A DNA stretch of 64,000 nucleotides. Origin: Candidatus Omnitrophota bacterium (GTDB taxonomy: Bacteria; Omnitrophota; Gorgyraeia; Gygaellales; Profunditerraquicolaceae). The stretch spans positions 228-64,227 of the forward strand of contig JAQUOD010000009.1 of NCBI GenBank assembly GCA_028717245.1, in the 5' to 3' direction. A program made the position numbers and the translations under genes. Each line of letters begins with the position of its first letter. Positions within the stretch are counted from its first letter, which is position 1. A model generated the notes under the pieces. The model was not told the DNA's origin and did no database searches. It worked only from the letters and a program-made list of their open reading frames with translations. Positions 1 to 64,000 of this stretch are shown here, piece by piece.

Positions 1-225
1 GCTGTGGTAAACAATAACCGGAAAAAAGAAAGGGAGGTAGCTGCCGTGGATAACGAAAATCAGGGTTGTATAGTTGAACGCGGGGAATATAAAGGTAAAC
101 CGCTGCTTATTTTAAAGAGGAGCGAAGAGGATAAATATCCGTTTTCCTTTGGCATAAGTAAAGCCAAACTTATCCTGGATAATCTGGATGAAATAAGGAA
201 ATTTGTCCAGGAGAACGGCGGGTGA
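1..225 (+). CDS. hypothetical small protein (possibly 5'-truncated by window edge)
   Basis: ORF open from position 1; no recognisable motif. Confidence 0.3.
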   Translation, partial: AVVNNNRKKEREVAAVDNENQGCIVERGEYKGKPLLILKRSEEDKYPFSFGISKAKLILDNLDEIRKFVQENGG

Positions 226-232
226 TAGAGAT

Positions 233-889
233 ATGAATATCTTTGTAGGGAATCTGGCCTTTGAGGCAAAAGAGGCGGATGTGTATAAACTCTTTATGGG
301 TTTCGGAAGAGTGGCTTCTGTATCCATCGTAATGGATAAGAAGGGAAAAAATTCCCGCGGGTTTGCTTTTTTGGAGATGCCCGAGGAAGAAGAAGCGCAG
401 GCTGCCATAACTGCTTTAAATAAAAAAGTATTTATGGCCAGGCCCATTAATGTTGAACCAGCGCGTTCTAAAATAGAGGCAGGTAGGGATAGCAGAAATA
501 TAGATAGCGGGAGTAAAAACCAGGCAGCTTTGGGGTTTAATCCGGGTTTAAAAAGAACCGGCAGATATAAGCAAGGCAGGCGTACGCTTAGCTTTTTGAA
601 AAAGCGTGCTCAAGCCGGAATTGAAGGGCCGGTAGTGTCTCCTAAGAAACACCTTGATAATCCCATGCGTTGGCGTAAAAAACGAGAGCAACTAAAGGCT
701 TGGCAAAGAAAGCAGGAAGAATCTAAGCCTTGGCAAAAAAGCCAGGGAGGGCCTAAGCCTTGGAGAAAAACCGAGGGAGAGCCCAGGCATAAAAGCCAGG
801 GAGAGGCTAAGCCCTGGCGGAAAATCAAAAAAAATCAGGCGAGCACGGGATCAAAGAGGTTTAAGGGGCCTGCACATGAAAAGAAATAA
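233..889 (+). CDS. RRM-type RNA-binding protein with C-terminal K/R/W-rich 'KPW(Q/R)K' repeat tail
   Basis: RNP-1 motif RGFAFLEM and RNP-2 IFVGNL at N-terminus; start moved to ATG 233 (MNIFVGNL). Confidence 0.7.
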   Translation: MNIFVGNLAFEAKEADVYKLFMGFGRVASVSIVMDKKGKNSRGFAFLEMPEEEEAQAAITALNKKVFMARPINVEPARSKIEAGRDSRNIDSGSKNQAALGFNPGLKRTGRYKQGRRTLSFLKKRAQAGIEGPVVSPKKHLDNPMRWRKKREQLKAWQRKQEESKPWQKSQGGPKPWRKTEGEPRHKSQGEAKPWRKIKKNQASTGSKRFKGPAHEKK

Positions 890-1244
890 GAAGGTTGAAT
901 GCCGCGCCTGTAAGAACCAAGAGAAGTGTTGCCGGCTGGGGGCATGGGTAGATTTGGGAGAGGCAAAGAAGATACTGGCGCTGGGGATAAAGGGCGGAGA
1001 TTTTTTTCATCTGGAGAAAGATGATGATTATCCTTCCGGCTACAGGGTCGGCACGAGCGTAGAGGATGAACCGTGTTCTTTTATCACTCGCGACGGCCTC
1101 TGCGCTATCCATAAGATTGATTACAACCTCAAGCCCGCTCATTGCAGGGAGTTCCCCTACGAAAAAGGCAGGCTATCCAGCATTGCCAAGTATCTGTGCG
1201 TTGTGGTAAGGGCAAGGCGTAAAAAAAGTAAGGAGGGTAAATGA
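876..1244 (+). CDS. YkgJ/UPF0153-family putative zinc/iron-chelating cysteine-cluster protein
   Basis: CxxCxxxxxCC motif (CRACKNQEKCC) plus downstream Cys/His; family assignment from memory of motif. Confidence 0.4.
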   Translation: MKRNKKVECRACKNQEKCCRLGAWVDLGEAKKILALGIKGGDFFHLEKDDDYPSGYRVGTSVEDEPCSFITRDGLCAIHKIDYNLKPAHCREFPYEKGRLSSIAKYLCVVVRARRKKSKEGK

Positions 1245-1669
1245 AGAATAGAATAAAACCAGCTCTCTTAATTTATCTTATATTCCTTTCTATCATATTT
1301 ATTTTTACTCCCTATTCTTATAGCCGTATGCCTATGGGCAGGAATTCCGAATTTATTGCCGCAGTAACGCTGCTTTATCCTACTACTGATAATGTTGTTT
1401 TGACGGGAAAAGATTACCTGGAATTCAGGTGGGAGAGGATCAATACGGCGAACATAGACCATTACGATTTTCGCTTGTATAAAGGATACAATACTACCGC
1501 AGAGGGCCTGATTCTAAAACAAAAATTTCCCTCGAATACCTACCCGGTTAAAATCCCCGTTTCGCAATTTGAAGAGGGCCAGGCATACAGCTGGTCTTTG
1601 ATGCAGGTGCTTTACGGGGGAGCAAAGAGCGACCGCAGCTTCGCTTCTTTTAAAATAATAAAAAAATGA
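1241..1669 (+). CDS. hypothetical secreted/membrane-anchored protein
   Basis: N-terminal hydrophobic segment LLIYLIFLSIIFIF; 4-nt overlap with upstream ORF. Confidence 0.4.
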   Translation: MKNRIKPALLIYLIFLSIIFIFTPYSYSRMPMGRNSEFIAAVTLLYPTTDNVVLTGKDYLEFRWERINTANIDHYDFRLYKGYNTTAEGLILKQKFPSNTYPVKIPVSQFEEGQAYSWSLMQVLYGGAKSDRSFASFKIIKK

Positions 1670-1706
1670 CGGGCGCAGGAGCCATTATTATAAAAGAGGA
1701 TGGTAT

Positions 1707-2177
1707 ATGGACGAAGTATATCTGACCAGAAGCGGTTATGAAAAATTAATGGCAGAACTGGAATTTTTAAAAGGGGAAAAACGCAGGCAGCTCAGTAAAG
1801 CTATAGGAGAGGCCAGGGCGCACGGCGATATCAGCGAGAACGCCGAATACGACGCGGCAAAAGAAGCGCAGGGAATGAACGAAAAGCAGATCGCGGAGTT
1901 GGAATATAAATTGGCAAACGCCCGGATTATTGATGATGAGAATATGCCTAAAGATGAGGTTCTCATAGGAGCAAAAGTCACGCTTAAGGACATGGATTCG
2001 GAGAAAACCTTAGAATACACCCTGGTTTCAGAGGTGGAGGCAGATTACGCCGAGGGGAAAATCTCCGTTACCTCTCCCATAGGAGCAGCTTTATTAGGCC
2101 ATAGGAAAAAAGAGATAGTAAAGGTTGATGTCCCGGCGGGGGCTTTAAGATACGAAATATTAGAAATATCGCGATAG
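1707..2177 (+). CDS. greA: transcription elongation factor GreA
   Basis: N-terminal coiled-coil with conserved DISENAEY acidic tip, C-terminal FKBP-like domain, 156 aa. Confidence 0.9.
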   Translation: MDEVYLTRSGYEKLMAELEFLKGEKRRQLSKAIGEARAHGDISENAEYDAAKEAQGMNEKQIAELEYKLANARIIDDENMPKDEVLIGAKVTLKDMDSEKTLEYTLVSEVEADYAEGKISVTSPIGAALLGHRKKEIVKVDVPAGALRYEILEISR

Positions 2178-2197
2178 CCGCACCAGGAGATAAAGAG

Positions 2198-2554
2198 ATG
2201 AAAAGGTTCCTGTTGTATTTGTTCAGGTGGCAGTTGAGCACGCCGATATTATGGCTGGTGGTCAGGCGCTTAGGGGCAGGCCTGTGGTCCACGGTCTTAG
2301 CCAATCTTATCGGAGGAGCGATATTTTTCTGGGTGGACAGGTTTATCTTTACCTCAAAGGCCCTGGAGGTCTGGCATATAAAAGAAGGCAGGTGCGATAA
2401 ATGCGGGGCTACGTCGCATCTGTGGAGGCTGGTGAAGGCCGCAGGTTATGATAAAAGCGATGCCCGCCCGGTTTTTCTTTGTATGAAGTGTTCCAAGGAG
2501 AAGACCGATGAGTTAAGGGCCATGGGTATACCGGTAAGAGGCAGAAGCAAATAG
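2198..2554 (+). CDS. hypothetical membrane protein (GtrA-like TM segments) with C-terminal CxxC...CxxC zinc ribbon
   Basis: two TM helices then CDKCG...CMKC. Confidence 0.35.
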   Translation: MKRFLLYLFRWQLSTPILWLVVRRLGAGLWSTVLANLIGGAIFFWVDRFIFTSKALEVWHIKEGRCDKCGATSHLWRLVKAAGYDKSDARPVFLCMKCSKEKTDELRAMGIPVRGRSK

Positions 2555-2588
2555 GGGCGGGCTATTGAAGCACGCAAAAGGAGTGAAG

Positions 2589-3137
2589 ATGATAAAGAGG
2601 ATTTTAGGAATTATATTTTTTATCTTTTTTATGAACAATATTGCGCAAGGAGCCTCGGATATGGAGAATAAAATTATGGTACTGGAAACAAACCAGGGGA
2701 TAATCGAAATCAAGCTGATGCCGCAGGCAGCGCCAAAGGCCTGCGAAAATTTTACCAAGTTGGCGCAGGAAGGTTATTATGATGGCCTGATTTTTCACCG
2801 GGTCATAAAAAACTTTATGATTCAGGGGGGAGACCCCACGGGGACAGGCTCAGGCGGGGAATCCGTCTGGCGCGCCCCTTTTAAAGATGAAGTAAGCACA
2901 GATGTCAAATTTGACCGGCCCGGCATACTGGCCATGGCGAACGCCGGCCCGAATACCAACGGGAGCCAGTTTTTTATTACCACAGCGGCGACCCCCTGGT
3001 TAAATATGCATCATACGATTTTCGGCGAAGTCATCTCGGGTTTTGACGTGGTGCAGAAGATTGAAAACGCGCCCACCGGAGCCAACGACCGGCCGCAGTC
3101 AGAACAAAAAATCATCAAGGCGTATTTGAAAAAGTAA
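2589..3137 (+). CDS. cyclophilin-type peptidyl-prolyl cis-trans isomerase (secreted)
   Basis: HRVIKNFMIQGGDP and GILAMANAGPNTNGSQFFIT motifs; signal peptide; SD AAGGAG 6 nt before ATG 2589. Confidence 0.85.
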   Translation: MIKRILGIIFFIFFMNNIAQGASDMENKIMVLETNQGIIEIKLMPQAAPKACENFTKLAQEGYYDGLIFHRVIKNFMIQGGDPTGTGSGGESVWRAPFKDEVSTDVKFDRPGILAMANAGPNTNGSQFFITTAATPWLNMHHTIFGEVISGFDVVQKIENAPTGANDRPQSEQKIIKAYLKK

Positions 3138-3154
3138 TAGTATGATAAAGGATA

Positions 3155-3315
3155 TTAGCGGGTGGCTTGGGTGTTTTCGAACAGCATCTTGAAGATGCGA
3201 GCGGCCAGGGTTCACCCGCTAATACGAAGTTAGTGAGAGCGAGCAGAAACTTCAAGCGATCCGCCGTAGGCGGAGAGCGGTGCTGGGAGAAAATACCCAA
3301 GACAGGACCCGCTAA
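3155..3315 (+). repeat. palindromic repeated element, family A copy 1 (TTAGCGGGTGG...GACAGGACCCGCTAA)
   Basis: near-identical to the reverse-strand copy at 19455-19690 and shares termini with 19741-19910, 21680-21750 and 30283-30427. Confidence 0.8.
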
Positions 3316-3386
3316 TAGTTTAATCTATATCCCGAGTTGGTTTTACTTGGGATTTTTATTTTAAGGCAGTATAATTTTTTTAAAAT

Positions 3387-4355
3387 ATGTTAAAAATCGG
3401 CACCTTAAAACTCAATTCCAACCTTATCCTTGCGCCTATGGCGGGAATAAGCGATCTGCCTTTTCGCATGCTCAACCGTAAATTCGGCTGCGAGCTGGCT
3501 TTTGTAGAGATGATTAATTCCCGTTCGGTCAGCTACAAAAGCAAACGCACGCAAAAGATGCTCTCCTCAAATAAAGACGACCAGCCTCTGGGGGTGCAGC
3601 TTCTGGGTTGTGAAATAAAATTTGTGCAAAAGGCCATAGATGTGCTCAATAAATACAAATTTGACCTTTTAGATTTTAACGCTGCCTGTCCGGCAAAAAA
3701 GGTTATCCGCCGCGGCGAAGGTTCAGGCTTGCTGAAAAACCCCAAGAAATTAAGTGAGATTTTAAAGATCCTGGTGAAGAAAGCCAGGGTTCCTGTGACC
3801 GTAAAGATCCGTTCTGGCTGGGATAAGGATTGCGTAAATGCCAAAGAAGTCGCTTCCTATTGCCAGGATGCCGGGGTATCCGCGCTTTTTATCCACGGCA
3901 GGACCATGACACAGGGTTATAGCAGCGTAGTGGATTATTGCGCCATCGGGGAAGTCAAAAAGACATTAAAGATTCCTGTGATTGCCAGCGGCAATATCCT
4001 TAGCCCCCAGCTGGCCAGGAAGATGTTTGAGGAGACAGGTTGTGACGCTATCATTATTGCCAGGGGCGCTTTGGGTAATCCCTGGATATTTAAAGAGATA
4101 AACGAATTCCTGAAAAACGGAAAAATTATTGCCAGGCCTCCTGTAGAAAAGATTGTTCAGGTGATGCTTGAGCATCTGGTTGCGGTGATTGATTTTTACG
4201 GAGAGAGGAATGGCGTAGTTATTTTCCGTAAATTCTTCAGCTGGTATACCCGGGGATTCCGTAAGATCAGGCCTTTAAGAGAACTCATCAGCCGGACAAA
4301 GACGAGGCAAGAGATGCAGGAAGCTATCCAGAAATGCGTTGGCCTACAGCCATAA
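3387..4355 (+). CDS. dusB: tRNA-dihydrouridine synthase (DusB-like)
   Basis: APMAGISDLPFR N-terminus, TIM-barrel Dus motifs, 322 aa. Confidence 0.85.
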   Translation: MLKIGTLKLNSNLILAPMAGISDLPFRMLNRKFGCELAFVEMINSRSVSYKSKRTQKMLSSNKDDQPLGVQLLGCEIKFVQKAIDVLNKYKFDLLDFNAACPAKKVIRRGEGSGLLKNPKKLSEILKILVKKARVPVTVKIRSGWDKDCVNAKEVASYCQDAGVSALFIHGRTMTQGYSSVVDYCAIGEVKKTLKIPVIASGNILSPQLARKMFEETGCDAIIIARGALGNPWIFKEINEFLKNGKIIARPPVEKIVQVMLEHLVAVIDFYGERNGVVIFRKFFSWYTRGFRKIRPLRELISRTKTRQEMQEAIQKCVGLQP

Positions 4356-4364
4356 ACAAAAAAA

Positions 4365-4390
4365 CCCCCGAAATCCCGGGGGTAATTTTG
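4365..4390 (+). terminator. putative intrinsic terminator hairpin CCCCCG-loop-CGGGGG followed by T-rich run
   Basis: seen directly after dusB stop. Confidence 0.4.
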
Positions 4391-4543
4391 TAGGTGATAG
4401 GCCTATGTTAGCTTAGCGCTATCCTCGCCCACCTCCTGTTACAAGTAAAGAGTAAACGCTTATATTAAAATATGTAATATATTTTAGTAAAAATCAAGGC
4501 TAAATCAACACTTTTGAGAAAGCGTTTCCTCATAAATTCACCC

Positions 4544-4572
4544 TTGATTTATGGCTTCCCATGAGGTAAAAT
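4544..4572 (+). promoter_or_regulatory. candidate sigma70 promoter TTGATT-17-TAAAAT
   Basis: spacing 17 nt, in AT-rich 260-bp gap upstream of 4621 CDS. Confidence 0.35.
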
Positions 4573-4620
4573 AGCTTATATATGGCATGTTTTTTAAGTT
4601 ATGGCGAAAAGGAGGCAATA

Positions 4621-4959
4621 ATGCCTGAAAAAGATTTAGGTAAGACCTCAATCGGGATGAATGCGAACATTGCTGCGGTTTTAAGCTATCTATTAGGGTT
4701 TGCCAGCGGGATTATTTTTTATCTCCTGGAAAAAGAGAATAAGTTTGTGCGTTTCCATGCTATGCAATCTATAGTCACCTTTGGGTTCTTATGGGTGCTG
4801 AGCTTTGTGATTATGGTTGTGCCTTCCTTGGGCTGGGTCATTGCGCGGTTTATTTATCTGATAGAGGTCATCCTTTGGGTTATCCTTATGTTCAAGGCCT
4901 ATCAGGGCGAATATTTCAAGCTACCTGTTGCTGGAGATATAGCTGAAAAAAATTCTTAA
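4621..4959 (+). CDS. DUF4870-like small integral membrane protein
   Basis: FVRFHAMQS motif between TM helices; GGAGG SD before ATG 4621. Confidence 0.5.
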   Translation: MPEKDLGKTSIGMNANIAAVLSYLLGFASGIIFYLLEKENKFVRFHAMQSIVTFGFLWVLSFVIMVVPSLGWVIARFIYLIEVILWVILMFKAYQGEYFKLPVAGDIAEKNS

Positions 4960-4970
4960 AGGAGACTACT

Positions 4971-5291
4971 GTGGATTTTAAAGAGGCAAGAAAAGAAATC
5001 AATAGCATTAATTTTGATACGCTGCGTACGGATGATAAGGATTATCTCGAGGCCGTGCTGGTCAAGGAAGAGATAGATAAACTGAAAGAAAGGCTGAAGA
5101 AGATCTTTGGCGACCCCCAGGCTGAAATATCCCCTAAGATGGAGGATACCGTAAAAGGTTTCGGCGGAATCATGCGCGGCCAGACCCTGTATTTCTGGAA
5201 TGAGGGGCAGAGCGCATTATTTGCCATGCTCTGGCCCTGGCAGGACGGTTCTCACACCACGCTAAAGATGGGAAGAAAGAAAATAGCTTAA
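4971..5291 (+). CDS. hypothetical protein
   Basis: ORF only; GTG start. Confidence 0.3.
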   Translation: MDFKEARKEINSINFDTLRTDDKDYLEAVLVKEEIDKLKERLKKIFGDPQAEISPKMEDTVKGFGGIMRGQTLYFWNEGQSALFAMLWPWQDGSHTTLKMGRKKIA

Positions 5292-5317
5292 AGACCCCGC
5301 CCCTTCAAAATTAAAAG

Positions 5318-5794
5318 ATGAGGAAAATAGAATTTTTATCACTAATATTCATTCCCCTGTTTTTATTTACCGTAGCAAACCAGGTAGAGACTTTCTTCAG
5401 GGCAGAGGTAGATAAGACCAGCTTAACTACGGACGAAGCCCTTACCTATAAATTGGCGGTTACTTCTTCGGCCAAGATAATCCCGCAGCCTAAATTACCT
5501 GCTTTTGAAGGGTTCTCTGTTTTATCTAATGCCCAGACTTCCCAAGTCTCTATTTCACAGGGAATACAGAAAATAACAGCAAACTACGTGTTTGTTTTAG
5601 TGCCTGCCGATACAGGTAAATTCAAGATCGGGCCGAGCGAAATTGAAATAGAAGGCAAAAGATATTCCAGCGATGCCTTTGAAATAGAGGTAAAACAGGG
5701 TAAGGCCAGGACCAAGGGCGAGAAGCCCGGATTAAAATCACCCCTTCCTCAGAAATCCCAGCCAGAAACAGATAGCCCGCAGTTTACTATTTAA
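5318..5794 (+). CDS. hypothetical secreted protein (BatD-like N-terminal domain?)
   Basis: signal peptide; weak resemblance only. Confidence 0.3.
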   Translation: MRKIEFLSLIFIPLFLFTVANQVETFFRAEVDKTSLTTDEALTYKLAVTSSAKIIPQPKLPAFEGFSVLSNAQTSQVSISQGIQKITANYVFVLVPADTGKFKIGPSEIEIEGKRYSSDAFEIEVKQGKARTKGEKPGLKSPLPQKSQPETDSPQFTI

Positions 5795-5797
5795 TCC

Positions 5798-7888
5798 GTG
5801 ATGGAGAAAGCCCTCAATGCATCCATTCAATACCTAAAAGGCATAGGCCCCAAGAGGGCTAAGGTATTTAGTGGGGCCGGGATAAATACCATAGAGGACC
5901 TCCTGTATTATTTCCCCAGGCGTTATGAAGACCGCACCAACTTTATCAGTATTTCCAAGTTACAGGAAGGCTCTACCTACACCATAAAAGCCGAGGTCTT
6001 GGCCAAAGGAGAACGCCATTCTTATAGGCGCAGGGGATTTGGTATTACTGAAGTAGCTGTAGGGGATGCTACCGGAAAGATATTCTGCGTCTGGTTTAAC
6101 CGGCCATATCTGAATGAATATTTTAAGGTAGGCCAGACCCTGGTTTTATACGGTAAGATAGAAAAATATGACGCTAGGCTGCAGATGAATTCTCCGGAGT
6201 TTGAGATTGTCTCCGCAGGGCCTGACAAATCTTTGAACATAGGCAGGATTGTCCCTATTTATTCTTTACCGCAAAGACTGACCCAGCGCAGTTTGCGGCA
6301 GCTGATAAAATATGCGTTGGATGAATACCTGCCTAAGATTAATGATACCCTGCCTTATGATATCCGCTCCCGCAATAACCTGCTTAATTTAGCTAAGGCC
6401 CTGCTCAATATTCATTTTCCCGAAAGCCCAGAGATGCAGAAGGAGGCTTACAACCGGCTCTCTTTTGAGGAATTCTTTCTTTTCCAACTGCCCCTGGCCT
6501 TAAGAAAATTAAAAAAGAAAGAAAAACCCGGTATTGCCCATCAAGTAGACGGTGAACCGGCCCGGATTTTTATGGAAAATCTCCCCTTTAGTCTGACTTC
6601 CAGCCAGCAGAGGGTGGTTGCCGAGATTAAATACGATATGGCCCGGCCAACTGCTATGCAGCGGCTACTGCAAGGCGATGTGGGTTCAGGTAAAACCGTG
6701 GTAGCTACTATTGCGAGCTTGATGGCCATTCAGGGAGGATACCAGGTGGCCTTTATGGTGCCCACGGAAATTTTAGCCAGACAGCATTATGAAAAAATCA
6801 GGTGTCAGGTGTCAGGTGTCAGGTGTCAGGAAAAAGAAATAAGAATCGGGCTGCTTACCAGCAGCCTGGAGAATAAAGAAAAGGTTTATAAAGAGATAAA
6901 AGAAGGGGATATAGATTTAGTAATCGGCACGCATGCTTTGATAGAAGAGGCGGTAAAATTTAAAAAATTAGGCTTAATCGTGATTGATGAACAACATAAG
7001 TTTGGCGTGGGCCAAAGGGCATTATTACCGGCAAAAGGGCCTAATGCCGATATTTTGATTATGACTGCCACGCCTATTCCGCGCACCCTGGCAATTACTC
7101 TATATGGGGACCTGGATATTTCAGTCATTAACGAAATGCCTAGCGGCCGCGGCTCAATCAAGACGCTGCTTTTCACCCAAGAGGAACAAGCGCAAGCCTA
7201 TCATATTGCCCGGGAGCAGATAAAACAGGGTAACCAGGCCTACATTGTTTATCCGGTGATTGAGGAATCTTATTCTCTGGATATAGCCGGCGCCAAGAAG
7301 ATGTATGAAGAATTTAAGAAAAGCGAATTCAAGGATTTCAGGTTAGGGCTCATCCATGGCAGGTTAAAACAGGCAGAGCAGAACGCGGTAATGTCTAAGT
7401 TTAAGAATAAGGAGTTGGATATCCTGGTTTCTACTACGGTGTTGGAGGTGGGCATTGATATACCTGCGGCAACCTGCATGATTGTCCAGCATGCCCAGCG
7501 TTTTGGCCTGAGCCAGTTGCATCAGCTGCGCGGGCGCATAGGCCGGGGCCCCCGCGAATCATTTTGTATACTCATTTCTAACACGGATACGCCGCAGGCT
7601 AAGGCGCGGCTGGATGCCATGGTGAAATATAATGACGGATTCCGTATTGCTGAAGAAGATTTGAAGATCAGGGGCCCGGGTGAATTCTTCGGCAGGCGGC
7701 AGCACGGATTAAGCGAATTAAAGATCGCTAATCCTCTATCACAGATGCAATTACTGAAAAAGGCCAGAGAAGAGGCGATAAGACTGGTTTCTCTTGATCC
7801 CAAGTTAGGCCTGCGGCCGAATATTCCTTTACGGGAAAAACTCTTGCAAAGGTTCCCGGAATATGAGAAGTTGATGGTTGTAGGGTAG
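5798..7888 (+). CDS. recG: ATP-dependent DNA helicase RecG
   Basis: wedge domain, Walker A GDVGSGKT, DEQH box, helicase C motifs, 696 aa. Confidence 0.9.
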   Translation: MMEKALNASIQYLKGIGPKRAKVFSGAGINTIEDLLYYFPRRYEDRTNFISISKLQEGSTYTIKAEVLAKGERHSYRRRGFGITEVAVGDATGKIFCVWFNRPYLNEYFKVGQTLVLYGKIEKYDARLQMNSPEFEIVSAGPDKSLNIGRIVPIYSLPQRLTQRSLRQLIKYALDEYLPKINDTLPYDIRSRNNLLNLAKALLNIHFPESPEMQKEAYNRLSFEEFFLFQLPLALRKLKKKEKPGIAHQVDGEPARIFMENLPFSLTSSQQRVVAEIKYDMARPTAMQRLLQGDVGSGKTVVATIASLMAIQGGYQVAFMVPTEILARQHYEKIRCQVSGVRCQEKEIRIGLLTSSLENKEKVYKEIKEGDIDLVIGTHALIEEAVKFKKLGLIVIDEQHKFGVGQRALLPAKGPNADILIMTATPIPRTLAITLYGDLDISVINEMPSGRGSIKTLLFTQEEQAQAYHIAREQIKQGNQAYIVYPVIEESYSLDIAGAKKMYEEFKKSEFKDFRLGLIHGRLKQAEQNAVMSKFKNKELDILVSTTVLEVGIDIPAATCMIVQHAQRFGLSQLHQLRGRIGRGPRESFCILISNTDTPQAKARLDAMVKYNDGFRIAEEDLKIRGPGEFFGRRQHGLSELKIANPLSQMQLLKKAREEAIRLVSLDPKLGLRPNIPLREKLLQRFPEYEKLMVVG
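6789..6820 (+). repeat. in-frame heptamer tandem repeat (CAGGTGT)x4 inside recG
   Basis: encodes RCQVSGVRCQ between helicase motifs. Confidence 0.9.
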
Positions 7889-7893
7889 TTTGA

Positions 7894-8478
7894 ATGTTTG
7901 AAAGTTTGAATGTTAAAAAAAGGGTGGGGAGCTTGCGTATAACTACAGGACAATATAAAGGCAGGGTAATCCGGATGCCCAAAGGTATCCGGCCGACGCA
8001 GGATAAGGTGCGTAAGGCTATCTTTGATATTTTAGGCGATATAGAGGGCTTATCATTCTTGGAGTTGTTCGCTGGCTCAGGGGCAGTCGGTTTTGAGGCT
8101 GCATCGCGGGGCGTTAAAGATTTAATCCTGGTAGAATACAACCAGGATTGCCGTCTGGCCATCAATAAGAACATAGAGTCCCTGAAGCTAAGGGCCTGTA
8201 CCTTATACCCCAAAGAGGTAGAGGTTGCTATCAAGCAGTTCCACCGGGATGGCAGGAATTTCGATATTATCTTCCTCGATCCGCCCTATTATCAGGGCCT
8301 TTCAAAAAAAACCTTGCAAACCCTATCTCTTTATGATATATTAGCGCCCGTTGGTTTAATAGTAGTGCAGCATTTTAAAAAAGACATTCTCCCGGATACG
8401 CAGGGAGAATTAACTTTATTTAAGCAATCAACTTACGGCGACACGCTATTGTCGTTTTACAGAAAAAGGGAGAGTTAA
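7894..8478 (+). CDS. rsmD: 16S rRNA (guanine966-N2)-methyltransferase RsmD
   Basis: RITTGQYKGR...IRPT N-terminus and DPPY motif. Confidence 0.8.
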   Translation: MFESLNVKKRVGSLRITTGQYKGRVIRMPKGIRPTQDKVRKAIFDILGDIEGLSFLELFAGSGAVGFEAASRGVKDLILVEYNQDCRLAINKNIESLKLRACTLYPKEVEVAIKQFHRDGRNFDIIFLDPPYYQGLSKKTLQTLSLYDILAPVGLIVVQHFKKDILPDTQGELTLFKQSTYGDTLLSFYRKRES

Positions 8479-8479
8479 G

Positions 8480-8965
8480 GTGTGCCAGAAAGCGATTTAC
8501 CCGGGCAGTTTTGACCCGGTTACCTACGGCCATATTGACCTGATCAAGCGGGCGCAGGAGATATTCTCGGAAGTTATCGTAGCCGTGGCACACAACCCCC
8601 ATAAAAAGCCGCTCTTTAGCGTGAAAGAAAGAATAGATATGCTTAAAGAGGCAACTAAGGGCCTGAAAAATATCGTCATTGACGATTTTGACGGTTTAGT
8701 GGTGGATTATGCGGCCAAGCATAAAGCGCGCGTGTTAATCCGCGGGTTGCGTATGATTTCTGACTTTGAATACGAATTCCAGATGGCCTTGACCAACAGA
8801 AAGCTTAATCCTCATATAGAGACCATCTTTTTGATGCCCCATGAGTCCTACAGTTACCTTTCCTCAAAACTTTTAAAGGAGGCATCCTCTTTGGGCGCAG
8901 ACTTATCCTCTTTTGTCCCGGATTTCATAGAGAAGGCCCTGAAAGAGAAGCTGCGTAAGGTTTAG
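8480..8965 (+). CDS. coaD: phosphopantetheine adenylyltransferase
   Basis: AIYPGSFDPVTYGHIDLI (H/TxGH) motif, 161 aa. Confidence 0.9.
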   Translation: MCQKAIYPGSFDPVTYGHIDLIKRAQEIFSEVIVAVAHNPHKKPLFSVKERIDMLKEATKGLKNIVIDDFDGLVVDYAAKHKARVLIRGLRMISDFEYEFQMALTNRKLNPHIETIFLMPHESYSYLSSKLLKEASSLGADLSSFVPDFIEKALKEKLRKV

Positions 8966-9372
8966 TGAAGATAGATATAAATAAAATACCTCTAGAGGGA
9001 CTAATCATAGAGGAAGAAGTTAGCCCCGCGAAGTTAGATCTGGATACAGACAGCATCAAGTTTCAAAGGCCCATAAAGGTCAGGGCAGATATCTCCAAGA
9101 TTACTAACGCTGTTACTGCCCGGTTGAGTTTAGAGGGCACAATGCATTTAATCTGCGGCCGTTGCCTGAGCGAATTTGAAATTGAACTAAAGAAAGATTT
9201 CGAGTTAGGTTATCAGGCGGATAAGTTTAAGCCTCTGATTGACCTGGACCAGGATATAAAAGAGGAGATAATTTTAGATTACCCGCTAAAGCCTTTATGC
9301 AGGCCGGATTGCAAGGGGCTCTGTCCTAAATGCGGCAAGGATCTTAATGAAGGAGCATGCAATTGTCGATAG
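8965..9372 (+). CDS. yceD: YceD/DUF177 family protein (large ribosomal subunit accumulation)
   Basis: C-terminal CxxxC...CPKCGxxLN...C motif; conserved position directly upstream of rpmF-plsX. Confidence 0.7.
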   Translation: MKIDINKIPLEGLIIEEEVSPAKLDLDTDSIKFQRPIKVRADISKITNAVTARLSLEGTMHLICGRCLSEFEIELKKDFELGYQADKFKPLIDLDQDIKEEIILDYPLKPLCRPDCKGLCPKCGKDLNEGACNCR

Positions 9373-9407
9373 TTTAAATAATGTTTTGGTAACTAACGGA
9401 GGAAAAA

Positions 9408-9611
9408 GTGCCATTACCTAAGAAAAGACATTCTAAGGCGCGCGGTAGGAAGCGCCGTACGCACTGGAAAATAAGCCAGGCTGATCTTATGCTCTGCCCG
9501 CAATGTAAACAGCCAAAACTTTCGCATAGGGTTTGCGGCGTGTGCGGCTATTATGGCGGCAAGCAAGTCATTGAGATAAAGGTAAAAGAGAAGAAAAAGA
9601 AAAAACAATAA
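9408..9611 (+). CDS. rpmF: 50S ribosomal protein L32
   Basis: PKKRHSKARGRKRR N-terminus, CxxC...CxxC; GGAGG SD; GTG start. Confidence 0.9.
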   Translation: MPLPKKRHSKARGRKRRTHWKISQADLMLCPQCKQPKLSHRVCGVCGYYGGKQVIEIKVKEKKKKKQ

Positions 9612-9616
9612 AAAAT

Positions 9617-9696
9617 CGTTATAGCGTTATAGGGTTATAGCGTTATAGCGTTTGTCAACGCAAGTAACCCAATAACGCAAGTAACGCAATAACGAA
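9617..9696. repeat. inverted arrays of ~8-nt tandem repeats (CGTTATAG x4 / GCAAGTAAC-CAATAACG)
   Basis: intergenic between rpmF and plsX. Confidence 0.85.
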
Positions 9697-9699
9697 AAT

Positions 9700-10686
9700 A
9701 TGAAAATAGTAGTTGACGCCATGGGCGGAGATCATGCGCCCAGGGTGGTGATTGAGGGGGCGATAGCTGCGGTTAAGGAATACGGCGTGGAGATTATCCT
9801 GACCGGAAACGAGGCCCAAATAGCGCCCCTGCTTAAGAAAACAAGGTATAGAGGCAGCGCCATCACTATAGTACATACCGAGGAAGTGATCGGTATGTCT
9901 GAATCCGCGGCTACCAGCGTGCGCAGGAAGAGAAATTCTTCTATTGTCGTGGGTTTGGAATTAGTAAAAGAGGGCAAGGCAGAGGCTTTTTTCAGCGCCG
10001 GTAATACCGGGGCAGTAGTCTGTGCCGCAGCCTTAGGCTTAGGTTTATTGCCGGGCATTGAACGGCCGGGCATTGCCTTAGTTATCCCTACCTTAAAAGG
10101 CATATCCCTGGTGATAGATGTAGGCGCTAATATTGATTCTAAGCCTTCGCAATTATTACAGTACGGGATCATGTCCGACGTCTACTCGCGTTGTATATTA
10201 AATAAACCCAATCCCAGCGTAGGCCTATTAAATATCGGAGAAGAAGAAACTAAGGGAACGGAGTTTATGAAAGAGACGCACGAACTTTTTGAGAAGAGCA
10301 GGCTTAATTTCATCGGCAACGTGGAAGGCAAAGATTTATTTTCCGGTAAGAGCGATATTATTGTCTGCGACGGCTTTATAGGTAATATAGCCTTGAAGGT
10401 TTCAGAGAGCGCTGCCGAGGCCATGGGTGTTTTTTTGAAGCGCCACCTGATGAATAATCCTTTAGGGAAATTAGGTTTACTTTTATTAAGGGGCAGCCTC
10501 ATGCGTTTTAAGAAAGAAATGGATTATTCGGAATACGGCGGGGCGCCCTTATTGGGAGTCAACGGCGTAGTGATTATCGGCCATGGCCGCTCTAATACCA
10601 AGGCCATAAAGAACGCTGTTCGCGTAGCTAAGGAAGAGGTTGAGCGTCAGTTCAACGAAAAGGTCTTGGAAGCGATAAAGCCTTAA
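9700..10686 (+). CDS. plsX: phosphate acyltransferase PlsX
   Basis: MKIVVDAMGGDHAP N-terminus, 328 aa. Confidence 0.9.
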   Translation: MKIVVDAMGGDHAPRVVIEGAIAAVKEYGVEIILTGNEAQIAPLLKKTRYRGSAITIVHTEEVIGMSESAATSVRRKRNSSIVVGLELVKEGKAEAFFSAGNTGAVVCAAALGLGLLPGIERPGIALVIPTLKGISLVIDVGANIDSKPSQLLQYGIMSDVYSRCILNKPNPSVGLLNIGEEETKGTEFMKETHELFEKSRLNFIGNVEGKDLFSGKSDIIVCDGFIGNIALKVSESAAEAMGVFLKRHLMNNPLGKLGLLLLRGSLMRFKKEMDYSEYGGAPLLGVNGVVIIGHGRSNTKAIKNAVRVAKEEVERQFNEKVLEAIKP

Positions 10687-10744
10687 AAATGAACCTTTTG
10701 ACTACGCTCGGGGTTCATACTGAGCGAACGAAGTGAGTCGAAGT

Positions 10745-11722
10745 ATGAAAAAAGTAGGCATAATAGGTGTTGGGGAATATTTACCAAAGAAAGTCCTGAC
10801 CAATAAGGATTTAGAGAAGATGGTCGATACCTCTGATGAATGGATTACCACGCGCACGGGTATAAAACAGAGGCGCCTTGTTTCCAGCAGCGAAGCAGCT
10901 TCGGATTTGGCGATAAATGCGGCCAGGGGGGCGTTGAGGGATGCCAGGATAAAAGCGCAGGATTTGGATTTAATTATTATAGCCACCATTAGCCCGGATA
11001 TGCAGTTTCCTTCCACTGCTTGTTTGGTACAGGCTGCTCTAGGCGCAAAGAACGCCGCCTGTTTTGATATCTCTGCTGCCTGCGCAGGATTTATTTACGG
11101 TATCATTATCGCCCAGCAGTTTATTGCCCGCGGCAGCTATAAGAATGTTTTAGTAGTAGGCACAGAGGTTTTATCCTCCATAACCGACTGGCAGGACAGG
11201 AATACCTGTGTTTTATTCGGAGACGGCGCAGGTGCTGCTGTTCTTTCGGAAGTCAAGTCCGGCGGTATCATTTCTACTTATTTAGGCAGTGACGGCGCCT
11301 TGGCGGATTTATTAAAGCTCCCCGCAGGCGGTTCGCGTAATCCGGCTACCCATAAGACCATAGATAAAAGGCTGCACTATTTAAAAATGGAGGGCAATGA
11401 ACTCTTTAAGTTAGCAGTGAAGATTATGACCAATGCAGCACAGATCGCCTTAAAGAAAGCAGGATTAGAGTGCAAGGATATAGATTTAGTTATTCCGCAT
11501 CAGGCCAATATCCGGATTATCATGGCTATGGCCAGGAGACTGGGTCTGCCCGAAGATAGGATCTATCTGAATATAGAAAAATACGGCAATATGTCTTCTG
11601 CTTCTACTGCTACCGCGCTTTGTGAAGCGGTCAGGGGAGGCAGGATTAAAAAGGGCGATATCGTTCTTTTGGATGCTTTTGGCGCGGGTTTGGTCTGGGG
11701 CGCCTGCCTGATTAAATGGTGA
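10745..11722 (+). CDS. fabH: 3-oxoacyl-ACP synthase III
   Basis: active-site Cys in AACAGF, His and Asn in C-terminal half; start moved to MKKVGIIG. Confidence 0.9.
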   Translation: MKKVGIIGVGEYLPKKVLTNKDLEKMVDTSDEWITTRTGIKQRRLVSSSEAASDLAINAARGALRDARIKAQDLDLIIIATISPDMQFPSTACLVQAALGAKNAACFDISAACAGFIYGIIIAQQFIARGSYKNVLVVGTEVLSSITDWQDRNTCVLFGDGAGAAVLSEVKSGGIISTYLGSDGALADLLKLPAGGSRNPATHKTIDKRLHYLKMEGNELFKLAVKIMTNAAQIALKKAGLECKDIDLVIPHQANIRIIMAMARRLGLPEDRIYLNIEKYGNMSSASTATALCEAVRGGRIKKGDIVLLDAFGAGLVWGACLIKW

Positions 11723-12648
11723 TGGATAAGTCCGCTCTTTTATTTGCCGGACAGGGCGCTCAATATATCGGTATGGGAAAGGATTTATACGAATCTTTTC
11801 CTGAAAGTAAATCGGTCTTTGATAAGGCAGATGAGGTTTTGGGTTTTTCTCTTTCCCAACTCTGTTTTGAGGGGCCACAGGAAGAACTGATACGGACCCA
11901 GAATTGCCAACCCGCGATATTAACCGTGAGCGTGGCTGCATGGGAAGCCTTTAAAAATAGTGTCAAAGTGTCAGAGTGTCAAAGTGTCAGTTATGTGGCA
12001 GGTCTGAGCTTGGGCGAATATTCGGCGTTGGTAGCAGCAGAGGCAATAAGTTTTAGAGATGCCGCGTATCTGGTGAGAAAACGCGGGGAGTTTATGGAGC
12101 AAGAGGCCCAGTCCCGGGCGGGTAGTATGGCTTCTATTATAGGATTGGATATCACGGCAGTAAGAGATATCTGCCGTAAGACTAAGACAGAGTTAGCTAA
12201 TATCAATTGCCCTGGCCAAATCGTTATTTCCGGCGGTAAACCGGAAATTTCCGAAGCCCAGAGATTAGCCGAAGAAAGTGGCGCAAAAAAAGTAATCTTA
12301 TTGGAAGTAAGTGGGGCGTTCCATTCTTCTTTTATGCAGGGCGCCTCTTTAAAATTAGCCGGGGAATTGGAGAAAATTAAAATAGAGACGCCCCGGATAC
12401 CGCTGGTGAGTAATGTTACGGCTAGGCCCATGATTAATCCCGCGGAAATCAAGGATAGCTTGATTAAGCAGGTTACGGCCAGCGTCCTTTGGGAAGATTC
12501 AATGGAGTTCATTCTCTCTGAGGGTATAAATCAATTTTTTGAGTTCGGGCCAGGTAAAGTCTTAAAAGGCCTGATGCGCCGTATTGATGATAAGGCGCAG
12601 GTTGTTAATATAGAAAAGAAAGCAGATATTTTAAGTTTTAAGCCGTAA
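11719..12648 (+). CDS. fabD: malonyl CoA-ACP transacylase
   Basis: FAGQGAQ and GLSLGEYSA motifs; ATGA overlap with fabH stop. Confidence 0.9.
   Translation: MMDKSALLFAGQGAQYIGMGKDLYESFPESKSVFDKADEVLGFSLSQLCFEGPQEELIRTQNCQPAILTVSVAAWEAFKNSVKVSECQSVSYVAGLSLGEYSALVAAEAISFRDAAYLVRKRGEFMEQEAQSRAGSMASIIGLDITAVRDICRKTKTELANINCPGQIVISGGKPEISEAQRLAEESGAKKVILLEVSGAFHSSFMQGASLKLAGELEKIKIETPRIPLVSNVTARPMINPAEIKDSLIKQVTASVLWEDSMEFILSEGINQFFEFGPGKVLKGLMRRIDDKAQVVNIEKKADILSFKP
11959..11990 (+). repeat. in-frame octamer tandem repeat (AGTGTCAA/G)x4 inside fabD
   Basis: encodes SVKVSECQSVS just before GLSLGEY active site. Confidence 0.9.
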
Positions 12649-12730
12649 GTTATAAGCTTTAAGCTAAAAAATCAAAAGCACAGGGATTTTTTTAAAAAGC
12701 TTACAACTTAAAGCTTACAGCTTACAGCTG
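12641..12730. repeat. inverted arrays of TTACAGC-type heptamer repeats
   Basis: intergenic between fabD and fabG. Confidence 0.85.
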
Positions 12731-12740
12731 AGGAGAAACA

Positions 12741-13484
12741 ATGAGATTAAAAGACAGGGTAGCTTTTATCACCGGTGGCGCTCAGGGTATCGGCAGGGAG
12801 ATTGCCTTGAAGCTGGCTGATGAGGGGGCGGACATTGCGGTAGGAGACATAAATCTGGCCAAGGCAACCCAGACTCAAGCTGATATCCAAGCAAAAGGCA
12901 GACAGGCCATGGCTATAGAGCTGGATGTTACCGATTCCATGAAAGTCACCGAAGCGGTAAACAAAATTCTTGACAAATTCGGGAAGGTTGATATATTAGT
13001 TAACAACGCCGGCATCACAAAAGACGGCCTGATTCTCCGTATGGGAGATACCGAGTGGGATGCGGTCATCAGCGTCAACCTTAAAGGCACTTTTAACTGT
13101 ACTAAGGCCGTATCCAAGGTGATGATAAAACAGCGTTACGGCAGGATCATAAATATTGCTTCAATCATCGGCATAATAGGCAATATCGGCCAGGCAAATT
13201 ACTCTGCTTCCAAGGCAGGGATAATCGCTCTTACAAAAACCACGGCTCGTGAATTAGCCAGCCGTAATGTGAATGTTAATGCTATCGCTCCGGGTTTTAT
13301 CCAGACGGAGATGACCGCCAAGCTTCCCGAGGACCTTAAAGCAAAGATGCTGGGGGTAATACCGCTGGGGAGGTTCGGTAGCCCGGTAGATGTTGCAGCT
13401 GTCTGCGTATTTCTGGCATCCGAAGAAGCCAATTATATTACAGGCCAGACTATAATCGTAGACGGCGGCATGGTAATGGTATAA
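12741..13484 (+). CDS. fabG: 3-oxoacyl-ACP reductase
   Basis: TGGAQGIG Rossmann motif, YSASK catalytic motif, 247 aa. Confidence 0.9.
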   Translation: MRLKDRVAFITGGAQGIGREIALKLADEGADIAVGDINLAKATQTQADIQAKGRQAMAIELDVTDSMKVTEAVNKILDKFGKVDILVNNAGITKDGLILRMGDTEWDAVISVNLKGTFNCTKAVSKVMIKQRYGRIINIASIIGIIGNIGQANYSASKAGIIALTKTTARELASRNVNVNAIAPGFIQTEMTAKLPEDLKAKMLGVIPLGRFGSPVDVAAVCVFLASEEANYITGQTIIVDGGMVMV

Positions 13485-13487
13485 GTG

Positions 13488-13607
13488 AAGACATAAGTTA
13501 TGGAGCGTAAGCGACATAACTTATGAGTCTGAACTTATCCGCCTTCGGCGGATTTAATTCGCACCTATAACTTACTCGCACTCCGTGCTCGTAAGTTATG
13601 TGCTCAT
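13488..13607. repeat. inverted short-repeat arrays (CATAAGTTATG / CATAACTTATG) plus GC hairpin
   Basis: intergenic between fabG and acpP. Confidence 0.8.
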
Positions 13608-13624
13608 TTAAGGAGGAGAAAAGA

Positions 13625-13864
13625 ATGGCAGTACAAGATAAAGTCAAGGCTATAATAGCAGAGCAGCTGGGGGTAAAACCCGAAGAAGTAACTCCTGAGG
13701 CATCGTTTATTGATGACTTGGGCGCAGATTCCTTGGACACGGTAGAGTTGGTCATGGCGTTAGAAGAGGAGTTCGGCATTGAAATATCCGACGAAGACGC
13801 GGAAAAGATCGCTACCGTAGGCGACGCAGTCAAGTATATCGAGGAAAAAGCCGGAAATAAATAA
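13625..13864 (+). CDS. acpP: acyl carrier protein
   Basis: [20 protein letters not shown] phosphopantetheine site; GGAGG SD before ATG 13625. Confidence 0.9.
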
Positions 13865-13887
13865 TTTTTAATATAGATATGTACTTT

Positions 13888-13917
13888 ATGCCCCGCCCCT
13901 TGCTTTCGGCGGGGCAT
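13888..13917 (+). terminator. GC-rich hairpin ATGCCCCGCC...GGCGGGGCAT after acpP
   Basis: 10-bp stem; weak U-tract. Confidence 0.4.
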
Positions 13918-13920
13918 TTA

Positions 13921-14012
13921 TACGTTCGCGGCCAAAAAACCGCGCCATTCATGGCGCGGATGAACAATTGAGCCGCTTCAGTATTCCGCCCAATGAACCT
14001 CGGGCTTAAGAC
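13921..14012 (+). repeat. repeated element family C copy 1 (CGCGGCCAAAAAACCGCGCCATTCATGGCGCGG...)
   Basis: similar to 50610-50708 and the reverse-strand copy at 55280-55385. Confidence 0.7.
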
Positions 14013-14039
14013 CGGGTGGGCTCCATTATCGTTAAACTT

Positions 14040-15284
14040 ATGCCAGAAAATAGAGTAGTCATTACAGGTATGGGGATAATTTCTCCGGTGGGTAATAGTG
14101 TCCCGGATTTTTGGGGGGCCGTGAAGACCGGAAAGAGCGGTGTAGGTATGCTTACGTCTTTTGATGCTACCGGCTTTGATTCGCGTATCGCCGCTGAAGT
14201 CAAGGGTTTTGACTCGGCCTTATACGGTATATCTGCTAAAGACTCAAGGCGCATGGAGAAGTTTGTGCAATACGCTATTGCTTGCGGCCATCAAGCCCTG
14301 CATGATTCCGGTATGGACTTGAATAAAGAAGACCGGCATAGAATGGGCGTTTTAATCGGCTCAGGCATAGGCGGTTTATACACCATAGAAGAGCAGCATA
14401 AGATTTATATGAATAAGGGGCCTTCCCGTTTGTCTCCGTTTCTTATACCGATGTTAATTGTTAATGAGGCCGCAGGACAGGTGGCCATCAGTTTTGGGTT
14501 AAAGGGCCCGAATTCCTGCGTGGCTACTGCCTGCGCTTCGGGAGCGCATGCCATAGGTGATGCCTACCGGATTATTCAGCGCCAAGATGCGGACGTAATG
14601 GTTTGCGGTGGGTCAGAGAGTTGCATCGTGCCTACGGGCGTAGGCGGTTTTTGTGCCTTGAGGGCGCTTTCTACCAGGAATGATGAACCAGAGAGGGCCA
14701 GCCGTCCTTTTGACTTAGAGCGCGACGGTTTTGTTATGGCTGAAGGTTGCGGCCTGGTAGTCTTGGAAAATTTAGAACACGCCAGGAAGAGAAAAGCCCA
14801 TATATATGCAGAGTTCTGCGGTTATGGCATGTCTTGTGACGCGTACCATATTACCGCGCCTGACCCCGATGGAGAGGGCGCTGCCCAGGCAATAAATATG
14901 GCGTTAAAAGACGCCAAACTTTCTCCGCAGGAGGTAAATTACATTAATGCGCACGGGACATCTACCAAGCTTAATGATAAAATCGAGACGCTGGCAATAA
15001 AGAAGGCCTTAGGCAGTTATGCCAAAAAGGTCATGGTTTCTTCTACTAAATCCATGACCGGGCATTTATTGGGAGCATCCGGCGGAGTAGAATTTGTGGT
15101 TTGCGTTTTAGCGATAAAAGATGGCGTGATACCCCCCACCATAAATTATGAACATCCTGACCCCGAATGTGACCTGGATTACGTGCCTAATACTGCCCGC
15201 GAAATAAAGGTTGAAGCCTGCCTTTCTAATTCGCTGGGTTTTGGCGGGCACAATGCTACGCTTGTAGTAAAAAGATTTAGATAA
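14040..15284 (+). CDS. fabF: 3-oxoacyl-ACP synthase II
   Basis: RVVITGMGI N-terminus, active-site Cys in ATACASG, HGTST, GHLLGASG; start chosen downstream of element C. Confidence 0.9.
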   Translation: MPENRVVITGMGIISPVGNSVPDFWGAVKTGKSGVGMLTSFDATGFDSRIAAEVKGFDSALYGISAKDSRRMEKFVQYAIACGHQALHDSGMDLNKEDRHRMGVLIGSGIGGLYTIEEQHKIYMNKGPSRLSPFLIPMLIVNEAAGQVAISFGLKGPNSCVATACASGAHAIGDAYRIIQRQDADVMVCGGSESCIVPTGVGGFCALRALSTRNDEPERASRPFDLERDGFVMAEGCGLVVLENLEHARKRKAHIYAEFCGYGMSCDAYHITAPDPDGEGAAQAINMALKDAKLSPQEVNYINAHGTSTKLNDKIETLAIKKALGSYAKKVMVSSTKSMTGHLLGASGGVEFVVCVLAIKDGVIPPTINYEHPDPECDLDYVPNTAREIKVEACLSNSLGFGGHNATLVVKRFR

Positions 15285-15383
15285 TTAAAGTTCCATAATG
15301 TTCCATAAGGTTTCATAACGTTACATAAGGTTACCTCAAAAAAAAGCAACCTTATGGAACATTAGGTAACCTTAGGCAACCTT
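15285..15383. repeat. inverted arrays of 10-nt tandem repeats (GTTCCATAAT... / AACCTTATGG...)
   Basis: intergenic between fabF and leuC. Confidence 0.85.
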
Positions 15384-16676
15384 ATGGAATTTGATAATAA
15401 AATGCCTCATACTATCGCAGAAAAAATATTGATGGCTCATACCGGCAAAAAAGACATCCAGCCGGGAGAATTCGTCGAGGCCAGAGTAGACCTGGCCTTA
15501 GGCAATGATATCACCGCGCCCTTTGCTATAGAAGAATTCAGGAAATCGGGCGCAAAAAAAGTCTTTGACAATAAAAAGATAGCGCTTGTCCCTGATCATT
15601 TTGCCCCGGCCAAAGATTTAAAGAGCGCAAATCAATGCAGGATACTGGCAGATTTTGCCCGTGAACAAAAAATAAAAAATTATTTTGAAATAGGCTGTAT
15701 GGGAATTGAACATGCCCTGTTGCCGGAGATGGGTCTGGTTTCGCCCGGGGATTTAGTCATCGGCGCGGATTCCCACACCTGTACCTACGGCGCGTTAGGC
15801 GCTTTTGCCACGGGTGTCGGCTCCACGGATTTAGCCCGCGCCTTTATAGACGGTAAATGTTGGTTCAGGGCGCCGGCTACCATAAAATTCATATATAAAG
15901 GTAAGCCAAAGCCATGGGTGGCTGGTAAAGATTTAATCCTTTATACCATAGGCCAAATCGGCGTGGACGGCGCGTTAGAGAAGGTGATGGAATTTAGCGG
16001 GCCGTTGATGGGTAAATTAAGCATGGATGATAGATTTACTATGTCCAATATGGCTATTGAGGCAGGAGGAGTTACTGGTTTGATTGAACCAGATGGAATT
16101 ACGTTAAGATATATAAAAGAAGTTTCAAAGTTTAAAAGTTTAAAAGTTCCAAAGTTAAAATTTAAAAATTTGAAATCAGATAGAGATGTGCAGTATGAAA
16201 AAATATACGAATGGGACATTTCTAAATTAGAACCGCAGGTGGCCTGTCCGCATTTACCCGGTAACGTGAAAGCTGTTTCCGGCTTGGGAAAGATAAAACT
16301 TGATCAGGTGGTGATTGGCTCCTGCACTAACGGAAGGATCTCGGACTTACGGATTGCGGCTAGGCTATTAAAAGGCAAGAAAGTAAAGGCCGGATTAAGG
16401 CTGATTATTATTCCCGCAACCCAAAAGATTTATCTTCAGGCGGTAAAAGAAGGCCTGGCGGAAATATTTGTGGAAGCAGGCGGCGTCTTTTCTACCCCTA
16501 CCTGCGGCCCGTGCCTCGGCGGGCATATGGGGATACTTACAGAAGGGGAGACATGCCTGGCCACTACCAACAGGAATTTCATCGGCAGGATGGGCAGCCC
16601 CAAGTCATTCGTTTATCTGGCTAGCCCGGCAGTAGCCGCAGCTTCGGCAATAAAAGGGAGAATATCTCATCCTTAA
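15384..16676 (+). CDS. leuC: 3-isopropylmalate dehydratase large subunit (short, archaeal-type LeuC)
   Basis: aconitase-family Cys ligands (CTNGR, TCGPCLG), 430 aa. Confidence 0.85.
   Translation: MEFDNKMPHTIAEKILMAHTGKKDIQPGEFVEARVDLALGNDITAPFAIEEFRKSGAKKVFDNKKIALVPDHFAPAKDLKSANQCRILADFAREQKIKNYFEIGCMGIEHALLPEMGLVSPGDLVIGADSHTCTYGALGAFATGVGSTDLARAFIDGKCWFRAPATIKFIYKGKPKPWVAGKDLILYTIGQIGVDGALEKVMEFSGPLMGKLSMDDRFTMSNMAIEAGGVTGLIEPDGITLRYIKEVSKFKSLKVPKLKFKNLKSDRDVQYEKIYEWDISKLEPQVACPHLPGNVKAVSGLGKIKLDQVVIGSCTNGRISDLRIAARLLKGKKVKAGLRLIIIPATQKIYLQAVKEGLAEIFVEAGGVFSTPTCGPCLGGHMGILTEGETCLATTNRNFIGRMGSPKSFVYLASPAVAAASAIKGRISHP
16121..16176 (+). repeat. in-frame octamer tandem repeat (AGTTTMAA)x7 inside leuC
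   Basis: encodes VSKFKSLKVPKLKFKNLKS. Confidence 0.9.
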
Positions 16677-16685
16677 AGAAGCATT

Positions 16686-17240
16686 ATGATTATAAAAGGT
16701 AAAGTTCATAAATTCGGAAATGATGTAAATACCGACGACATCATCGCTGCCAAATACCTGGTTTCTACCGATGAAAAAGAGCTGGGCAGGCATTGTATGG
16801 AAAATATCGCGCCTGAATTTTGCAGTAAAGTAAATAAAGGCGATATCATCGTAGCCGGGAAAAACTTTGGTTGCGGTTCGTCGCGGGAACACGCCCCCCG
16901 GGCATTAAAAGGCTGCGGGATTGCCGCGGTGATTGCCCGTAGTTTTGCCGGAATATTTTTCAGGAATTCCATAAATGTAGGTTTGCCGTTTTTGCAATTA
17001 GATGAGACAGAAAAAATAAATGACGGCGATTCGCTTGAAATAGATTTGGCAGGTGGTATAATAAAAAATCTGAGCCAAAATCAAACTTATAAAACCACGC
17101 CCTTCCCCGGGTTTTTACAGGCGATTATTAAGCGGGGCGGTTTAATGAATTATATAAAAAACCACAGCCGTAGGGACTGTCCCCGTAGGTATCGAACCCG
17201 ATTAGAAATCAAGGGGACTGTCCCTACTAAACGAGATTAG
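16686..17240 (+). CDS. leuD: 3-isopropylmalate dehydratase small subunit; C-terminal ~25 codons read through repeated element D
   Basis: aconitase swivel domain GCGSSREHA motif; stop lies inside element D. Confidence 0.8.
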
Positions 17241-17265
17241 TCAGGATTGTAAGATGAGCCAAAAA
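17162..17265 (+). repeat. repeated element family D copy 1 (15-bp-stem hairpin GTAGGGACTGTCCCC...GGGGACTGTCCCTAC plus SD+ATGAGCCAAA)
   Basis: ~97-nt near-identical to 18319-18420. Confidence 0.85.
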
Positions 17266-18318
17266 ACGTACAGAATAGCAGTAATCCCCGGAGATGGGAC
17301 CGGCCCGGAGGTAGTAAACGAAGGCCTTAAGGTCTTAGGGGCAGTTAGTGGTAAGTGTAATTTTAAGTATGAGACCAAGGTCTTTGATTTTAGCGGCGAG
17401 CGTTACCTCAAAACCGGAAAGACCCCGGAAGATAAAGATATTGAGGAGCTGAAAAAATATTCTGCGATTTATCTGGGCGCAGTAGGGCACCCTGATGTTA
17501 AGCCCGGAATTCTGGAGACAGGGGTGCTGTTAAAATTGAGGTTTTCTCTGGACCAGTATATCAACTTACGGCCGGTAAAACTTTATAATGCTACATTCTG
17601 CCCCCTGAAGGACAAAAAGCCTGAAGATATTGATTTTGTCGTCGTGCGTGAAAATTCCGAGGGGCTTTATAAAGGCATGGGAGAATTCAAAGATAAAGGC
17701 ACTAAAGATGAGGTAGCGATTCAGATTTCTTACAATACACGTAAAGGGGTAGAACGCTGCCTGCGTTATGCCTTTGAATATTGCCGCAAACGCAATAGAA
17801 AAAAGAAGCTTACTCTTTGCGGGAAAACCAATGTCCTGACCTTTGCCTGGGATCTGTGGCAAAGAATGTTTAATGAAGTTGCTACAGAATACCCTGACAT
17901 TACCACGGATTATGCCCATGTGGATGCTACGACCATGTGGTTTGTGAAGAACCCGGAGTGGTTTGACGTGATTGTTACGGATAATATGTTCGGGGATATC
18001 ATTACAGATTTAGGCGCCATGATTCAAGGCGGTATGGGTATTGCTGCCGGAGGTAATATCAACCCGCAGGGCGTATCCATGTTTGAGCCTATCGGCGGAA
18101 GCGCGCCTAAATATACGGGTAAGAATGTAATTAATCCCCTGGCTGCGATTTGCGCGCTGGGGATGTTATTGGAGAACTTAGGCGAAGCCAAGGCCGGTAA
18201 GGCAGTTGAGGATGCCGTGATAAAGACAGCGAATAAAAAACTAAAATCCCTCGCTGCCGGGAAGATGGGTTATTCTACGACTGAAGTCGGAGATTTAGTT
18301 ATTAAATATCTAAAATAG
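17254..18318 (+). CDS. leuB: 3-isopropylmalate dehydrogenase
   Basis: [14 protein letters not shown]-terminus, NMFGDIITD motif. Confidence 0.9.
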
Positions 18319-18420
18319 CACAGCAGTAGGGACTGTCCCCGCAGATATCGAACCCAATTAGAAATCAAGGGGACTGTCCCTACTAAACGAGATTAGTCAG
18401 GATTGTAAGATGAGCCAAAG
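18319..18420 (+). repeat. repeated element family D copy 2
   Basis: carries the SD, ATG and first three codons (MSQ) of asd. Confidence 0.85.
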
Positions 18421-19432
18421 AAAATATAATGTCGCAGTAGTGGGTGTGGGTGCAGTAGGCATTGAGATGCTGCGTTGTTTAAGACGGCGTAATTTCGCTA
18501 TCGGAGAATTACGCGTGTTTGCGCGTTCCGGAAGGGCAATACAGGTTGACGGACAGAATTATTCCGTGCAGGCTATTTCACCGGAAGGTTTTCAGGGTAT
18601 AGATATAGCTTTATTCGCCGGCACCGAAGGCGAAAAAGGCGCAGCTGTTATTTATGCTGTTGAGGCGATCAAAAGAGGGGCGGTGGTAATTGATAATGGC
18701 GCGGATTTTCGTATGGACCCCAAAGTCCCTCTGGTAGTCCCTGAAATAAATGCCCAGGACATCAAGAAACATAAAGGGATTATTGCTAATCCGAATTGTT
18801 CGACTATCCAGATGGTGATGGCCCTCTGGCCGATTTATAAAAAAGCCGGTATAAAAAGAGTCGTGGTAACAACTTTGCAGGCGTCTTCGGGCGCGGGTAA
18901 GGGGGCGGTGGAGCAATTAAGAGAAGAAAATTCTTTGATCGCTTCGGGTGGATACCAGGATCTGCATGTCAAAGCGGGAAATAAAAGTATGCCGCAGCAA
19001 TTGGCCTATAATGTTTTTCCGCATATCGGCAGTTTCGCCGAAGAAGGCTATACCAACGAGGAATGGAAATTAGTCAAGGAGACCCATAAGATTATGCATG
19101 ACGCGAAAATAAAAATCTCTGCCACTACTGTTCGAGTTCCGGTCAGGGCCGGGCATTCAGAGGCAGTTTATATCGAAACCGCTAAACCTCTGGCGCCGGA
19201 AAAGGCAAGAGATATTCTTTCCCGCTCAGCGGGTATAATCGTGATAGATGATCCCAAAAACAACCTTTATCCCATGCCTAAAGATATAGAAGGTAAAGAT
19301 GAAGTCTTCGTCGGCCGCATCAGGCGCGACCCCTTCGTTAAGTGCGGCCTTTGGCTGTGGGTAGTCTCGGATAATCTCCTCAAAGGCGCTGCCTTAAACG
19401 CCGTCCAGATCGCCGAGTTATTAATAAAATAG
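18410..19432 (+). CDS. asd: aspartate-semialdehyde dehydrogenase
   Basis: VAVVGVGAVG N-terminus, active-site NPNCSTI. Confidence 0.9.
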   Translation: MSQRKYNVAVVGVGAVGIEMLRCLRRRNFAIGELRVFARSGRAIQVDGQNYSVQAISPEGFQGIDIALFAGTEGEKGAAVIYAVEAIKRGAVVIDNGADFRMDPKVPLVVPEINAQDIKKHKGIIANPNCSTIQMVMALWPIYKKAGIKRVVVTTLQASSGAGKGAVEQLREENSLIASGGYQDLHVKAGNKSMPQQLAYNVFPHIGSFAEEGYTNEEWKLVKETHKIMHDAKIKISATTVRVPVRAGHSEAVYIETAKPLAPEKARDILSRSAGIIVIDDPKNNLYPMPKDIEGKDEVFVGRIRRDPFVKCGLWLWVVSDNLLKGAALNAVQIAELLIK

Positions 19433-19454
19433 CCCTAAAATGAATCTGTTGCTT

Positions 19455-19690
19455 TTCTCGCTTGTAAGGTAGTGGGGCCTGTCAAGGCTATTTTCTCACA
19501 GCACCGCTCGATTTTCCCCACCGAGGAAAATCTCGTCCTTCGGCAAGCTCAGGACGAGCCCTGAGCGAAGTCGAATGGGCTCGCTTGAAGTTTCTGCTCG
19601 CTCTCACTGACTACGTATTAGCGGGTGAGCCCTGGCCGCTCGCATAAACTACATGCTGTTCGAAAACAGCCTTGCCACCCACTAAACCCT
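19455..19690 (-). repeat. family A element copy 2 (reverse orientation, full length)
   Basis: reverse complement aligns with 3155-3315 over its whole length. Confidence 0.8.
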
Positions 19691-19740
19691 TACGTTAGCT
19701 AGAAACCGCCAGAGTCATTTGTAAAGTAATAGATTCATTT

Positions 19741-19910
19741 TTAGCGGGTGACGAGGCATGTTTTGAGCAGCATCTTGAAAATTCGAGCGGGCACGGTTCG
19801 TTTCGTCATTTAGTTGTTTCCGAGAGCGAGAATTTTCACCGAAGTGCAGCGAGCCACGCTGGGGCGAGCAAACGGTGCAGCGAAAAATATGCCTCGGCAG
19901 GACCCGCTAA
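19741..19910 (+). repeat. family A element copy 3
   Basis: termini TTAGCGGGTGACGAGGCAT...ATGCCTCGGCAGGACCCGCTAA with compensatory stem changes. Confidence 0.8.
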
Positions 19911-19930
19911 AAGAGTTATCTATATAATAT

Positions 19931-20707
19931 ATGCGTAATATCAAATTAACTATAGAGTACGCCGGCACTAAATACGCCGGATGGCAGGTCCAGGGCAGAA
20001 GGCACAGGACTATCCAGGGAACGTTAGAAAAAGCCCTCCAGAAAATACTTCGGGAAAAAATACATTTAATCGGTTCAGGCAGGACTGATGCCGGGGTGCA
20101 TGCCTTTGGACAAGTAGCTAACTTTAAGACCGATTCCGGCGTGCCTGTTTGGAAAATACAAAAGGCCTTAAATGCGAACTTGCCAGGCGATATTGTAATA
20201 ACTAGCGTAGAGGACGTAAATTTTGATTTTCATAGCCGCTTTGACGCCAAATCAAAAGTATACCGTTACACTGTTTTAAACAGGGCTTATCCCCCGGCAA
20301 TATTGAAAGATAAAGTTTATTTTTATCCTTACCCTTTAGATGTGGAGTTAATGCGTAAAGAAACAAAGTCTCTTTTAGGCCGGCATGATTTTAAATCATT
20401 CTGTGCCAGCTCAAGCAGCGTTAAAGACACCATACGCACAATAAAAAATATAACTATTAAAAAATCGGCTTACAGCTTACAGCTTACAGTTTACAGTTTA
20501 AAAAAGCCCTCTTTGATTACCATTGAGATAGAGGCAGACGGCTTTCTCTACAATATGGTCAGGAATATTACAGGTACGCTGCTTGAGATAGGCAGGGGTA
20601 AACTTCCCGCAGGCAGCCTTAAGAGGATATTACTGGCAAAAAACAGAAGGCTCGCCGGCCCTACGGCCCCTGCCCAAGGATTATGCCTACTTGAGGTTAA
20701 GTATTGA
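19931..20707 (+). CDS. truA: tRNA pseudouridine(38-40) synthase TruA
   Basis: catalytic GSGRTDAGVHA motif. Confidence 0.85.
   Translation: MRNIKLTIEYAGTKYAGWQVQGRRHRTIQGTLEKALQKILREKIHLIGSGRTDAGVHAFGQVANFKTDSGVPVWKIQKALNANLPGDIVITSVEDVNFDFHSRFDAKSKVYRYTVLNRAYPPAILKDKVYFYPYPLDVELMRKETKSLLGRHDFKSFCASSSSVKDTIRTIKNITIKKSAYSLQLTVYSLKKPSLITIEIEADGFLYNMVRNITGTLLEIGRGKLPAGSLKRILLAKNRRLAGPTAPAQGLCLLEVKY
20469..20500 (+). repeat. in-frame heptamer tandem repeat (TTACAGC)x4-5 inside truA
   Basis: encodes AYSLQLTVYSL. Confidence 0.9.
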
Positions 20708-20757
20708 GGATAAAATTTATTTGACTTAACTGATAAATATGTTATACTTTATGTCTT

Positions 20758-21189
20758 ATGAATAAGACATACGTAGCCAAGAAAGAAGATATTAAAAGGC
20801 GCTGGTACCTGGTAGATGCCAAGGATAAGATATTAGGTAGGCTTGCCGCGAAAGTCGCTGTAATTTTAAGGGGCAAGCACAAGGCCATATTTACCCCGCA
20901 TCTGGACACCGGAGACGGCGTCATTGTCATAAATGCGGCCCAGATCAAGGTAACAGGCAGGAAGCCGCAACAGAAGGTTTATCGGCGCTTCTCGGGCTAT
21001 CCCGGCGGTTTAAAAGAAATACCCCTGGAGACTATGCTTAAAAATAAACCGGTAACCGTGATTAGGTTGGCAGTAAGCCGTATGTTACCCGGCGGGTCTT
21101 TAGGGAGTGACACTATAAAGAAATTGAAGATTTACGCAGACGATAAACATCCCCATAAGTCGCAGAATCCGGTTCCTTTGGAGGTTTAG
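20758..21189 (+). CDS. rplM: 50S ribosomal protein L13
   Basis: conserved L13 N-terminus WYLVDA...LGRLA. Confidence 0.9.
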   Translation: MNKTYVAKKEDIKRRWYLVDAKDKILGRLAAKVAVILRGKHKAIFTPHLDTGDGVIVINAAQIKVTGRKPQQKVYRRFSGYPGGLKEIPLETMLKNKPVTVIRLAVSRMLPGGSLGSDTIKKLKIYADDKHPHKSQNPVPLEV

Positions 21190-21195
21190 TTAGAT

Positions 21196-21591
21196 ATGGA
21201 TGAAGTTATCAAGCATACGGCGATAGGCAGACGTAAAGAAGCAACCGCCAGGATTTGGCTTTTACCCGGTAACGGGAATATTATAGTGAATGAGAAGCCG
21301 TACGATAAGTATTTTCTCCGGGAGACAGACCGGATTATCATAAAACAACCTTTGGAAATGACCAATACCTTAACTAAATACGATATCAAAGCTAATATCA
21401 CAGGCGGCGGTCTTACCGGACAGGCAGGCGCTTTCCGGCAGGGCCTTGCCCGCGTCTTAGTTCTGGCTGAACCGGAATTGAAGGATGCATTGCGTAAGCA
21501 GGGTTTTCTTACCCGCGACCCGCGCATGAAGGAACGCAAGAAGTATGGCCAGAAGGGCGCGCGTAAACGCTTCCAGTGGACAAAGAGGTAG
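21196..21591 (+). CDS. rpsI: 30S ribosomal protein S9
   Basis: conserved C-terminus ...[11 protein letters not shown]. Confidence 0.9.
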
Positions 21592-21637
21592 GTTATGAGT
21601 TAGAAAGTTAAAAAGTTCAAATGTTCAAATGTGAAAG

Positions 21638-21664
21638 TCCCGCTGGAAGAGCGGGATTTTTTAT
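21638..21664 (+). terminator. intrinsic terminator TCCCGCTGGAAGAGCGGGA + T6
   Basis: 7-bp GC stem with U-tract after rpsI. Confidence 0.7.
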
Positions 21665-21679
21665 TGATGGTCTTATCGT

Positions 21680-21750
21680 TTTTCTCGCTTACGAGGTAGC
21701 GGGTCCTGTCCCGCCATGAATCGTGGCGGGCCACCCGCTAAATTCTTACG
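21680..21750 (-). repeat. family A element copy 4 (short form, reverse orientation)
   Basis: termini AGCGGGTGG / GACAGGACCCGCT joined by a small hairpin. Confidence 0.7.
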
Positions 21751-21865
21751 TCAGCTCGAAAAACGCCAAGCCCATTTTGTTTAGTGATATCTCGACGAGA
21801 AAATGCTTGACTACGCTGAGTTTTTATCTTAATATGAGCGTATAAAAAAATAAGAGGAGAGGCGC

Positions 21866-22888
21866 ATGGTAAGGGTAGGGATTGTAGGGGCGACGGGTTA
21901 TGCGGGCGAGGAATTAATCGGTATACTTTTAAGGCACTCGCAGGTAAGAATAACGAGCGTATCTGCCAAAATCGATAAGCCCGAGGGTATAGAAAAGATA
22001 TTCCCTAAATTCAAAAATAAGATTTCCTTGGTTTGCAAAGAGCCGGATATAAAAGAGATCGTCGCTGAATGCGACCTGGTATTTTTGGCATTACCCCATA
22101 CCGTCTCCATGGAGATTGCGCCTAAATTATTGGGCGCCGGTAAAAAGGTAATTGATTTAAGCGCCGATTACAGGTTAAAGAATACCGCAACCTATACGCA
22201 GTTCTATAAGGCAAAACATAAGGATAAGGTAAGCCTCGTTAAGGCAGTATACGGCCTGCCGGAACTGTATAGGGCTAAAATCAAGAATGCCCAGCTTATT
22301 GCTAATCCCGGATGTTATCCGACGGCAGCGATATTATCCCTGGCGCCGCTGGTAGCTTTTAATCTGGCCGATTCAGGTTCTATAATTATCGATGCCAAGT
22401 CCGGGGTAACCGGCGCCGGTAAAAAGGTAGCAGAGAGTTTTCTCTTTTCAGAAATCAACGGGGATTTCAAGGCCTATAAGGTCAATGTGCATCAGCATAT
22501 GCCGGAGATTAATCAGGAGCTGTCAAAGCTGGCGGCTAAAGGGATAAAAGTAATCTTTGTGCCGCATTTGTTGCCTCTGAACAGGGGGATATTAGAGACG
22601 ATATATGTTAAAAAAGGGCAAAGGGCAAAGGGCAAAGGGCAAAAGTTAATAAGTTTATACAAAAAATTCTATAAGAAAGAGCCGTTTGTGAGAATAAAAG
22701 ACGAGGGCGATTTTCCAAGAATAAAAGACGTGGTGGGGACGAATTTCTGCGATATCGGGATTAAAGAAAGCGCAGATTCCATAATTATCATTTCTGCCAT
22801 AGATAATTTATTGAAAGGCGCTTCGGGCCAGGCAGTGCAGAATATGAATATTATGTATAAGTTTCCGGAATACAGCGCGTTAATATGA
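21866..22888 (+). CDS. argC: N-acetyl-gamma-glutamyl-phosphate reductase
   Basis: VGIVGATGYAG N-terminus, active-site Cys in NPGCYPT. Confidence 0.9.
   Translation: MVRVGIVGATGYAGEELIGILLRHSQVRITSVSAKIDKPEGIEKIFPKFKNKISLVCKEPDIKEIVAECDLVFLALPHTVSMEIAPKLLGAGKKVIDLSADYRLKNTATYTQFYKAKHKDKVSLVKAVYGLPELYRAKIKNAQLIANPGCYPTAAILSLAPLVAFNLADSGSIIIDAKSGVTGAGKKVAESFLFSEINGDFKAYKVNVHQHMPEINQELSKLAAKGIKVIFVPHLLPLNRGILETIYVKKGQRAKGKGQKLISLYKKFYKKEPFVRIKDEGDFPRIKDVVGTNFCDIGIKESADSIIIISAIDNLLKGASGQAVQNMNIMYKFPEYSALI
22611..22645 (+). repeat. in-frame heptamer tandem repeat (AAAGGGC)x4.5 inside argC
   Basis: encodes KGQRAKGKGQK. Confidence 0.9.
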
Positions 22889-24024
22889 AAGTATATAAAA
22901 AAGCAATTTTGCCTCTGGGTTTTAAAGCTAATGGCGTGGCCTCAGGCATAAAAGAATCCGGAAAGTTAGACCTGGCGCTGTTTTATTCTGATATCCCTGC
23001 CAAGGCCGCTTGCCTTTTTACTACTAATAGAATCCAGGCTGCGCCTATACAGGTAAATAAAATCCACCTTAAGAGGGGTAAGGGATATCGGGCAATAATC
23101 GTCAATAGCGGCAATGCGAATTGTTTTACCGGAGAATCCGGTTTAAGGGATGCCCAGGCAACAGCTAAAAGTTTAGCCGCCGCCTTAAAGATTAAAAAAG
23201 AGAATACCCTGGTTGCCTCTACCGGTATTATCGGCAGGAGATTGCCTTTGATAAAGATTGAAAAAGCCGTGCCCGCCTTAGTAAAAGGATTATCCGGGAC
23301 TGGCATAGATAAGGCAAAAAGAGCAATCATGACTACGGATACGTTCAGTAAAGAGGCTACTGTGAAACTGGCTATCGGTAAAAATATAGTTACGATTTGC
23401 GGTATTGCTAAGGGCGCTGGAATGATTGCGCCGGATATGGCGACCATGCTGGTATTTATTTTTACCGATGCCTTAATTTCACAAATGGCTTTAACCCGGG
23501 CCTTAGGGGCATCTACGGATAATTCTTTCCACTGCATTACCGTTGACGGGTGTATGAGCACAAACGATAGCGTTATGATGTTAGCCAACGGCCGGGCAAA
23601 GAATACCCTTATAGATAAAAATGGCAGGAATTTTACTGTTTTTGTCCAGGGTTTACAGGCGATCTGTATTGAGTTAGCTAAGATGATTGTCAGGGATGCC
23701 GAAGGCGCAAGTAAATTTATTCAAATACAGGTAACTGGGGCAAAAAATTTTAAACAGGCAAGGCAAGCAGCTTTAAGCATTGCTAATTCCAATCTCTTTA
23801 AGACTGCCGTTTACGGCCAGAATCCTAATTTCGGCAGGATTATCGCCGCTGTCGGCGCAAGCGGGATAGATGTCAGAGAGGAAGAGATCAGGATAAGGGT
23901 AAGCCCCTTGGATAGGAAAGAAATAAAAGTGGACGTGTCTCTTAACAGGGGTAGTGCCTGCGCTACGGTTTATACTTCGGACTTGACACCCGAATATATC
24001 AGGATAAACGCAGAGTATAACTAA
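22885..24024 (+). CDS. argJ: bifunctional ornithine acetyltransferase/N-acetylglutamate synthase
   Basis: autoproteolytic ATML site and downstream Thr nucleophile. Confidence 0.9.
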   Translation: MKVYKKAILPLGFKANGVASGIKESGKLDLALFYSDIPAKAACLFTTNRIQAAPIQVNKIHLKRGKGYRAIIVNSGNANCFTGESGLRDAQATAKSLAAALKIKKENTLVASTGIIGRRLPLIKIEKAVPALVKGLSGTGIDKAKRAIMTTDTFSKEATVKLAIGKNIVTICGIAKGAGMIAPDMATMLVFIFTDALISQMALTRALGASTDNSFHCITVDGCMSTNDSVMMLANGRAKNTLIDKNGRNFTVFVQGLQAICIELAKMIVRDAEGASKFIQIQVTGAKNFKQARQAALSIANSNLFKTAVYGQNPNFGRIIAAVGASGIDVREEEIRIRVSPLDRKEIKVDVSLNRGSACATVYTSDLTPEYIRINAEYN

Positions 24025-24035
24025 GGAAGAGGAAA

Positions 24036-24890
24036 ATGGAAGAAGCAATCAAGAAAGCGGATGTATTGATTGAGGCATTGCCTTATATCAAGAGGTTCCA
24101 TAAGAAGGCGATTGTCATTAAATACGGCGGGAGCATCCTGGGAGAAGAAAAAATCAGGAGAGGAGTCCTGGAGGATATTGTTTTTTTAAGTTTTATGGGT
24201 TTAAAGCCGGTATTGGTACATGGGGGAGGCCCGAATATAAGCGAGCGTATTCGTTCAGAAGGGAAGAAGGCGGAATTCGTAGACGGTATACGCGTCACCG
24301 ATGCAAAGACACTGACTGTTGTGGAAGAGGAGTTGCAGAAATTAAACGATATTATTGTCAATGAGATAACTGAATTAGGCGCAAACGCCGTGGGTTTGAA
24401 CGGCCAGGATAAAAAGATAATCCAGGTAAAGAAGAAGAAAGCAGAGGTAGACCTGGGGTTAGTCGGCCATATTACTGAAATAAATGCCGAACCGATACTG
24501 GAAGAATTTAAGTCTGATACAGTAGTCGTTGTGCTGCCGATGGGCAAAGGCCAGGATAAAAAGGCGTACAATGTCAATGCCGATGAGGCAGCCGCCAATA
24601 TTGCCGCTGCCCTTAAGGCGGAGAAATTAGTTTTGCTTACTAATGTAAAAGGCATTATGCGTAATCCTGATGACCCGAATTCTTTTTTATCTACTTTAAC
24701 GGTAGATGAGGCAAAGGGGTTAATTGAAAATAACATTGTCCAGCAGGGGATGATCCCCAAAGTGATGGCCTGCGTTGAGGCATTAGAGAAGGGCGTAAAA
24801 AAGACGCATATTATTGATGCGCGCACGCCGCACGGTTTGCTTTTAGAGATATTTACGGATATGGGAGTAGGGACGGAGATTGTAAGATAG
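24036..24890 (+). CDS. argB: acetylglutamate kinase
   Basis: VIKYGGS and VLVHGGGP motifs. Confidence 0.9.
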   Translation: MEEAIKKADVLIEALPYIKRFHKKAIVIKYGGSILGEEKIRRGVLEDIVFLSFMGLKPVLVHGGGPNISERIRSEGKKAEFVDGIRVTDAKTLTVVEEELQKLNDIIVNEITELGANAVGLNGQDKKIIQVKKKKAEVDLGLVGHITEINAEPILEEFKSDTVVVVLPMGKGQDKKAYNVNADEAAANIAAALKAEKLVLLTNVKGIMRNPDDPNSFLSTLTVDEAKGLIENNIVQQGMIPKVMACVEALEKGVKKTHIIDARTPHGLLLEIFTDMGVGTEIVR

Positions 24891-24925
24891 TTTAAATGTT
24901 AGAATGTTAAAATGTTTAAAAGTTT

Positions 24926-26170
24926 ATGAAAAAAGAAGAGATATTGCAGGCATATAAAGATTACATCATGCCGACCTATACCAAGGTTCCTTTGATTTTT
25001 GTCAAAGGCAAAGGCAGCCGGCTCTGGGATATCCATAATAAAGCTTATCTGGATTTTTTCCCGGGTTGGGGAGTAGGTAACCTGGGGCATTGCCATCCTA
25101 AGGTGGTAGCGGCAGTGCGGGACCAGATTTCCAAATTGATATTTATACCTAATAATTATTACCATATTGCCCAGGCAAAATTAGCCAAGGAGATAGTCTA
25201 TTGGACTCACCCCGCTAAGGTTTTTTTCTGCAATTCCGGGGCAGAGGCAAATGAGGCAGCCATAAAGTTTAGCCGGAAATTCGGCACTTCGACTCAGCCT
25301 TCGGCTTCGCTCAGTGCCGATGGTGAGCGTAGTCGAACCATCGGAAACGGCAGGTATGAAATTATTACTTTCGAAAACTCATTCCACGGCAGGACCCTGG
25401 CTGCTTTGGCTGCTACCGGACAGAAAAAATACCAGAACGGGTTTGCGCCTCTACCGGAAGGTTTTAAGACAGTAAAATTTAACGATATTGAGGAAGTCAA
25501 AAAGGCCATAACCGAAAAGACAGTAGGCATAATGCTGGAGTTGATCCAGGGGGAAGGCGGGATTAATGTCGCCAGCCGGGATTTTGTTTCGGCGTTAAGT
25601 AAGATTTGCGCTGAGAAGAACCTGCTTTTAATCGTAGATGAAGTGCAGACCGGTATCGGCAGGACCGGGAAATTATTCTGCTATCAGCATTACGGCATAA
25701 CCCCGGATATAGTGACGCTGGCCAAGTCCTTAGGCGGAGGCTTGCCTATCGGCGTGATGTTAGTCAAGAAAGAGATTGCCGATACCTTAGGGCCAGGGAT
25801 GCATGCCTCTACTTTTGGGGGAGGGCCGGTAATCTGCAAAGCAGCATTGGCAGTATTCAGGGCCATACAAAAGGAAAAGATGCTTACCAATGCCTCCAGG
25901 ATGGGAGAATATTTATTTACGCGACTGAATGATTTAAAAAATAAGTATCCGGCGATAAAGGAAACAAGGGGTTTGGGCCTGATGGCCGGCGTAGAATTAA
26001 ATATTGAGGGGAAAGCCATCGTGGAAAAATGCATAGAAAATGGGCTTTTGATTAACTGCACTCACGATAAAGTTTTGCGGCTTATGCCGGCATTAAATAT
26101 CAGCAAAAAAGAAATTGATAAAGCGATTAAAATACTGGATAGTGTGTTTGAAAGTTTTTCCGCTTTATAA
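24926..26170 (+). CDS. argD: acetylornithine aminotransferase
   Basis: class III aminotransferase with PLP-lysine in TLAKSLGGG. Confidence 0.85.
   Translation: MKKEEILQAYKDYIMPTYTKVPLIFVKGKGSRLWDIHNKAYLDFFPGWGVGNLGHCHPKVVAAVRDQISKLIFIPNNYYHIAQAKLAKEIVYWTHPAKVFFCNSGAEANEAAIKFSRKFGTSTQPSASLSADGERSRTIGNGRYEIITFENSFHGRTLAALAATGQKKYQNGFAPLPEGFKTVKFNDIEEVKKAITEKTVGIMLELIQGEGGINVASRDFVSALSKICAEKNLLLIVDEVQTGIGRTGKLFCYQHYGITPDIVTLAKSLGGGLPIGVMLVKKEIADTLGPGMHASTFGGGPVICKAALAVFRAIQKEKMLTNASRMGEYLFTRLNDLKNKYPAIKETRGLGLMAGVELNIEGKAIVEKCIENGLLINCTHDKVLRLMPALNISKKEIDKAIKILDSVFESFSAL
25283..25340 (+). repeat. palindromic mini-insertion inside argD (hairpins AGCCTTCGGCT and CCGATGGTGAGCGTAGTCGAACCATCGG)
   Basis: encodes ~20 extra residues TSTQPSASLSADGERSRTIGNG between ARKF and YEIITF. 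Confidence 0.7.
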
Positions 26171-26274
26171 TCTAATTGCGCTAGCGGGATCCCGCTTTAG
26201 TATAAGAAGGTCAAGCGGGAAAATGTTTGAATGTTGTAATGTTAGAATGTTTTAATGTTTAAAAGAAGGATGCT

Positions 26275-27189
26275 ATGAAAAAAGATTTTATTTGTATTAA
26301 AGACCTGGCCTCAGGAGATATTACGGATATCTTTACCCTTACTGATGGTTTAAAGCAGGATAAGAATAAATACAGCAGGGTATTGGCAGGCAAGGCCCTG
26401 GCCCTAATCTTTCAAAAACCTTCGAACCGCACGCGGGTTTCTTTTGAAGTAGGCATGTATCAGCTGGGAGGATATTCCATATATTTAGGGCCTGATGAAA
26501 TCAATCTGGGGGTAAGGGAATCTATTAAAGATGTAGCCAGGACTCTTTCCAGGTACGTAGACGGCATAGTATTAAGGACCTTTGAGCATAAAAATATTTT
26601 AGAGCTGGCTAAATTTTCCGCTCTGCCGGTAATAAACGGTTTGTCAGACTTGTTGCATCCTTGTCAGGCCCTGGCTGATATTTATACCGTCAGGGAAAAG
26701 TTGAAGAATATTAAAGGCGTAACCTTAGCCTATGTAGGAGACGGCAATAATGTCTGCAATTCTTTATTGTATGCCTGTGCCAGCGTAGGTATGAATATGC
26801 ATGTGGCTACACCTAAAGGATATGAACCGGATAAAGCGGTTTTAAGAGAAGCGCAGATAATCGCTAAAGAAAACGGTTCAACCATAAATCTATTTATCAA
26901 ACCCCAGGAGGCAGCCAGGGGTGCGGATGTCATTTATACTGATGTCTGGACGAGCATGGGCCAGGAAAAAGAAGCCCAAATTAGAAAGAAGGTATTTAAG
27001 GAATACCAGGTGAATAAGAGACTCATGCAGTCAGCCAAAAAGGGTGTTTTAATTATGCATTGCCTGCCGGCGCACAGGGGCGATGAGATCACGGATGAGG
27101 CCATTGACAGTGAGAATTCCGTGGTTTTTGATCAGGCAGAGAACAGGATGCATATACAGAAGGCGATCCTTATTAAGTTGCTAAAGTGA
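26275..27189 (+). CDS. argF: ornithine carbamoyltransferase
   Basis: STRTR and HCLP motifs. Confidence 0.85.
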   Translation: MKKDFICIKDLASGDITDIFTLTDGLKQDKNKYSRVLAGKALALIFQKPSNRTRVSFEVGMYQLGGYSIYLGPDEINLGVRESIKDVARTLSRYVDGIVLRTFEHKNILELAKFSALPVINGLSDLLHPCQALADIYTVREKLKNIKGVTLAYVGDGNNVCNSLLYACASVGMNMHVATPKGYEPDKAVLREAQIIAKENGSTINLFIKPQEAARGADVIYTDVWTSMGQEKEAQIRKKVFKEYQVNKRLMQSAKKGVLIMHCLPAHRGDEITDEAIDSENSVVFDQAENRMHIQKAILIKLLK

Positions 27190-27256
27190 TTTTATAAAAC
27201 GTTAAATAAGAATAGGCTAAGGATTTAAAGACGCGTTAATAAGAAAGGAAAAACAG

Positions 27257-27682
27257 ATGAAAAAAGGTTTTACTTTAATTGAGGTCATTGTTGTCGTTAT
27301 TATTATTGGCATCATCGCCTCCTTGTATCTTTCATCTTTCGGCACTACGAAGGAAGGCGTCTTAGATAAAGAGGCCATTTCAAATTTAAAATTACTCCAA
27401 GTTATGGAAAAGACATATGAGATGGATACGGATACTTATTATCCTGCCTCAGAAGGTTCAGTATCGGATATAGTCACTATCAACAATAACCTGCATCTTT
27501 CTTTGCCTGCAGGTTCCGGACGTAGTTGGGACTACGAAGTCTGGAGCACGGGTTGTGTCCAGGCCACGCGAAAGGGCGATGATGAAAGGTCTTGGTATTT
27601 TAAGATTGAAGATGACGGGTCTACGGCTAATTGCGCGACCGATGGAGAGCCGAATAAAGATGATTGTTATACCTGTCCATAA
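27257..27682 (+). CDS. type IV pilin-like protein (prepilin N-terminus MKKGF|TLIEV)
   Basis: G-1/E+5 prepilin signal and C-terminal Cys pair; embedded between argF and argG. Confidence 0.6.
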   Translation: MKKGFTLIEVIVVVIIIGIIASLYLSSFGTTKEGVLDKEAISNLKLLQVMEKTYEMDTDTYYPASEGSVSDIVTINNNLHLSLPAGSGRSWDYEVWSTGCVQATRKGDDERSWYFKIEDDGSTANCATDGEPNKDDCYTCP

Positions 27683-27699
27683 GAAATAGGAGTTTTTAA

Positions 27700-28890
27700 A
27701 TGACGGATAAGAAAAAGATAGTTCTTGCTTATTCCGGGGGGCTAGATACCTCCTGCGCAGTAAGGTGGCTTAAGGATCAAGGATACGAAGTAATCTGTTT
27801 TGCCGCGGATTTAGGCCAGGGTTTAGGAGGGGGTGAGGATTTTGCGGCAATAGAGGCACGGGCCTTAGCTGCCGGCGCTTCCAAAATATATATTAAAGAC
27901 CTTCAGGATGAATTTGTAGAGGATTTTGTTATCCCGGCTTTAAAGGCAGGCGCTATTTATGAAGGTAAATACCTGCTCGCTACAGCATTGGGCAGGCCTT
28001 TGATTGCCAAATATCTGGTAGAAATAGCGCATAAAGAAAAGGCCGAGGCCGTAGCCCATGGTTGTACCGGTAAAGGTAATGATCAAGTCAGGTTTGAGGT
28101 GACTACGGGAATATTAGACCCAAAATTAGAGATTGTCGCTCCGGTGAGGGCCTGGGATTTTAAGTCGCGGGAAGAAGAAATAGAATACGCGCATACGTAT
28201 AATATCCCTATAGATGTCAGCAAAAAGAAGCCTTACAGCATTGATAGGAATATCTGGGGTATTAGCATTGAAGCGGGCATCCTGGAAAATCTGGAGCAGG
28301 AACCGCCTGAGGACGCTTACCTGATTACCAAGAGCCCGACGGGTGCCTCTACATACCCTAAATATATAGAAATTTCTTTTGAAAAAGGCGTGCCTAAAAA
28401 AATAGACGGCAAGATTTATAAACCGAAGAATTTAATCAACCATCTGAATGAGATAGGCGGGCTTTACGGCGTCGGCAGGAGTGACCTGGTTGAAAATAGA
28501 TTAGTAGGCATTAAATCCAGGGAGATTTACGAAGCGCCTGCGGCGACCATATTGCATATTGCCCATAAAGAATTAGAGAGTATAGTTTTAGACAGGGAAC
28601 TAGCGCATTTTAAAGAGATAGTTTCGCTTAAATATGCGGAGCTGGTTTATTATGGGCTCTGGTATTCTCCTTTAAAAGAGGCGCTGGATGGCTTTGTGGA
28701 TTCTACGCAAAAGTATGCCAGCGGTTCGATAAAAATGAAATTATTCAAGGGTAACTGTGTGGCTGTGGGTAGAAAGTCACATCATTCGTTGTATAAAAAG
28801 GAATTGAGCACTTACGGCAAAGAAGACAAATTCGACCAGAAATTAGCCGAAGGGTTTATTAAGATATGGGGAATGCCTTATAGGAAATAA
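27700..28890 (+). CDS. argG: argininosuccinate synthase
   Basis: AYSGGLDTS P-loop. Confidence 0.9.
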   Translation: MTDKKKIVLAYSGGLDTSCAVRWLKDQGYEVICFAADLGQGLGGGEDFAAIEARALAAGASKIYIKDLQDEFVEDFVIPALKAGAIYEGKYLLATALGRPLIAKYLVEIAHKEKAEAVAHGCTGKGNDQVRFEVTTGILDPKLEIVAPVRAWDFKSREEEIEYAHTYNIPIDVSKKKPYSIDRNIWGISIEAGILENLEQEPPEDAYLITKSPTGASTYPKYIEISFEKGVPKKIDGKIYKPKNLINHLNEIGGLYGVGRSDLVENRLVGIKSREIYEAPAATILHIAHKELESIVLDRELAHFKEIVSLKYAELVYYGLWYSPLKEALDGFVDSTQKYASGSIKMKLFKGNCVAVGRKSHHSLYKKELSTYGKEDKFDQKLAEGFIKIWGMPYRK

Positions 28891-28933
28891 GCCGTAAGCT
28901 GTAAGCCGTAAGTTATAAGATCAAGGAGATGAA

Positions 28934-30277
28934 ATGGCGAAGAAATTATGGGGCGGAAGATTCAGCAAAAAAACAGACCCATTAGTAGAGGAGTTTACTA
29001 AGTCGATACAATTTGACTATAAGCTAGCTAACTGGGATTTAGTTGGTTCAAAATTACATGTAATTATATTAGAAAAAGCCGGATTGTTAACGTCAACTGA
29101 GGCATTAAAACTAAAAGAGGGATTGGGGGCTATTCATGCTCAGCTAAGAAATAAGGAGTTTAAAAAGACAGATAGAAACGAAGATATCCATACTTATATT
29201 CAGAATGCACTGCAAAATAGAATTGGAGATTTGGCTTTGAAACTACATACTGCAAGATCCAGGAATGATCAAGTTGTATTCGCAACTAAATTATACTGTA
29301 GAGAATGCATTCTTTGTTCTTGTAAACTCATCTTGGAGCTTACAAAAGAGATTATAAGTTTAGCAGAGAAAAATTCGGATATTGTTATTCCTGGGTTTAC
29401 ACATCTACAGCATGCTCAGCCGGTATTATTGCAGGATTACTTAGAAGCATATGAAGACATGCTTATCAGGGATACAGAGAGGTTAACATCTATTGCTAAG
29501 AATATGAAGGCTATTATGGGCGCAGGAGCGCTTGCAGGTACGCCTATTAGTTCCAATGAATATAAAATTAAGGCAGGAGAACAATTAAAAAAGATAGGCA
29601 TTGATTTTATAGAAGCGATTGAAAATTCACTTGATTCGGTCAGCGATAGGGATTTTGTTATTGAAACCATCAGTGCTCTATCGATCCTTGCAATGCACCT
29701 ATCTAGATTAGCTGAAGATTTAATTATCTGGTCAACAAAAGAATTTGATTTTGTGGAAATCAATGAATCTTTCTGCACCGGTAGTTCGCTGATGCCACAG
29801 AAGAAAAATCCTGACGTATTAGAACTAATTAGGGGCTATGCTGGCAGGTTGTATGGTAATTTAGTGAGCGTATTAACGATGATGAAAGGTCTGCCTCTGA
29901 CATACAATAGAGATATGCAGTTAGATAAAGAACCGCTATTTAATTCTTTTGAAATAGTCTCCAGCGAATTGAAAGTATTAAGCGGTTTAATTAAAACGTT
30001 GAAATTCAATAAGCCCAAGATAGAAGAGCACCTGAAAGATGAAGGCCTCTATGCAACTGACATTGTGTATTACCTTGTAGATAAGAAGATTCCTTTTAAG
30101 GAAGCGCATACTATTATAGGAAAACTAATAAAATATTCGCTTGGTAATGAGATCAAAATTAAAGATATGCCGGAGAATTTATTAAGGAAGTTTTCCAATA
30201 AATTTGTTAAGAAAGAAATAGTTAAGTTATTTGATCCTTTGGTTTCGGTAAAGTCTAAGAAGTCAATTAAGAGGTAA
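28934..30277 (+). CDS. argH: argininosuccinate lyase (markedly AT-rich relative to neighbours)
   Basis: fumarase/lyase signature GSSLMPQKKNPD; WGGRF N-terminus. Confidence 0.9.
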   Translation: MAKKLWGGRFSKKTDPLVEEFTKSIQFDYKLANWDLVGSKLHVIILEKAGLLTSTEALKLKEGLGAIHAQLRNKEFKKTDRNEDIHTYIQNALQNRIGDLALKLHTARSRNDQVVFATKLYCRECILCSCKLILELTKEIISLAEKNSDIVIPGFTHLQHAQPVLLQDYLEAYEDMLIRDTERLTSIAKNMKAIMGAGALAGTPISSNEYKIKAGEQLKKIGIDFIEAIENSLDSVSDRDFVIETISALSILAMHLSRLAEDLIIWSTKEFDFVEINESFCTGSSLMPQKKNPDVLELIRGYAGRLYGNLVSVLTMMKGLPLTYNRDMQLDKEPLFNSFEIVSSELKVLSGLIKTLKFNKPKIEEHLKDEGLYATDIVYYLVDKKIPFKEAHTIIGKLIKYSLGNEIKIKDMPENLLRKFSNKFVKKEIVKLFDPLVSVKSKKSIKR

Positions 30278-30282
30278 TATTT

Positions 30283-30427
30283 TTAGCGGGTGGCTTGGTT
30301 TGATTTCGAGCAGCTTGAAAGGGGACCCCGCGAGTGGGTGTGGGCGAGGAAAATTTGACGAGCACACACCCTAAAAGCAGGGGATAATTTGAATCCCTGC
30401 GAGAAAGCAAGGCAAGGTAGCCGCTAA
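30283..30427 (+). repeat. family A element copy 5
   Basis: starts TTAGCGGGTGGCTTGG, ends CCGCTAA. Confidence 0.7.
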
Positions 30428-30441
30428 TAAGGATAAACTAA

Positions 30442-31734
30442 ATGCACGAATTCAAATATAAAGGAAGCCATCTTTACTGTGAGAATGTTAGGGTTGAGGA
30501 TTTAGCCAGGCGTTTCGGCACGCCGCTTTATATCTACAGCTACCATACTCTCATCGGCCATTTTCTGAAGCTGAAAACTGCCTTCGCTCCTATACAACCG
30601 CTCATTTGTTATTCGGTGAAGGCGAATTCCAACTTAGCTATTTTAAAAGCTTTAGTAGATAAAGGCGCGGGATTAGATATCGTTTCCGGCGGAGAGCTCT
30701 TCCGCGCATCGCAAGCCGGTTGTCCGGCAGATAAAATTGTCTATGCCTCAGTGGGTAAAACAGGCCGGGAGATAGAGGACGCCATAAAAAAAAGAATCCT
30801 CTTTTTCAATGTGGAGTCTATCCCTGAATTAGAGAATATTAACCGCATATCTAAAAGGCTAAGCAGGGTTACTCGGGTGGCCATACGCATCAATCCTGAC
30901 GTGGAGCCCAAGACCCACAAATTCATTACTACGGGTAAAATTACCAATAAATTCGGCATAGATTTTAAAAATGCCTATAGAATACTGCTTGCGCGCGATA
31001 AATTCGCCAATTTAAATATCTGCGGTTTGCACATACATATCGGTTCGCAGATTACCGAGAGCGCGCCTTACCTCGCCGCCATAACCAAGATAGCGGATTT
31101 CATCTGGCAGTTAAGGCGAAAAGGCATAGAATTGGAATATCTGAATATAGGAGGAGGCCTGGGGATTATCTATAATAAAGAAACCCCTCAGACCGCTCAG
31201 ATATTTGCCAAAAGGATTACACCCTCATTAGAAAAAACAGGGCTAAAAATAATTCTGGAGCCCGGAAGGTTTATCGTAGGTAATGCCGGCATCCTGGTGG
31301 CTAAAGTTCTGTATATTAAAAATACGCCCAAAAAGAAATTTGTGATTATTGACGCAGGGATGAATGATTTAATCCGGCCCGCTTTATACGATGCTTATCA
31401 TCAAATTTTACCATTACGAGTTACGAGTTACCTGCCTGTCCGGCATGCAGGTGAGTTACGAGTTACGAGTAAAGTAGATGTAGTCGGCCCTATTTGCGAA
31501 AGCGCAGATTTCATCGCCAAGGATAGAAAATTGCCCCGCGTTAGAGAAGGGGATCACCTGGCGGTAATGGGCGCGGGTGCCTACGGCTTTAGCATGTCTT
31601 CTAACTATAACTCCCGGCTGAGGGCACAGGAAGTTTTGGTAGTTAAAGATAAAGTTTTTACAATCAGAAAAAGAGAATCTTACGCGGATTTGGTCCAGAA
31701 TGAGGTAATTCCGCCTTTTCTTTTTGGTTTGTAA
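30442..31734 (+). CDS. lysA: diaminopimelate decarboxylase
   Basis: PLP-lysine in YSVKAN, EPGR motif, 430 aa. Confidence 0.9.
   Translation: MHEFKYKGSHLYCENVRVEDLARRFGTPLYIYSYHTLIGHFLKLKTAFAPIQPLICYSVKANSNLAILKALVDKGAGLDIVSGGELFRASQAGCPADKIVYASVGKTGREIEDAIKKRILFFNVESIPELENINRISKRLSRVTRVAIRINPDVEPKTHKFITTGKITNKFGIDFKNAYRILLARDKFANLNICGLHIHIGSQITESAPYLAAITKIADFIWQLRRKGIELEYLNIGGGLGIIYNKETPQTAQIFAKRITPSLEKTGLKIILEPGRFIVGNAGILVAKVLYIKNTPKKKFVIIDAGMNDLIRPALYDAYHQILPLRVTSYLPVRHAGELRVTSKVDVVGPICESADFIAKDRKLPRVREGDHLAVMGAGAYGFSMSSNYNSRLRAQEVLVVKDKVFTIRKRESYADLVQNEVIPPFLFGL
31412..31473 (+). repeat. in-frame palindromic insertion in lysA: (TTACGAG)x2 - hairpin - (TTACGAG)x2
   Basis: encodes LPLRVTSYLPVRHAGELRVTSK. 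Confidence 0.9.
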
Positions 31735-31735
31735 T

Positions 31736-32536
31736 ATGCGAAAGATTGATTTTACCAAAATAGTGGCATCAGGAAACGACTTCGCGGTTATTGAGAACAG
31801 TCGTCAGTTGTCAGTTTTTAGCTTTCAGTCTTTAGCCAAAAAAATATGTGAACGGAAATACGGAGTAGGCGCTGACGGGTTACTTATTTTAGAAAAATCC
31901 AGGGTTGCCGATGTAAGAATGCGCATTTTTAATCCCGATGGTTCGGAGGCCCAAATGTGCGGCAATGGGGCCAGGGCAACCGCGCTCTATAAAAAATCCA
32001 GTAAAGTAAAAATCGAAACCAAAGCAGGGATAATCGAATCCGAGGTAAAGCGGGATAACGTAAAAATAAAACTCACTGAACCAAAAGAAATAAAGTTGGA
32101 TTTACCCGTTAGGCTCAGGAATAGAACTTTACGCGTAAATTTTATCAATACCGGTGTTCCGCATGCCGTAATCTTCGTCGCAGATTTAGACAAGATAGAT
32201 GTGACAGATTTGGGTAGGCAGGTACGTTACCATAAACAATTCGCTCCGCAAGGGACCAATGCCGATTTTATAGAGGTGTTGGATAAAAGGAATATAAAAC
32301 TTAGGACTTATGAAAGAGGCGTAGAAAATGAGACCCTAGCTTGCGGGACAGGGGCGGTCGCCTCAGCTTTAATTACAGCTTACAGCTTACAGCTTACAGC
32401 TTACAGCAGGATAAATATACATACCAAGAGTGGAGAAATATTAAAGGTCTATTTTGAAAAAACAGGCCGGAAATTCAGCGATGTCTGGTTAGAAGGTAAG
32501 GCCAGGATAGTTTACAAAGGAGCGTATTATGTTTAG
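31736..32536 (+). CDS. dapF: diaminopimelate epimerase
   Basis: GNDF N-terminus, catalytic Cys in MCGNGAR and ACGTGA. Confidence 0.85.
   Translation: MRKIDFTKIVASGNDFAVIENSRQLSVFSFQSLAKKICERKYGVGADGLLILEKSRVADVRMRIFNPDGSEAQMCGNGARATALYKKSSKVKIETKAGIIESEVKRDNVKIKLTEPKEIKLDLPVRLRNRTLRVNFINTGVPHAVIFVADLDKIDVTDLGRQVRYHKQFAPQGTNADFIEVLDKRNIKLRTYERGVENETLACGTGAVASALITAYSLQLTAYSRINIHTKSGEILKVYFEKTGRKFSDVWLEGKARIVYKGAYYV
31797..31836 (+). repeat. in-frame ~7-nt tandem repeat (CAGTYGT-like) inside dapF
   Basis: encodes SRQLSVFSFQSLAK. Confidence 0.8.
32383..32407 (+). repeat. in-frame heptamer tandem repeat (TTACAGC)x3.5 inside dapF
   Basis: encodes AYSLQLTAYS immediately after the catalytic ACGTGA motif. 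Confidence 0.9.
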
Positions 32537-33404
32537 GGGCTCAATTGTAGCAATAGTCACCCCATTTAACAATGGAAAAGTCGATGAAAAGAAGCTGAGG
32601 GGCCTGATAGAGTTCCAGATTAAAAACGGGACATCCGGCATCGTGCCCTGTGGGACAACAGGCGAGTCTGCGACTTTATCTTTTGAAGAACATGACCGTG
32701 TCATTGAAATTACCATAGAACAAGTAAAGAAAAGAGTCCTGGTTATTGCCGGCACAGGTTCAAATTCTACGGAAGAAGCAGTGATGTTAACTAAACATGC
32801 TGCCAAGGCCGGGGCAGACGCGTCTTTACAGGTTTCGCCTTATTATAATCGGCCTACGCAAAGAGGCCTTTATGCGCATTTTAAGGCCATTGCTGATTCT
32901 GTTGATATACCCATCATACTTTATAACATCGCTTCGCGCACCGGCGTAAACATAGAGCCGGAGACGATCGCCCGATTAAGCTGCGATTGCAAAAATATAG
33001 TAGGAGTCAAAGAGGCTTCGGGGAACCTTGACCAGATGTCATGCATAAAAGCATTATGCGGGCAAAATTTTGCCTTGATTTCAGGAGACGACAGCCTGAC
33101 GTTACCGGTATTAAGTATCGGCGGCACAGGTATTATCTCGGTAGTGGCTAATATTGCCCCTAAAGATGTAGCGGATATGGTCAGTGAATTCGAGAAAGGA
33201 AATATCCAGAAAGCCCGCGCATTACACTATAAATTATTACCTTTGATAAAGGCGGTCTTTCTGGAAACTAACCCCATACCGGTAAAAACAGCCATGGGAT
33301 TAATGAAACTCTGCGAGCCGGATTTAAGGTTGCCGATGTGCCCCATGTCCGAAGAGAATTTGGGAAAACTAAAAAAGGCATTAAAAGACTACGGTCTATT
33401 GTAG
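32529..33404 (+). CDS. dapA: 4-hydroxy-tetrahydrodipicolinate synthase
   Basis: GTTGE motif, Schiff-base lysine in VGVKEASG. Confidence 0.9.
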   Translation: MFRGSIVAIVTPFNNGKVDEKKLRGLIEFQIKNGTSGIVPCGTTGESATLSFEEHDRVIEITIEQVKKRVLVIAGTGSNSTEEAVMLTKHAAKAGADASLQVSPYYNRPTQRGLYAHFKAIADSVDIPIILYNIASRTGVNIEPETIARLSCDCKNIVGVKEASGNLDQMSCIKALCGQNFALISGDDSLTLPVLSIGGTGIISVVANIAPKDVADMVSEFEKGNIQKARALHYKLLPLIKAVFLETNPIPVKTAMGLMKLCEPDLRLPMCPMSEENLGKLKKALKDYGLL

Positions 33405-33500
33405 TTTTTCGCACCAGGTGCAAATCCAATCGGGCACCTGGTGCGGAATTGAGATTGTACCTGTCCCGTTATTAGCTTTACACCAGGTGCAAGATGGAGG
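33405..33500 (+). repeat. repeated element family E copy 1 (CGCACCAGGTGCAAATCCAATCGGGCACCTGGTGCG hairpin + GAGATTGTACCTGTCCC)
   Basis: matches 61867-61925. Confidence 0.8.
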
Positions 33501-33504
33501 GGAG

Positions 33505-34215
33505 ATGATTAAACTTGGTATTGCCGGTGTCTGCGGGAAAATGGGCCGGCGGATATTTAAATTAGCATCCGCGGATAAAGATTTTGAAGTTACCTTTGCG
33601 CTGGAAAAAAAAGGTACGCCCGCCATCGGTAAGGAATTGGGTAAATTAAAAATCTCATCTACTCAGGATGGCCTGTTTCTGGTGGACGTGTTCATTGATT
33701 TCACTACGCCGGAAGCTACTGAAATGAATTTGGATTATGTCGCCAGGCACAAAAAAGCCCTGGTATTAGGCACTACCGGATTAAGCGAGGCGCAGATTAA
33801 CAAAGTAGAAGAGGCCTCCAAAGTTGTCCCGGTAGTATTCTCTCCGAATATGTCGGTAGGCGTGAATGTGTTATTTTCCATACTTGCGGAAATAGCCAAA
33901 AAACTGGGGCCGGAGTATAGCATTGAGATAGTCGAGGCGCACCACAAGGCCAAGAAGGACGCGCCTTCGGGGACAGCCAAAAAATTTGCCCAGATTTTAG
34001 CGGATACCACTAGGAAAGAAATTCCTACGCACGCCATCAGGTTAGGTGATATTGTAGGCGACCATACAATTATCTTCTGCGGCAATTCCGAACGCATTGA
34101 GATAAAGCATCAGGCGCATTCCCGCGATTTATTTGCCTTAGGGGCATTGAAAGCTGCTAAATGGGTAATGGGTAAACCCGCAGGCCTGTATTCCATGCAG
34201 GATGTCCTGAAATAA
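33505..34215 (+). CDS. dapB: 4-hydroxy-tetrahydrodipicolinate reductase
   Basis: IKLGIAGVCGKMGRRI N-terminus, EAHHKAKKDAPSGTA motif; start placed after element E. Confidence 0.85.
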   Translation: MIKLGIAGVCGKMGRRIFKLASADKDFEVTFALEKKGTPAIGKELGKLKISSTQDGLFLVDVFIDFTTPEATEMNLDYVARHKKALVLGTTGLSEAQINKVEEASKVVPVVFSPNMSVGVNVLFSILAEIAKKLGPEYSIEIVEAHHKAKKDAPSGTAKKFAQILADTTRKEIPTHAIRLGDIVGDHTIIFCGNSERIEIKHQAHSRDLFALGALKAAKWVMGKPAGLYSMQDVLK

Positions 34216-34255
34216 CAGGCCCGGCACTGCGCTAAGGGAACTTTACGGATAGAAA

Positions 34256-35758
34256 ATGAATTATTTTAGAATAATAAATAATGAGAAATGGCTGTCTAAT
34301 TTTGCTTTGGTTTTAGTCTTGGCCTCTATTATTATTTATTCTATATTCATCCAGTTTCTGCTACCGACCTTCCACGAAGCGGATGAATATTACCATATAG
34401 CCGCTTCAAGCTTTTTAAAAGACCTCGGGCCGCGTTATGATTTCCATTGGGCTCAATTCTCCACATTTAAAAGGTTCTTTTCAGACAAAGAGTTTTTGTT
34501 CCATCTTCTGACCATCCCATTTTTGTCGCTTTCCCAAAATCTTGTTTTAGATGGTAAATACGCCATTATTTTCTTTGATATTCTGTTCATTCTTACCTAC
34601 GCCTTTATATTAAAAAGGTATCTTCCGACATTTTTGGCAGCCTGTTGTCTATTATTGCCTTTCGTAAATTTTACTTTTATTACCTATTTTGTGCGCCTTC
34701 GGCCCGTTATTTTAGCTAATATATTAACTATTCTGGGTATTTACTTTTTGATTAACAAGAAATGGATAAGGGTGTTTATCGTGTCTTTTCTTTATCCCCT
34801 TACCCATATCTCGTTCCTTACGCTCTTGATATTTGCTTTAGCCTGTGAATTGATAAGGTATATTCTCAATAAGGATTTTTTTATCAGGAATATTTACGCC
34901 ACAGTTATTGGGGTTCTCTTAGGTTGCGCACTTCATCCCAACAACCCCAATAATTGGCTTTCTATGCATTTAAACGCGATACTGGTGCCTTTTTATACCA
35001 CCGTCGGCGGCATAGGGGGGTTTGGCAGGGAATTATATTCTGCTTCTTCCAAGGCCGCGCTTGTTTTTAATTTCTCCATATTTTTGGCCTTTTACCTGGT
35101 TATATGGATGGCTTTTTTATCAAGAGTAAAATTAAGCCTGGCTACCCTTGTCTGGTGGTTTTGCAGTAGTTTCTACTTAGCCCTTTCGTTTCTCGGTTTT
35201 AGGTATTGGCATGTGGCAAATGTCTTATTTTTTATTTTTTTCGCCTCTTATATAAAGGACTGGCTGATAGATAAGCCAAAAGGGTTAGTCATATCGAGGG
35301 CGCGCATTTTTATTATCGCCTCTTCATTGATTCTCGGTATATTTTTCTTTCCTAATATACAAACGCAAGCAAACACTATGTTGGCTTCTACAATAAGAAA
35401 TACCGCTTATGAAAAGGTAGCAATATGGATGAATAAAAATATCCCCCCCGGAGAAACCGTCTACCATACGAGTTGGTCTGCTTCGCCTTATTTTATCTGT
35501 TTAAACCCCAAAGATAACTATTTGGTCGTCCTCGACCCTATATATATGTTTTATAAGTACCCCAAAATATACAAACTTTACCTTGATTTAAATACGGGGA
35601 ATATTAAGAGGCCTTATAAATTTTTAAAACATATCTTTAAAACGGCTTACGGGTATGCCGATAAAAACGGAGGATTATATCGCCAGATCAAGAAGCAGAA
35701 AAGTTATTTCAAAATTATTTATGAAAATGATTTTGGTATCGTATTTAAAGTTCTTTAG
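34256..35758 (+). CDS. polytopic membrane protein, possibly a GT-C glycosyltransferase (ArnT/PMT-like)
   Basis: ~11 predicted TM segments; acidic HEADEYYH motif in first loop. Confidence 0.35.
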   Translation: MNYFRIINNEKWLSNFALVLVLASIIIYSIFIQFLLPTFHEADEYYHIAASSFLKDLGPRYDFHWAQFSTFKRFFSDKEFLFHLLTIPFLSLSQNLVLDGKYAIIFFDILFILTYAFILKRYLPTFLAACCLLLPFVNFTFITYFVRLRPVILANILTILGIYFLINKKWIRVFIVSFLYPLTHISFLTLLIFALACELIRYILNKDFFIRNIYATVIGVLLGCALHPNNPNNWLSMHLNAILVPFYTTVGGIGGFGRELYSASSKAALVFNFSIFLAFYLVIWMAFLSRVKLSLATLVWWFCSSFYLALSFLGFRYWHVANVLFFIFFASYIKDWLIDKPKGLVISRARIFIIASSLILGIFFFPNIQTQANTMLASTIRNTAYEKVAIWMNKNIPPGETVYHTSWSASPYFICLNPKDNYLVVLDPIYMFYKYPKIYKLYLDLNTGNIKRPYKFLKHIFKTAYGYADKNGGLYRQIKKQKSYFKIIYENDFGIVFKVL

Positions 35759-35823
35759 GGTTTAAAATAACAACGGTTCATCAGGAAAATTCAGTAATTG
35801 TTTTTTAATTTTAAGGGGCAGAT

Positions 35824-36984
35824 ATGTTTAAACTCTCTAAAAAGTTAGAAAATTTACCGCCTTATTTGTTTCTTGAGATAGATAAGGCTAAAAGGATAGC
35901 TAAACAAAAAGGCAAAGATATCATTGACCTGGGTATAGGCGACCCTGACCTGCCGACACCCAACCACATCATTGACAGGTTGTATCAGGCTGCCTGCGAC
36001 CCCCTGACCCACCGTTATGCCTTAGACCAGGGCCTGTTAGGCCTACGCCAGTCTATCGCCAAATGGTATAAAAACCGTTTTCAGGTCAATCTCGAACCGG
36101 AAACCGAAATCCTGCCTTTGATCGGCTCCAAAGAGGGCATTGCCCATTTTCCTTTGGCATTTCTGGATGAGGGCGATTATGCGCTCATTCCTGATCCCTG
36201 CTATCCTCCTTATAAAGGAGGGACAATCTTTGCCGGAGGCAAACCTTATCTTATGCCGCTTTTAAAAGAGAATGAATTCTTGCCTGATTTAAAAAAGATA
36301 CCTTTAAATATACGCAAAAAAGCAAAATTAATTTATATTAATTATCCGAATAATCCCACTTCTGCCGTAGCGGATGAGGATTTTTATAAAGAGGCCGTTG
36401 AATTCGCCGGCAAAAATAAAATTATCCTTCTTTCGGATTTGGCCTATTCTGAATTGGCTTATGACGGATACAGGCCGCATAGCCTACTGGAGACCGAGGG
36501 TTCAAGGGGCGTGGCTATAGAATTCCACTCTTTATCCAAGACGTATAATATGACGGGTTGGCGTATAGGATGGGCCTGCGGTAACGCACAGTTAATTTCA
36601 GCATTGGCCAAAGTTAAATCCAACATTGATTCCGGTATATTTTCTGCGCTTCAGTTAGCAGGTGTGGCTGCCTTAGAAGGCCCCGAACAGCATATCCAAG
36701 AGATGTGCCAGATTTATCAACAGAGGCGGGATGCTTTAGTTAAAGGCTTGAATACTCTGGGTTGGCAGGTAACTCCACCCAAAGCCACTTTCTATGCCTG
36801 GTTGAAGATACCCAAAAAGACAGATTCCCTGAAGTTTTCTGCGTTATTATTGGAGAAGGCCGATATCGTAGTGACACCCGGCGTAGGTTTCGGTAAATAC
36901 GGCGAAGGATATATCAGGATGGCATTGACCGTATCCAAAGAAAGGATCCAGGAGGCAACCCAACGTCTAAGAAAAATCCTATAG
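35824..36984 (+). CDS. class I/II aminotransferase, probably LL-diaminopimelate aminotransferase (DapL-like)
   Basis: PLP-lysine context SLSKTYNMTGWRIG; dap gene neighbourhood. Confidence 0.65.
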   Translation: MFKLSKKLENLPPYLFLEIDKAKRIAKQKGKDIIDLGIGDPDLPTPNHIIDRLYQAACDPLTHRYALDQGLLGLRQSIAKWYKNRFQVNLEPETEILPLIGSKEGIAHFPLAFLDEGDYALIPDPCYPPYKGGTIFAGGKPYLMPLLKENEFLPDLKKIPLNIRKKAKLIYINYPNNPTSAVADEDFYKEAVEFAGKNKIILLSDLAYSELAYDGYRPHSLLETEGSRGVAIEFHSLSKTYNMTGWRIGWACGNAQLISALAKVKSNIDSGIFSALQLAGVAALEGPEQHIQEMCQIYQQRRDALVKGLNTLGWQVTPPKATFYAWLKIPKKTDSLKFSALLLEKADIVVTPGVGFGKYGEGYIRMALTVSKERIQEATQRLRKIL

Positions 36985-37074
36985 TTGGTTCTTTGAGTTA
37001 CTTGAGTTCATTGAGTTGTTTGAGTTAGAAACTCAATAACTCTATAAACTCAACAAACTCTATAAACTAAATAA
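36985..37074. repeat. inverted arrays of 9-nt tandem repeats (GAGTTNNTT x4 / AAACTCNAT x5)
   Basis: intergenic between the dapL-like gene and folK. Confidence 0.85.
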
Positions 37075-37473
37075 ATGGTAGTTTGTTTTCTGGGGGTAGG
37101 TTCTAATTTAGGAAACAGAAGGAAAAATATCGAGAAGGCATTGGATTATTTGGTAAAGACCAAGGGTATAAAAATAGAAAAAATCTCGCGGATTTATGAA
37201 ACCGAACCTGTGGGCGCAGTCCCTCAGGGAAAATTCTTGAACGCTGCCCTAAAAATCAGGACTTCGCTTGCACCTCTGCCGCTTCTTAAAACCCTTAAAA
37301 AAATAGAAAAGGCCTTAGGCCGCAAGAAGGGTATCCGTTTTGGCCCGCGCCCCATAGATTTAGATATCCTGCTTTACGCAGACAAGGCGATAAAGACAAA
37401 GGAACTTATGATCCCGCATCCTGAGATGTTCAGGAGGGAATTTGTCCTGAAACCCTTAAGAGACCTGTTATGA
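37075..37473 (+). CDS. folK: 2-amino-4-hydroxy-6-hydroxymethyldihydropteridine pyrophosphokinase
   Basis: LGSNLGNR, EPVG and DLDIL motifs. Confidence 0.8.
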   Translation: MVVCFLGVGSNLGNRRKNIEKALDYLVKTKGIKIEKISRIYETEPVGAVPQGKFLNAALKIRTSLAPLPLLKTLKKIEKALGRKKGIRFGPRPIDLDILLYADKAIKTKELMIPHPEMFRREFVLKPLRDLL

Positions 37474-38330
37474 AAGTTATCCGCAGCCTAAAACAAATGT
37501 CTGCTTTTTCCCGCAGCGTGCATCTTAAGAAGCAGACTATTGGTTTTGTGCCGACGATGGGCGCATTGCACGCCGGGCACCTTAGCCTTATCAGGGCAGC
37601 GCGCCGGGAAAACCATAAAGCCGTGGTAAGCGTATTCGTCAATCCCATTCAATTCGCACCCCAAGAAGACTACAAAAAATATCCCAGAGACTTTAAGCTC
37701 GATGCCCGCTTATGCAGTAAGGAAGGCGCGGATGTCATATTTTATCCTGATAGCCGCCGGATGTATCCTGATAATTACAAGACCTATGTAGTTGTTCGGG
37801 ATTTAAGTGATTGCCTATGCGGAAAATCCCGGCCGGGGCATTTTAAAGGCGTGGCTACGGTTGTGGCTAAGCTTTTGAATATAGTTAACCCCGATATCGC
37901 CTATTTCGGCCAAAAGGATGCCCAGCAAGCGTTCATTATAAAAAAGATGGCCCAGGATTTAAATATGCCGGTTAAAATTAAGATTATGCCTACGGTACGC
38001 GATAAGGACGGCTTGGCCTTAAGTTCGCGGAATATTTATCTTAGTAGAAGCGAAAGAAGAGATGCCGTAATTTTATCTCAAGCGCTGAATTTAGCTAAAG
38101 AAATGGTGAGGCAAGGCAAAAAAAAATCTACGCAGATTATCGGCAGGATGAGGCGGTTAATCAGCGCAAAAAAGAGTGTTTCTATCCAGTATATCTCTAT
38201 CGTAGATTTAGAAAATTTAAGGCCTTTAGATAAAATAAAGGATAAGGCATTGATTGCGCTGGCGGTATATATAGGAAAGACAAGGTTGATAGATAATATT
38301 ATCGTAAATCGTAATTTACAATTTAGATAA
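37470..38330 (+). CDS. panC: pantoate--beta-alanine ligase
   Basis: VPTMGALHAGHLSLI HIGH-type motif. Confidence 0.9.
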   Translation: MKVIRSLKQMSAFSRSVHLKKQTIGFVPTMGALHAGHLSLIRAARRENHKAVVSVFVNPIQFAPQEDYKKYPRDFKLDARLCSKEGADVIFYPDSRRMYPDNYKTYVVVRDLSDCLCGKSRPGHFKGVATVVAKLLNIVNPDIAYFGQKDAQQAFIIKKMAQDLNMPVKIKIMPTVRDKDGLALSSRNIYLSRSERRDAVILSQALNLAKEMVRQGKKKSTQIIGRMRRLISAKKSVSIQYISIVDLENLRPLDKIKDKALIALAVYIGKTRLIDNIIVNRNLQFR

Positions 38331-38375
38331 AAATTACGAGTTACCAATTACGAATTACCGATTACGGATTTTAGC

Positions 38376-39194
38376 ATGGCTAAATTATTGAAGATTGGGA
38401 TAGCAGGTTGTGGCGCCATCGGTTCTTCTTTGGCTGCATCCATATTATCTGATTTCTCCGACAGGGCAGAATTAGCGAGCTTATATGACGTTGATATAGA
38501 AAAGGCTTATAGTTTATCGAGTAAACTTGGCAAGAAATTAGCCGCCCTGAACTTGGAAGATTTAATAAATAGGGTAGATTTAGTTATTGAGGCTACCAAA
38601 GCGGACTCTAGTTTCGATATCGCCAGAAAGACAATTTCGGCAGGGCGCGATATCATGGTGATGAGCGTCGGCGGCATAATTAAACAGTATGAAGAGTTAA
38701 GGCTATTGGCCAAAGAAAAGAACGCGCGCATATTCATACCTTCCGGAGCGATATGCGGCATAGACGGCCTTAAGGCAGCAGCCTGCGGAAAAATAAATAA
38801 AGTTACCTTAACTACCAAAAAACCTCCTAAGGCATTTTTAGGCGTTCCTTATGTGGTTAAAAAACAGATACGCCTGGATAATATTGATAAAGATACGGTT
38901 ATCTTTGAAGGCAGCGCCTCCTCTGCTATAAAGAATTTTCCTCAGAACATAAACGTGGCGGCGACTCTAAGCCTGGCAGGCATAGGAGCAGATAATACCC
39001 TGGTGCGTATCGTAGCTTCTCCTCATCTTGAAAAGAATGTGCATGAAGTAGAAATAGAATCAGAGGCAGGCAGGATCACTACCCGTACGGAAAATCTGAT
39101 TCATCCTGATAATCCTAAGACAAGTTATCTGGCAGTGCTTTCAGCAGTAGCGACCTTAAAACAGATTTTAGAGCCGATTAAAATTGGAACTTAA
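38376..39194 (+). CDS. L-aspartate dehydrogenase-like (NadX family)
   Basis: GIAGCGAIG Rossmann N-terminus, ~270 aa. Confidence 0.55.
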   Translation: MAKLLKIGIAGCGAIGSSLAASILSDFSDRAELASLYDVDIEKAYSLSSKLGKKLAALNLEDLINRVDLVIEATKADSSFDIARKTISAGRDIMVMSVGGIIKQYEELRLLAKEKNARIFIPSGAICGIDGLKAAACGKINKVTLTTKKPPKAFLGVPYVVKKQIRLDNIDKDTVIFEGSASSAIKNFPQNINVAATLSLAGIGADNTLVRIVASPHLEKNVHEVEIESEAGRITTRTENLIHPDNPKTSYLAVLSAVATLKQILEPIKIGT

Positions 39195-39300
39195 TAGATA
39201 AGTTAGTGTCAAGGTGCCAAGTATCAATGTGTCAAAGGAAAAGCAATAAAAGATTTTATACTTTGATACTCTGACACTATGATACTTTGATACATAATCG
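39195..39300. repeat. inverted arrays of ~8-9-nt repeats (GTGTCAAAG... / CTTTGATAC...)
   Basis: intergenic after the nadX-like gene. Confidence 0.85.
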
Positions 39301-39323
39301 AAACGAAAGGGGGTGAACAAGGT

Positions 39324-39566
39324 ATGGCACAGAAATTAGTGAAAGTAGGAGTAAAGAGACAGAAGGGTTACCTCTATTATATTGACAAGCACGGCGATGT
39401 TTCCTGCGCTAAGATGGCTAGAGGTACGAAAAAGGGAGGCAGCCCCAAGAAAGTAGCAAAATGCGGCATCAAGAGGAAAGAGGGCTACCTTTATTTTGTT
39501 GATAAACAAGGCGATGTTTCTTGCGCCAAGATGAAAAGAGGCGGCAAGAAAAAGAAAAAAAGATAA
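39324..39566 (+). CDS. small lysine-rich protein made of two tandem ~33-aa repeats (KRxxGYLYxxDKxGDVSCAKMxRG)
   Basis: internal duplication visible in translation; very basic. Confidence 0.4.
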   Translation: MAQKLVKVGVKRQKGYLYYIDKHGDVSCAKMARGTKKGGSPKKVAKCGIKRKEGYLYFVDKQGDVSCAKMKRGGKKKKKR

Positions 39567-39582
39567 GTATCAAGGCAAAGAA

Positions 39583-39630
39583 GCCCCTGTAAAATGGTCT
39601 CATCTCTAATTTACAGGGGCTTTCTTTTTT
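39583..39630 (+). terminator. intrinsic terminator GCCCCTGTAAA-loop-TTTACAGGGGC + TTTCTTTTTT
   Basis: 11-bp stem then U-tract; a TATAAT box follows 10 nt before the uvrA ATG. Confidence 0.65.
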
Positions 39631-39647
39631 GGTATAATCTTACTTCT

Positions 39648-42491
39648 ATGGAAGACGCTATTATTATCAAAGGCGCTAAAGAGCACAACCTTAAAAATAT
39701 AAACCTAAGATTACCCCGGAATAAACTTATCGTTATTACGGGCCTCTCCGGTTCGGGTAAATCCAGCCTGGCCTTTGATACTATTTATGCCGAGGGCCAG
39801 AGGCGTTACGTAGAGAGCCTCTCCAGCTATGCCCGCCAGTTTTTAGAGCAACTGCAGAAACCCGACGTAGAATATATCGAAGGATTATCCCCTGCCATAG
39901 CTATTGAACAGAGGACTGCCGGAGGCAATCCCCGTTCTACCGTAGGGACCCAGACTGAAATCTACGACTATTTGAGGATCCTTTTTGCGCGTATCGGTAA
40001 GGTCTTGTGTTATCAGTGCGGACAACCCATAGAGAGGCAGAGCGCACAGGAGATAGTAGAGAGAGTTATGGCCTCATCACAGGGTTCTGATATCCAGATA
40101 TTGGCGCCGTTAGTCAGAGGCAGAAAAGGAGAATATAAAGACATATTTGCCCAGATTCAGAAAGCCGGTTTTGTCAGGGCGCGGGTAGACGGCGAAATTT
40201 ACGATTTACCTCAAAAGATTAAACTCAAGAAATACAATATCCATAATATCGAAGTAGTGGTAGACAGGCTTATCATCAAACCCGAAGTAAAAAACAGGCT
40301 CACCGATTCCATAGAAACAGCGCTTAAGGTAGGTAAAGGCATTGCGATAGTTAGTCAGTTAGCTAGTCCGCCGGTTGGCCGGTTGAACCGACAAACCGGC
40401 GAACCGACAAACCGGCAAACTGATATAGTTTTTAGCGAACAATATGCCTGTACCAAATGCGGCATCAGTTATCCTGAGGTTGAGCCGCGGATGTTTTCTT
40501 TTAATTCACCCTATGGCGCCTGCCCTGCCTGCCATGGCTTAGGCACTAAGTTAGAATTTGACCCGGATTTAATCATCCCTGATAGGAATAAATCCATAAA
40601 CGAAGGCGCCATCGAGGCCTGGAAGAGGGGCGGCAGGGGCTATATTCTTTATTACCGCTGGCTCATCCGAGAACTTTCATTTACAATGGGTTTTGATTTG
40701 GATACGCCGTTTAAGAAATTAGGCAAGCATGTGCAGAAGGCCATACTTTACGGGGCTGATATAAATGCCGGCGGAAAACCTTTTGAGGGGGTAATCCCTA
40801 ACCTGGAAAGATTATTCCATCAGACCGAAAGCGATTACCTGAAAGAAGAGATATCTAAGTTTATGTCTAGCCTCCCCTGTCCGGTTTGCCGGGGCGCAAG
40901 GTTAAAAAAAGAAAGCCTGGCCGTTACGATTAGCGGCAAGAATATCTGGGAAGTCACGGCGATGTCCATTAAAGAAGCGCGCCAATTTTTTGGAACGTTG
41001 GAATTGACACAAAGGCAGAAGATAATCGCGCATCAGGCTTTAAAAGAGATAATCCGGAAATTGCAATTCTGTATTGATGTGGGTTTAGAATATATCACTT
41101 TAGACAGAAAGAGCGCCACTCTCTCCGGCGGCGAAGCGCAGCGTATCCGTTTGGCTACGCAGGTAGGCTCGGCCTTAGTAGGTGTATTATATATATTGGA
41201 TGAGCCCAGTATCGGCCTGCACCAGAGGGATAACGCCAGATTAATTTCTACCCTGAAGACCTTAAGGGACCTGGGTAATACCCTGATTATCGTAGAACAC
41301 GATGAAGCTACGATACTGGCAGCTGACTATATTGTAGATTTAGGCCCGGGCGCAGGCAGGCACGGCGGAGAAATAGTTTTCTCAGGGGACAGGGAGGATT
41401 TATTAAAACGTTCAGATTCTCTTACTGCAAAATATCTTAGAGGTGAACTCAGGGCGTGTAAAATTATACAGAGGAGGCCCTGGCAGAAAAGGAAGTTCTT
41501 GGAGATTAAGGGTGCCAGGGAGCACAACCTGAAAAATATAGATGTAAAATTCCCCTTAGGTGTCTTTATCTGCGTTACGGGGGTATCCGGTTCGGGTAAG
41601 TCTACTCTCATCGATGAGATATTGTATCGCAGCCTCGCACAAAAATTATATAAATCCAGGGAAAAACCCGGGCTGCATCAGAAGATTACGGGCGTAGAAT
41701 ACGTTGACAAGGTTATTGTCGTTGATCAGTCTCCTATCGGCAGGACCCCGCGCTCAAATCCGGCCACCTATGCCGGAGTCTTTAGCCATATCCGGGATAT
41801 ATTCAGCAGGCTCCCCGAAGCGCGCATTAAGGGGTATAAACCGGGCAGGTTTTCTTTTAATGTTAAAGGCGGCCGTTGCGAGGCCTGCGCAGGAGACGGC
41901 ATAAAAAAGATTGAGATGCATTTTCTCCCCGATGTCTATGTAAAATGCGATGTCTGTAAAGGCAGGCGTTTTAATGAGGCGACCCTGGGGGTGAAATATA
42001 AGGGTAAATCTATTGCCGAAGTCTTGGATATGACCGTGGAGGAGGCGCTGGATTTATTCGCCAATATCCCAAAGATAAAGGGCATCTTGAGCTATCTTTT
42101 TGAAGTGGGCTTAGGTTATATACAACTTGGCCAGAGCGCAACCACTTTATCGGGCGGTGAAGCGCAGCGGGTTAAACTTGCCTCAGAACTTAGCAAGCGT
42201 TCGACAGGCAAAACCCTTTATCTTTTGGATGAGCCTACTACCGGATTACACTTTGCTGACGTAGAAAAACTTCTTTCTGTCCTGCAGAGATTAGTGGATA
42301 AAGGCAACACTATTTGCGTGATTGAGCATAATCTGGAGGTAATAAAGTGCGCTGATTACATCATTGACTTGGGCCCTGAAGGCGGAGAAAAAGGAGGCGA
42401 GGTCGTAGCCAGCGGCAGCCCCGAGGAATTGCTTAATAACCACAAGTCATACACGGCGCAATTTTTGAGAAAAGTATTGAAGAAAGAATAA
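39648..42491 (+). CDS. uvrA: excinuclease ABC subunit A
   Basis: two ABC ATPase modules ([18 protein letters not shown]), zinc-finger Cys clusters, LSGGE signatures. Confidence 0.9.
40370..40420 (+). repeat. in-frame octamer repeat/palindrome (CCGGTTGR x2 / ACCGRCRA x4) inside uvrA
   Basis: encodes [17 protein letters not shown]. Confidence 0.9.
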
Positions 42492-42512
42492 AGAAGTGAT
42501 ATAGTTTTAATC

Positions 42513-45011
42513 ATGAATAAACTCAAAAATCAATTTTTTAAATCTCTTAGAATTCTTTTACCTTTTCTTTTTATTTTCGCTTACAGCTTACAGCTTACAG
42601 CTTACAGCTTACATGCCCAGGATTCCTCCAAGGAAGAAGAGGCGCTCTTTGTCGCCGAGAAGGCCTTTGAAGACGGCTTCTATGACGTAGCCTTGGGGCT
42701 CTTTGAGCGTTTCTTAAAGAATTACCCTGCTTCTTCCAGGGCAGCAGAAGCGAACCTTTTAATCGGGCAGTGCTATTATCACCAGAATAGGTTCTTAGAT
42801 GCCCTAGCCAAGTTTGAAGGGCTCCTTACTTGGCCTCCCGCGCAGAATATCAAGGACGAAGTCCTCTATTGGATCGCCGAAGTGCATTTTAAAGGCAATA
42901 ATTTTACCAAGGCAGGCCAGTATTACAGGATGATAATTGAGGGTTACCCGAAATCTTCTTATTCCGTTTATGCCTATTATTCCTTAGGCTGGTGTTTGTT
43001 CCAGGAATCCGATTTTACCGAGGCCGTGAAATACTTTAAAATCACACAGGAGAAATTCCCCAAGGAGCCTCAGGCGCAGGATTCCGCGTTTAAAATAGCG
43101 GAGTGCCTCTATAATCTGAAGGATTACACCGGCACCAAAGACAGGCTGCAATCTTATATGAAGGCCTACCCTAAGGATAGCGCGCGCACCGCTTATATTT
43201 ATTTTTATCTGGCCGAAGCAGATTATTATTTGAACAATTTCAGTGAGGCCATTGATGAATATTCCAAGGCCATAGCCAATACTAATGACGAAAGAATACA
43301 GGCGCTCTCTAAGTTAGGCATAGGCTGGGCCTACCTGAAATCAAAAAAATATAAGGAAGCCCAGGATACGTTTTCAGGCATCGTACCCGATAAACTGGAG
43401 AAAAAGGGGCAGGATATCCTGTTATTAGGCAAAGCGCTTTTATCCGCAGAGACTAAGAGATTTACCCAGGCCAAAGATACGTATGATGAATTATTAAAGG
43501 TATCTTCTGACCCGCTTATTTTAATTCAGGGTTATCTGGGCAAGGCTGAAACGCTTTATAATATTTCCGAATATAAAGAGGCAATAGGCGTATACGAAGA
43601 GGCATTAGACAAGATATCGGCATCCATACCCCAGGAGAGCATTGACAAGCTGCATTACGGCCTGGCCTGGGCATTTTTAAAAGAGGGGGAATTCAAAGAA
43701 GCAATAGACGAATTCCAGAAGATTGCCAGGCACACTGAAGATAAGATGATTAAGGTAGCCGCGCTCTGCCAGATAGGCGATGCCTACCAGGACTCGGGAG
43801 AATACGTCAAGGCAATTGAGGCATACGATACCATATTAAAGGATTATCCGGATACGTTATATAACGATTACGTGCAATATCAGTTAGGCAACAGTTTACT
43901 GAAGACCTATAATTACGACGGAGCGATCATGGCTTTCCAGAGCCTGAAAAACAATTTCCCTAATTCGAAATTATCCGATGAGGCAGCTTATGCCTTGGGG
44001 ATAACTTATTTTCAAAAACAGGACTATAACTCCAGCAAGGAAATCTTCGAAAATTTTAAGGATGAATTTAAAGAGAGCGCCTTAAGGCCCCAAGGCATGT
44101 ATCTTTTAGGGAGCAGCCTCTATAATTTAGGTGAATTTGCGCAGGCTATCGAGGTCTTTAAAGATATCATCAGGAACTACAACCAGGATACGGAGTCAGT
44201 CCAGAAGGCCGAATACGAGATAGCCGATTGCTACTACCAGCTTGGGAATGAAAAAGAGGCCATGGACAGGTTTAAGGTATTGCGCTCCAAATATCCCGAT
44301 TCCCGGCTCACCCCGGAAGTGATGTGGTGGCTGGGGGAGTACTATTACAGGCATGATGACCTGGGCCTGGCGCGCCGGTATTTCTCCTCGCTAATACAGG
44401 ACTTTCCCAAGAGTAATTTAATCCCCGATGCCTACTATATTTTAGGTTCTACTTACGCAGAGGAAGGCAAGTATGAAGAAGCCATAGCAAATTTCAAGAA
44501 GGCAGCAGAATTAGGTAAATCCGACCTCACCGGCACATCCGGTATTGCCATAGCGGATATATATGCCAAACAAGGCAAAACCGATTTGGCCCTGAAGATG
44601 TATAAGGACGTAGCCAGGGAATACGCTAATCTCGCAACTTTGATTTATCCGAAGATCGCAGGCCTCTACCGTAAGTCAGGTAATTATAATGAAGCAATAA
44701 ATTTTTATAACCAGAGCCTGGATGTAGTCCCGGCGAGAGAAATGGCGGATATCCAATTTAAGATAGCAGAGACTAAAGAGGCGCAGGGTGAATACAGCGA
44801 GGCTATCGAAGAGTACTTGAAAGTTACCTACCTTTATGCGGAAAATAACAACTTAGCGGTAAAATCGCTTCTAAGGATAGCCGCGATTTATGAAGATAAA
44901 GAGAATTTTAAAGAAGCGGTTAATATTTACAAAAGAATCCGGGCCATGGATGTAGAAGAGGCAAAATACGCCCAAGAGAGGATGGACTGGATAAAGGCGC
45001 ACGCAAAATAA
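42513..45011 (+). CDS. secreted tetratricopeptide-repeat protein (832 aa)
   Basis: signal peptide followed by many TPR-like A/Y/L repeats. Confidence 0.7.
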   Translation: MNKLKNQFFKSLRILLPFLFIFAYSLQLTAYSLHAQDSSKEEEALFVAEKAFEDGFYDVALGLFERFLKNYPASSRAAEANLLIGQCYYHQNRFLDALAKFEGLLTWPPAQNIKDEVLYWIAEVHFKGNNFTKAGQYYRMIIEGYPKSSYSVYAYYSLGWCLFQESDFTEAVKYFKITQEKFPKEPQAQDSAFKIAECLYNLKDYTGTKDRLQSYMKAYPKDSARTAYIYFYLAEADYYLNNFSEAIDEYSKAIANTNDERIQALSKLGIGWAYLKSKKYKEAQDTFSGIVPDKLEKKGQDILLLGKALLSAETKRFTQAKDTYDELLKVSSDPLILIQGYLGKAETLYNISEYKEAIGVYEEALDKISASIPQESIDKLHYGLAWAFLKEGEFKEAIDEFQKIARHTEDKMIKVAALCQIGDAYQDSGEYVKAIEAYDTILKDYPDTLYNDYVQYQLGNSLLKTYNYDGAIMAFQSLKNNFPNSKLSDEAAYALGITYFQKQDYNSSKEIFENFKDEFKESALRPQGMYLLGSSLYNLGEFAQAIEVFKDIIRNYNQDTESVQKAEYEIADCYYQLGNEKEAMDRFKVLRSKYPDSRLTPEVMWWLGEYYYRHDDLGLARRYFSSLIQDFPKSNLIPDAYYILGSTYAEEGKYEEAIANFKKAAELGKSDLTGTSGIAIADIYAKQGKTDLALKMYKDVAREYANLATLIYPKIAGLYRKSGNYNEAINFYNQSLDVVPAREMADIQFKIAETKEAQGEYSEAIEEYLKVTYLYAENNNLAVKSLLRIAAIYEDKENFKEAVNIYKRIRAMDVEEAKYAQERMDWIKAHAK
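42580..42612 (+). repeat. in-frame heptamer repeat (TTACAGC)x4.5 in the signal peptide of the TPR protein
   Basis: encodes AYSLQLTAYSLHA. Confidence 0.9.
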
Positions 45012-45100
45012 TTGTGTCAAAGTGTCAGTGTATCAAAGTGTCAAAGAAGAAACTTTGATACTTGATACCTTGATACTTTGATACAACCATCGCTATATTA
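45012..45100. repeat. inverted arrays of 8-9-nt repeats (GTGTCAAAG / CTTTGATAC)
   Basis: same repeat unit as at 39195-39300. Confidence 0.85.
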
Positions 45101-45111
45101 AGGAGGTAGAT

Positions 45112-45744
45112 ATGGATTTGTACAAGATGGGTTTGTGGGAGGTGTTTTCAGCGGGAGGCCCGGTGATGTGGCCGATACTCTTATGTTCCATTTTTGCTTT
45201 AGCCATAATCCTGGAGAAGGCCTGGCACCTGCATAAAATAAAAATAGATACCCAGGAATTTTTAAGCAGTATTTTAGAAAAGATGAAACACCACCAGGTC
45301 AAGGAGGCCTTGGAGATATGCGATAATACCAAAAGCCCCATTGCGCATATACTAAAGGCGGGGATTTTAAAATATGACCGCTCCCGGCCTCAGATTAAAG
45401 AAGCTATAGAAGATGCGTCTTTGTACGAGATCCCCCGTTTGGAGAAGAATCTTTCTATGCTGGCTACTATAGCGCATATCTCCCCGCTTCTGGGCCTTTT
45501 AGGGACAGTCACGGGAATGGTGCGTTGTTTTCAGACCATTCAGGCCAAGGCTACGGCCTTTCATCCTGTTTCTCCCGGCGACTTAGCCGGCGGCATCTGG
45601 GAGGCGTTGCTTACTACCGTGGCGGGTTTAATCGTAGCCATACCGACGTTCATTGCCTATAATTATCTGGTTAACCGGATAAATAATTTTATCCTGGAGA
45701 TGGAGAAGGCATCTACGGAGCTGGTTAATTTTCTTACTGAATAA
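45112..45744 (+). CDS. MotA/TolQ/ExbB family proton-channel protein
   Basis: three TM helices with GLLGTVTGM motif. Confidence 0.8.
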   Translation: MDLYKMGLWEVFSAGGPVMWPILLCSIFALAIILEKAWHLHKIKIDTQEFLSSILEKMKHHQVKEALEICDNTKSPIAHILKAGILKYDRSRPQIKEAIEDASLYEIPRLEKNLSMLATIAHISPLLGLLGTVTGMVRCFQTIQAKATAFHPVSPGDLAGGIWEALLTTVAGLIVAIPTFIAYNYLVNRINNFILEMEKASTELVNFLTE

Positions 45745-45755
45745 GGAGATTAAAT

Positions 45756-46157
45756 ATGCATTTTAGACGCCATATGGAATTAGAGCACGGGCTCAAGCAG
45801 ATAGATATCGCTCCCTTAATAGATATAGTATTTCAGTTATTGATATTCTTTATGCTCACCTCCAGTTTTGTCATGCAGCCCGGCATAAAGGTAAACCTGC
45901 CTAAAGCAGTAACCAGCGAAGCAGTCAAGTACGAGAATACGGAAATAATCATATCCAGCGAAAATATCGTTTACTTAAACGGCAAGGTTGTAAACAGCGC
46001 CGAATTAAAGACGCTGCTTAAGCAAGTAGCAAAAGCAAAGCAGGGGATTATGATTAAGGCAGATAGAAGGGCATCTTTAGGCAGGATAGTTGAGATCTGG
46101 GATTTATGCCGGGATTTAGGCGTGGCCCAGGTTAATATTGCCACAAACCAGGAATGA
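45756..46157 (+). CDS. ExbD/TolR family biopolymer transport protein
   Basis: IDIAPLIDIVFQLLIFFM N-terminal TM with conserved Asp. Confidence 0.8.
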   Translation: MHFRRHMELEHGLKQIDIAPLIDIVFQLLIFFMLTSSFVMQPGIKVNLPKAVTSEAVKYENTEIIISSENIVYLNGKVVNSAELKTLLKQVAKAKQGIMIKADRRASLGRIVEIWDLCRDLGVAQVNIATNQE

Positions 46158-46789
46158 CGGAATATTTTTTAAAACAGGCCATACTTATCTCGTTTGCGGG
46201 GCACCTCACCTTATTCAGCCTGTTTAGTTTTTCCTTCGGGCCAAAGGTTCCCCAGGCGGATTTTACGAATATTTCTTTCAGGGGGGCCATCTTGCGCGTT
46301 CGTGATTTAACGGATAGCCCTAATCCTCTGATAAGCAACAGGAGGGCCATAGCAGCGGCCCAAAAAACCGAGATGCTGCTGTTAGATAAAATAAACCATG
46401 AATCGTTTCCAGAGGCCAGGGATTATGCAAAACCGCAGGTAACCTTAACTTCTTCTGAAGATAAGGCAGTATTTATAAAGGAATTGAAACCGCGCATAAC
46501 CTTAACCCCCAGGAAAGAACCCCCAATTATATTTTATCCAAAGCTGCCATATAATTTCGCCCTTTATTTTAAAGACAGGCAGGTAGCACACATTGAACTC
46601 ATGTTTGCGATAATCCCCGCCGCCGAAAGAAATTCGGTGTTGATTAAGAGAAAAATTTCCTCCGGGAACCTGGAAGTAGACCTTTTGACTATGCGTTATA
46701 TCGGGCATTACCTTTTTATACAAGAGGCGGCATTTGCCCCTGCTAACTGGCAGACGGCCAAAATAGACCTGTCTACGTTGAATGATTAA
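46154..46789 (+). CDS. hypothetical membrane-anchored protein (possible TonB/TolA-like partner)
   Basis: single N-terminal TM; position after exbB/exbD. Confidence 0.3.
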   Translation: MTEYFLKQAILISFAGHLTLFSLFSFSFGPKVPQADFTNISFRGAILRVRDLTDSPNPLISNRRAIAAAQKTEMLLLDKINHESFPEARDYAKPQVTLTSSEDKAVFIKELKPRITLTPRKEPPIIFYPKLPYNFALYFKDRQVAHIELMFAIIPAAERNSVLIKRKISSGNLEVDLLTMRYIGHYLFIQEAAFAPANWQTAKIDLSTLND

Positions 46790-47009
46790 CCTTGATTTTT
46801 CTTTAGCCGTATCATTATATATCTTTTTTGTCTTGAATATAACTTTGCTTATTTGGTTATTCAGCAGGAAGCAAAAGGACAAGGATTTATCTTTAGACCA
46901 TAAGTTTATCTGGTTTTGTTCGGTTTGCACCTATACCTACGTTAACACTAAAGAAGACCTGATTTCTCTTTGTCCCCGTTGCGGCAGTTATAATAAAAAA
47001 AGTAGTTGA
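46782..47009 (+). CDS. small membrane protein with C-terminal zinc ribbon (CSVC...CPRC)
   Basis: ORF features only. Confidence 0.3.
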   Translation: MINLDFSLAVSLYIFFVLNITLLIWLFSRKQKDKDLSLDHKFIWFCSVCTYTYVNTKEDLISLCPRCGSYNKKSS

Positions 47010-47053
47010 CACCGGCGTCATTTACCTTACAATAAATAGAGAGGACAAAACAT

Positions 47054-47260
47054 ATGATTACTGAAATAGGCATAGTCGCAGGCGATATCTGGCATTATTT
47101 AGACCAGCACGGAGAAGCGAAACTTTCGGACTTAGCCAGGGGTATTGATAAGCCCAGGGATAATATTTTGATGAGCTTAGGCTGGCTTGCCCGCGAAGGC
47201 CATGTGATCGTCCAGCAATTTGGGCACGATTACAAGGTAAGTCTAAAAAATAAGTTTTAA
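47054..47260 (+). CDS. small winged-helix-like protein
   Basis: 68 aa; weak. Confidence 0.3.
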   Translation: MITEIGIVAGDIWHYLDQHGEAKLSDLARGIDKPRDNILMSLGWLAREGHVIVQQFGHDYKVSLKNKF

Positions 47261-47267
47261 ACTTAGA

Positions 47268-47642
47268 ATGGGTAAAAAAAGAGGAGTAGTTTTATTCCTG
47301 GTTTTAGCTACTGTTTTAGTAGCGGTAATTTTAGCTAATATTATCCTGAGCTTTGTTTTAAGCCAATACAAGCTTACCCACCATCAGACCAGCCGGATAC
47401 GGGCTTACTATGCTGCTTTAGCAGGGATGAATCTGGCTAGGGAAAATATAAGATTGGGAACTTCGGGTTGGGTACCTGCCGCAGGCAGCGTTACTAAAAC
47501 CTTATGCAGTTCTGGTTGTGATGTAATTGATAATGATATACCCTATAAGGTCTCAATAACTATAGGAGCTCCGGGTACTTCCATTGACAGGATAGGCCGT
47601 AAAATCAGCATCAAGACTACTTACACCTACGCTGCCCCTTAA
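47268..47642 (+). CDS. PilX N-terminal-domain-like pilus assembly protein
   Basis: N-terminal TM then RAYYAALAGMNLA motif typical of PilX_N. Confidence 0.45.
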   Translation: MGKKRGVVLFLVLATVLVAVILANIILSFVLSQYKLTHHQTSRIRAYYAALAGMNLARENIRLGTSGWVPAAGSVTKTLCSSGCDVIDNDIPYKVSITIGAPGTSIDRIGRKISIKTTYTYAAP

Positions 47643-47777
47643 TTCCTTCCTAAAAATCTATTATAATCTAAGTAAATCTATTATAATCTAAGTAAATAAA
47701 TTATTATCTTATTAGGCCTTAATTTAAGACTAATTTTAAACATAAGTAAGTTTGAGTAAGTCTATATAAAAAAACAC

Positions 47778-47806
47778 TTGACAAAATAAGTATTTTATGT
47801 TTTAAT
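47778..47806 (+). promoter_or_regulatory. candidate sigma70 promoter TTGACA-17-TTTAAT upstream of the pilus operon
   Basis: in 200-bp AT-rich gap; a 23-nt direct repeat AAATCTATTATAATCTAAGTAAA x2 lies upstream. Confidence 0.35.
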
Positions 47807-47843
47807 TAAGTCGTTTATTATTTATGGAAGAATAAGGAAAAAG

Positions 47844-48041
47844 ATGATGACCAGGCTGATGGATATTGATGAATTAGCGGATTACCTGAAGCTAAAAAGG
47901 CAAACCCTTTATAACTGGTTGCACGAGGGGAAGTTTTCCGGGATTAAAGTGGGCGGGGTCTGGCGGTTTGACCGCCGCGAAATTGATTCCTGGTTAAAGA
48001 GCAGAAGGCGCGTATCTAAGTTATCAGGAGAGAACATATGA
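47844..48041 (+). CDS. excisionase/MerR-type helix-turn-helix DNA-binding protein
   Basis: IDELADYLKLKRQTLYNWLHEGKFSGIKVGGVWRF HTH_17-like. Confidence 0.5.
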   Translation: MMTRLMDIDELADYLKLKRQTLYNWLHEGKFSGIKVGGVWRFDRREIDSWLKSRRRVSKLSGENI

Positions 48042-49585
48042 GTACCTTAGGCGTATATTTTGGCCCTCAAGTAATTAGTCTGGTAGAAAGCGCGGGGAAA
48101 CGGCCGCTAAAGAATATCCAAATTTCTCAGTCGCTTGTTTCTGTAGCTAAAGGGTTAGAGGAGAAAGTCCCGGAAGAAGTAAAGTTAGTTGCCCTGCTTA
48201 AAGAGGGATTGGTTAAAAATGCGTTTGATTCAAGGGAAGCGGCGGTGAGCCTTTCCGGCAAAGATTTAATTGTACGCACTTTTGAAATGCCTATCCTGCC
48301 TGCCCATGAACTAAATAGTGCCATCCTTTTCGAAGTAAAAAAATACATTCCCTTTAAGACCGAAGACCTTATCTCGGATTTCCAGTGGCAATTGGATAAG
48401 ACTATCCAAAGGACGCGGGTCCTCTATGTGGGTATCAAAAAAGAAGCCCTGGATAAGTATATTTATATCCTTAAACAGGCCGGCCTGAAAATAAGTTCCA
48501 TAGATTATTCCGCTTTTAGTATATTAAGATTATTCAACTTAGCCAACATCAGGGAAAAAGGCATTATTTCGCTTATCGCCGTGGATGTAGCTAAAGATGA
48601 TGAAGCTAACTTCATAGTCATGGAGAAGGGGTTTCCTTTATTCAGCCGGGATATAACCTTTGCCGCAGGATACAAAGAGGCTGCTAAAGAAGAAAAAGAA
48701 GAGCCCGGCATAATCTTAGGCAGGTTGAAAAGAGAAATTCAGATATCCCTGGATTATTATGAACGTAAATTTCCGGGTAAAAATATCAGCAAAATATTCT
48801 TTGTTACCAGCCCGGATTATAAAAATGATTTGGAAGCCTTTATGAAAGAAGCGGGTTTTGGCATTCAATTTATTGATATAAATAAGATTACGGCCAGCCC
48901 GGATCATTTTTCCCTGGCTTTTGTCAAGGCCTACAGCGCTTCTTTATCCAAAGTGGCTACGGGAGTCAAGATTAATCTCTTATCGGCAAAAGAAAAGACA
49001 GAACAAAAAGCAATCCCGGAACAATTCACTTTCGCCTATCTGGAGCACCTATTCAGGATAAATACCAGGTTAATTATGGCCTCTATTTTTGTCTGTGCTG
49101 CTGTTTTCTTATTTAGCGTATCCCGCCGGATCCCCCTGCAAAAGGAATTAAAAAATATAATAAATACGCGGCCGCCTGTTTCTACCGTTTCGCCGGACTT
49201 AGGTTATGAGGAACTGGCAGCCGTAGATTTTGATTATAAACAGAGAATAACAAATATGGATAACTTCCTTAAACAACGGCCTTACCTGACGCCGCTATTG
49301 GACGTGATACCTTCTCTTGTGCCTGACGGTATATGGCTGGTTAATTTATCTTCTAAGGAGGGGACAGAAGGGATTGAACTGACCTTAGAGGGCATGGCTT
49401 ATCTGGGTGATAGCAAAAAAGAAAGGGAACTCGTGAATGCATTCGTTTCAGCTTTAAAGAAGGATCCCACCTTTGCCCAATATTTTAAGGAAGTATCCCT
49501 TGTTTCTGCGGTAAGCATGCAGAGCGGGAAAGCAAACGTCACTAATTTTACTATTTCCTGTCAGTATATAAAAAAAGCAGGCTAA
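48038..49585 (+). CDS. pilMN: type IV pilus assembly protein PilM fused to PilN
   Basis: actin-like PilM ~340 aa, TM helix LIMASIFVCAAVFLF, then periplasmic PilN-like domain. Confidence 0.7.
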   Translation: MSTLGVYFGPQVISLVESAGKRPLKNIQISQSLVSVAKGLEEKVPEEVKLVALLKEGLVKNAFDSREAAVSLSGKDLIVRTFEMPILPAHELNSAILFEVKKYIPFKTEDLISDFQWQLDKTIQRTRVLYVGIKKEALDKYIYILKQAGLKISSIDYSAFSILRLFNLANIREKGIISLIAVDVAKDDEANFIVMEKGFPLFSRDITFAAGYKEAAKEEKEEPGIILGRLKREIQISLDYYERKFPGKNISKIFFVTSPDYKNDLEAFMKEAGFGIQFIDINKITASPDHFSLAFVKAYSASLSKVATGVKINLLSAKEKTEQKAIPEQFTFAYLEHLFRINTRLIMASIFVCAAVFLFSVSRRIPLQKELKNIINTRPPVSTVSPDLGYEELAAVDFDYKQRITNMDNFLKQRPYLTPLLDVIPSLVPDGIWLVNLSSKEGTEGIELTLEGMAYLGDSKKERELVNAFVSALKKDPTFAQYFKEVSLVSAVSMQSGKANVTNFTISCQYIKKAG

Positions 49586-49589
49586 CGAA

Positions 49590-50168
49590 ATGAAAATAGA
49601 ATATCCTAAGGGAGAATTAATCAGTTTATTCAAACAATATAAGGGTAAGATCCCCGCTATTGTTATAATTATATTTACTTTGTTTGCCGCCGCGGGTATT
49701 TATAAAAGCCAGGCCAATATCCTTAGATCAATGAACCTGCGCAAGGATAGAGAACTAAACAAAAACAGGGTGTTAGGCGAGATTAGCCAATCAGAGAAAA
49801 AGATTGAGTCCTACCAGGGCATGCTTATGGAAAAAAATGCGCCTGCGATTATAGATAAGATAACTAAACTCGCCAAAGATTCTAATATAAAAATTATTTC
49901 TATTGAGCCGGGCCCGCAAGAGAAACATCCGTTATATACCAGATACCCTTTTATTTTGGCTATCAATGCGGGCAGTTATCATGCCGTAGGAAAATTTATC
50001 AGTAAAATAGAAAATTACTCTGACCTCTATTTTGTAAACGCAGCAACTATAAAACCGGCAGAGGGAAGCGGGGCATCTGGCCAGAAGTCAGATAAAGGTG
50101 GGCCGGCAACGGATAAACTAAGGGTTAATTTAACCTTAAGCATAATCGCGTTTACGGGCGAAAAATGA
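49590..50168 (+). CDS. PilO-like pilus assembly protein
   Basis: N-terminal TM plus coiled coil; operon position. Confidence 0.5.
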   Translation: MKIEYPKGELISLFKQYKGKIPAIVIIIFTLFAAAGIYKSQANILRSMNLRKDRELNKNRVLGEISQSEKKIESYQGMLMEKNAPAIIDKITKLAKDSNIKIISIEPGPQEKHPLYTRYPFILAINAGSYHAVGKFISKIENYSDLYFVNAATIKPAEGSGASGQKSDKGGPATDKLRVNLTLSIIAFTGEK

Positions 50169-50572
50169 TTTGCCTCAGAAAAAAAACAGCAATTTGCCTT
50201 TTCATCGGCGTATTTATTTTTCTCCTTAGCGAGGCAGGCTCGGTAGAGGAGAAAAAGGAGCCGGCTAAGAAAATAGAGTATAAAGCAGAAAAGTTAAAAG
50301 ACCCCTTTCAGGAGGAAAACATAGGAGCGGAAGGAGGAGCCGAAGCCGCGCAAAAACCCTTACCGGCTTTAGCTATCCAGGGAATGGTCTGGGGAGGTAC
50401 CTTTCCTCAGGCGATTATCAACGCTAAGGTAGTAAAAATAGGGGATACCATAGCAGGGGCCAGGATTATAGATATTTCTAAAAGCGGGGTAACGGTATTA
50501 TATGAGGATAAAAAATATAATTTAGGGGCGCCTTTGGCAACAGCCCAGGACAATTCTCAAAAGAAACAGTAA
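50165..50572 (+). CDS. PilP-like pilus assembly lipoprotein
   Basis: signal peptide, C-terminal beta domain; precedes the secretin. Confidence 0.4.
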   Translation: MICLRKKTAICLFIGVFIFLLSEAGSVEEKKEPAKKIEYKAEKLKDPFQEENIGAEGGAEAAQKPLPALAIQGMVWGGTFPQAIINAKVVKIGDTIAGARIIDISKSGVTVLYEDKKYNLGAPLATAQDNSQKKQ

Positions 50573-50585
50573 GGAGGGATAGCAT

Positions 50586-52235
50586 ATGAAAAAAAACAGA
50601 TTATTTTTATACATTCGCGGCAACAAAACCGCGCCATTTATGGCGTGGATGGAGTTTGGCCGCTCAGTATTTCGCTCCAGGAAATCGCGGGCTTTAGTTC
50701 GCGGAGCTTCATTTTTCCTTATTTTTTATTTATTGTCTATAGAATCAAGCGCTACCCAGGAAGTTGCCGATAAAGGAGGCATAGCTTCCGCTGCCGGCGT
50801 AACCATATCCATGGATTTTCAGGACGCCAGCCTCAAGGACATATTAAAAATACTTTCTATCCAGTCAGGCCTGAATTTCATTGCTTCCGAGGCAGTGCAA
50901 GACAGAAAAATAACCTTGTTTTTAGATAAAGTGCCGCTTGAGGGGGTAATGGATAAGTTATTTACGGCAAATAATCTTTCTTACGAGCTGGACAACAAAT
51001 CAAATATATTTTTGGTAAAAGACTGGGGCAAGCCCCAGACTGAAACCATTACTAAGGTGTTTTACCTTAAATATGCTACGGTTTCCTCCTCTTCCTTAAA
51101 AGCAGAGATGTCCGATCAGATAGGCAGCAGCAGTTCATCCGGAGGCACAAGTAGTAGCAGCGGCAGTAGTTCAAGCGGAGGGAGCAGTTCCAGTAGCGAT
51201 GGCAAATGGGCAGTAGAAGAGGATGTAGGTATTACTAAGGCGGTAAAAAAGAACCTTTCAGAGAGCGGTTATGTAGTAGAAGATTACCGTACAAATAGTC
51301 TTATTGTTACTGATCTGCCTAGCCGTATACCGGTTATTGATAAAGTCATTGCCTCTTTGGATGTGCCTATACCTCAGGTGATGCTTGAGGTAGAGATGCT
51401 GGATGTGAGTAAAGCTAGTACCGAGAAGTTAGGGCTTAAATTCGGCCAGACGCCTTTGACCTTTGTATTAACCGGCGCTAAGCGAAGCACGGATTTTCCC
51501 TTCAGCTCTACTGTCCTGCCATACGCGGCAGCAAAACAAATGACACCCGGCAGTATGAGTTTTGCTACCGCATATCAAGTGACCTTAGATTTTTTAAAAA
51601 CCCAGACTGATACAAAATTTTTAGCCCGGCCGCGCTTATTGACTTTAAATAATGAAACCGCAGAGATAAAGATTACCACCCAGGAGGCAGTAGGAGAAAT
51701 ACTAACTGTTTCCGGAGAGAGCGGTAATCTGAGCACTACTACTGAAGCAGAAAGATATGAGACCGGTGTTTCTCTGCGGGTTACCCCGCAGATTAATCTA
51801 GAAACCGGAGAGATAACTATGTTTATCGTACCGGCAGTAGCCGAGGCAACTGCCAGCGGTATTACCAGCAGTTCGGGCGTCAAATTTTATAATCCTGAAA
51901 CCAGGACTACCAAATCCATTGTCTGCGTCAAAGATAATGAAACAGTAGTGTTAGGAGGGTTAATACGCAATAAAAGAACCCAGACCATTACCAAATTACC
52001 CTTTTTGGGCGATCTGCCTTTCATCGGGAAATTATTTACCCATAAAGACGTAGACCCGGGCCAGGAACGCGAATTGCTGGTGTTTATTACTCCGCATATA
52101 GTAAAAGATACAAGCATAGAATTTGCCAGCGTAAAAAAAATAGAGCCTCTTAATCTTAAGCGGGAACAAAGCATTGGTTCCGCACTCAACCGTCAGATGA
52201 CCATAGATTCAAGCCTGAATAGCCTGGAAAAATAA
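50586..52235 (+). CDS. pilQ: type IV pilus secretin PilQ (with Ser/Gly-rich linker and element C inserted in the N-terminal coding region)
   Basis: C-terminal secretin motif VVLGGLIRNKRTQTITKLPFLGDLPFIGKLF; GGAGG SD at 50572; alternative in-frame ATG at 50640. Confidence 0.8.
   Translation: MKKNRLFLYIRGNKTAPFMAWMEFGRSVFRSRKSRALVRGASFFLIFYLLSIESSATQEVADKGGIASAAGVTISMDFQDASLKDILKILSIQSGLNFIASEAVQDRKITLFLDKVPLEGVMDKLFTANNLSYELDNKSNIFLVKDWGKPQTETITKVFYLKYATVSSSSLKAEMSDQIGSSSSSGGTSSSSGSSSSGGSSSSSDGKWAVEEDVGITKAVKKNLSESGYVVEDYRTNSLIVTDLPSRIPVIDKVIASLDVPIPQVMLEVEMLDVSKASTEKLGLKFGQTPLTFVLTGAKRSTDFPFSSTVLPYAAAKQMTPGSMSFATAYQVTLDFLKTQTDTKFLARPRLLTLNNETAEIKITTQEAVGEILTVSGESGNLSTTTEAERYETGVSLRVTPQINLETGEITMFIVPAVAEATASGITSSSGVKFYNPETRTTKSIVCVKDNETVVLGGLIRNKRTQTITKLPFLGDLPFIGKLFTHKDVDPGQERELLVFITPHIVKDTSIEFASVKKIEPLNLKREQSIGSALNRQMTIDSSLNSLEK
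50610..50708 (+). repeat. repeated element family C copy 2, in-frame inside the pilQ 5' coding region
   Basis: ~95% identical to the reverse complement of 55280-55385. Confidence 0.85.
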
Positions 52236-52247
52236 TAAGGTAAAATT

Positions 52248-53969
52248 ATGCCTGCCAGAGAAAAATATCTAAGATTAGGCGAGCTCCTCCTTAAAGAGGG
52301 CATTATCACCGAGGCGCAATTAGAAAAGGCCATCACTGTGCAGAGGCAGGAGGGCGGGCGCTTAGGCGAAATTTTAGTGAAGTTAGGCATACTCAAAGAA
52401 GACCAGACCGTCGCCATCTTAAGCAAGCAGCTGAATATCCCCTATTATGGTATGGGTAGCGACTTAAAACCGACCATGGGAGAGAATTTAGAGCAGCTTA
52501 TCCCTAAAGATTTTGCGCTAAGGAATATGGTGCTTCCTTTATCGCGCACCTTAAGGTCGCTGACCATAGCCATGGCTGACCCCTTGGACCTTATCCTTAT
52601 TGATAACTTAAGAAAACTTACGGATTGCGAAATTAATCCGGTAATTGCCACCAGAACTGATATTACCAAGGGTATTGAGGGTTTTTACGGCAAGTCTAAA
52701 ATGTTTGAGGAAGCAGTAGAGGCCTCTTATGGCGGGGCCAGGGAGATTTCGGAAACCGAAGCAGAAGAAGCTACGGACCAGGAGTTGAGCCTGGATAGGC
52801 TGATTGCCCGCGCAGAAGAAGCGCCGGTAGTCAAGCTCGTAGATTTGATTATCCGCCAGGCCATTGATGAGCGCGCTTCCGATATCCACATAGAACCCTT
52901 TAAGGAAAGGATCTCTTTACGTTACCGTATCGACGGAAAATTATATGAGATCCCGCCGCCGGCCAAGCAGCTGCACTTACCGATTATCTCGCGTATCAAG
53001 ATATTGAGTAAATTAGATATTGCCGAGAAGCGCCTTCCCCAGGACGGGGCATTCTTAGTGAAGTTAGAGGACCGGCCTATAGACATCAGGGTATCTACGG
53101 TCCCTACGATATACGGGGAAAAAATAGTAATGAGATTATTAGATAGAAGCGTTGTGGTTTTAAACCTGGACCAGATGGGTTTTGAGGCCAAGCAATTAGA
53201 ACTCATCCGCCGCGCCATAAATTTGCCTTATGGCCTGGTTTTGATCACCGGCCCCACCGGCAGCGGAAAGACCACCACCTTATACGCTATCTTAAGCGAG
53301 ATAAAAAGCCCGAGCAAGAATATTGTGACCGTTGAGGACCCGGTAGAATACAAATTAGACGGGATTAACCAGGTCCAGGTAAAGCCCGAGATAGGGCTTA
53401 CCTTTGCTAATGCCCTGCGCAGTTTCTTAAGGCAGGACCCGGATATAATGTTAGTGGGCGAGACCCGCGATTTGGAAACCGCCCAGATTTGCATCCGTTC
53501 GGCCTTAACCGGGCATATGGTATTTAGTACCCTGCATACTAATGACGCGCCTTCGGCAATAACCCGGCTTATTGATATCGGCATTGAGCCTTATATGGTC
53601 GCGCCATCGCTTTTAGCAGTATTCGCCCAACGTTTAGTCAGAAAATTATGCCCGGATTGTAAGGAGGCATATGAGCCTACTTTAGAAGCAACCGGAGGCG
53701 TAAAAATCAAGGCGGATTTAATCTATAAGCCCAGGGGTTGCAGTAAATGCGGCCAAATCGGCTATAAAGGCAGGACCTGCGTTTGCGAGGTAATGGTAAT
53801 CAATGAGCAGATCAGGAATTTGATTAGCCAGGCTGCTTCCTTTCAGAAGATCAGGGATGCGGCTAAGGAAGCAGGCATGTTCACCCTTTATGACTCAGCC
53901 ATAAAAAAAATTGAAGACGGAATTACTTCTTTAGAGGAAGGCCTCGCCGTGACCCTGGGGGCAGAATAA
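52248..53969 (+). CDS. pilB: type IV pilus assembly ATPase PilB (GspE family)
   Basis: GSPII_E N-domain, Walker A GPTGSGKTTT, Asp and His boxes, CxxC...CxxC. Confidence 0.9.
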   Translation: MPAREKYLRLGELLLKEGIITEAQLEKAITVQRQEGGRLGEILVKLGILKEDQTVAILSKQLNIPYYGMGSDLKPTMGENLEQLIPKDFALRNMVLPLSRTLRSLTIAMADPLDLILIDNLRKLTDCEINPVIATRTDITKGIEGFYGKSKMFEEAVEASYGGAREISETEAEEATDQELSLDRLIARAEEAPVVKLVDLIIRQAIDERASDIHIEPFKERISLRYRIDGKLYEIPPPAKQLHLPIISRIKILSKLDIAEKRLPQDGAFLVKLEDRPIDIRVSTVPTIYGEKIVMRLLDRSVVVLNLDQMGFEAKQLELIRRAINLPYGLVLITGPTGSGKTTTLYAILSEIKSPSKNIVTVEDPVEYKLDGINQVQVKPEIGLTFANALRSFLRQDPDIMLVGETRDLETAQICIRSALTGHMVFSTLHTNDAPSAITRLIDIGIEPYMVAPSLLAVFAQRLVRKLCPDCKEAYEPTLEATGGVKIKADLIYKPRGCSKCGQIGYKGRTCVCEVMVINEQIRNLISQAASFQKIRDAAKEAGMFTLYDSAIKKIEDGITSLEEGLAVTLGAE

Positions 53970-55207
53970 TGGCAAGGTTTACTTATACGGCCAGAGACAA
54001 TAAAGGTGAACGGCTTAGCGGTTCGGAAGAAGCGGTATCTTTAGATGAACTCACCAGCCGCCTTCAGGCAAAAGGTTTAACAGTAATAAATATAAATATC
54101 CTGCCCGAAGCCAAAGAAGAAAAATCTGCTCTTAAGCCGGAAGCAAAAGAAAAAAAACGCCGGTACCGCCATAGCCGCGTTAGCAGCGATGATTTGGTTA
54201 TTTTTTCCCGGCAATTAGCCGCTCTTTTAGGTTCAGGGGTAACGATTCTAAAGAGCATAGATATCATTTCTAAACAGGTATACAGCCGTAAATTATATAA
54301 TACGCTTAAAGAAATAGAAGGCAATTTAGAAGGAGGCTTAAGTTTTCACGAAGCCATAGCCAAACAATCGGACGTATTTGCCGATTTATGGGTTAATCTG
54401 GCAGAAAGCGGTGAAGCCAGCGGAAACTTAGCCGTAGTTTTAGGCCGTTTAGCTACTTATTTGGAGGTAAGGGCTGCCTTTAAGAAGAAGATTGTCTCTG
54501 CTTTGGTTTATCCGGTTATCCTGATGTTTGCCGGAATCGGCGCGTTGCTTTTTTTGACCTTAAAAATCATCCCTACCTTTGCCGAATTGTTCAAGTCCTT
54601 TAATGTCACCCTGCCCACGCTCACCAGGATAATTATCTCCTTTAGCAACTTTCTTCAGAAATATTTTCTGGTTATTATAGGTATCATTGTTGTGTTTTCT
54701 TTTATATTCAAAAGGTATATCAAGACCAAAGAAGGGAGAAGGAACTTTGAACGGTTCCAATTGAGTTTGCCGGTGTTTGGCGAGTTTTTCCGCGCCCTTA
54801 TCGTAGAGAGGTTTTCTTCGGAGATGTCCACCCTGATTGAAAGCGGGGTGCCCCTCTTGTATTCGCTGGAGATCACCGAACACAGCGTAAGCAGTTTAAC
54901 CATGGAAGAAATCGTGCGCCAGATAAAAGAGGATGTGCGTGAAGGCAAACCCTTAAACAGCAGTTTAGATAAGAGCGGTTTTTTTGAGCCGATGGTCATC
55001 CAGATGGTCGCTATCGGGGAGGAAATCGGGGAATTGCCCCAGATGTTCAAGCGTATTAATACCTTTTATATGGAATACACCGAGACCTTTTTGACCCGCT
55101 TTACCGCGATGTTTGAGCCGCTGATGTTGATATTTATGGGCGGGGTAATCGGGCTGATGGTCGCCGGGATATTTTTGCCCATATTCCAGCTCACCCAGAT
55201 GAGATAG
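53969..55207 (+). CDS. pilC: type IV pilus platform protein PilC (GspF family)
   Basis: duplicated T2SS_F domains, three TM regions. Confidence 0.85.
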   Translation: MARFTYTARDNKGERLSGSEEAVSLDELTSRLQAKGLTVININILPEAKEEKSALKPEAKEKKRRYRHSRVSSDDLVIFSRQLAALLGSGVTILKSIDIISKQVYSRKLYNTLKEIEGNLEGGLSFHEAIAKQSDVFADLWVNLAESGEASGNLAVVLGRLATYLEVRAAFKKKIVSALVYPVILMFAGIGALLFLTLKIIPTFAELFKSFNVTLPTLTRIIISFSNFLQKYFLVIIGIIVVFSFIFKRYIKTKEGRRNFERFQLSLPVFGEFFRALIVERFSSEMSTLIESGVPLLYSLEITEHSVSSLTMEEIVRQIKEDVREGKPLNSSLDKSGFFEPMVIQMVAIGEEIGELPQMFKRINTFYMEYTETFLTRFTAMFEPLMLIFMGGVIGLMVAGIFLPIFQLTQMR

Positions 55208-55218
55208 GAAAGAAATCA

Positions 55219-55247
55219 TTGACATCGGATTAAATTATTGATAAAAT
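55219..55247 (+). promoter_or_regulatory. candidate sigma70 promoter TTGACA-17-TAAAAT upstream of the pilin array
   Basis: consensus -35 and near-consensus -10 with 17-nt spacer. Confidence 0.4.
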
Positions 55248-55279
55248 TAAAAAACATAAAGGAGGTGGGATAAAAAAAT

Positions 55280-55385
55280 GAAGCTCCACGAGCTAAAGCC
55301 CGCGGTTTCCTGGAGCGAAATACTGAGCGGCCAAACTCCATCCGCGCCATAAATGGCGCGGTTTTGTGGCCGCGAATGTATAAAG
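55280..55385 (-). repeat. repeated element family C copy 3 (inverted relative to copy 2)
   Basis: with copy 2 it brackets pilQ-pilB-pilC. Confidence 0.85.
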
Positions 55386-55457
55386 ATAAGCAGGTAGCAG
55401 GCACCTAAAACAAAGAAATTAATATTTAGTTAAGTTTATTATACAAGGAGGCTCAAG

Positions 55458-55892
55458 ATGAAAAAAGGTTTTACGCTCTTAGAACTAATCGTAGTCATGA
55501 TCATCATCGGTATCCTGGCTACCTTAGGTATCCAGCAATACGCCCGGGCAACAGAGAGGGCAAGAGGCGCTGAGGCCAGGCAGGTTTTAGGCCAGATCCG
55601 CACTACTGCCGCAGGATTTCGCTTACAGAATGGAAATAGTTGTGCAGGGTTTGGGAATGACCAGGCTGGTATTGGCACTGAGACTGACCGGATTCCCATA
55701 GATTGCACCAGAGCGACACACTATTTCAGGTATGGGGTTACAGCCGCTACCGCAGATGCTATTATTCTTACTGCTACACGTTGCACAGGAACTAACGGCA
55801 AACAACCGGGCGCTTCAACAGCTTTTCAACTCACTCTAAATACTGACTTTGTATTGGGCACTGATACCTGGGCCGGAAACGGCGGGTATTAA
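55458..55892 (+). CDS. type IVa pilin paralog 1 (MKKGF|TLLELI)
   Basis: prepilin leader, E+5, Cys pair, C-terminal TWAGNGGY; GGAGG SD. Confidence 0.85.
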   Translation: MKKGFTLLELIVVMIIIGILATLGIQQYARATERARGAEARQVLGQIRTTAAGFRLQNGNSCAGFGNDQAGIGTETDRIPIDCTRATHYFRYGVTAATADAIILTATRCTGTNGKQPGASTAFQLTLNTDFVLGTDTWAGNGGY

Positions 55893-55904
55893 TTTAGGCT
55901 CAAG

Positions 55905-56339
55905 ATGAAAAAAGGTTTTACGCTCTTAGAGTTAATCGTGGTCATGATCATTATTGGTATCCTGGCTACTTTAGGTATCCAGCAATACGCCCGGGCAACA
56001 GAGAGGGCCAGAGGCGCTGAAGCCAGGCAGATTTTAGGCCAGATCCGCAGCACTGCCGCAGGGTATTATTTACAGAATGGAACTTGCGTAGGGTTTAATG
56101 ATACATTAGCGGGTATTGGCGGGAATCCTGACCAGATCCCTACCGGATGCAGGGCAACACACTATTTTAATTATTATATTAATATCGGATATCTGACTAC
56201 GGACGTTATGCGGGCTACTGCTACCCGTTGCATAGGAGGTAGGGGTAAACCGCCGAGCGCTTCAACAGCTTTTCAACTCACTCTGACTACTAATTTTGCT
56301 AATGGCAATGACACCTGGGGCGGAAACGGCGGGTATTAA
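55905..56339 (+). CDS. type IVa pilin paralog 2
   Basis: N-terminal 55 aa and last ~25 aa shared with paralogs 1, 3 and 4. Confidence 0.85.
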   Translation: MKKGFTLLELIVVMIIIGILATLGIQQYARATERARGAEARQILGQIRSTAAGYYLQNGTCVGFNDTLAGIGGNPDQIPTGCRATHYFNYYINIGYLTTDVMRATATRCIGGRGKPPSASTAFQLTLTTNFANGNDTWGGNGGY

Positions 56340-56351
56340 TTTAGGCTCAAG

Positions 56352-56786
56352 ATGAAAAAAGGTTTTACGCTCTTAGAGTTAATCGTGGTCATGATCATTA
56401 TTGGTATCCTGGCTACTTTAGGTATCCAGCAATACGCCCGGGCAACAGAGAGGGCCAGAGGCGCTGAAGCCAGGCAGATTTTAGGCCAGATCCGCAGCAC
56501 TGCCGCAGGGTATTATTTACAGAATAGAACTTGCGTAGGGTTTAATGATGCAGCAGCTGGTCTTGGCGGGAATCCTGACCAGATCCCCAGGGCATGCAGG
56601 GCAACCCACTATTTTTATTATTTCATTAATACTGTAAATGCGGACGGTATTTTTGTTGCTGCTGTGCGTTGCTCAGGAACTGATAACGGTAAACAGCCGG
56701 GTGCTGCTTCTGTTGATCGCGTCCTTACTCTAACTACTAACTTTGCTAATGGTGTTGATACCTGGTCCGGAAACGGCGGGTATTAA
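56352..56786 (+). CDS. type IVa pilin paralog 3
   Basis: as paralog 2. Confidence 0.85.
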   Translation: MKKGFTLLELIVVMIIIGILATLGIQQYARATERARGAEARQILGQIRSTAAGYYLQNRTCVGFNDAAAGLGGNPDQIPRACRATHYFYYFINTVNADGIFVAAVRCSGTDNGKQPGAASVDRVLTLTTNFANGVDTWSGNGGY

Positions 56787-56798
56787 TTTAGGCTCAAG

Positions 56799-57233
56799 AT
56801 GAAAAAAGGTTTTACGCTCTTAGAACTAATCGTAGTCATGATCATCATCGGTATCCTGGCTACCTTAGGTATCCAGCAATACGCCCGGGCAACAGAGAGG
56901 GCCAGAGGCGCTGAAGCTAGGCAGATTTTAGGCCAGATCCGCGCTACTGCCGCAGGGTATCGCTTACAGAATGGAACTTGCACAGGGTTTAATGATGCAG
57001 CAGCTGGTATTGGCAGGAACCCTGACCAGATTCCCAGGGTATGCGCGTCAACGCACTATTTTTATTATTGGCTTCATCCTGATACTGGGGGTGATACTTT
57101 TCGGGCTATTGCTACGCGTTGCACGGCAGCAGAAAGCGGTAAGTCACCAGGAGCTTCAGCAGCCCTTTTCCTCTCACTAACTACTAATTTTGCTAATGGC
57201 ACTGATACCTGGTCCGGAAACGGCGGGTATTAA
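56799..57233 (+). CDS. type IVa pilin paralog 4
   Basis: as paralog 2. Confidence 0.85.
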   Translation: MKKGFTLLELIVVMIIIGILATLGIQQYARATERARGAEARQILGQIRATAAGYRLQNGTCTGFNDAAAGIGRNPDQIPRVCASTHYFYYWLHPDTGGDTFRAIATRCTAAESGKSPGASAALFLSLTTNFANGTDTWSGNGGY

Positions 57234-57274
57234 TCTTTAGGGAGCATTGATACATTCGTAAAAGGAGGCTCAAG

Positions 57275-57676
57275 ATGAAGAAAGGTTTTACGCTCTTAGA
57301 GTTAATCGTAGTGATCATTATCATCGGTATTTTGGCTACTTTAGGCATTACCCAGTATGCTTCCACTGTTGAAAGAAGCCGCGTTGCCGAAGCCAAGGCT
57401 AATTTGGGGTCGTTACGTACCCTACAGCTTGCTTATTTTCAGGATAAAGATGAGTATGCTTCAGTAGCTAATTTGGAAGCAAATCTGCCTACTGATACTT
57501 GCACTAGCCAGTACTATTTTAAGTATAGTTGCGACGCTGGGGGGAATGGAACTGGAGAGTGTACTGCTACCAGATGTGGATCTGCCGAGAATGGCAAATC
57601 TCCAGGCTATACAGGGAACGCATATAATATCAGACTCGAGATAAATGGCGAATGGAACAGTGATGCGGGCTGGTAG
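57275..57676 (+). CDS. type IV pilin (divergent fifth pilin)
   Basis: MKKGF|TLLELIVV leader; GGAGG SD; four Cys. Confidence 0.8.
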   Translation: MKKGFTLLELIVVIIIIGILATLGITQYASTVERSRVAEAKANLGSLRTLQLAYFQDKDEYASVANLEANLPTDTCTSQYYFKYSCDAGGNGTGECTATRCGSAENGKSPGYTGNAYNIRLEINGEWNSDAGW

Positions 57677-58124
57677 TAAAATATACCGGAAATCTCGCCA
57701 GAAATACCCCGGGGTTACCTTATTAGAGCTCCTGCTGGTAACTCTGGTGGTAGCTATTTTAGCCGCCTTAGGCGTGATGCATTATGGCGCCAGCCCCGGA
57801 GAACGCACCAGAAGTAAAGAAGTAATTGCTAACCTTAAACTCATTGCCGCTGCCGAAAAAATCTACCGTATGGAAACAGAAAGTTATTATGCTTCAACAG
57901 GCGCGACCCCCCAGGAGCACATTCAAAATATTAATAAGTATTTGAAATTGTCTTTAAGTATAAGCAGTTCGCGGAATTGGGATTATTCCGTTACTGCTGA
58001 TGCAGACGATTTTACCGCCTACGGGGACAGGGTGGAATCGGCTCCGAGCCCATACAATACCTGTCAATATTCCATTGATGATAACCTGGATGAACCGAAG
58101 CCAGTTGGCGGTAACTGCCCTTAG
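57663..58124 (+). CDS. pilin-like protein with long (17-23 aa) leader ...RQKYPG|VTLLELL
   Basis: G-1 and E+5 present; start uncertain (57645 or 57663). Confidence 0.55.
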   Translation: MRAGSKIYRKSRQKYPGVTLLELLLVTLVVAILAALGVMHYGASPGERTRSKEVIANLKLIAAAEKIYRMETESYYASTGATPQEHIQNINKYLKLSLSISSSRNWDYSVTADADDFTAYGDRVESAPSPYNTCQYSIDDNLDEPKPVGGNCP

Positions 58125-58147
58125 GGAGATTTAATCAGTAAGATACT

Positions 58148-58525
58148 TTGATTTCCGGTATGCATAATAAAAGTTTAACCCTCCTGGAGATTCTGGTAGC
58201 TGTGCTTATCCTGGCCTTAGTCATGGCCGGTATCGCCAATGTTTTTATTGCCAGCAGAAGGCGTTTAGGGCAGAGCCGCTCGAAAATCCAGGCTGCGGAA
58301 TTGGGGAGATTGTTTTTAGCCCCTCTGCAGAATCAAGTAAGACAAGACCTGTGGGGAAAGAATTGTTTGAGCGGTAAAACCGAAGAATGCCCGGGCCCAG
58401 AAAAGCTTGGCTTTACCACCTACAAACCTGCCTATGAAATTACTCCGGTTGTAATTGCGGGAAATACTCTACCTTTGCAGAGAGTAAAGGTTACTATCAC
58501 CTGGGATGAGCCCCAATCAAAATAA
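58148..58525 (+). CDS. minor pilin-like protein (NKS|LTLLEIL; no Gly at -1)
   Basis: hydrophobic N-terminal helix with E+5. Confidence 0.5.
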   Translation: MISGMHNKSLTLLEILVAVLILALVMAGIANVFIASRRRLGQSRSKIQAAELGRLFLAPLQNQVRQDLWGKNCLSGKTEECPGPEKLGFTTYKPAYEITPVVIAGNTLPLQRVKVTITWDEPQSK

Positions 58526-59114
58526 GTCACTTACCCTCCTGGAGTTATTAATCTCTATCAGTATCTTAGGCCTTCTAGTTTTGGGATTTTCCAACCTGGA
58601 TACCTTTACCCGTTACCATGTGGCTACTTCAGACAGGCAGGCGAAACTCCAGAATGACGCTAGCTATGTCTTAGAGCATATGGCAAAAGAGATCAGTAAG
58701 GCAATTGGCAATGTTCAGGACGATAAACCCCCCATCACCATCACTGCTATTCGCGGCGATCCAGCCATAAAAGTATGGATAGATTCTAATGGTTCAGGCC
58801 AGCGCGATACCGGTGACAAGCAAATTGCTTATCGGTATCACATAACACAAGCTTCAGCTGGAAGATGCCAGGTTTGGTACTGCCCTTATTGTAGGGATGA
58901 ACAACTCTGTGAATCTTGTGACCCCTGGTGGAGTGTTTCTAATAATGTCTTGAGTAAAAAAATATCTGGTTTTGATGCCGTCTATGATGCTGACGGCAAT
59001 TGTATTGATATTGAAATCACTGCCTGTTGGGATCCCCTGGCCGCTTCTTCGCCGGATAACCCTTGCGTTACCCTGCGCAACTGCATCAACCTGCCTAGTG
59101 TTTCTAGCAATTAA
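58506..59114 (+). CDS. minor pilin-like protein, Cys-rich C-terminus (NKS|LTLLELL)
   Basis: same leader type; 20-nt overlap with upstream gene. Confidence 0.5.
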   Translation: MSPNQNKSLTLLELLISISILGLLVLGFSNLDTFTRYHVATSDRQAKLQNDASYVLEHMAKEISKAIGNVQDDKPPITITAIRGDPAIKVWIDSNGSGQRDTGDKQIAYRYHITQASAGRCQVWYCPYCRDEQLCESCDPWWSVSNNVLSKKISGFDAVYDADGNCIDIEITACWDPLAASSPDNPCVTLRNCINLPSVSSN

Positions 59115-59183
59115 AAAAGCAAGATACTTTTTGTTTGCTAAATCACCCAAGTTGTGCTAAATTTAAGCTTAAATTAATCTTAT

Positions 59184-59259
59184 GGGGCGATAGTTCAGTT
59201 GGGAGAACGCTACATTCGCATTGTAGAGGTCGCGGGTTCAAATCCCGCTCGCTCCACCA
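59184..59259 (+). tRNA. tRNA-Ala (anticodon CGC), CCA encoded
   Basis: cloverleaf folded by hand: 7-bp acceptor with G3:U70, D-stem GTTC/GAAC, anticodon loop TTCGCAT, T-loop TTCAAAT. Confidence 0.85.
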
Positions 59260-59264
59260 AATAT

Positions 59265-60377
59265 ATGAAAAGCCCGAATAAGTTATTCGCAGGTTTATTT
59301 TTCTTGTCTGTATTAATCATCGCTAGCCTTTATTTACCTTCTATCGTAGATATCCATTCCCAGGATAAATTAAAAGAGGCCCTTTTTTACGAAAAATTAG
59401 AGAATAAAACCGTGCAGTGCCAATTGTGCCCCAGAAGATGCACAATCCCCGACGGCAGGCGCGGTTTTTGCGGCGTCAGGGAGAACCAGGACGGCACGCT
59501 GTATACTTTAGTCTATGCAAAGCCCGTAGCCATACACATTGACCCTATTGAAAAAAAGCCTCTTTTTCATTTCCTGCCCGCAACAGGCGCGTTCTCTATT
59601 GCTACTGCCGGCTGTAATTTAAAGTGCAAGTTTTGCCAGAATTGGGAGATTTCCCAGCGAAAACCCGAAGAATTAGAGTATGTTTATCTTGAGCCGCAGG
59701 ATTTAATAAGGCAGGTTTTGGAATCAGGTTCGCCTACCATTGCCTATACTTATTCTGAACCCACTATATTCTATGAATATATGCTGGAGACCGCCAAGAT
59801 AGCCAGAGAACACGGCATAAAGAATATTATGCATTCCTGCGGTTATATAAATGAGGCCCCTTTACGGCAATTAGCCAAATACCTGGATGCCGCTAACATA
59901 GATTTAAAGGCCTTTAACGATGATTTTTACGCTAAGATGTCCGAGGCCGCTTTAGGGCCGGTATTAGAGAGCCTGAAGATATTAAGGCAGGAGGGCGTGC
60001 ATGTAGAGATAACCAGTTTAATCCTTTCCGGCTACAATGACGACGAGGGCTCTATTACAAAGATGTGCCTTTGGATAAAAGAAAATTTAGGCAGCGATAC
60101 GCCCTTACATTTTTCCCGCGCCTTCCCGATGTATAAGCTTTTAAGCCTTAACCCCACGCCGGTAGAAACCCTGGAAAAAGCCAGGCGCATTGCCTTAGAT
60201 TGCGGCTTAAAATATGTCTACATAGGCAACGTAGCCGGCCACCCGGCAGAAAATACCTATTGCCCCAGGTGCAAGAAGACAGTAATAAAGCGGGCTGGCT
60301 ACATCATAGCCGAGAATAACTTAAAAAATGGGAAATGTAAATTCTGTGGAGAAAAAATTGCGGGTGTCTGGCAGTAG
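59265..60377 (+). CDS. AmmeMemoRadiSam-system radical SAM enzyme (AmrS-like) with extra N-terminal TM segment
   Basis: CQLCPRRC...GFCG cluster upstream of the radical-SAM CNLKCKFC motif; start moved out of the tRNA. Confidence 0.75.
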   Translation: MKSPNKLFAGLFFLSVLIIASLYLPSIVDIHSQDKLKEALFYEKLENKTVQCQLCPRRCTIPDGRRGFCGVRENQDGTLYTLVYAKPVAIHIDPIEKKPLFHFLPATGAFSIATAGCNLKCKFCQNWEISQRKPEELEYVYLEPQDLIRQVLESGSPTIAYTYSEPTIFYEYMLETAKIAREHGIKNIMHSCGYINEAPLRQLAKYLDAANIDLKAFNDDFYAKMSEAALGPVLESLKILRQEGVHVEITSLILSGYNDDEGSITKMCLWIKENLGSDTPLHFSRAFPMYKLLSLNPTPVETLEKARRIALDCGLKYVYIGNVAGHPAENTYCPRCKKTVIKRAGYIIAENNLKNGKCKFCGEKIAGVWQ

Positions 60378-61866
60378 AGCCACAAGTTGCAAGGCAAGAT
60401 TCCTAAAAATCATCTTGTTTCTTCTTTTTACTTACAGCTTACAGCTTACAGCTTACAGCTTATATGCTGATGATATCCAGGAACCCAATGCCGCAGGCAC
60501 TTTCTACCCGGACGACCCGCAGCAGTTATCCCAAATGATTGACGAATTTTTGAATCAGGCAAACCCAGAGGCAGTGCAGGGCGATATATTCGCTTTGATT
60601 TCCCCGCATGCGGGTTATGGTTTTTCAGGGGGAGTAGCTGCCTTTGGCTATAAGCTGATCAAAGATAAGCCATATAAGACGGTGATTATTATCGGACCCA
60701 GCCACCAGTATGGTTTTCAAGGCGTATCCGTGTATCCAAAAGGAATATTCCGCAGCCCCTTAGGAGATTTAGAGATAGATACGGAATTTACCAAGAATTT
60801 GCTTTATCAGGAGAATAATATCTTTTTTGAGCCGGCAGCTTTTGAAAAAGAACACTCAATAGAAGTACAGCTGCCCTTTTTGCAAAAAGTTCTTTCTAAT
60901 TTCAAAATCGTGCCCATTGTGATGGGGGATTGCAGTTTTTCTACCTGCCAAAAATTAGCAGGTTTACTGAAAGAGGCGATAGGCAGTCGCAGGGATGTTT
61001 TGGTAGTTGCTTCCACGGATATGTATCACGGTTATGATTATGCAGAGGCAGGGGTAGTTGACAATTTGACCCTTAGTTATCTTGAGGATATGGATGCCCG
61101 GGGTTTATATGATGGATTAAGAGAAGGCAAACTACAGCTTTGCGGAGGGTTTGGGGTTGTCTCTACCTTAATTTTAGCCAAAGAATTAGGCCACAATAAA
61201 TTGAAAGTATTAAAATATACGGATTCCAGCATAGTAACAGGAAAGAAGGCCAAGGGGGCCTGGACCGTAGGTTATGCCAGTTGTGTTATCGATCAGGAAA
61301 AGGGGGAGTTAAATATGTTAAATAAAGAGCAGAGAAAAAAGCTATTGGGTATTGCGCGTAAATCCATAGAGGCGTATTTAAAAGGCGGAAAAAAACTGCA
61401 ACTTAATGAAACAGATCCCGTATTGTTAAAAGAGATAGGCGCCTTTGTGACCTTGCATGAACGCGCTCAATTACGCGGCTGTATCGGAAATATAATAGGG
61501 CGGGGCCCCCTGTATCTTACCATTAGGGATATGGCTGTTGAGGCAGCGACAGGAGATCCGCGTTTTCAGCCTATGAAACCTGATGAACTCAAGGATGTTG
61601 AAATAGAGATATCCGTGCTTTCTCCTTTAAAAAGAATAACCTCCATAGATGAAATTCAATTAGGTACCCATGGTGTTTTGATCAGGAGGGATTTTGCCAG
61701 CGGCATATTCCTGCCTCAGGTAGCCACGGAGACCGGCTGGCCCAAAGAAGAATTCCTCTCTAATCTCTGCAGCCATAAAGCAGGATTGGAGCCGGATGCC
61801 TGGAAGGATAAGGCCACGGAAATTTATATTTTTAGCGCCGAAGTATTTTCTGAAAAAGATTTTTAG
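60328..61866 (+). CDS. fused MEMO1-family (AmrB-like) and AMMECR1-family (AmrA-like) protein with N-terminal signal-peptide-like segment
   Basis: AAGTFYPDDP MEMO1 N-terminus; C-terminal AMMECR1 motifs GAFVTLHE...LRGCIG; overlaps the AmrS gene by 50 nt. Confidence 0.75.
   Translation: MGNVNSVEKKLRVSGSRATSCKARFLKIILFLLFTYSLQLTAYSLYADDIQEPNAAGTFYPDDPQQLSQMIDEFLNQANPEAVQGDIFALISPHAGYGFSGGVAAFGYKLIKDKPYKTVIIIGPSHQYGFQGVSVYPKGIFRSPLGDLEIDTEFTKNLLYQENNIFFEPAAFEKEHSIEVQLPFLQKVLSNFKIVPIVMGDCSFSTCQKLAGLLKEAIGSRRDVLVVASTDMYHGYDYAEAGVVDNLTLSYLEDMDARGLYDGLREGKLQLCGGFGVVSTLILAKELGHNKLKVLKYTDSSIVTGKKAKGAWTVGYASCVIDQEKGELNMLNKEQRKKLLGIARKSIEAYLKGGKKLQLNETDPVLLKEIGAFVTLHERAQLRGCIGNIIGRGPLYLTIRDMAVEAATGDPRFQPMKPDELKDVEIEISVLSPLKRITSIDEIQLGTHGVLIRRDFASGIFLPQVATETGWPKEEFLSNLCSHKAGLEPDAWKDKATEIYIFSAEVFSEKDF
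60431..60466 (+). repeat. in-frame heptamer repeat (TTACAGC)x5 in the N-terminal hydrophobic segment of the MEMO1-AMMECR1 fusion
   Basis: encodes TYSLQLTAYSLYA. Confidence 0.9.
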
Positions 61867-62040
61867 CACCAGGTGCGAATTCAATCGGGCACCAGGTGCG
61901 AATTTGAGATTGTACCTGTCCCTTTTAATTAAAGATAATCAGGGGACAGGTACAAGATTAGATTCAGAAACGGTACAAGATTAACTTTGCACCCGGTACA
62001 AGATTAGATTGGCACCCGGTGCGAAATAGGCATTACTAAA
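61867..62040 (+). repeat. family E element copy 2, extended into a ~170-nt palindrome (...GTACCTGTCCC / GGGACAGGTAC...)
   Basis: left arm matches 33405-33465. Confidence 0.8.
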
Positions 62041-62043
62041 ATT

Positions 62044-62697
62044 ATGTTTAAAATAATGCTTTCTTTATTCCTTACTGGCCTAATATTCGGCTCTGGCCCG
62101 TGCTTAGCCAGTTGCGGGCCATTTCTCATCAGCTATATTGCCGGAACAAAAAAGAATGTCCCCGGCAGTATGATAACTTATCTTCTATTTTCTTTCTCCA
62201 GGATATGCGCATACCTGGTTTTAAGCCTGATGATCTTCTTTTTGAGCAGGTTTATGATAGAAAGATTATTGGGCAGCCTTTCTAAATACCTCTTCATATC
62301 GGGGGGAGTAATTATGGCGGTAATGGGTGTATTTCTGGCTTTAGGCAAAAAAATAGAATTACCTTTTTGGCGGCCTTTATATAAGAATATGCTGGAACAC
62401 GATAAAAAGAATATCGTCATTCTGGGTTTAATCATCGGCCTGCTGCCTTGCGCTCCGCTTCTGGCCATATTCTCTTATATAGGCTTGATTTCGCACCTTT
62501 GGTCTTCAAACCTTCTTTATACCTTATCCTTTGGCGCGGGTACATTTCTTTCGCCCCTGATATTATTAGTTATCCTTGCCGGTTTGATCCCGCGTTTCCT
62601 GGCGAATATAAAGGCATCCTATTCTTCTATATTTAATTTTATCTGCGGCCTGGTTATTGTGTTTTTGGGCCTGAATTTAATTATCAGGGCACTTTAA
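62044..62697 (+). CDS. hypothetical polytopic membrane protein with paired Cys motif GSGPCLASCGP
   Basis: six predicted TM helices. Confidence 0.35.
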   Translation: MFKIMLSLFLTGLIFGSGPCLASCGPFLISYIAGTKKNVPGSMITYLLFSFSRICAYLVLSLMIFFLSRFMIERLLGSLSKYLFISGGVIMAVMGVFLALGKKIELPFWRPLYKNMLEHDKKNIVILGLIIGLLPCAPLLAIFSYIGLISHLWSSNLLYTLSFGAGTFLSPLILLVILAGLIPRFLANIKASYSSIFNFICGLVIVFLGLNLIIRAL

Positions 62698-63438
62698 ATG
62701 CATCGGCTATACTCTCCTGCGCAAAATATTTCATCTGTTCAAATAATAGTTGATAACAAAGAACAGGTCCATCATGCCAGGGATGTTTTAAGGCTTAAAA
62801 TCAAAGAAAAAGTAATTATCTTTGATGATAAGGGAATTGAATATTGCTGTATTTTAGAGAAAATATTGCCCCAGAGTTTAGTTTTCGCTATATGGGAGAA
62901 AACCGCGCCCGGTTTAAAAGAGATGGAGAAAATAAGAATTACAGTGGCCTGCGCCATACCTAAAGCATCCCATATGGATGGGGTCATCGATAAGCTGACC
63001 CAGCTGGGAGTGGAGAGGATTATCCCTATGGAGACCGAGCGCGTGATTATAAAACTGGATAAGCGTAAAAAAATATTGCGGCTCAAACGCTGGGAAAAGA
63101 TCGCCCTTAATGCTAGCCTGCAGAGCCATAGGAACGGTTTTCCTGTGATAGGACCGGTAAAAGGCATAAGGGAAGTTTTATCCGATGCGCAGGGTTTTGA
63201 CTTGAAATTGATACCCGCTCTTATAGGAGAACGGGAATCATTAAGAGAAACTATCATTAAATCTAACCCTAAAAATATATTGGTGCTCATCGGGCCTGAA
63301 GGAGATTTTACGCAAGAGGAGCTTGATTTTGCTAAAAGCAGAGGCTGTTTACCCGTGTCATTAGGGGATTTGGTATTACGCGTGGAGACTGCTGCGGTAG
63401 CGGCAGTAAGTTTTATCAGATTATATGCCGACAGTTAG
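62698..63438 (+). CDS. rsmE: 16S rRNA (uracil1498-N3)-methyltransferase RsmE
   Basis: PUA-like N-domain and SPOUT C-terminus (LIGPEGDFT). Confidence 0.75.
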   Translation: MHRLYSPAQNISSVQIIVDNKEQVHHARDVLRLKIKEKVIIFDDKGIEYCCILEKILPQSLVFAIWEKTAPGLKEMEKIRITVACAIPKASHMDGVIDKLTQLGVERIIPMETERVIIKLDKRKKILRLKRWEKIALNASLQSHRNGFPVIGPVKGIREVLSDAQGFDLKLIPALIGERESLRETIIKSNPKNILVLIGPEGDFTQEELDFAKSRGCLPVSLGDLVLRVETAAVAAVSFIRLYADS

Positions 63439-64000
63439 GTTCTTTACTTTAGGTTGTAAGGTAAATCAATATGATACCCAGAGCATCAGGGAGAGTTTCC
63501 GTAAATCCGGCTTTAAAGAAATAGAAGATGGCCGCAGGGCCGATATCTACGTAATCAATACCTGCACGGTAACCTCCCGCGCTGACCGTAAATCCCGCCA
63601 GCTTATTCATTATAGCCATCGCCTAAACCCCGCAGCCAGAATCATAGTTACCGGTTGTTATGCCGAATTAGATAGCTCAAAAATCAATAAGATTCCCGGC
63701 GTAACCCATATTGTTAAAAATAAAGACAAAGATAGGATTCCTGAATTATTAGGCGGGCATAACAAACCTCACGGGCCTAACGGCGCGGGCATTACTAGTT
63801 TTAAAAATCATACCCGTGCCTTCTTAAAGATTCAGGATGGCTGCGATAATTTCTGTTCCTACTGTAAGGTCCCTTTGGTAAGAGGTATTTTAAAGAGCAA
63901 GCCTTTGGATGAAATTGCCCGGGAGGCTAAGGGGCTTATTAAAAATGGCTTCAAAGAGATAGTCCTGTGCGGTATCTGCCTGGGCGCATTTGGCAGGGAT
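63425..64000 (+). CDS. MiaB-family radical SAM methylthiotransferase (MtaB/RimO-like), 3'-truncated by window end
   Basis: frame translation gives FFTLGCKVNQYD...INTCTVT...GCYAE...DGCDNFCSYC; ATG 63425 overlaps the rsmE stop. Confidence 0.75.
   Translation, partial: MPTVRFFTLGCKVNQYDTQSIRESFRKSGFKEIEDGRRADIYVINTCTVTSRADRKSRQLIHYSHRLNPAARIIVTGCYAELDSSKINKIPGVTHIVKNKDKDRIPELLGGHNKPHGPNGAGITSFKNHTRAFLKIQDGCDNFCSYCKVPLVRGILKSKPLDEIAREAKGLIKNGFKEIVLCGICLGAFGRD

Follow-up and report, generated by a model that had tools for sequence, protein, structure and literature searches.

Family A: a phylum-wide family of folded intergenic elements in the Omnitrophota

Introduction

The ERIC (IRU) sequences were reportedly described by Wilson and Sharp, in 2006, as conserved in sequence across species while differing in chromosomal position, and as occurring in size variants. 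Cross-species sequence conservation and differing chromosomal positions are likewise exhibited by Family A, an undescribed, phylum-wide Omnitrophota family of ~170-nt folded elements, five copies of which (c1 to c5) lie in the 64,000-nt stretch of DNA analysed here (the window). ERIC elements, imperfect palindromes of ~127 bp from Enterobacteria and Vibrio, are also intergenic, found in either orientation and frequently co-transcribed, and they form a long hairpin (PMC3184786). The size variants of both families derive from internal insertions and deletions, a transposase is known for neither, and ERIC in RNA form can alter mRNA decay (PMC3184786). The two nevertheless belong to different phyla and share no sequence similarity, and the TA flanks and target duplications of ERIC-type copies (PMC3184786) are both absent in Family A, which adds a three-way-junction core containing three tandem G·A modules and falls into separate micro, mini and long classes.

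The RAYT-mobilised REP and REPIN sequences resemble Family A in being extragenic, non-autonomous and predicted to form hairpins in single-stranded DNA or mRNA, in persisting in lineages with most copies lacking an adjacent transposase and with no classical target duplication, and in their inverted doublets (PMC3116915), the counterparts of which are the head-to-head pairs c2/c3, L016/L029, L008 and L002 (fused). A REP, however, is a short palindrome and a REPIN a doublet of REPs, whereas a single Family A unit of 42-217 nt pairs end to end around a complex core; REP and REPIN copies are near-identical within a genome, while those of Family A are 60-84% identical. No RAYT gene was seen in ~290 kb of loci (loci, rather than whole genomes).

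The Correia (NEMIS) elements, MITEs of 104-157 bp found in Neisseria, come in long and short forms distinguished by an internal segment, and are intergenic and co-transcribed, with terminal repeats pairing into a long RNA stem (PMC3184786), all of which is similar to Family A. Features of MITEs in general are short terminal inverted repeats, small size, lack of an ORF, a hairpin, and intergenic placement in both orientations (PMC3184786). Correia elements differ in their 26-bp inverted repeats, TA duplication, promoters and IHF sites, whereas Family A has no duplication, invariant ends of only 9-10 bp and a covarying interior.

Recognition of integron attC sites depends on structure more than on sequence and is strand-specific, and their length is set by a variable terminal structure, which varies from a 3-nt loop to a branched domain. 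By analogy, Family A may be viewed as built along similar lines: structure over sequence, a terminal helix followed by an asymmetric spacer left unpaired, then a second helix containing extrahelical, bulged or wobble positions, a terminal structure whose variation determines the length, and strand-specificity. Yet the attC cores (RYYYAAC…GTTRRRY) are absent from Family A, the ends of which are TTAGCGGG…CCCGCTAA, no integrase is found nearby, and copies in mixed orientation, unlike those of cassette arrays, are flanked by syntenic housekeeping genes rather than cassettes.

Copies in the window and across the phylum

A covariance model applied at every position of the window (cmsearch, filters off, 64 kb) recovers exactly five copies (Table 1) and nothing else above noise. 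These are the copies reported in a first-pass annotation, whose ranges hold for c1, c3 and c5; those of c2 and c4 are now narrowed to their cores, since the wider ranges took in an outer helix, P0. With filters off, the c2 match spans 19473-19681 (-) at 132.1 bits. Chance is excluded by the excess of TTAGCGGGTG at one mismatch or fewer (12 hits versus 3.6 expected, equalled in 0 of 100 shuffles), together with the folding z-scores of the window copies (-4 to -6.5) and their covariance-model E-values (1e-8 to 1e-36).

Table 1. Coordinates of Family A features in the window
Feature	Positions	Strand	Evidence or sequence	MFE (kcal/mol); z
c1, long form, 161 nt	3155-3315	+	cmsearch 154.7 bits, E 2e-36	-74.7; -6.5
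c1 P1	3155-3163/3307-3315	+	model alignment	
c1 internal loop	GG 3164-3165 / ACAGG 3302-3306	+	model alignment	
c1 P2	3166-3178/3289-3301	+	model alignment	
c1 tandem G·A	3179-3180/3287-3288	+	model alignment	
c1 P3	3181-3187/3280-3286	+	model alignment	
c1 P4	3191-3202/3239-3250	+	model alignment	
c1 P5	3211-3237	+	model alignment	
c1 P6 including base	3256-3278	+	model alignment	
P0 3' strand around c2	19451-19468	-	…CTTACAAGC-GA-GAAAAGC	
c2, extended form, 217 nt (core)	19469-19685	-	cmsearch 153 and 132 bits	
P0 5' strand around c2	19686-19712	-	CTGGCGGTTTC-TA-GCTAACGTAAGGGT	
c3, long form, 170 nt	19741-19910	+	cmsearch 141.2 bits	-69.5; -4.2
P0 3' strand around c4	21677-21695	-	CTCGTAAGC-GA-GAAAAACG	
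c4, micro form, 46 nt	21696-21741	-	cmsearch 38.1 bits, E 6e-8, filters off	-27.3; -5.4
P0 5' strand around c4	21742-21768	-	TTGGCGTTTTTC-GA-GCTGACGTAAGAAT	
c5, degenerate long form, 145 nt	30283-30427	+	cmsearch 47.5 bits	-61.2; -4.95

The termini, first described as common to all copies, are exact in c1 only. Those of c2 (TTAGTGGGTGG...GACAGGCCCCACTAC) carry a compensated change from C-G to U-A on both sides of the terminal helix P1, c3 has the variant TTAGCGGGTGA...GGCAGGACCCGCTAA, c4 terminates in ...CTAC at its 3' side, and the 3' end of c5 is degenerate (...AAGGTAGCCGCTAA). The c1 copy begins 17 nt past the stop codon of ppiB (Pro_isomerase), and directly 3' of it is an intrinsic terminator hairpin (3326-3346, T-run to ~3355). 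The pair c2 and c3, correctly annotated as head-to-head, fills the 498-nt asd-truA spacer with 55 nt between the two copies; c2 is antisense to the flanking genes, and c3 is sense to them, its 3' end being located 20 nt ahead of the truA start codon. The core of c2 is the same as that of c1 (88% identity across 108 nt), with an extra 48-nt foreign hairpin (19532-19579) between J4/6 and P6. The small c4 copy, which has a 42-nt counterpart (L014:3113-3154), is composed of P1, the GG/ACAGG loop and a GC-rich capping hairpin (CCCGCCA-cgattca-TGGCGGG), and is flanked by the rpsI terminator (21637-21654, T-run to ~21661) and the conserved argC promoter (21807-21835). The argH-lysA spacer is filled by c5, with the argH stop 5 nt before and the lysA start 14 nt after it; the earlier placement of every copy at an operon end is thus only partly right, as c5 lies inside the arg/lys gene string. 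The adjoining argH is xenologous: its identity to that of the closest relatives is 45%, compared to 75-89% for all other genes.

The two P0 strands around c2 pair with each other and repeat the helix/tandem-GA/helix module of P2-P3, the 5' strand lying within the c2-c3 spacer. The same shell encloses c4, where the strands also pair (CGTTTTTC-GA-GC…), as well as L019-878, L042-162, L016-24 and L022-5267.

Pattern scans and the covariance model, the latter suggested in the first-pass annotation, revealed the family across the phylum: ~60 further copies in ~50 loci, nearly all of them from Omnitrophota (for model R1, 84 hits across 46 sources). No match was found in Rfam, in collections of viral contigs, phage, plasmids and E. 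coli, or by blastn in 5,426 E. coli genomes. Mean identity within the family is 73%, and copies sharing one contig are at the same level (60-84%). Besides this phylum-wide span, the three-way-junction core, the size classes, the lack of target-site duplication and the presence or absence of copies at orthologous junctions are new relative to the annotation.

Fold and covariation

The 169-nt consensus consists of the invariant helix P1, the asymmetric loop GG/ACAGG, P2-P3, and a three-way junction with P4-P5 and P6. The ends pair as a P1 of 9-10 bp (U-UUAGCGGGU / ACCCGCUAA-A), which together with the loop forms an invariant handle for different cargoes: the micro form (42-46 nt) carries a GC hairpin, the mini form (66-72 nt) P2-P3 with GNRA-like caps, and the long form (~170 nt) the full core P2-P6. 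Across 42 full-length copies from 35 sources, double-sided changes occur at 35 of 53 pairs, and paired cells amount to 95.2%, versus 80.7% in shuffles (reached by 0 of 500) and 31-49% in slid controls. Covariation and conserved ends, the persistence of which in a larger copy set had been chosen beforehand as a refutation test, are therefore retained; the second-stem covariation first seen in the window is correct and includes a conserved G·U, and the figures support a structured RNA or MITE-like element over a random duplicate.

The fold is strand-specific and selected on one defined strand, with 87 G·U/U·G versus only 13 A·C/C·A. Three tandem G·A/A·G modules are found in 39, 41 and 32 of the 42 copies, two copies swap the tandem G·A for U-A/A-U or G-C/C-G, and in c3 the G·A pair adjoining P2 is an A18·G294 variant. 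Two helix ends have a conserved U·G, and the junction nucleotides of the core are invariant. With these features, and with its G·A to A·G swap, the elaborate core resembles a functional RNA more closely than it does any single-stranded-DNA recombination site known. It favours, as does the strand-specific G·U excess, a host-functional structured RNA, which might be a small RNA present in multiple copies, a ribonucleoprotein scaffold, a ribozyme, or an element in operon spacers acting in cis on processing or stability; duplication and loss would then create the repeat-like distribution, and RNA-level selection would keep the fold in place. The toleration of peripheral insertions in P5/P6 around an intact core (c2, L037, L040, L047) is in line with such a role. 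We still consider a host RNA rather unlikely: Rfam holds no match, micro and mini forms are widespread although they lack the whole core, and c5 has decayed to 47 bits beside intact neighbours.

Placement and flanks

All copies are strictly intergenic and their orientation is near random (31 sense and 24 antisense, n=55). For the antisense copies, both neighbours run in the opposite direction and scores are as high as for sense copies, and many have a spacer of 1-35 nt on the upstream side, which makes a sense RNA of its own for each copy unlikely. Also against a host RNA, a sigma-70-like promoter was found for neither c2 nor c4, and the neighbouring genes (tmk/holB, arg/lys genes, ppiB, truA, ferredoxins) have no function in common. 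Sense copies, on the other hand, are located 5-50 nt from the adjacent genes with no terminator between them and should be co-transcribed, and their ends 5-20 nt ahead of start codons speak in favour of a host RNA.

The flanks also bear on a possible origin as a classical MITE of the DDE-transposase type, whose parent insertion sequence would have TTAGCGGGTGG inverted repeats. The perfect terminal inverted repeat of 9-10 bp, the small size (<220 bp), the lack of an ORF, the hairpin and the intergenic placement in both orientations are all expected of such an element, and the ends can be read as TA…TA in most copies. The target-site duplications to be looked for at the termini were, however, absent at every length from 2 to 5 nt (6 of 50 copies at k=2, chance level), and the supposed TA is lost in TTTGCGGG…CCCGCAAA and shifted in TTTACGGG…CCCGTAAA, both of which covary as base pairs. 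Strand-specific G·U and G·A patterns would be unexpected for duplex repeats read by a protein, coding inserts are lacking from every copy, and the only orphan ends are short relics. A DDE-transposase origin is the least probable of those considered here. No known family is matched, a known IS-derived MITE being the other refutation named in the first-pass annotation, and the recurrent neighbours (148 flanking ORFs) include no transposase, recombinase or reverse-transcriptase family.

Turnover at gene junctions

At four gene junctions, some genomes have a copy where their relatives show a clean empty site, although the genomes in every such comparison are 75-90% identical in protein sequence, so that exact insertion boundaries are unreadable. 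In L050 the asd-truA spacer measures 59 nt, versus 498 nt in the window. At argH-lysA, four relatives are empty (in L048 the genes are separated by 16 nt, in L047, L049 and L050 they overlap), while L003 has an intact copy (145 bits) in place of the decayed c5. The AIRS-AbpE gap is 1 nt in L058, versus a 170-nt copy in L018, L041, L054 and L055. Between rpsI and argC lies c4 (-) in the window but a long (+) copy in L047; L049 has a different hairpin there, and in L050 the gap is empty. Seven lysA-centred loci (~125 kb) have one copy in total, versus four in the corresponding 12-kb part of the window. Such clean absences, and genomes that are almost copy-free, further weaken the case for a host RNA.

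Turnover also occurs at single sites. Upstream of tmk, where the 5' sequences of the gene are 89% identical, L010 has a long, L017 a mini and L014 a micro form with differing P2 sequences, such that the same P1 ends enclose different interiors. Between L009 and L018, the orthologous flanks are 70% identical in plus/plus orientation and the element is 90% identical on the opposite strand, lying 14 nt from the start codon in both. Elements can resemble one another more than their flanks do: those of L011, L020 and L027 are 89-95% identical in unrelated flanks. Truncated, decayed, nested and chimaeric copies (c5, L001, L004, L002, L005) are relics of mobile DNA; in L002 the 5' domain is inverted between the terminal TTAGCGGGTG and an internal CACCCGCTAA.

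The in-place inversion with identical boundaries, the inverted L002 domain, the differing tmk interiors, the position of c5 exactly at the 3' end of the xenologous argH, and the attC-parallel build suggested above could be read as signs of a site-specific recombination or inversion module (integron attC-like or inverton). The folded or inverted-repeat handle would then be the crossover site, and a recombinase would exchange, invert or capture the DNA adjoining it, the elements thus bounding the exchanged segments. This is doubtful to a high degree, given the absence of attC cores, the mixed orientation, the syntenic housekeeping neighbours and the lack of an integrase or invertase among recurrent neighbours; the single xenolog boundary and the single in-place inversion are each otherwise explicable.

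Copies of Family A are thus gained, lost, replaced and inverted at gene junctions, and are dispensable and mobile. Of the RNA-or-MITE alternative initially offered, the mobile nature is thereby shown, while the folded strand that matters may be either RNA or DNA. As the copies come and go between genes, the family is best interpreted, with a probability of roughly 0.55, as a non-autonomous, structure-dependent mobile repeat specific to Omnitrophota and recognised as a folded single strand, rather than as a gene-specific regulator. Counting against this mobile repeat, besides the RNA-like core noted above, neither a mobilising enzyme nor a donor copy, an excision product or a recent burst came to light, and the 60-84% within-contig identity is unlike that of typical MITE or REPIN populations.

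An enzyme acting in trans would presumably move the element by reading the folded single strand via its P1/loop handle. One candidate is an HUH-type or tyrosine-recombinase-type enzyme on single-stranded DNA, for which REP/REPIN, IS200/IS605 ends and integron attC sites provide precedents; an RNA intermediate seems less likely, and a DDE transposase on duplex inverted repeats is unlikely. Once co-transcribed, the RNA rod of a sense copy (>22 bp) may affect mRNA processing or stability.

Elements are conserved well above their flanking genes (90% versus 70%), which speaks for a host RNA, and the differences between the orthologous copies of the close strains L018 and L041 (97% identical) are all structure-neutral, one being a double change from GA/GA to UA/UA. 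Structure-neutral and compensatory differences between orthologous copies are again in favour of a host RNA, and those of L018 and L041, which count against the mobile reading, suggest either gene conversion or constraint that acts in place. Also against it, the tmk junction is occupied in five loci, perhaps through retention rather than re-insertion.

Copies of the repeat in the window

Family A, a folded intergenic repeat of ~170 nt, can be read directly at all five places at which the first-pass annotation had located it, and a search of the whole 64 kb with all filters off, using the covariance model of the family (R1), returned exactly these five copies (c1 to c5 in the table), the best score elsewhere being 11.8 bits, which is noise. 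The places had thus been given correctly, while the boundaries of c2 and c4 were slightly wide, with an outer helix included. The termini quoted for every copy are exact for c1 only and occur as variants in the remaining ones, the variant of c2 being a compensated C-G to U-A change within the terminal helix (P1); the covariation of the second stem between copies had been quoted correctly. Allowing at most one mismatch, TTAGCGGGTG occurs 12 times in the window vs 3.6 expected, a number reached by none of 100 shuffles, and the folding of c1 to c5 against their own shuffles gives z-scores of -4.0 to -6.5. The genes of the window are exclusively plus-strand housekeeping genes.

Coordinates of Family A copies, size classes, junctions and neighbouring repeats (window positions unless preceded by a handle, L001 to L058, for a locus outside the window)
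Feature	Position or locus	Strand	Details
c1	3155-3315	+	R1 154.7 bits
c2	19469-19685	-	R1 132-153 bits
c3	19741-19910	+	R1 141.2 bits
c4	21696-21741	-	R1 38.1 bits
c5	30283-30427	+	R1 47.5 bits
Micro form	c4; L014:3113		42-46 nt; P1, loop and GC hairpin
Mini form	L006, L008, L013, L017, L022, L023, L031		66-72 nt; P1 to P3, caps are GUGA/GUAA/GUCA-type loops
Long form	c1, c3, most copies		161-175 nt; full core
Extended form	c2, L037, L040, L047		194-217 nt; long form enlarged by other hairpins within P5, P6 or P3
P0 5' strand	19686-19712; 21742-21768		CTGGCGGTTTTCGAGC
asd-truA junction	window; L050		498 nt with c2 and c3 in window; 59 nt in L050
argH-lysA junction	window; L003; L047, L049, L050; L048		c5 in window; L003 has an intact copy; 14-nt gene overlap in L047, L049, L050; 16-nt gap in L048
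rpsI terminator to argC promoter	window; L047; L049; L050		c4 (-) in window; long (+) copy with foreign hairpin in L047; unrelated hairpin in L049; ~16 nt in L050
argC promoter block	21795-21835; L047:2003-2045; L049:2008-2050; L050:2128-2170		CGACGAGAAAATGCTTGACT-N17-TAATAT
8-mer arrays, group 1	12700-12730, 20469-20493, 32373-32407, 42580-42612, 60431-60468; rc 28888-28920
8-mer arrays, group 2	7890-7920, 16125-16151, 21584-21631, 24883-24930, 26218-26265
8-mer arrays, group 3	11953-11989, 45007-45045; rc 39205-39286
Second repeat family	50601-50716	+	116 nt
Second repeat family	55274-55389	-	116 nt
Second repeat family	13917-14020	+	partial
Other hairpin families			ATAACTTACG…CGTAAGTTAT; CCCTGCCTGCC…GGCAGGCAGGG; …CGTCCTGAG…GAAGGACGA…; GGGACAGTCCCC…TTTCTAAT…GATATCTGCGG
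Other hairpin sites	13490-13600; L049:1860-1950; L057:3700-3990; L008:2660-2900; insertions in c2 (19532-19579), L040, L047
Other hairpin sites in copy flanks	L011, L019, L031, L042, L043

Distribution and size classes

The 5' third of the element was expressed as a degenerate pattern and used to scan three collections, about one match being expected by chance at such information content. One genome from each of 185,579 species gave 11 loci, which by MAG label belong to Omnitrophota (eight), Planctomycetales (two) and Phycisphaerae (one, a truncated copy), and metagenome contigs gave 34; viral contigs, scanned with three patterns (5' half, mini form and 3' half), gave zero. One of the matches, L025, looks like a chance one. 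The matched loci have a common architecture of 165-175 nt, and 34 full-length copies were aligned (A3) and turned into R1, a covariance model of the kind that the first-pass annotation had proposed. Searched over the window and 45 loci, it made 84 matches, corresponding to ~58 distinct copies that include the five of the window, many second or third copies on one contig, and shorter forms. Rfam 15 at the gathering threshold returned for the whole window only a tRNA at 59184, and a permissive search (E up to 10) with four copies produced chance-level hits only (E of at least 0.03, none spanning the full element). Likewise, blastn against phage, plasmid and E. coli genome collections found no match to Family A, and the searchable literature on structured or noncoding RNA, repeats and inverted repeats of Omnitrophota held nothing relevant.

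The copies range from 42 to 217 nt, contain only spurious ORFs, and fall into four size classes, which share P1 and the adjoining loop only. Several antisense copies (c2, c4, L019-878, L042-162, L016-24 and L022-5267) are enclosed by an additional outer helix, P0, that repeats a helix/GA/helix module. The 5' strand of P0 has a GG-N10-GC spacing resembling a sigma-54 -24/-12 promoter and lies 11-12 nt ahead of the first base of the antisense copies, also in L019, L042, L016, L022, L009 and L028; the helix/GA/helix module may simply produce this spacing by coincidence. Some mini and micro copies are surrounded by a shell of ~28 nt with inverted repeats AATTTTGCTGCGGGTTT…AAACCCGCAGCAAAATT.

A conserved three-way junction

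The consensus of 169 positions reads UUAGCGGGUGGCuuGGnugguUUCGAGCAGCAU…GCGAGCGGnCAnGG-[P5]-GAGAGCGAGca…AAGCGAG-[P6]-CGAGCGGUGCUGCGAGAAA…CCaaGACAGGACCCGCUAA. When 53 hand-refined pairs were tested on a model alignment of 42 sequences, 95.2% of the cells were paired vs 80.7% with partners shuffled (none of 500 shuffles was as high), the value falling to 31-49% when partners were slid by 1-3 columns, and double-sided change was seen in 35 of the 53 pairs. The arms of P1, TTAGCGGGT/ACCCGCTAA, pair in 96% of cells over 9 bp plus a flanking T/A pair (T at -1 in 44 and A at +1 in 37 of 50 copies), and their covariation extends to the last base (TTTACGGG…CCCGTAAA, TTTGCGGG…CCCGCAAA, GTAGCGGG…CCCGCTAC). 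P1 is followed by an invariant asymmetric loop, GG / ACAGG, whose inner G·A pair becomes A·G in 9/42 copies, and then by P2, a helix of 13 bp with a conserved mid-helix G·U or bulge and double-sided change in 8 of the 12 counted pairs. From P2, helix P3 leads to a three-way junction carrying P4 (7/7 pairs covarying), the variable hairpin P5 (4/5) and P6 (8/9, with the loop UCGNUGG).

A tandem G·A/A·G with G-C pairs on either side, C-GA-G / C-GA-G, recurs as a module at three places, namely the P2/P3 boundary (39/42 copies), within P4 (41/42) and the base of P6 (32/42), and is swapped in two copies for U-A/A-U or G-C/C-G. Energy alone cannot tell the strands apart, because both fold about equally well thermodynamically. 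The fold nevertheless belongs to one strand: G·U/U·G cells number 87 vs 13 for A·C/C·A, P3 (32/42) and P5 (34/42) end in a conserved U·G, and on the complementary strand the G·A modules become C·U mismatches. Copies on the same contig are 60-84% identical, against a family mean of 73%, yet 95% pairing is kept, and orthologous copies of close strains differ only in structure-neutral ways, compensatory double changes included. The fold is thus under strong, strand-specific selection.

Several readings of individual motifs were discarded. On inspection, the GG/ACAGG loop has the wrong bulge polarity for a K-turn and lacks a G·A pair towards P1; a hammerhead-like reading of CUGCGAGAAA is ruled out by the absence of a helix II between the motifs; and the likeness of UUAGCG to a retron msr was judged coincidental, since the element occurs in many copies with no reverse transcriptase near them.

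Genomic setting

All of the ~55 copies placed are intergenic, often nearly filling the spacer between ORFs (c5 leaves 5 nt to argH and 14 nt to lysA), and the flanking genes are co-directional in every case. The folded strand is sense to these genes in 31 copies and antisense in 24 (20 vs 10 where both neighbours are known), with no significant bias, and antisense copies have R1 scores equal to those of sense copies. Such mixed orientation, together with heterogeneous neighbours and junctions that are empty in relatives, excluded a riboswitch or cis-regulatory leader. An intrinsic terminator was also rejected, as the 3' flank is A-rich and the hairpin is followed by no U-run; true terminators, separate from the elements, adjoin c1 and c4.

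The target-site duplications that had been suggested as a check at the termini were absent: identical flanking k-mers occur at chance level, in 6, 2, 1 and 1 of 50 copies for k = 2, 3, 4 and 5, and an apparent TA target was dismissed as well, the TA belonging to the covarying helix. This bears on the possibility of a classical DDE-type MITE. A strict MITE is a small element with terminal inverted repeats, a flanking direct-repeat duplication, a long hairpin, no transposase gene and a parent insertion sequence (PMC3184786). Family A has the terminal inverted repeats, the small size, the long hairpin and the lack of a transposase gene, but it fails on the duplication, so that a MITE of this type is very improbable.

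The Pfam families that recur in the 148 flanking ORFs are Thymidylate_kin (tmk), DNA_pol3_delta2 (holB), PSP1, Fer4, TPR and TatD, all housekeeping; no transposase, integrase or reverse transcriptase recurred, the RAYT (Y1 HUH) family was not among the top neighbour families at these loci, and ~350 kb of loci contained no paired ends around a coding insert. The only transposase candidate in the window itself, ORF 13498-13917 (-), proved spurious, having no Pfam hit and overlapping acpP on the opposite strand.

Occupied, empty and altered junctions

Seven syntenic loci with the order rplM-rpsI-argCJBDFGH-lysA-dapFAB… were reached through homologues of LysA; together they contain a single Family A copy in ~125 kb. 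The closest relatives of the window are L047 and L050 (~82% LysA identity; other L047 proteins are 75-89% identical), and the junctions that are occupied in the window are empty or differently occupied in these loci (table). At the rpsI-argC gap, every repeat insertion lies between the rpsI terminator and the promoter block upstream of argC, which is strongly conserved in four genomes. The argH of the window (28934-30277) and of L003 is of another version than that of L047-L049: the window gene is only 45% identical to the latter and 63% to that of L003, whereas the genes around it are each 75-89% identical to their L047 counterparts, which marks it as a xenologous gene replacement whose 3' boundary falls exactly at c5.

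A second junction, between AIRS and AbpE, was followed from the UPF0280/AbpE gene beside L018. It is empty in L058 (TAA-A-ATG), holds an antisense copy of 170 nt in L018, L041, L024, L054 and L055 and a sense copy in L009, and in L057 is occupied by another repeat, together with a micro-like remnant. Between L009 and L018 both flanks are orthologous, on the same strand and 70% identical, while the elements are 90% identical on opposite strands, at the same distance of 14 nt to the start codon. Such a switch of orientation at one site could result from inversion between the P1 arms, from a head-to-head doublet that, we infer, could lose alternate members via recombination between its direct repeats, or from repeated site-specific insertion. 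Long, mini and micro forms differing in P2 sequence lie upstream of tmk in three genomes whose tmk 5' sequences are 89% identical, and L011, L020 and L027 have elements 89-95% identical within unrelated flanks. Decayed copies are represented by c5, the truncated L001 and L004, and the orphan 3' ends in L005 and L030. Comparison of empty with filled sites gave no insertion boundaries, the nearest relatives having ~82-92% protein identity and the filled sites an additional 14-15 nt of unrelated flank.

The empty sites, the occupancy and orientation that vary at one and the same junction, the uneven abundance among relatives, the relics and nesting, and the greater identity of elements than of their surroundings establish that Family A is dispensable and insertional, a behaviour that rules out a gene-specific cis-regulator.

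In L002 (3081-3215), a chimaera joins the 3' two-thirds of the element, in reverse complement, at TTAGCGGGTGA to the forward 5' part, corresponding to a 5'-domain inversion between the terminal TTAGCGGGTG and an internal CACCCGCTAA (P5 5' strand), which mimics the 3' end of the element in most long copies.

Mode of propagation

Dispensable, insertional behaviour and strong selection on the fold are most simply fitted together by a non-autonomous element that propagates via a folded single strand and is moved in trans, a reading given a probability of roughly 55%. Propagation would require the folded single strand, P1 and the loop would form the recognised handle, and the mover would be an enzyme acting in trans and leaving no duplication. 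REP/REPIN-RAYT, IS200/IS605 ends and integron attC sites follow the same mobility logic. An RNA intermediate is favoured by the elaborate junction, by the U·G pairs that are conserved and by the GNRA-like caps, single-stranded DNA by random orientation and in-place inversion.

The quality of the core and a constraint that apparently acts in place would also suit a structured RNA of the host, an interpretation considered rather unlikely; a set of independently transcribed RNA genes is itself unlikely, given that the space beside antisense copies is often too short for a promoter and that a search for sigma-70 promoters found none for antisense c2 and c4.

An attC- or inverton-like recombination module is suggested by the architecture, by the xenologous boundary at argH, by the inversion in place and by the chimaera L002. 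Core sites of attC, R''/R', read RYYYAAC … GTTRRRY. The ends of Family A are TTAGCGGG…CCCGCTAA, read on both strands, with no R''/R' core, and unlike cassette arrays beside intI the copies have mixed orientation, syntenic housekeeping neighbours and no recurrent integrase. With both the core-site and the orientation tests failed, such a module is improbable.

There is likewise a slender chance that the long form is itself mobile as a functional RNA (a ribozyme, or else an RNA that serves a recombination machine as subunit or guide) or as an RNA-directed recombination module. The handle and the junction with its three tandem G·A modules would then catalyse or direct the insertion of the element itself at gene junctions, as well as its inversion and replacement there, and the mini and micro forms would be parasites retaining the handle only.

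Compared with known systems, Family A works most like the structured intergenic repeats of the ERIC, REPIN and Correia type (PMC3184786, PMC3116915). REPINs consist of two short inverted REP palindromes, are extragenic, and have a cognate RAYT (Y1 HUH) gene flanked by repeats (PMC3116915). Family A is extragenic too, but one unit pairs end to end, and whole-unit head-to-head doublets occur at 4-5 loci only. As it has no sequence relation to ERIC, REPIN or Correia repeats, no duplication and no REP-doublet unit, it belongs to none of them. Unlike these, it is built on a covarying core with a three-way junction and three tandem G·A modules, combines an invariant handle with exchangeable cargo, and is conserved phylum-wide, yet positionally polymorphic.

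Significance and associated repeats

Omnitrophota are uncultivated, and R1 offers a ready covariance model, with very strong comparative support, for this ~170-nt fold. Family A unites properties that are usually separate, namely a conserved three-way-junction core like that of a functional RNA and a behaviour like that of mobile DNA, being gained, lost and inverted and occurring in size classes, though neither a target duplication nor a linked transposase accompanies it. Should a structure-specific enzyme use the handle as its substrate, a hitherto unrecognized single-strand transposition or recombination system would exist in Omnitrophota; if the core is an RNA machine, it represents a new RNA class. 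For annotation, the copies yield spurious ORFs and should be masked in Omnitrophota MAGs. They also mark rearrangement hot spots, with synteny breaks, the xenologous argH boundary and junctions dense with other hairpin repeats.

The junctions of Family A are also used by at least four further families of hairpins or inverted repeats, which even insert into its copies (table). Tandem arrays of 8-mers (GCTTACAG, GTTTRAAW, AGTGTCAA), with 3-5 units each, lie in intergenic spacers, usually just before start codons, and in L001 an array of this type adjoins a truncated Family A copy. The two full copies of the 116-nt family are 95% identical and form an inverted pair around a secretin-gspE-gspF block; on the strand of the copy at 55274 the repeat has an RBS, a 24-aa ORF (MKLHELKPAVSWSEILSGQTPSAP) and a terminator-like hairpin, and the copy at 50601 overlaps the called start of the secretin ORF. 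Four tandem pseudopilin genes of 447 nt occupy 55458-57233, and two further ones have the same N-terminal methylation motif. All real-looking ORFs of >100 aa lie on the plus strand throughout 1-64000.

Follow-up and report, generated by a model that had tools for sequence, protein, structure and literature searches.

Short tandem arrays occupy intergenic spacers and tolerated coding positions in a Candidatus Omnitrophota genome

The genome of an uncultured Candidatus Omnitrophota bacterium, represented by a metagenome-assembled genome (MAG), is dotted with short tandem arrays, as are those of many of its relatives. The typical element is a tandem array of ~30-35 nt with units of 7-8 nt, rarely 9-10 nt. 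These arrays are probably (at a rough probability of 0.6) DNA-level elements of the type of the cyanobacterial STRR and SDR repeats, which colonise this genome wherever they are tolerated. The phenomenon is clade-wide in the Omnitrophota and extends beyond the genome from which the 64-kb window (the whole stretch of DNA that was analysed) derives.

With thresholds of a 6-10 nt period and at least 2.5 copies, the window contains 31 arrays, as compared with 0-4 per shuffle in ten dinucleotide-preserving shuffles. Nineteen are intergenic, within the 11% of the sequence that is non-coding, and 12 lie in open reading frames (ORFs). Across 140 non-redundant related Omnitrophota loci, array density is 1.27 per kb outside ORFs vs. 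0.136 per kb inside them, and the depletion in ORFs, for the window and the related loci, is 9-12 times. Period 7 accounts for ~60% of the arrays in the 140 loci, and arrays of periods 7, 8, and 10 share a median length of 31 nt. Coding arrays match intergenic arrays in the perfection of their periodicity. The intragenic arrays of the window are as follows:

6798..6830, forward strand: recG array, TCAGGTG x4.7, 100% matches, encoding IRCQVSGVRCQE
11959..11990, forward strand: fabD array of 8-mers, AGTGTCAA/AGTGTCAG, x4
16120..16176, forward strand: leuC array, AAGTTTAA-type 8-mer x7, imperfect
20468..20500, forward strand: truA array, GCTTACA x4.7, encoding AYSLQLTVYSL
22613..22643, forward strand: argC array, AAAGGGC x4.4, encoding KGQRAKGKGQK
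31414..31470, forward strand: lysA composite of TTACGAG x2.6, the 21-nt palindromic module CTGCCTGTCCGGCATGCAGGT, and GAGTTAC x2.6
about 31431-31452, forward strand: palindromic module within lysA, in heptamer phase
31798..31836, forward strand: dapF site 1 array, CAGTTGT-type, degenerate
32373..32407, forward strand: dapF site 2 array, TTACAGC x5.0, 100% matches, encoding ITAYSLQLTAYS
40370..40420, forward strand: uvrA inverted double array, GCCGGTTG x2, then AACCGACA/AACCGGC x4.4
42579..42613, forward strand: array in a TPR protein, GCTTACA x5.0, in the signal peptide past its hydrophobic core
60431..60462, forward strand: array in a MEMO-AMMECR1 fusion, CTTACAG x4.6, in the signal peptide

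Every intragenic block sits in an uninterrupted ORF, and the gene identities were confirmed by Pfam. The blocks listed in the initial annotation exist, none lying more than a few bases from where it had placed them, and they keep the reading frame as it had described. Its inventory captured the 12 intragenic arrays and missed the intergenic majority. Repeat-encoded residues had also been placed in ArgD; this gene has no tandem array and carries a different type of insert, a 60-nt hairpin.

Measured against solved homologues or Omnitrophota orthologues, the net length gain from the arrays ranges from 0 to about 20 residues, and therefore many arrays overwrite loops; the earlier figure of 10-22 added residues was too high, as a variable segment is often replaced. 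The recG array aligns with native residues of Thermotoga maritima and Escherichia coli RecG (net gain of +1 to +5 aa), the fabD array adds +5 aa relative to solved FabD structures, leuC gains +3 aa relative to 4nqy, and argC gains +4 aa relative to 1vkn and 0 relative to other Omnitrophota. The lysA composite adds +10 aa relative to 2p3e, while in DapF, where the site 2 array is present without net insertion, the overall gain is 0 to +1 aa. The largest gains occur in TruA (+13) and UvrA (about +13 to +20). Compared with 11 of 13 orthologues, TruA has 13 extra residues at the array; the remaining two orthologues have other inserts at the same site, one of them a GGTTCTA heptamer array. The window UvrA is longer than most orthologues by about 13-20 aa, and its array, which can form a hairpin (predicted MFE -26.5 kcal/mol), lies directly past the UvrA_inter domain (aa 149-255, Pfam).

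Intragenic arrays gather at the same few positions across orthologues, namely in ArgC, LysA, UvrA, TruA, and at three sites in DapF. Arrays of other units occur at the ArgC hot spot (aa~250) in 12/51 orthologues, arrays occupy the LysA hot spot (aa~323) in 15/81, and the uvrA site is occupied in 4/33. The DapF hot spots (aa~21, ~88, and ~214-225) carry arrays in 10-13 of 78 orthologues, with site 1 being one of them (13/78), and strict period-7 peptides occur in 33 of 120 DapF homologues, all confined to these three positions. These locations are structurally permissive, and include loops, helix ends, domain linkers, and the tails of signal peptides; dapF site 1, for instance, is a loop where the AlphaFold model has its lowest pLDDT. 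As to stop codons, 11 of the 12 intragenic units are free of stops on the sense strand and 10 would contain them if inverted, while 14/19 intergenic units contain stops.

The in-frame appearance of the arrays is best explained as mostly reflecting selection on tolerated sites, since only stop-free, frame-keeping copies survive within genes. This had been proposed previously and agrees with the ORF depletion, the stop-free sense units, and the recurrent hot spots. The appearance is aided by arithmetic: as 7 shares no factor with 3, all three frames of a heptamer array spell the same cyclic heptapeptide. The earlier observation that four GCTTACA arrays share a frame is therefore uninformative. 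The companion suggestion of insertion in multiples of three (3 x 7 = 21 nt) is literally true for the 21-nt palindromic module, which lies in phase inside arrays.

It is highly improbable that selection on the protein or descent from ancestral coding sequence (e.g., low-complexity linkers) accounts for the repeat-encoded residues, with their DNA periodicity being incidental. The dapF site 2 array does encode the end of a confidently modelled helix (204-217) and the following turn in the AlphaFold model, and the site 2 array of L198 differs from that of the window solely by synonymous changes, which indicates protein-level constraint on this array. Nevertheless, the same nucleotide units recur between genes, including with stop codons, which largely refutes this explanation, and in solved homologues and many orthologues the array residues are absent or give way to unrelated ones. 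The peptide AYSLQLT is shared by proteins as different as an epimerase and a pseudouridine synthase, and also occurs in two signal peptides. The initial view of the blocks as DNA-level repeats and not ancestral coding sequence is upheld by this recurrence at non-homologous sites, and by the ortholog alignment.

The 64-kb window has the GCTTACA array underlying this peptide at five unrelated sites, as noted earlier, one of them being the imperfect intergenic copy at 12698-12729. The array ends differ in phase across these sites, and the boundaries and flanks are not common to them, which excludes simple cut-and-paste of a fixed element. Out-of-phase ends would also fit ordinary microsatellites, which would evolve independently by in-place slippage on chance direct repeats, with neither mobility nor exchange between loci. 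Many bacterial genomes are reported to have an excess of heptameric simple sequence repeats, for which polymerase slippage was proposed as the cause (PMC4692102), and the sole difference in 11.5 kb between the 99.93%-identical loci L060 and L161 is an 8-nt indel of one array unit (the one slippage event among 17 near-identical pairs). Microsatellites are still an unlikely explanation, given the identical unit at five sites and the fact that unit sharing (at ≤1 mismatch) is four-fold higher within genomes (20% of different-site pairs) than between them (4.9% of pairs). The TTACGAG, GCTATCC, and AAATCC unit families and the 20-nt palindrome are, moreover, conserved between species that have reached saturation at synonymous sites. 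Slips of a single unit would also put essential genes out of frame; coding arrays are nevertheless as perfectly periodic as intergenic ones.

Comparison of the 93%-identical L087 and L121 also argues against slippage in place. Between these two, the 21-nt core was precisely inserted in a GCAAATC array of dapF, and arrays were replaced at three other sites; whole arrays were swapped for unrelated units with the length unchanged, and mismatches amount to 18% in arrays vs. 8% outside. The concept of an inserted or expanded micro-element thus holds insofar as these are DNA-level repeats, but they are not pure insertions, and the differing end phases leave the pasting of a unit with fixed boundaries unsupported. 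The arrays are not specific to this genome, and the dapF site 2 array is common to at least eight species. Searching related genomes, as the initial annotation had advised, showed that unit families recur at both orthologous and non-orthologous sites.

Artefacts of MAG assembly or chimerism can hardly be credited as the source. That such repeats do disturb de Bruijn assemblies is shown by the Logan unitig L081, which breaks off within the dapF array; however, the arrays (30-57 nt) are below sequencing read length, each ORF is intact through its array, and dozens of MAGs, produced by different projects and assemblers, have arrays at orthologous positions. The same independent Logan sequence carries the dapF site 2 array, with at least four units joined to the dapF flank.

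Some arrays are joined by a 20-21-nt palindrome, CCTGCCTGCCGGCAGGCAGG, in heptamer phase inside the array, as in the window lysA. The palindromic core has 46 matches in 1.88 Mb, mostly flanked by arrays, vs. 1 in shuffled sequence, and it is also present in a tRNA variable loop. The TTACGAG-core composite of lysA recurs in L116 (in lysA and dapF), L087, and L001; L001 has a TTACGAG array with the core in its argB-argD spacer, and a TTACGAG array close to the 5' end of its orthologue of the TPR ORF. The exact palindromic 20-mer was found in 35 IMG/VR stretches, one of which is a phage contig (67% GC) with the array-plus-core architecture seen in Omnitrophota.

Intergenic arrays occupy the spacers that separate co-directional genes and are often paired in inverted orientation, giving long hairpins. 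Intergenic and boundary arrays of the window include:

7888..7914, forward strand: boundary array, GTTTGAAT x3.4, across the recG stop codon and the start of the following gene
9617..9708, forward strand: inverted double array upstream of plsX, CGTTATAG x4.5 then AACGCAAGT-type, a long hairpin (predicted MFE -30.2 kcal/mol)
12630..12729, forward strand: inverted double array at the fabD-fabG junction (predicted MFE -28.8 kcal/mol), with a TTTAAGC-type left arm overlapping the fabD stop codon and a right arm of AGCTTAC x4.6 (GCTTACA family)
15286..15384, forward strand: inverted double array of 10-mers, TAAGGTTCCA and GCAACCTTAG, filling the entire fabF-leuC spacer (predicted MFE -37.7 kcal/mol)
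21598..21632, forward strand: array of 8-mers, AGTTAAAA/GTTCAAAT, downstream of rpsI
24890..24926, forward strand: array, GTTTAAAT x4.6, occupying the argB-argD spacer from stop to start codon
26222..26260, forward strand: array, AATGTTTG x4.9, upstream of the ornithine carbamoyltransferase gene
28888..28919, forward strand: array, TAAGCCG x3.6, from the argG stop codon toward argH
36988..37075, forward strand: inverted double array of 9-mers, TTGAGTTAA and AAACTCAAT, occupying the entire spacer (predicted MFE -30.7 kcal/mol)
38332..38370, forward strand: array, AATTACG/AATTACC x5.6, TTACGAG family
39205..39293, forward strand: inverted double array upstream of uvrA, AGTGTCA-type and TTTGATAC (predicted MFE -30.0 kcal/mol)
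45013..45084, forward strand: inverted double array downstream of the TPR gene, GTGTCAAA and ACTTTGAT, the stablest hairpin of the set (predicted MFE -41.6 kcal/mol)

These features invite a reading as functional cis-elements maintained by selection, either heptad protein-binding sites (cf. omega/ParG operators) or hairpins that stabilise or process mRNA in the manner of REP/BIME sequences, with intragenic copies being functional or tolerated. The intergenic pairs are very stable predicted hairpins directly past stop codons, arrays with a typical length of about 31 nt recur in the same spacers and loops of different species, and the conserved positions and lengths of spacer arrays, together with an orientation bias in unit families (e.g., AAATCCA, 23:5), would also fit a cis-regulatory role. 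The dapF site 2 array is identical between the window and L197 at 39/39 nt (13/13 codons), although the two genes are only 68% identical and codons for conserved residues elsewhere in dapF match in 43% (P about 2e-5); this cross-species nucleotide identity could mean that the sequence itself is functional. A cis-element function for the arrays is nonetheless doubtful, as one site carries different units in different species, similar sites carry different units within one genome, and unrelated units were swapped between the 93%-identical genomes. In addition, some relatives, such as L007, are array-free across 21 kb of the same syntenic region, the intergenic hairpins have no terminator-like T-run on their 3' side, and the arrays matched no Rfam family.

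If the arrays are instead STRR/SDR-type elements, they may arise and turn over as replication slips and as the template is switched (copy-choice) between arrays and hairpins. Alternatively, a trans-acting enzyme might recognise the palindrome and carry flanking units along. New copies would land preferentially in existing arrays, or overwrite them, and frame-breaking variants would be removed by purifying selection. No transposase, reverse transcriptase, or RAYT was detected among the 50 window ORFs scanned against Pfam, the others being identified only via orthologues, and a search for a parent element with separated half-sites flanking an ORF returned nothing.

The closest known elements are the cyanobacterial STRR and SDR repeats and the Rickettsia palindromic elements (RPEs), and the earlier statement that no described element with these properties was known was too strong, given STRR heptamers, 21-27-nt SDR modules, and RPEs as close precedents. 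The SDR4-6 of Nostocaceae are reportedly small dispersed repeats with modules of 21-27 nt, and these modules are said to be associated with heptamer repeats. RPEs, by report, are selfish elements found in frame in protein-coding and RNA genes, and are translated; their insertions sit at structurally tolerated positions. Copies in RNA genes are a further likeness, given the Omnitrophota core in a tRNA variable loop, but RPEs are 100-150 bp long and are not tandem micro-repeats, whereas the Omnitrophota elements span 20-57 nt and are mostly intergenic. The Omnitrophota unit sequences are presumably unrelated to those of STRRs.

STRRs are short tandemly repeated repetitive heptanucleotide sequences (Mazel, 1990; Vioque, 1997, NAR 25:3471, as cited in PMC2858038). 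Both they and the Omnitrophota arrays consist of 7-nt units in tandem, occur as many dispersed copies with several unit families per genome, and are poorly understood in mechanism and function. Unlike STRRs, the arrays described here occur in Omnitrophota, frequently have 8-nt units, lie in many cases within housekeeping protein ORFs at hot spots shared by orthologues, and combine a characteristic length of ~31 nt with a specific palindrome. SDR4-6 resemble the Omnitrophota module in being apparently mobile, with precise insertion into short repeated targets, in their presence/absence between related genomes, and in encoding no enzyme (cf. PMC5861425 and PMC4390886); SDR5 reportedly targets HIP1. 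SDRs are reported solely from Nostocaceae (PMC5861425), while the Omnitrophota module, compared with SDRs by description only, is a perfect 20-nt palindrome that is widespread in Omnitrophota and also occurs in high-GC phage contigs.

REP/BIME and REPIN-RAYT sequences (PMC3116915) are likewise palindromes of ~20-40 nt, present in high copy between co-directional genes, and REP/BIME elements form hairpins at gene 3' ends and are non-autonomous (PMC3116915). REPs, however, occur strictly outside genes, are not built of tandem heptamers, and are linked to a gene for a RAYT transposase (PMC3116915); no such gene was seen within the 64-kb window. Phase-variable simple sequence repeats (contingency loci) share with the Omnitrophota arrays units in ORFs that are not multiples of three, and copy numbers altered by slippage. 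No frame-shifted alleles were seen among the Omnitrophota intragenic arrays, which, unlike contingency loci, have low copy numbers (4-5) and lie in essential genes for biosynthesis and repair, in which a slip of one unit would mean loss of function.

Tandem Repeats Finder returned 62 rows for the window, which reduce to 31 non-overlapping arrays (period 6-10, at least 2.5 copies), compared with 0-4 in ten dinucleotide-preserving shuffles. Period 7 accounts for 12 of these 31 arrays, and more than 20 distinct units are represented among them in 64 kb. The blocks named in the initial annotation were all recovered at their positions or a few bases off, each within an uninterrupted ORF, and Pfam agrees with the identity of the host genes (RecG, FabD, LeuC, TruA, ArgC, LysA, DapF, UvrA, the TPR protein, and the Memo-AMMECR1 fusion). 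The repeat observation is confirmed in this window, and the interpretation first placed on it is partly supported. The repeats had been described as residents of genes, and 12 arrays do lie in ORFs (0.21 per kb), but the majority, 19 of 31, are intergenic, which had been overlooked; these are confined to the 11% of the sequence that lies outside ORFs, at 2.6 per kb. Several spacers from stop codon to start codon are filled by one array (e.g., 24890-24926), and in six spacers inverted array pairs form long hairpins, with predicted energies of -29 to -42 kcal/mol.

Spacers with inverted double arrays (window coordinates)
9617-9708, inverted double array
12630-12729, inverted double array
15286-15384, inverted double array
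36988-37075, inverted double array
39205-39293, inverted double array
45013-45084, inverted double array

The GCTTACA unit (the TTACAGC heptamer) occurs at five window sites, as had been reported, and the TTACGAG family at two. The five GCTTACA arrays have no flank in common and differ in the phase of their starts and ends, so that no block with fixed boundaries was pasted in. Two longer-period intergenic repeats are also present, at 47654-47709 (20 nt, 2.8 copies) and at 61949-62020 (23 nt, 3.1 copies), the latter downstream of the Memo-AMMECR1 gene. An RRM-domain protein (203-889) carries three in-frame 30-nt repeats in its C-terminal tail, at 695-783; because their period is a multiple of three, these are of a different kind from the heptamer arrays.

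With LysA as the query, GTDB genomes and metagenomes each yielded 80 related loci, nearly all of them labeled Candidatus Omnitrophota. The best match is 82% identical, and the metagenome scan gave no LysA above 78% identity. The window DapF is identical to an NCBI protein from a Candidatus Omnitrophica MAG, with the next relative at 74% identity; exact-protein look-ups with LysA and L13 gave no match, and that with DapA yielded a 1-kb Logan contig and nothing else. The related loci keep the same gene order, so that arrays could be compared site by site. A set of 140 non-redundant loci (1.88 Mb) holds 418 arrays, at 0.136 per kb in long ORFs vs. 1.27 per kb outside them. Period 7 predominates (254 of 418, ∼60% in both the ORF and non-ORF classes), followed by period 8, and arrays of periods 7, 8, and 10 alike have a median length of 31 nt. 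Some lineages have no arrays, others up to ∼12 per 10 kb. The phenomenon is real and extends across the clade, and these micro-repeats are best placed in the STRR/SDR kind (the heptanucleotide tandem repeats and small dispersed repeats of cyanobacteria).

The elements are thus enriched between genes and shared both within and between genomes. Units no more than one mismatch apart make up 20% of within-genome pairs (from different sites) vs. 4.9% of between-genome pairs, and the families ACGCTAT, AACTCGT/AATTACG, and AAAATCC each occur in 13-17 loci. At a single position the unit varies by species: at the LysA site it is CTATACG, CACCGTA, CGAGCAT, AAAGTATC, CGAAAAC, CAAGTCA, GTCACCGG, or TTACGAG.

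For arrays inside proteins, net gains in length were taken from alignments to solved structures and orthologues.

Net gain at array sites of the window, and arrays at hot spots in orthologues
DapF, both sites (31798-31836 and 32373-32407): 0 to +1 aa; hot spots at aa∼21 (13/78), aa∼88 (13/78), and aa∼214-225 (∼10/78)
RecG: +1 to +5 aa
LeuC: +3 aa
ArgC: +4 aa vs. Thermotoga, 0 vs. other Omnitrophota; hot spot at aa∼250 (12/51 orthologues)
FabD: +5 aa
LysA: +10 aa; hot spot at aa∼323 (15/81 orthologues)
TruA: +13 aa; hot spot at aa∼180 (3/14 orthologues)
UvrA: about +13 to +20 aa; hot spot at aa∼250 (4/33 orthologues)

These alignments bear out the initial view that the array residues are not conserved ancestral sequence. 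The further claim that each block adds 10-22 residues is too high, and many arrays replace a variable segment rather than lengthen the protein. When DapF was modeled with AlphaFold (pLDDT 91), the first site came out as the least confident loop (block mean 68), and the second forms the C-terminal end of helix 204-217 plus the next turn. The UvrA array lies directly past the end of the UvrB-interaction domain, and the arrays of the TPR and Memo proteins are positioned past the hydrophobic core of the signal peptide. Among the 120 closest DapF homologues in a collection of 5.8 billion proteins, 33 carry a strict period-7 peptide, in every case at one of the three DapF sites.

How the arrays remain in frame is in part a matter of arithmetic. 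Seven and three have no common factor, so a heptamer array yields the identical cyclic heptapeptide in each frame, and the shared frame of four GCTTACA arrays, earlier put forward as evidence, is therefore uninformative. More telling is the choice of unit: of the 12 intragenic units, 11 are free of stops in all sense-strand frames and 10 would acquire them on inversion, whereas stops are present in 14 of the 19 intergenic units. Taken with the hot spots and an array density 9-12 times lower in ORFs, this bias indicates that selection acts as a filter on a repeat process at the DNA level. Of the two explanations first offered for frame preservation, selection on tolerated sites is supported by these features, and insertion in steps of 21 nt has a counterpart in the 21-nt palindromic module, which sits in phase. 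Translational bypass (cf. mitochondrial byps and T4 gene 60) was considered and rejected, the arrays being stop-free and frame-keeping in every species examined. Diversity-generating retroelements were likewise set aside: the segments are ∼30 nt long, with neither a template repeat nor a reverse transcriptase nearby. Each position of a heptamer unit falls in codon positions 1, 2, and 3 in successive copies, so that an array-wide change is non-synonymous somewhere; if units are homogenized, this may be part of why coding arrays are conserved at the nucleotide level.

Many arrays contain the palindrome CCTGCCTGCCGGCAGGCAGG or a 19-21-nt variant of it. There are 46 matches in 31 of the 140 loci vs. 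1 in shuffled sequence, and most of these copies have the local array unit on both sides. The sole window copy, in lysA, reads TTAC + CTGCCTGTCCGGCATGCAGGT (21 nt) + GAG, such that the TTACGAG phase is restored exactly; the same composite occurs in L116 (in both lysA and dapF), L087, and L001, three of the related loci. The exact 20-mer is also found in 35 IMG/VR stretches, many of them with 60-68% GC. One of these, L162, has genes for a terminase, a portal protein, and an S49 protease; its palindrome is flanked by heptamer arrays, GGTGAGA on one side and inverted TCTAACC on the other, the architecture of the Omnitrophota spacers. In another IMG/VR contig (L186, 2239-2330) the palindrome occupies the variable loop of a 92-nt tRNA-Met, which without these 20 nt is a canonical 72-nt tRNA. 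The palindrome also adjoins tRNA-like fragments in the IMG/VR contigs L163 (at 8616) and L193 (at 515, in a D-arm-like context), and in L195 (∼3915-4124) the variant TACCGGCAGGCAGGCCATGCC is repeated in tandem ∼10 times with a 21-nt period. Rfam, at the gathering threshold, returned tRNA as the only match, and the 14-nt palindrome center CTGCCGGCAGGCAG occurs in no paper of the literature collection searched.

A different insert is present in argD. Here the initial annotation had placed a tandem-repeat block between ARKF and YEIIT; the site (25283-25345) instead holds a 60-nt in-frame insert with two hairpins, encoding TSTQPSASLSADGERSRTIG between RKFG and NGRYEIIT. The insert is 93% nucleotide-identical in one related locus (L002), partial in two others (L029 and L047), and absent from the closest relative (L001) and most orthologues. 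It thus seems to represent another type of small palindromic insert that keeps the frame.

Comparison of closely related loci captures three kinds of change: one-unit change, precise gain or loss of the 21-nt module, and the swapping of whole arrays. Two loci that are 99.93% identical (L060 and L161) differ over 11.5 kb at a single point, where an intergenic array has gained or lost one 8-nt unit; this is the sole copy-number polymorphism seen. Contingency SSRs, by comparison, switch surface or restriction-modification genes, whereas the array hosts here are housekeeping genes whose orthologous ORFs are all intact. Across 17 near-identical locus pairs, 1 of 14 indels falls in an array, a number too small for a rate. 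Between L087 and L121 (93% identical), the array at the middle DapF site is unchanged but for a precise 21-nt insertion of the palindromic core in L121, while the units at LysA and at the first and second DapF sites are unrelated; at LysA the array length is the same (34 nt), with two 21-nt cores added. Mismatches between these two loci amount to 18% in arrays and 8% outside. At the second DapF site, by contrast with these swaps, the window array is identical to that of another relative, L197, at 39 of 39 nt although the dapF genes are 68% identical; all 13 array codons match, compared with 43% for conserved residues elsewhere (P about 2e-5). A further relative (L198) differs from the window in this array by synonymous changes only, and the peptide TAYSLQLTA at this site is common to eight homologues of 67-74% identity. 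Some arrays are thus replaced quickly, while the nucleotide sequence of others is kept or restored.

The cyanobacterial STRR and SDR repeats have, to our knowledge, been known for decades without a mechanism. The window arrays share with STRRs the 7-nt tandem unit, many dispersed copies, several unit families per genome, and a mainly intergenic location; STRR hosts are heterocystous cyanobacteria, whereas the host here is Candidatus Omnitrophota, and GCTTACA, TTACGAG, CAGGTGT, and the other window units are presumably not STRR1-3 units. SDRs, modules of ∼21-27 nt present or absent in collinear genomes, are likened here by description, and are matched by the 21-nt palindrome that distinguishes the dapF genes of L121 and L087. 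By analogy, then, STRR heptamers and Elhai's SDR modules are the closest kinds to the Omnitrophota arrays, and the earlier statement that no described element has such properties goes too far. Rickettsia palindromic elements (100-150 bp) are the classic palindromic DNA translated in frame inside ORFs; in-frame residence is shared, but the Omnitrophota elements are 20-57 nt long and have a tandem-repeat architecture. REP/REPIN-RAYT systems share the habit of intergenic hairpins (PMC3116915) but are strictly extragenic, whereas the palindrome and arrays here occur within the lysA, dapF, argC, and uvrA ORFs. Heptameric SSRs are reported to be over-represented in bacteria and have been studied in Xanthomonas and Nostoc (PMC4692102), and the gene for RNase P RNA is another site of STRR heptamers (Vioque, 1997, cited in PMC2858038). 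The Omnitrophota elements differ from the known systems in phylum and sequence, in the frequency of 8-nt units, in how extensively translated copies occupy housekeeping proteins and recur at given positions there, and in the widely shared 20-nt palindrome. No paper linking Omnitrophota to such repeats was found in the literature search.

The arrays may have been generated and exchanged through slippage together with template switching among arrays and hairpins; alternatively, an enzyme recognizing the palindrome could drive both processes. Existing arrays would preferentially be replaced by new copies. A Pfam scan of 50 window ORFs detected no transposase, reverse transcriptase, or RAYT. No convincing candidate for a parent element with matching ends emerged when half-sites separated by 0.3-4 kb and bearing target-site duplications were sought; all loci searched were chosen around lysA, where IS elements are not expected. 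A TIR-only MITE, which would call for a parent IS element with the same terminal inverted repeats, gained no support from this search, as no convincing half-site pair enclosing an ORF was seen in these lysA-centered loci. A cis-regulatory or protein-binding role may also apply, to the intergenic hairpins above all. We consider it possible, at a probability of about 0.3, that the heptamer arrays and CCTGCCTGCCGGCAGGCAGG together represent a previously undescribed class of ultra-small mobile element, present in more than one phylum. Such an element would have its own sequence-specific machinery, move in 7-nt steps (the module being 3 × 7 = 21 nt = 7 codons), home into existing arrays, overwrite given surface segments of essential proteins time and again, and invade phage genomes and tRNA genes as well. 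If so, selfish DNA would have a new way of rewriting protein loops with the frame kept.

Whatever their mechanism, these micro-repeats can occupy and re-occupy the same positions of essential enzymes, which is relevant to protein loop evolution, to gene calling and alignment in candidate phyla, and to mutational load. An unrelated phylum with hundreds of sequenced relatives and conserved synteny offers a second, richer system for the STRR/SDR problem, and since density varies from none to many across lineages, comparative genomics could find the responsible enzyme by relating gene presence to array density. The arrays can be mistaken for artefacts or for low-complexity regions of proteins. Dispersed arrays also break short-read and k-mer assemblies, as illustrated by a Logan contig (L081, SRR22315508; compared with window 32378-32560), an independent unitig from the same organism that ends exactly inside the dapF GCTTACA array.

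Several other features were observed in the window and its relatives. Between dapB and an aminotransferase gene, a 500-aa ORF (34256-35758) with no Pfam match has low GC (0.377) and reversed GC and AT skew; no orthologue was found in any of 80 syntenic loci, and it looks like a lineage-specific insertion. In L197, a toxin-antitoxin and nucleotidyltransferase cluster (7292-8732; PhdYeFM, ParE, NTP_transf_5/AbiEii-like) lies between argH and lysA; the window lacks it. A 144-aa pseudopilin gene with an N-terminal methylation motif is present in four tandem copies (55449-57234; 447-nt period, 81% matches), which follow downstream of genes for type II/IV secretion (a cluster with PilM/N/O, secretin, T2SSE, and T2SSF). 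Essentially all real genes of the window (1-64000) are on the plus strand, and GC skew is positive in all 2-kb bins except 34-36 kb, which holds the low-GC ORF; these features are consistent with a single leading-strand replichore segment.

Follow-up and report, generated by a model that had tools for sequence, protein, structure and literature searches.

Inverted tandem-repeat arrays in the gene spacers of a Candidatus Omnitrophota contig: candidate palindromic elements, not classical terminators

Several spacers between genes in a 64,000-nt stretch of a contig of Candidatus Omnitrophota (the window) consist of a run of short tandem units followed by a run of the reverse complement, and the question is whether these arrays punctuate operons or have another origin. 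The preliminary description took them for lineage-specific hairpin punctuation at gene ends, with at least 15 intergenic array regions, each folding into a long periodic hairpin. This description is confirmed in part: the arrays exist, but they were overstated. At nearly all positions described, TRF and inspection of the sequence revealed 7-10-nt units in tandem, but of the 29 spacers in the window that measure 30 nt or more, 12 contain TRF arrays. A long periodic hairpin is found at 6 of 13 sites instead of at each, because six sites are one-armed and the site at 13488-13607, which carries another hairpin family, is no tandem array.

The ViennaRNA dG of each site was compared with that of 200 dinucleotide shuffles. 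The six two-armed sites (strand '.' in all) fold strongly, with z from -3.7 to -11.4. The rpmF-plsX array (9617..9694; dG -30.2, z -7.0) reaches from 5 nt past the rpmF stop to 5 nt short of the plsX ATG and has about 4.5 copies of CGTTATAG in the 5' arm, a 4-nt loop and about 4.4 copies of AACGCAAGT/TAACG-type units in the 3' arm (TRF). Between fabD and fabG (12630..12729; dG -28.2, z -3.7) the 5' arm is made up of TTTAAGC-type heptamers and includes the fabD stop codon, and a 32-nt loop leads to a 3' arm of AGCTTAC heptamers with the Shine-Dalgarno GAGGAG beyond it. The fabF-leuC array (15286..15384; dG -35.4, z -6.3) begins 1 nt past the fabF stop and is built up by 10-nt units, TAAGGTTCCA x4.7 then GCAACCTTAG x3.9. 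Between an aminotransferase gene and folK (36987..37075; dG -29.5, z -4.9) the units are 9 nt long, TTGAGTTAA x3.9 and AAACTCAAT x5.3, and the array ends at the folK ATG. The remaining two arrays share a family of 8-nt units, with AGTGTCA(A) and TTTGATAC between an aspartate-dehydrogenase-like gene and an 80-aa ORF (39202..39296; dG -30.0, z -5.1) and GTGTCAAA / TTTGATAC between a TPR protein gene and exbB/tolQ (45012..45086; dG -41.6, z -11.4). The latter array starts 1 nt past the stop codon and is followed by the Shine-Dalgarno AAGGAGG. Pairing with the opposite arm is seen for 79% of the invariant unit positions and 59% of the variable positions.

The six one-armed sites (21596, 24891, 26222, 28891, 38331 and 47643) are direct arrays without a complementary arm, and their z scores lie between -2.0 and +0.9. 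All are on the + strand. The 8-mers AGTTAAAA/GTTCAAAT 3' of rpsI (21598..21632, z +0.9) are followed by a classical terminator, a hairpin and a T-run, just past 21636. The 8-mer array GTTTAAAT (24890..24926, z -0.3) constitutes the entire argB|argD spacer up to the ATG, and no Shine-Dalgarno was found there. In the argD-argF spacer, 8-mers of the form AATGTTnn (26222..26260, TRF) vary only in two adjacent positions (p = 0.01). Heptamers occupy the argG-argH spacer (TAAGCCG/TAAGCTG, the complement of the GCTTACA family, 28888..28919, z +0.7) and the spacer between panC and the aspartate-dehydrogenase-like gene (AATTACG/AATTACC, 38332..38370, z +0.3). The direct repeat at 47654..47709 has a 20-nt unit, AAATCTATTATAATCTAAGT x2.8, and no hairpin (z +0.3). 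A further one-armed + strand array, of the C-free 8-mer GTTTGAAT (7888..7914), extends across the recG stop and the rsmD start, also with no hairpin (TRF, fold).

Arrays with periods of 6-11 nt are far more abundant than expected by chance. There are 140 in 524 kb of Omnitrophota loci, compared with 24 in 800 kb of control loci from Paenibacillus, Dehalococcoidia and others, which were retrieved with the same FabD query and carry the same operon (2.67 versus 0.30 per 10 kb; Fisher p = 1e-33). Inverted pairs, 27 in the Omnitrophota loci and 0 in the controls, account for 48 of the 83 intergenic arrays. Spacers have an array density 16.5-fold that of coding sequences (p = 2e-53), and period 7 is the most common (90 of 140 arrays). 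The copy number in TRF peaks at 4.5 and falls sharply above this value, and perfect arrays in coding sequences have 4.4-5.0 copies. The earlier picture of pervasive, lineage-specific and periodically mismatched hairpins that occupy the spacer from a stop to the next start is supported, and many relatives of this genome carry such elements as well.

The sharing of units between loci is also borne out. The unit GTGTCAAA is found at three window loci (39205, 45014 and, inside fabD, 11959), and the GCTTACA/TTACAGC family at 12698, 20468, 32373, 42579 and 60431; the complement of this family is present at 12630 and 28888. A third family, AGCGnnn, in which nnn is only TAT, TTT, GAT or TAG, was detected in five species, each genome having it at several junctions. 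Loci L011 and L025 have an identical 31-nt arm in common although DNA identity in the leuC and leuD genes beside it is only 72-74%.

The suggested tie to arrays inside coding sequences holds, since unit families are common to both and the translated reading frame runs through whole inverted pairs, one in uvrA (40370..40420, strand '.', z -3.1), with GCCGGTTG x2 then AACCGACA/AACCGGCx x4.4, and one in leuC of L011 (9624-9708). The other in-CDS arrays of the window are all on the + strand. TRF detects perfect heptamers in a variable loop of recG (TCAGGTG x4.7, 6798..6830), in argC (AAAGGGC x4.4, 22613..22643) and close to the 3' end of dapF (TTACAGC x5.0, 32373..32407). It also detects AGTGTCAA x3.9 encoding a variable loop of FabD (11959..11990; the hairpins at 39202 and 45012 have this unit family too), the 8-mer AAGTTTAA x7.2 in a leuC loop prone to insertions (16120..16175) and GCTTACA x4.7 within a 13-aa insertion of truA (20468..20500). 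Two perfect arrays, GCTTACA x5.0 in a TPR protein (42579..42613) and CTTACAG x4.6 (60431..60462), encode hydrophobic N-terminal segments that, judging from the sequence, are putative signal peptides. The (TTACGAG)5 array in a DAP/ornithine-decarboxylase gene (31414..31470) is split by a 21-nt palindrome (31432-31452), which is also present in the fabD array of L009. At the variable loops of FabD, TruA, LeuC and RecG, orthologues carry other arrays or none: FabD orthologues have different heptamer arrays at the equivalent site, and truA orthologues have other arrays or no insert.

Like intrinsic (Rho-independent) terminators, the array hairpins are stem-loops just past a stop codon, starting -16 to +10 nt from it, and have a G-rich 5' arm (23 of 25 array hairpins), a tendency also seen in intergenic hairpins of the control genomes (140 to 80). 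Together with the strong folding and with the presence of some long hairpin at fabF|leuC in 13 of 27 genomes, this might indicate functional punctuation by terminators or attenuators without a U-tract, or by 3' stem-loops that stabilise the upstream mRNA like REPs in E. coli. Such a role is improbable. Unlike in intrinsic terminators, the stems are AT-rich, long, periodically mismatched and placed within operons and coding sequences, with a T-run after none of the six window hairpins. Some hairpins are translated in frame, and others separate genes of one pathway or subunits of one enzyme (rpmF|plsX, fabD|fabG and fabF|leuC; leuC|leuD); arrays are also found inside the arg cluster. Among orthologous junctions the hairpins occur sporadically (7 of 27 genomes at fabF|leuC), and some are found at every junction. 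A sense-strand signature is missing: comparing the strands by minimum free energy gave a mixed result, and a tally of G-U pairs gave 45 versus 33. The second arm is absent at half of the claimed sites. The inverted arrays are therefore not classical terminators, and of the earlier interpretation the lineage-specific, pervasive hairpins and the in-CDS tie stand while a terminator or operon-punctuation system is unsupported. The rarity of classical terminators was judged roughly right, as terminator-like matches are close to shuffle expectation (33 versus 23.8 and 26 versus 22). Besides the one just past 21636, the few clear cases include another at 4356-4395.

Comparisons between relatives show a rapid turnover of the arrays. 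Hairpins with different units are found at the orthologous fabF|leuC junctions of L003, L006, L008, L011, L019, L022, L024 and L025. Hairpins are present at leuC|leuD in L006, L008, L011 and L025, and in other genomes leuC and leuD overlap. In five strains with about 99.85% identity the arrays are stable save for one cassette swap. Two of the loci, L084 and L085, come from two samples and are 99.97% identical over 12.4 kb, and their sole difference is that a heptamer hairpin makes up the whole rpmF|plsX spacer in one of them and a GGGACTGTCCC hairpin does so in the other. Two further contigs of the same population break exactly at this junction. In principle the swap could be an assembly artefact at a repeat. 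Relatives with 86-90% identity differ by indels of whole units, 21 nt (3 x 7) or 15 nt, and the L013 hairpin equals the simple 8-bp hairpin of L021 with three additional units in each arm. These changes look like local slippage. It is conceivable, though rather unlikely, that nothing is mobile and that the arrays are simple-sequence repeats generated purely in situ. A lineage-specific slippage bias, favouring heptamers as in other bacteria, would expand local 7-10-mers where DNA is unconstrained, and template switching between the arms of small hairpins would copy each expansion onto the opposite arm. The restriction of arrays to weakly constrained sequence is consistent with this, as is the abundance of heptamers, the most common class of long simple-sequence repeats in many prokaryotes according to Mrazek 2007 as cited in PMC4679880. 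However, slippage does not readily account for unit families, and even the order of their variants, recurring at loci that are unrelated and in species that share about 72% DNA identity, for a copy number capped near 4.5-5 instead of being open-ended, for the exchange of a whole cassette between near-identical strains, or for the tie of one unit family to a dispersed gene.

This gene encodes a PF05635 protein, the 23S rRNA intervening-sequence (IVS) protein family. The loop of the leuC|leuD hairpin in L025 holds a 116-aa PF05635 ORF, and the hairpins at the same junction in L006, L008 and L011 are versions of it without the ORF. Among 69 metagenome loci encoding PF05635 proteins with 69-100% identity, 54 have AGCGnnn upstream and nnnCGCT downstream of the gene, compared with 2 of 199 control windows. 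The duplex energy from flank to flank has a median of -42.6 kcal/mol, and at least 22 distinct flanking contexts are represented. Neither the window nor the remaining fab-region loci, L025 excepted, contain a PF05635 gene or an ORF-bearing array pair, and the link therefore concerns one unit family, which is itself absent from the window.

The units could also be sites for an oligomeric nucleic-acid-binding protein with one subunit per unit, the inverted layout being secondary. Candidates would be a PF05635/bAvd-like protein, whose gene is flanked by the AGCGnnn arrays, or proteins of the S1, Csp or CsrA type, which have been proposed for the TAACTGA repeats. Units with an invariant core and variable positions would suit such binding (a share of 0.70 of the mismatches, versus 0.58 expected, falls in the best pair of adjacent positions, p = 2e-5), as would array sizes of about 4-5 units and one-armed arrays directly upstream of start codons without a Shine-Dalgarno (cf. 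PMC4679880). However, many unrelated units coexist in one genome, and therefore no single sequence-specific protein could read all of them. One-armed arrays also have no composition bias on the sense strand (14 versus 12). Such putative binding is very improbable.

The reading favoured here, with a probability of roughly 55%, is that the inverted arrays are lineage-specific, small, non-coding palindromic elements without an ORF, IVS-like or MITE/REP-like. They behave like selfish insertions with fast turnover, not like terminators. Each arm is about 30-35 nt long, with a 7-10-nt unit repeated imperfectly about 4-5 times, and is opposed to the other arm across a short loop. Elements would build up wherever insertion is tolerated, chiefly in spacers from stop to next start, with one-armed or in-frame versions in surface loops and putative signal-peptide N-terminal segments, and they would be gained, lost and replaced as cassettes without being conserved as regulatory sites. 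When transcribed, the arms may form a long stem with periodic mismatches, so that the insert is looped out and the upstream stop comes to lie beside the downstream start, which is probably why insertion within operons is tolerated. The stem might be cut by RNase III, as in rRNA intervening sequences. Neither a transposase nor a target-site duplication nor a conserved terminal motif was detected for the array elements, which may nevertheless be mobile, and the unit families of the window may descend from ORF-bearing cassettes.

The nearest architectural kin would be cassettes of the IVS type, with inverted heptamer arrays flanking a PF05635 gene. In rRNA IVSs, terminal inverted repeats flank a PF05635-type ORF and pair into a stem (about 28 bp; about 28-35 nt) that RNase III cuts, and the sporadic distribution suggests horizontal transfer of elements regarded as selfish (PMC4990558). 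The AGCGnnn cassettes have exactly the layout of the 23S rRNA IVSs with a PF05635/S23p ORF in Leptospira and Coxiella. However, IVSs are located in rRNA helices and the Omnitrophota elements in spacers of protein operons, their inverted repeats are tandem heptamer arrays with putative RNase III cutting, and the ORF has been lost from, or was never part of, most copies, among them every copy in the window.

In the cyanobacterial STRR and the TAACTGA repeats of Beggiatoaceae, a single fixed heptamer or a few of them are arrayed directly (PMC4679880). These and other long SSRs are likewise tandem heptamers strongly enriched in a few lineages and mostly intergenic, frequently just upstream of start codons and with some copies in ORFs. 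In contrast to TAACTGA, with 1 inverted case among 170 sets (PMC4679880), inverted pairs and many unit families are typical of the Omnitrophota arrays.

REP/BIME/REPIN and MITE-like palindromes are similarly short, imperfect, numerous, lineage-specific, located in spacers of co-directional genes and transcribed in operons. REPs have a cognate RAYT transposase and a conserved GTAG end, and their copies are nearly identical and represent one sequence or a few, whereas the Omnitrophota arms are internally periodic with many unit families side by side; no RAYT was seen in the part of the window scanned. The Rickettsia palindromic elements (RPE), reportedly described by Ogata et al. in 2000 both between genes and in frame at permissive sites in conserved proteins, resemble the Omnitrophota palindromic repeats in occupying both kinds of position. 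They are 100-150 bp long and not built of short tandem units, unlike the Omnitrophota elements, and there is no sequence relationship.

The site at 13488-13607, rejected as a tandem array, consists of three ordinary hairpins of another conserved family. This CATAAGTTATGGAGC... element lies in the fabG-acpP spacer (13485..13597, strand '.'; dG -44.9, z -7.4) and recurs in L084 at fabG|acpP and in two more spacers.

Tandem arrays of short units are a real, lineage-wide and unusual feature of Omnitrophota. The comparison covered 80 FabD loci, of which 32 are Omnitrophota or Omnitrophota-like (524 kb together with the window) and 48 (about 800 kb) served as controls; the controls come from Paenibacillus, Dehalococcoidia and others, all with the same operon. 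Counting arrays with a period of 6-11 and at least 2.8 copies gave 140 in Omnitrophota (2.67 per 10 kb) against 24 in the controls (0.30 per 10 kb, Fisher p = 1e-33). Of the 140, 90 have period 7. Perfect period-7 runs of at least three copies were found 24 times and neighbouring arrays with reverse-complementary units 27 times, neither of them in the controls. Spacers constitute 8% of the Omnitrophota DNA, yet 83 arrays fall in them (16.5-fold enrichment, p = 2e-53), and 48 of these 83 belong to inverted pairs compared with 4 of the 53 arrays lying wholly inside coding sequences. The periodic palindromes make up a sizeable share of Omnitrophota spacer DNA in the regions examined. The trait is patchy, with no arrays in eight Omnitrophota loci and 12.6 per 10 kb in one (L007). 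An unclassified bacterium with a FabD identity of only 49% (L032) has 9.6 arrays per 10 kb, including very clean inverted arrays in both gene orientations.

Omnitrophota is an uncultured, widespread phylum with compact and strongly co-directional genomes. In the window (GC about 44%) a single gene out of about 70 is not on the + strand. Pfam scans and annotated relatives give the gene order batD, recG, rsmD, coaD, yceD, rpmF; plsX, fabH, fabD, fabG, acpP, fabF; leuC, leuD, leuB, asd, truA, then rplM and rpsI; argC, argJ, argB, argD, argF, then argG and argH; and lysA, dapF, dapA, dapB, then folK, panC, uvrA and exbBD. With one genome per species, the best 30 matches to FabD are all Candidatus Omnitrophota MAGs (49-75% identity), and the window LeuC has no relative closer than 85% identity. 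The FabD active-site motif is GLSLGE in these Omnitrophota (11716-12648 in the window, and its orthologues) but GHSLGE in the Paenibacillus/Dehalococcoidia homologues. An Rfam scan of the window at the gathering threshold gave tRNA-Ala as the sole match, and no transposase was found among about 30 window proteins scanned against Pfam. The window also holds a 447-nt unit repeated four times in tandem (55449-57234), with one 144-aa ORF per unit and a consensus predicted to encode a type IV pilin-like N-terminus, and a 141-aa ORF with an N_methyl motif match within the arg cluster (27257-27682).

TRF returned 62 rows for the window, with periods mainly of 7-10 nt. The preliminary description expected every listed array region to fold into a long periodic hairpin. 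This is true of six two-armed sites, where the fold energy against dinucleotide shuffles gives z = -7.0 (9617-9694), -3.7 (12630-12729), -6.3 (15286-15384), -4.9 (36987-37075), -5.1 (39202-39296) and -11.4 (45012-45086). It is not true of six direct arrays that have no complementary arm (at 21596, 24891, 26222, 28891, 38331 and 47643), with z near 0, nor of 13485-13597, which consists of three ordinary hairpins of a separate conserved family also present in L084, one of two near-identical strain loci. The further claim that loci share repeat units was confirmed and extends to units inside genes: fabD contains GTGTCAAA, and GCTTACA is found in truA, in dapF and in the genes of two other proteins. 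Among the window's own units are GTGTCAAAG, GCTTACA, TTGAGTTA, TAAGGTTCCA and GCGTTAT. At least eight unit families occur in the 64 kb, and copies have units in common but not the whole sequence.

The window hairpins have 28-38 pairs and arms of about 30-35 nt. Array hairpins start between -16 and +10 nt from the upstream stop codon and end 0-27 nt before the next start, so the hairpin fills the spacer. The units are built of a constant core and variable positions, and the mismatches gather in the best two adjacent positions (a share of 0.70, expected 0.58; Wilcoxon p = 2e-5), a modest effect that is individually significant in 6 of 59 arrays. Pairing with the opposite arm involves 79% of the invariant but 59% of the variable positions; the stems are really mismatched at periodic intervals. 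Copy number by TRF has its maximum at 4.5 and falls steeply above it, the mode of exact units per arm is 4, and perfect arrays in coding sequences have 4.4-5.0 copies.

Two strand-related properties of the arms were considered and rejected. The 5' arm is the G-rich one in 23 array hairpins and not in 2, but the same polarity, although weaker, is found in ordinary intergenic hairpins of the control genomes (140 and 80; Fisher p = 0.003), so it is not specific to arrays. Stop triplets number 87 in 5' arms and 57 in 3' arms, which might indicate a stop in all frames, but the difference per pair (15 against 7) is not significant (p = 0.13). Neither minimum free energy on both strands nor G-U counts gave a steady advantage to the sense strand, and one-armed arrays lack a sense-strand composition bias (14 against 12). 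A C-free 8-mer family (GTTTGAAT/AATGTTTG type; 7888, 16120, 21598, 24890 and 26222) is confined to one-armed arrays on the sense strand. Two of its copies directly abut a start codon without a Shine-Dalgarno sequence, and the family is reminiscent of the TAACTGA repeats of Beggiatoaceae.

The hairpins had been read as terminators or operon punctuation, and the evidence does not bear this out. There is no T-run in the 12 nt after any of the six window hairpins, unlike in an intrinsic terminator, which has a T/U run 3' of the stem. Nor are the hairpins placed at the ends of transcription units: they lie within pathways, between rpmF and plsX, fabD and fabG, and fabF and leuC in the window and between leuC and leuD in relatives, and two are inside coding sequences. 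Four relatives (L006, L008, L011 and L025) have a hairpin of the heptamer family AGCGnnn between leuC and leuD, which encode two subunits of one enzyme and overlap in many other genomes. This hairpin starts at the stop codon (TAGCG...) and finishes with ...CGCTA followed by ATG. Presence is scattered across the 21 orthologous junctions compared, the highest rates being those of fabF|leuC (7 of 27 genomes), leuC|leuD (5 of 25) and rpmF|plsX (4 of 29). Nine genomes with a hairpin at fabF|leuC build it from nine different units, and the spacer is nearly absent in five genomes. Annotation of inverted arrays as terminators should be avoided.

Arrays are also translated. Whole inverted pairs form part of the reading frame of uvrA (40370-40420 in the window) and of leuC in L011, and direct arrays encode variable loops of FabD, TruA, LeuC and RecG at sites where orthologues have other arrays or none. 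Since the arrays add peptides to conserved enzymes, gene calling and protein alignment are affected. Two perfect (GCTTACA)5 arrays (42579-42613 and 60431-60462) both encode the peptide AYSLQLTAYSL, which ends hydrophobic N-terminal segments resembling signal peptides, just ahead of apparent cleavage sites.

The main rival to a palindromic element is slippage in situ, which is also a probable contributor to the arrays. Three loci with 86-90% identity (L009, L013 and L021) differ by 21-nt and 15-nt indels in their in-CDS arrays, and a hairpin in L013 equals the simple 8-bp hairpin of L021 with three 9-nt units added per arm. Such unit-sized indels and hairpin growth imply that local slippage contributes too. 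No array indels were found among five contigs with about 99.85-99.98% identity over 5.8-12.4 kb, save for the swap of one whole cassette. The hypervariable copy number of LSSR/STRR repeats, typical of contingency loci, is thus not matched across these contigs. The swap separates L084 and L085, two loci obtained from separate samples that share 99.97% identity over 12.4 kb, and is evidence of cassette-like turnover. Their single structural difference is the rpmF|plsX spacer, where one locus carries a hairpin array of heptamers and the other a GGGACTGTCCC hairpin element. Two more contigs of this population begin exactly at plsX. Arrays fragment metagenome assemblies or lead them astray.

The (TTACGAG)5 array of the lysA-like gene in the window is cleanly interrupted by a 21-nt palindrome, CTGCCTGTCCGGCAKGCAGG plus one base (31432-31452), and removing the palindrome gives back (TTACGAG)5. 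The same palindrome is found in the fabD array of L009 (10260-10280) but is missing from L013, which is 90% identical. It looks like a tiny mobile element aimed at arrays.

The AGCGnnn family (nnn = TAT, TTT, GAT or TAG only, with nnnCGCT in the other arm) is common to five species and found at several junctions per genome. L011 and L025 have an identical 31-nt arm though their flanking genes are 72-74% identical in DNA. In L025 (14681-15096) the arms are separated by 345 nt, and a 116-aa ORF lies between them. The ORF matches PF05635 with E = 7e-39, the '23S rRNA-intervening sequence protein', and gives a weaker match to a bAvd-like family. The leuC|leuD hairpins of L006, L008 and L011 are the same element minus the ORF. 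The leuB|asd spacer of L025 (g17254|g18410) contains another inserted small ORF, with a putative nucleotidyltransferase (MNT-like) look on inspection, that might be a further selfish gene in an operon spacer.

A metagenome scan with the L025 protein rendered 80 loci (69-100% identity), 69 of them with enough flank; in the homologue search, the relatives among the matches listed were all at least 72% identical. Upstream of the PF05635 gene, 55 of the 69 loci have two or more exact AGCGnnn units within 100 nt; downstream of it, 63 have two or more nnnCGCT units. Both occurred together in 54 of 69, compared with 2 of 199 control windows. The orientation of the flanking repeats is essentially fixed, and the 3' array starts 9 nt before the end of the PF05635 stop codon in most loci. 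Duplexes between the flanks have a median energy of -42.6 kcal/mol, and the neighbouring genes represent at least 22 unrelated contexts. Many of the homologues are on very short contigs, as multi-copy elements would be. This tie between PF05635 and inverted heptamer arrays gives a concrete handle for tests of the role of IVS proteins and of the movement of IVS-type elements.

In rRNA, the intervening sequence (IVS) is considered selfish and has a PF05635-type ORF between terminal inverted repeats; these pair over about 28 bp, and RNase III cleaves the stem (PMC4990558). The AGCGnnn cassettes have this architecture, a PF05635 ORF between inverted repeats, and the arms and pairing of the window hairpins match the long-stem terminal repeats of about 25-30 bp. 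They differ in that the cassettes are in mRNA spacers with heptamer arrays as arms, and instead of insertion into a 23S rRNA helix all copies are in spacers or coding sequences of protein-coding genes. The loop ORF is present in the AGCGnnn family (L025 and the 54 metagenome loci), whereas the window arrays and the other fab-region loci lack it; L025 alone was positive in a PF05635 HMM search of the window and fab-region loci, and it alone had an ORF-bearing array pair with a gap of 100-900 nt in the window and L001-L089.

Near-identical copies of one palindrome with a conserved 5' tetranucleotide, as in REP/REPIN elements, were not seen among the eight or more unit families. Inverted arms are present, as in MITEs; no target-site duplication is recognisable when filled and empty junctions are compared, and the sole ORF-bearing relative encodes PF05635, which is not a known transposase. 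Like LSSR/STRR repeats, the arrays have tandem units of 5-11 nt beyond chance in which heptamers dominate. The TAACTGA heptamer repeats are almost always direct, with inversion in one case among 170 sets (PMC4679880). Set against these systems, the arrays disagree with intrinsic terminators and REPs, agree with heptamer-dominated simple-sequence repeats and agree in part with IVS. Rickettsia RPEs are palindromic elements located in frame within genes, and the Omnitrophota elements are also palindromic and in some cases in frame. The elements show features of four kinds: heptamer and other simple-sequence repeats, REP/MITE-like palindromes, RPE-like in-frame palindromes and IVS elements.

The reading we prefer, with a probability of about 0.55, is that the window hairpins are a novel form of small palindromic repeat element akin to IVS-type cassettes. 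Because the window has neither a PF05635 gene nor an ORF-bearing pair, and its unit families differ from AGCGnnn, the extension to the window is based on architecture, phylum and junctions and not on sequence. The arrays would bridge heptamer simple-sequence repeats, REP/MITE-like palindromes and rRNA IVS with their enigmatic PF05635 ORFs, which so far have been handled as three separate subjects. A bolder proposal, which we regard as rather unlikely, joins the PF05635 four-helix-bundle (bAvd-like) protein and the inverted heptamer arrays into a single self-sufficient system, in which an oligomer would read the flanking units with about one subunit per unit and promote spread or RNA-level excision, the ORF-less hairpins being non-autonomous partners. 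One subunit per unit fits the usual four exact units (about 4.5 by TRF) in each arm. If true, the 'intervening-sequence proteins', long a puzzle, would acquire a role, and operons would prove to harbour a novel type of element that is mobile or excised from RNA. The searchable literature yielded no account of short-repeat arrays in an inverted layout in Omnitrophota, nor of heptamer arrays on either side of PF05635 genes.

Several other palindromic elements were also found. The TAGGGACTGTCCCC hairpin family has 71 matches in 15 loci (18319-18409 and 17171-17226 in the window, nine in L084); one copy is inside the 3' end of leuD, and another supplants the heptamer hairpin at rpmF|plsX in strain L085. 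The three-hairpin element CATAAGTTATGGAGC...GAACTTATCC... (window 13485-13597; L084 8150-8336, 14951-15215 and 15649-15847) occupies the fabG|acpP spacer of two species with a relatedness of about 80%, as well as two other L084 spacers. It has no Rfam match and may represent a MITE or else a structured RNA. Elements of about 150-250 nt bounded by the mutually complementary ends TAGCGGGTGGCTTGG and CAGGACCCGCTAA are found in both orientations in many Omnitrophota loci (window 3156-3315, 19433-19930, 21592-21865 and 30284-30441). A large palindrome of 15-23-nt units around a GTACCTGTCCC/GGGACAGGTAC core (window 61867-62043; dG -69.6, z -9.5) is a longer-unit form of the inverted-array design.
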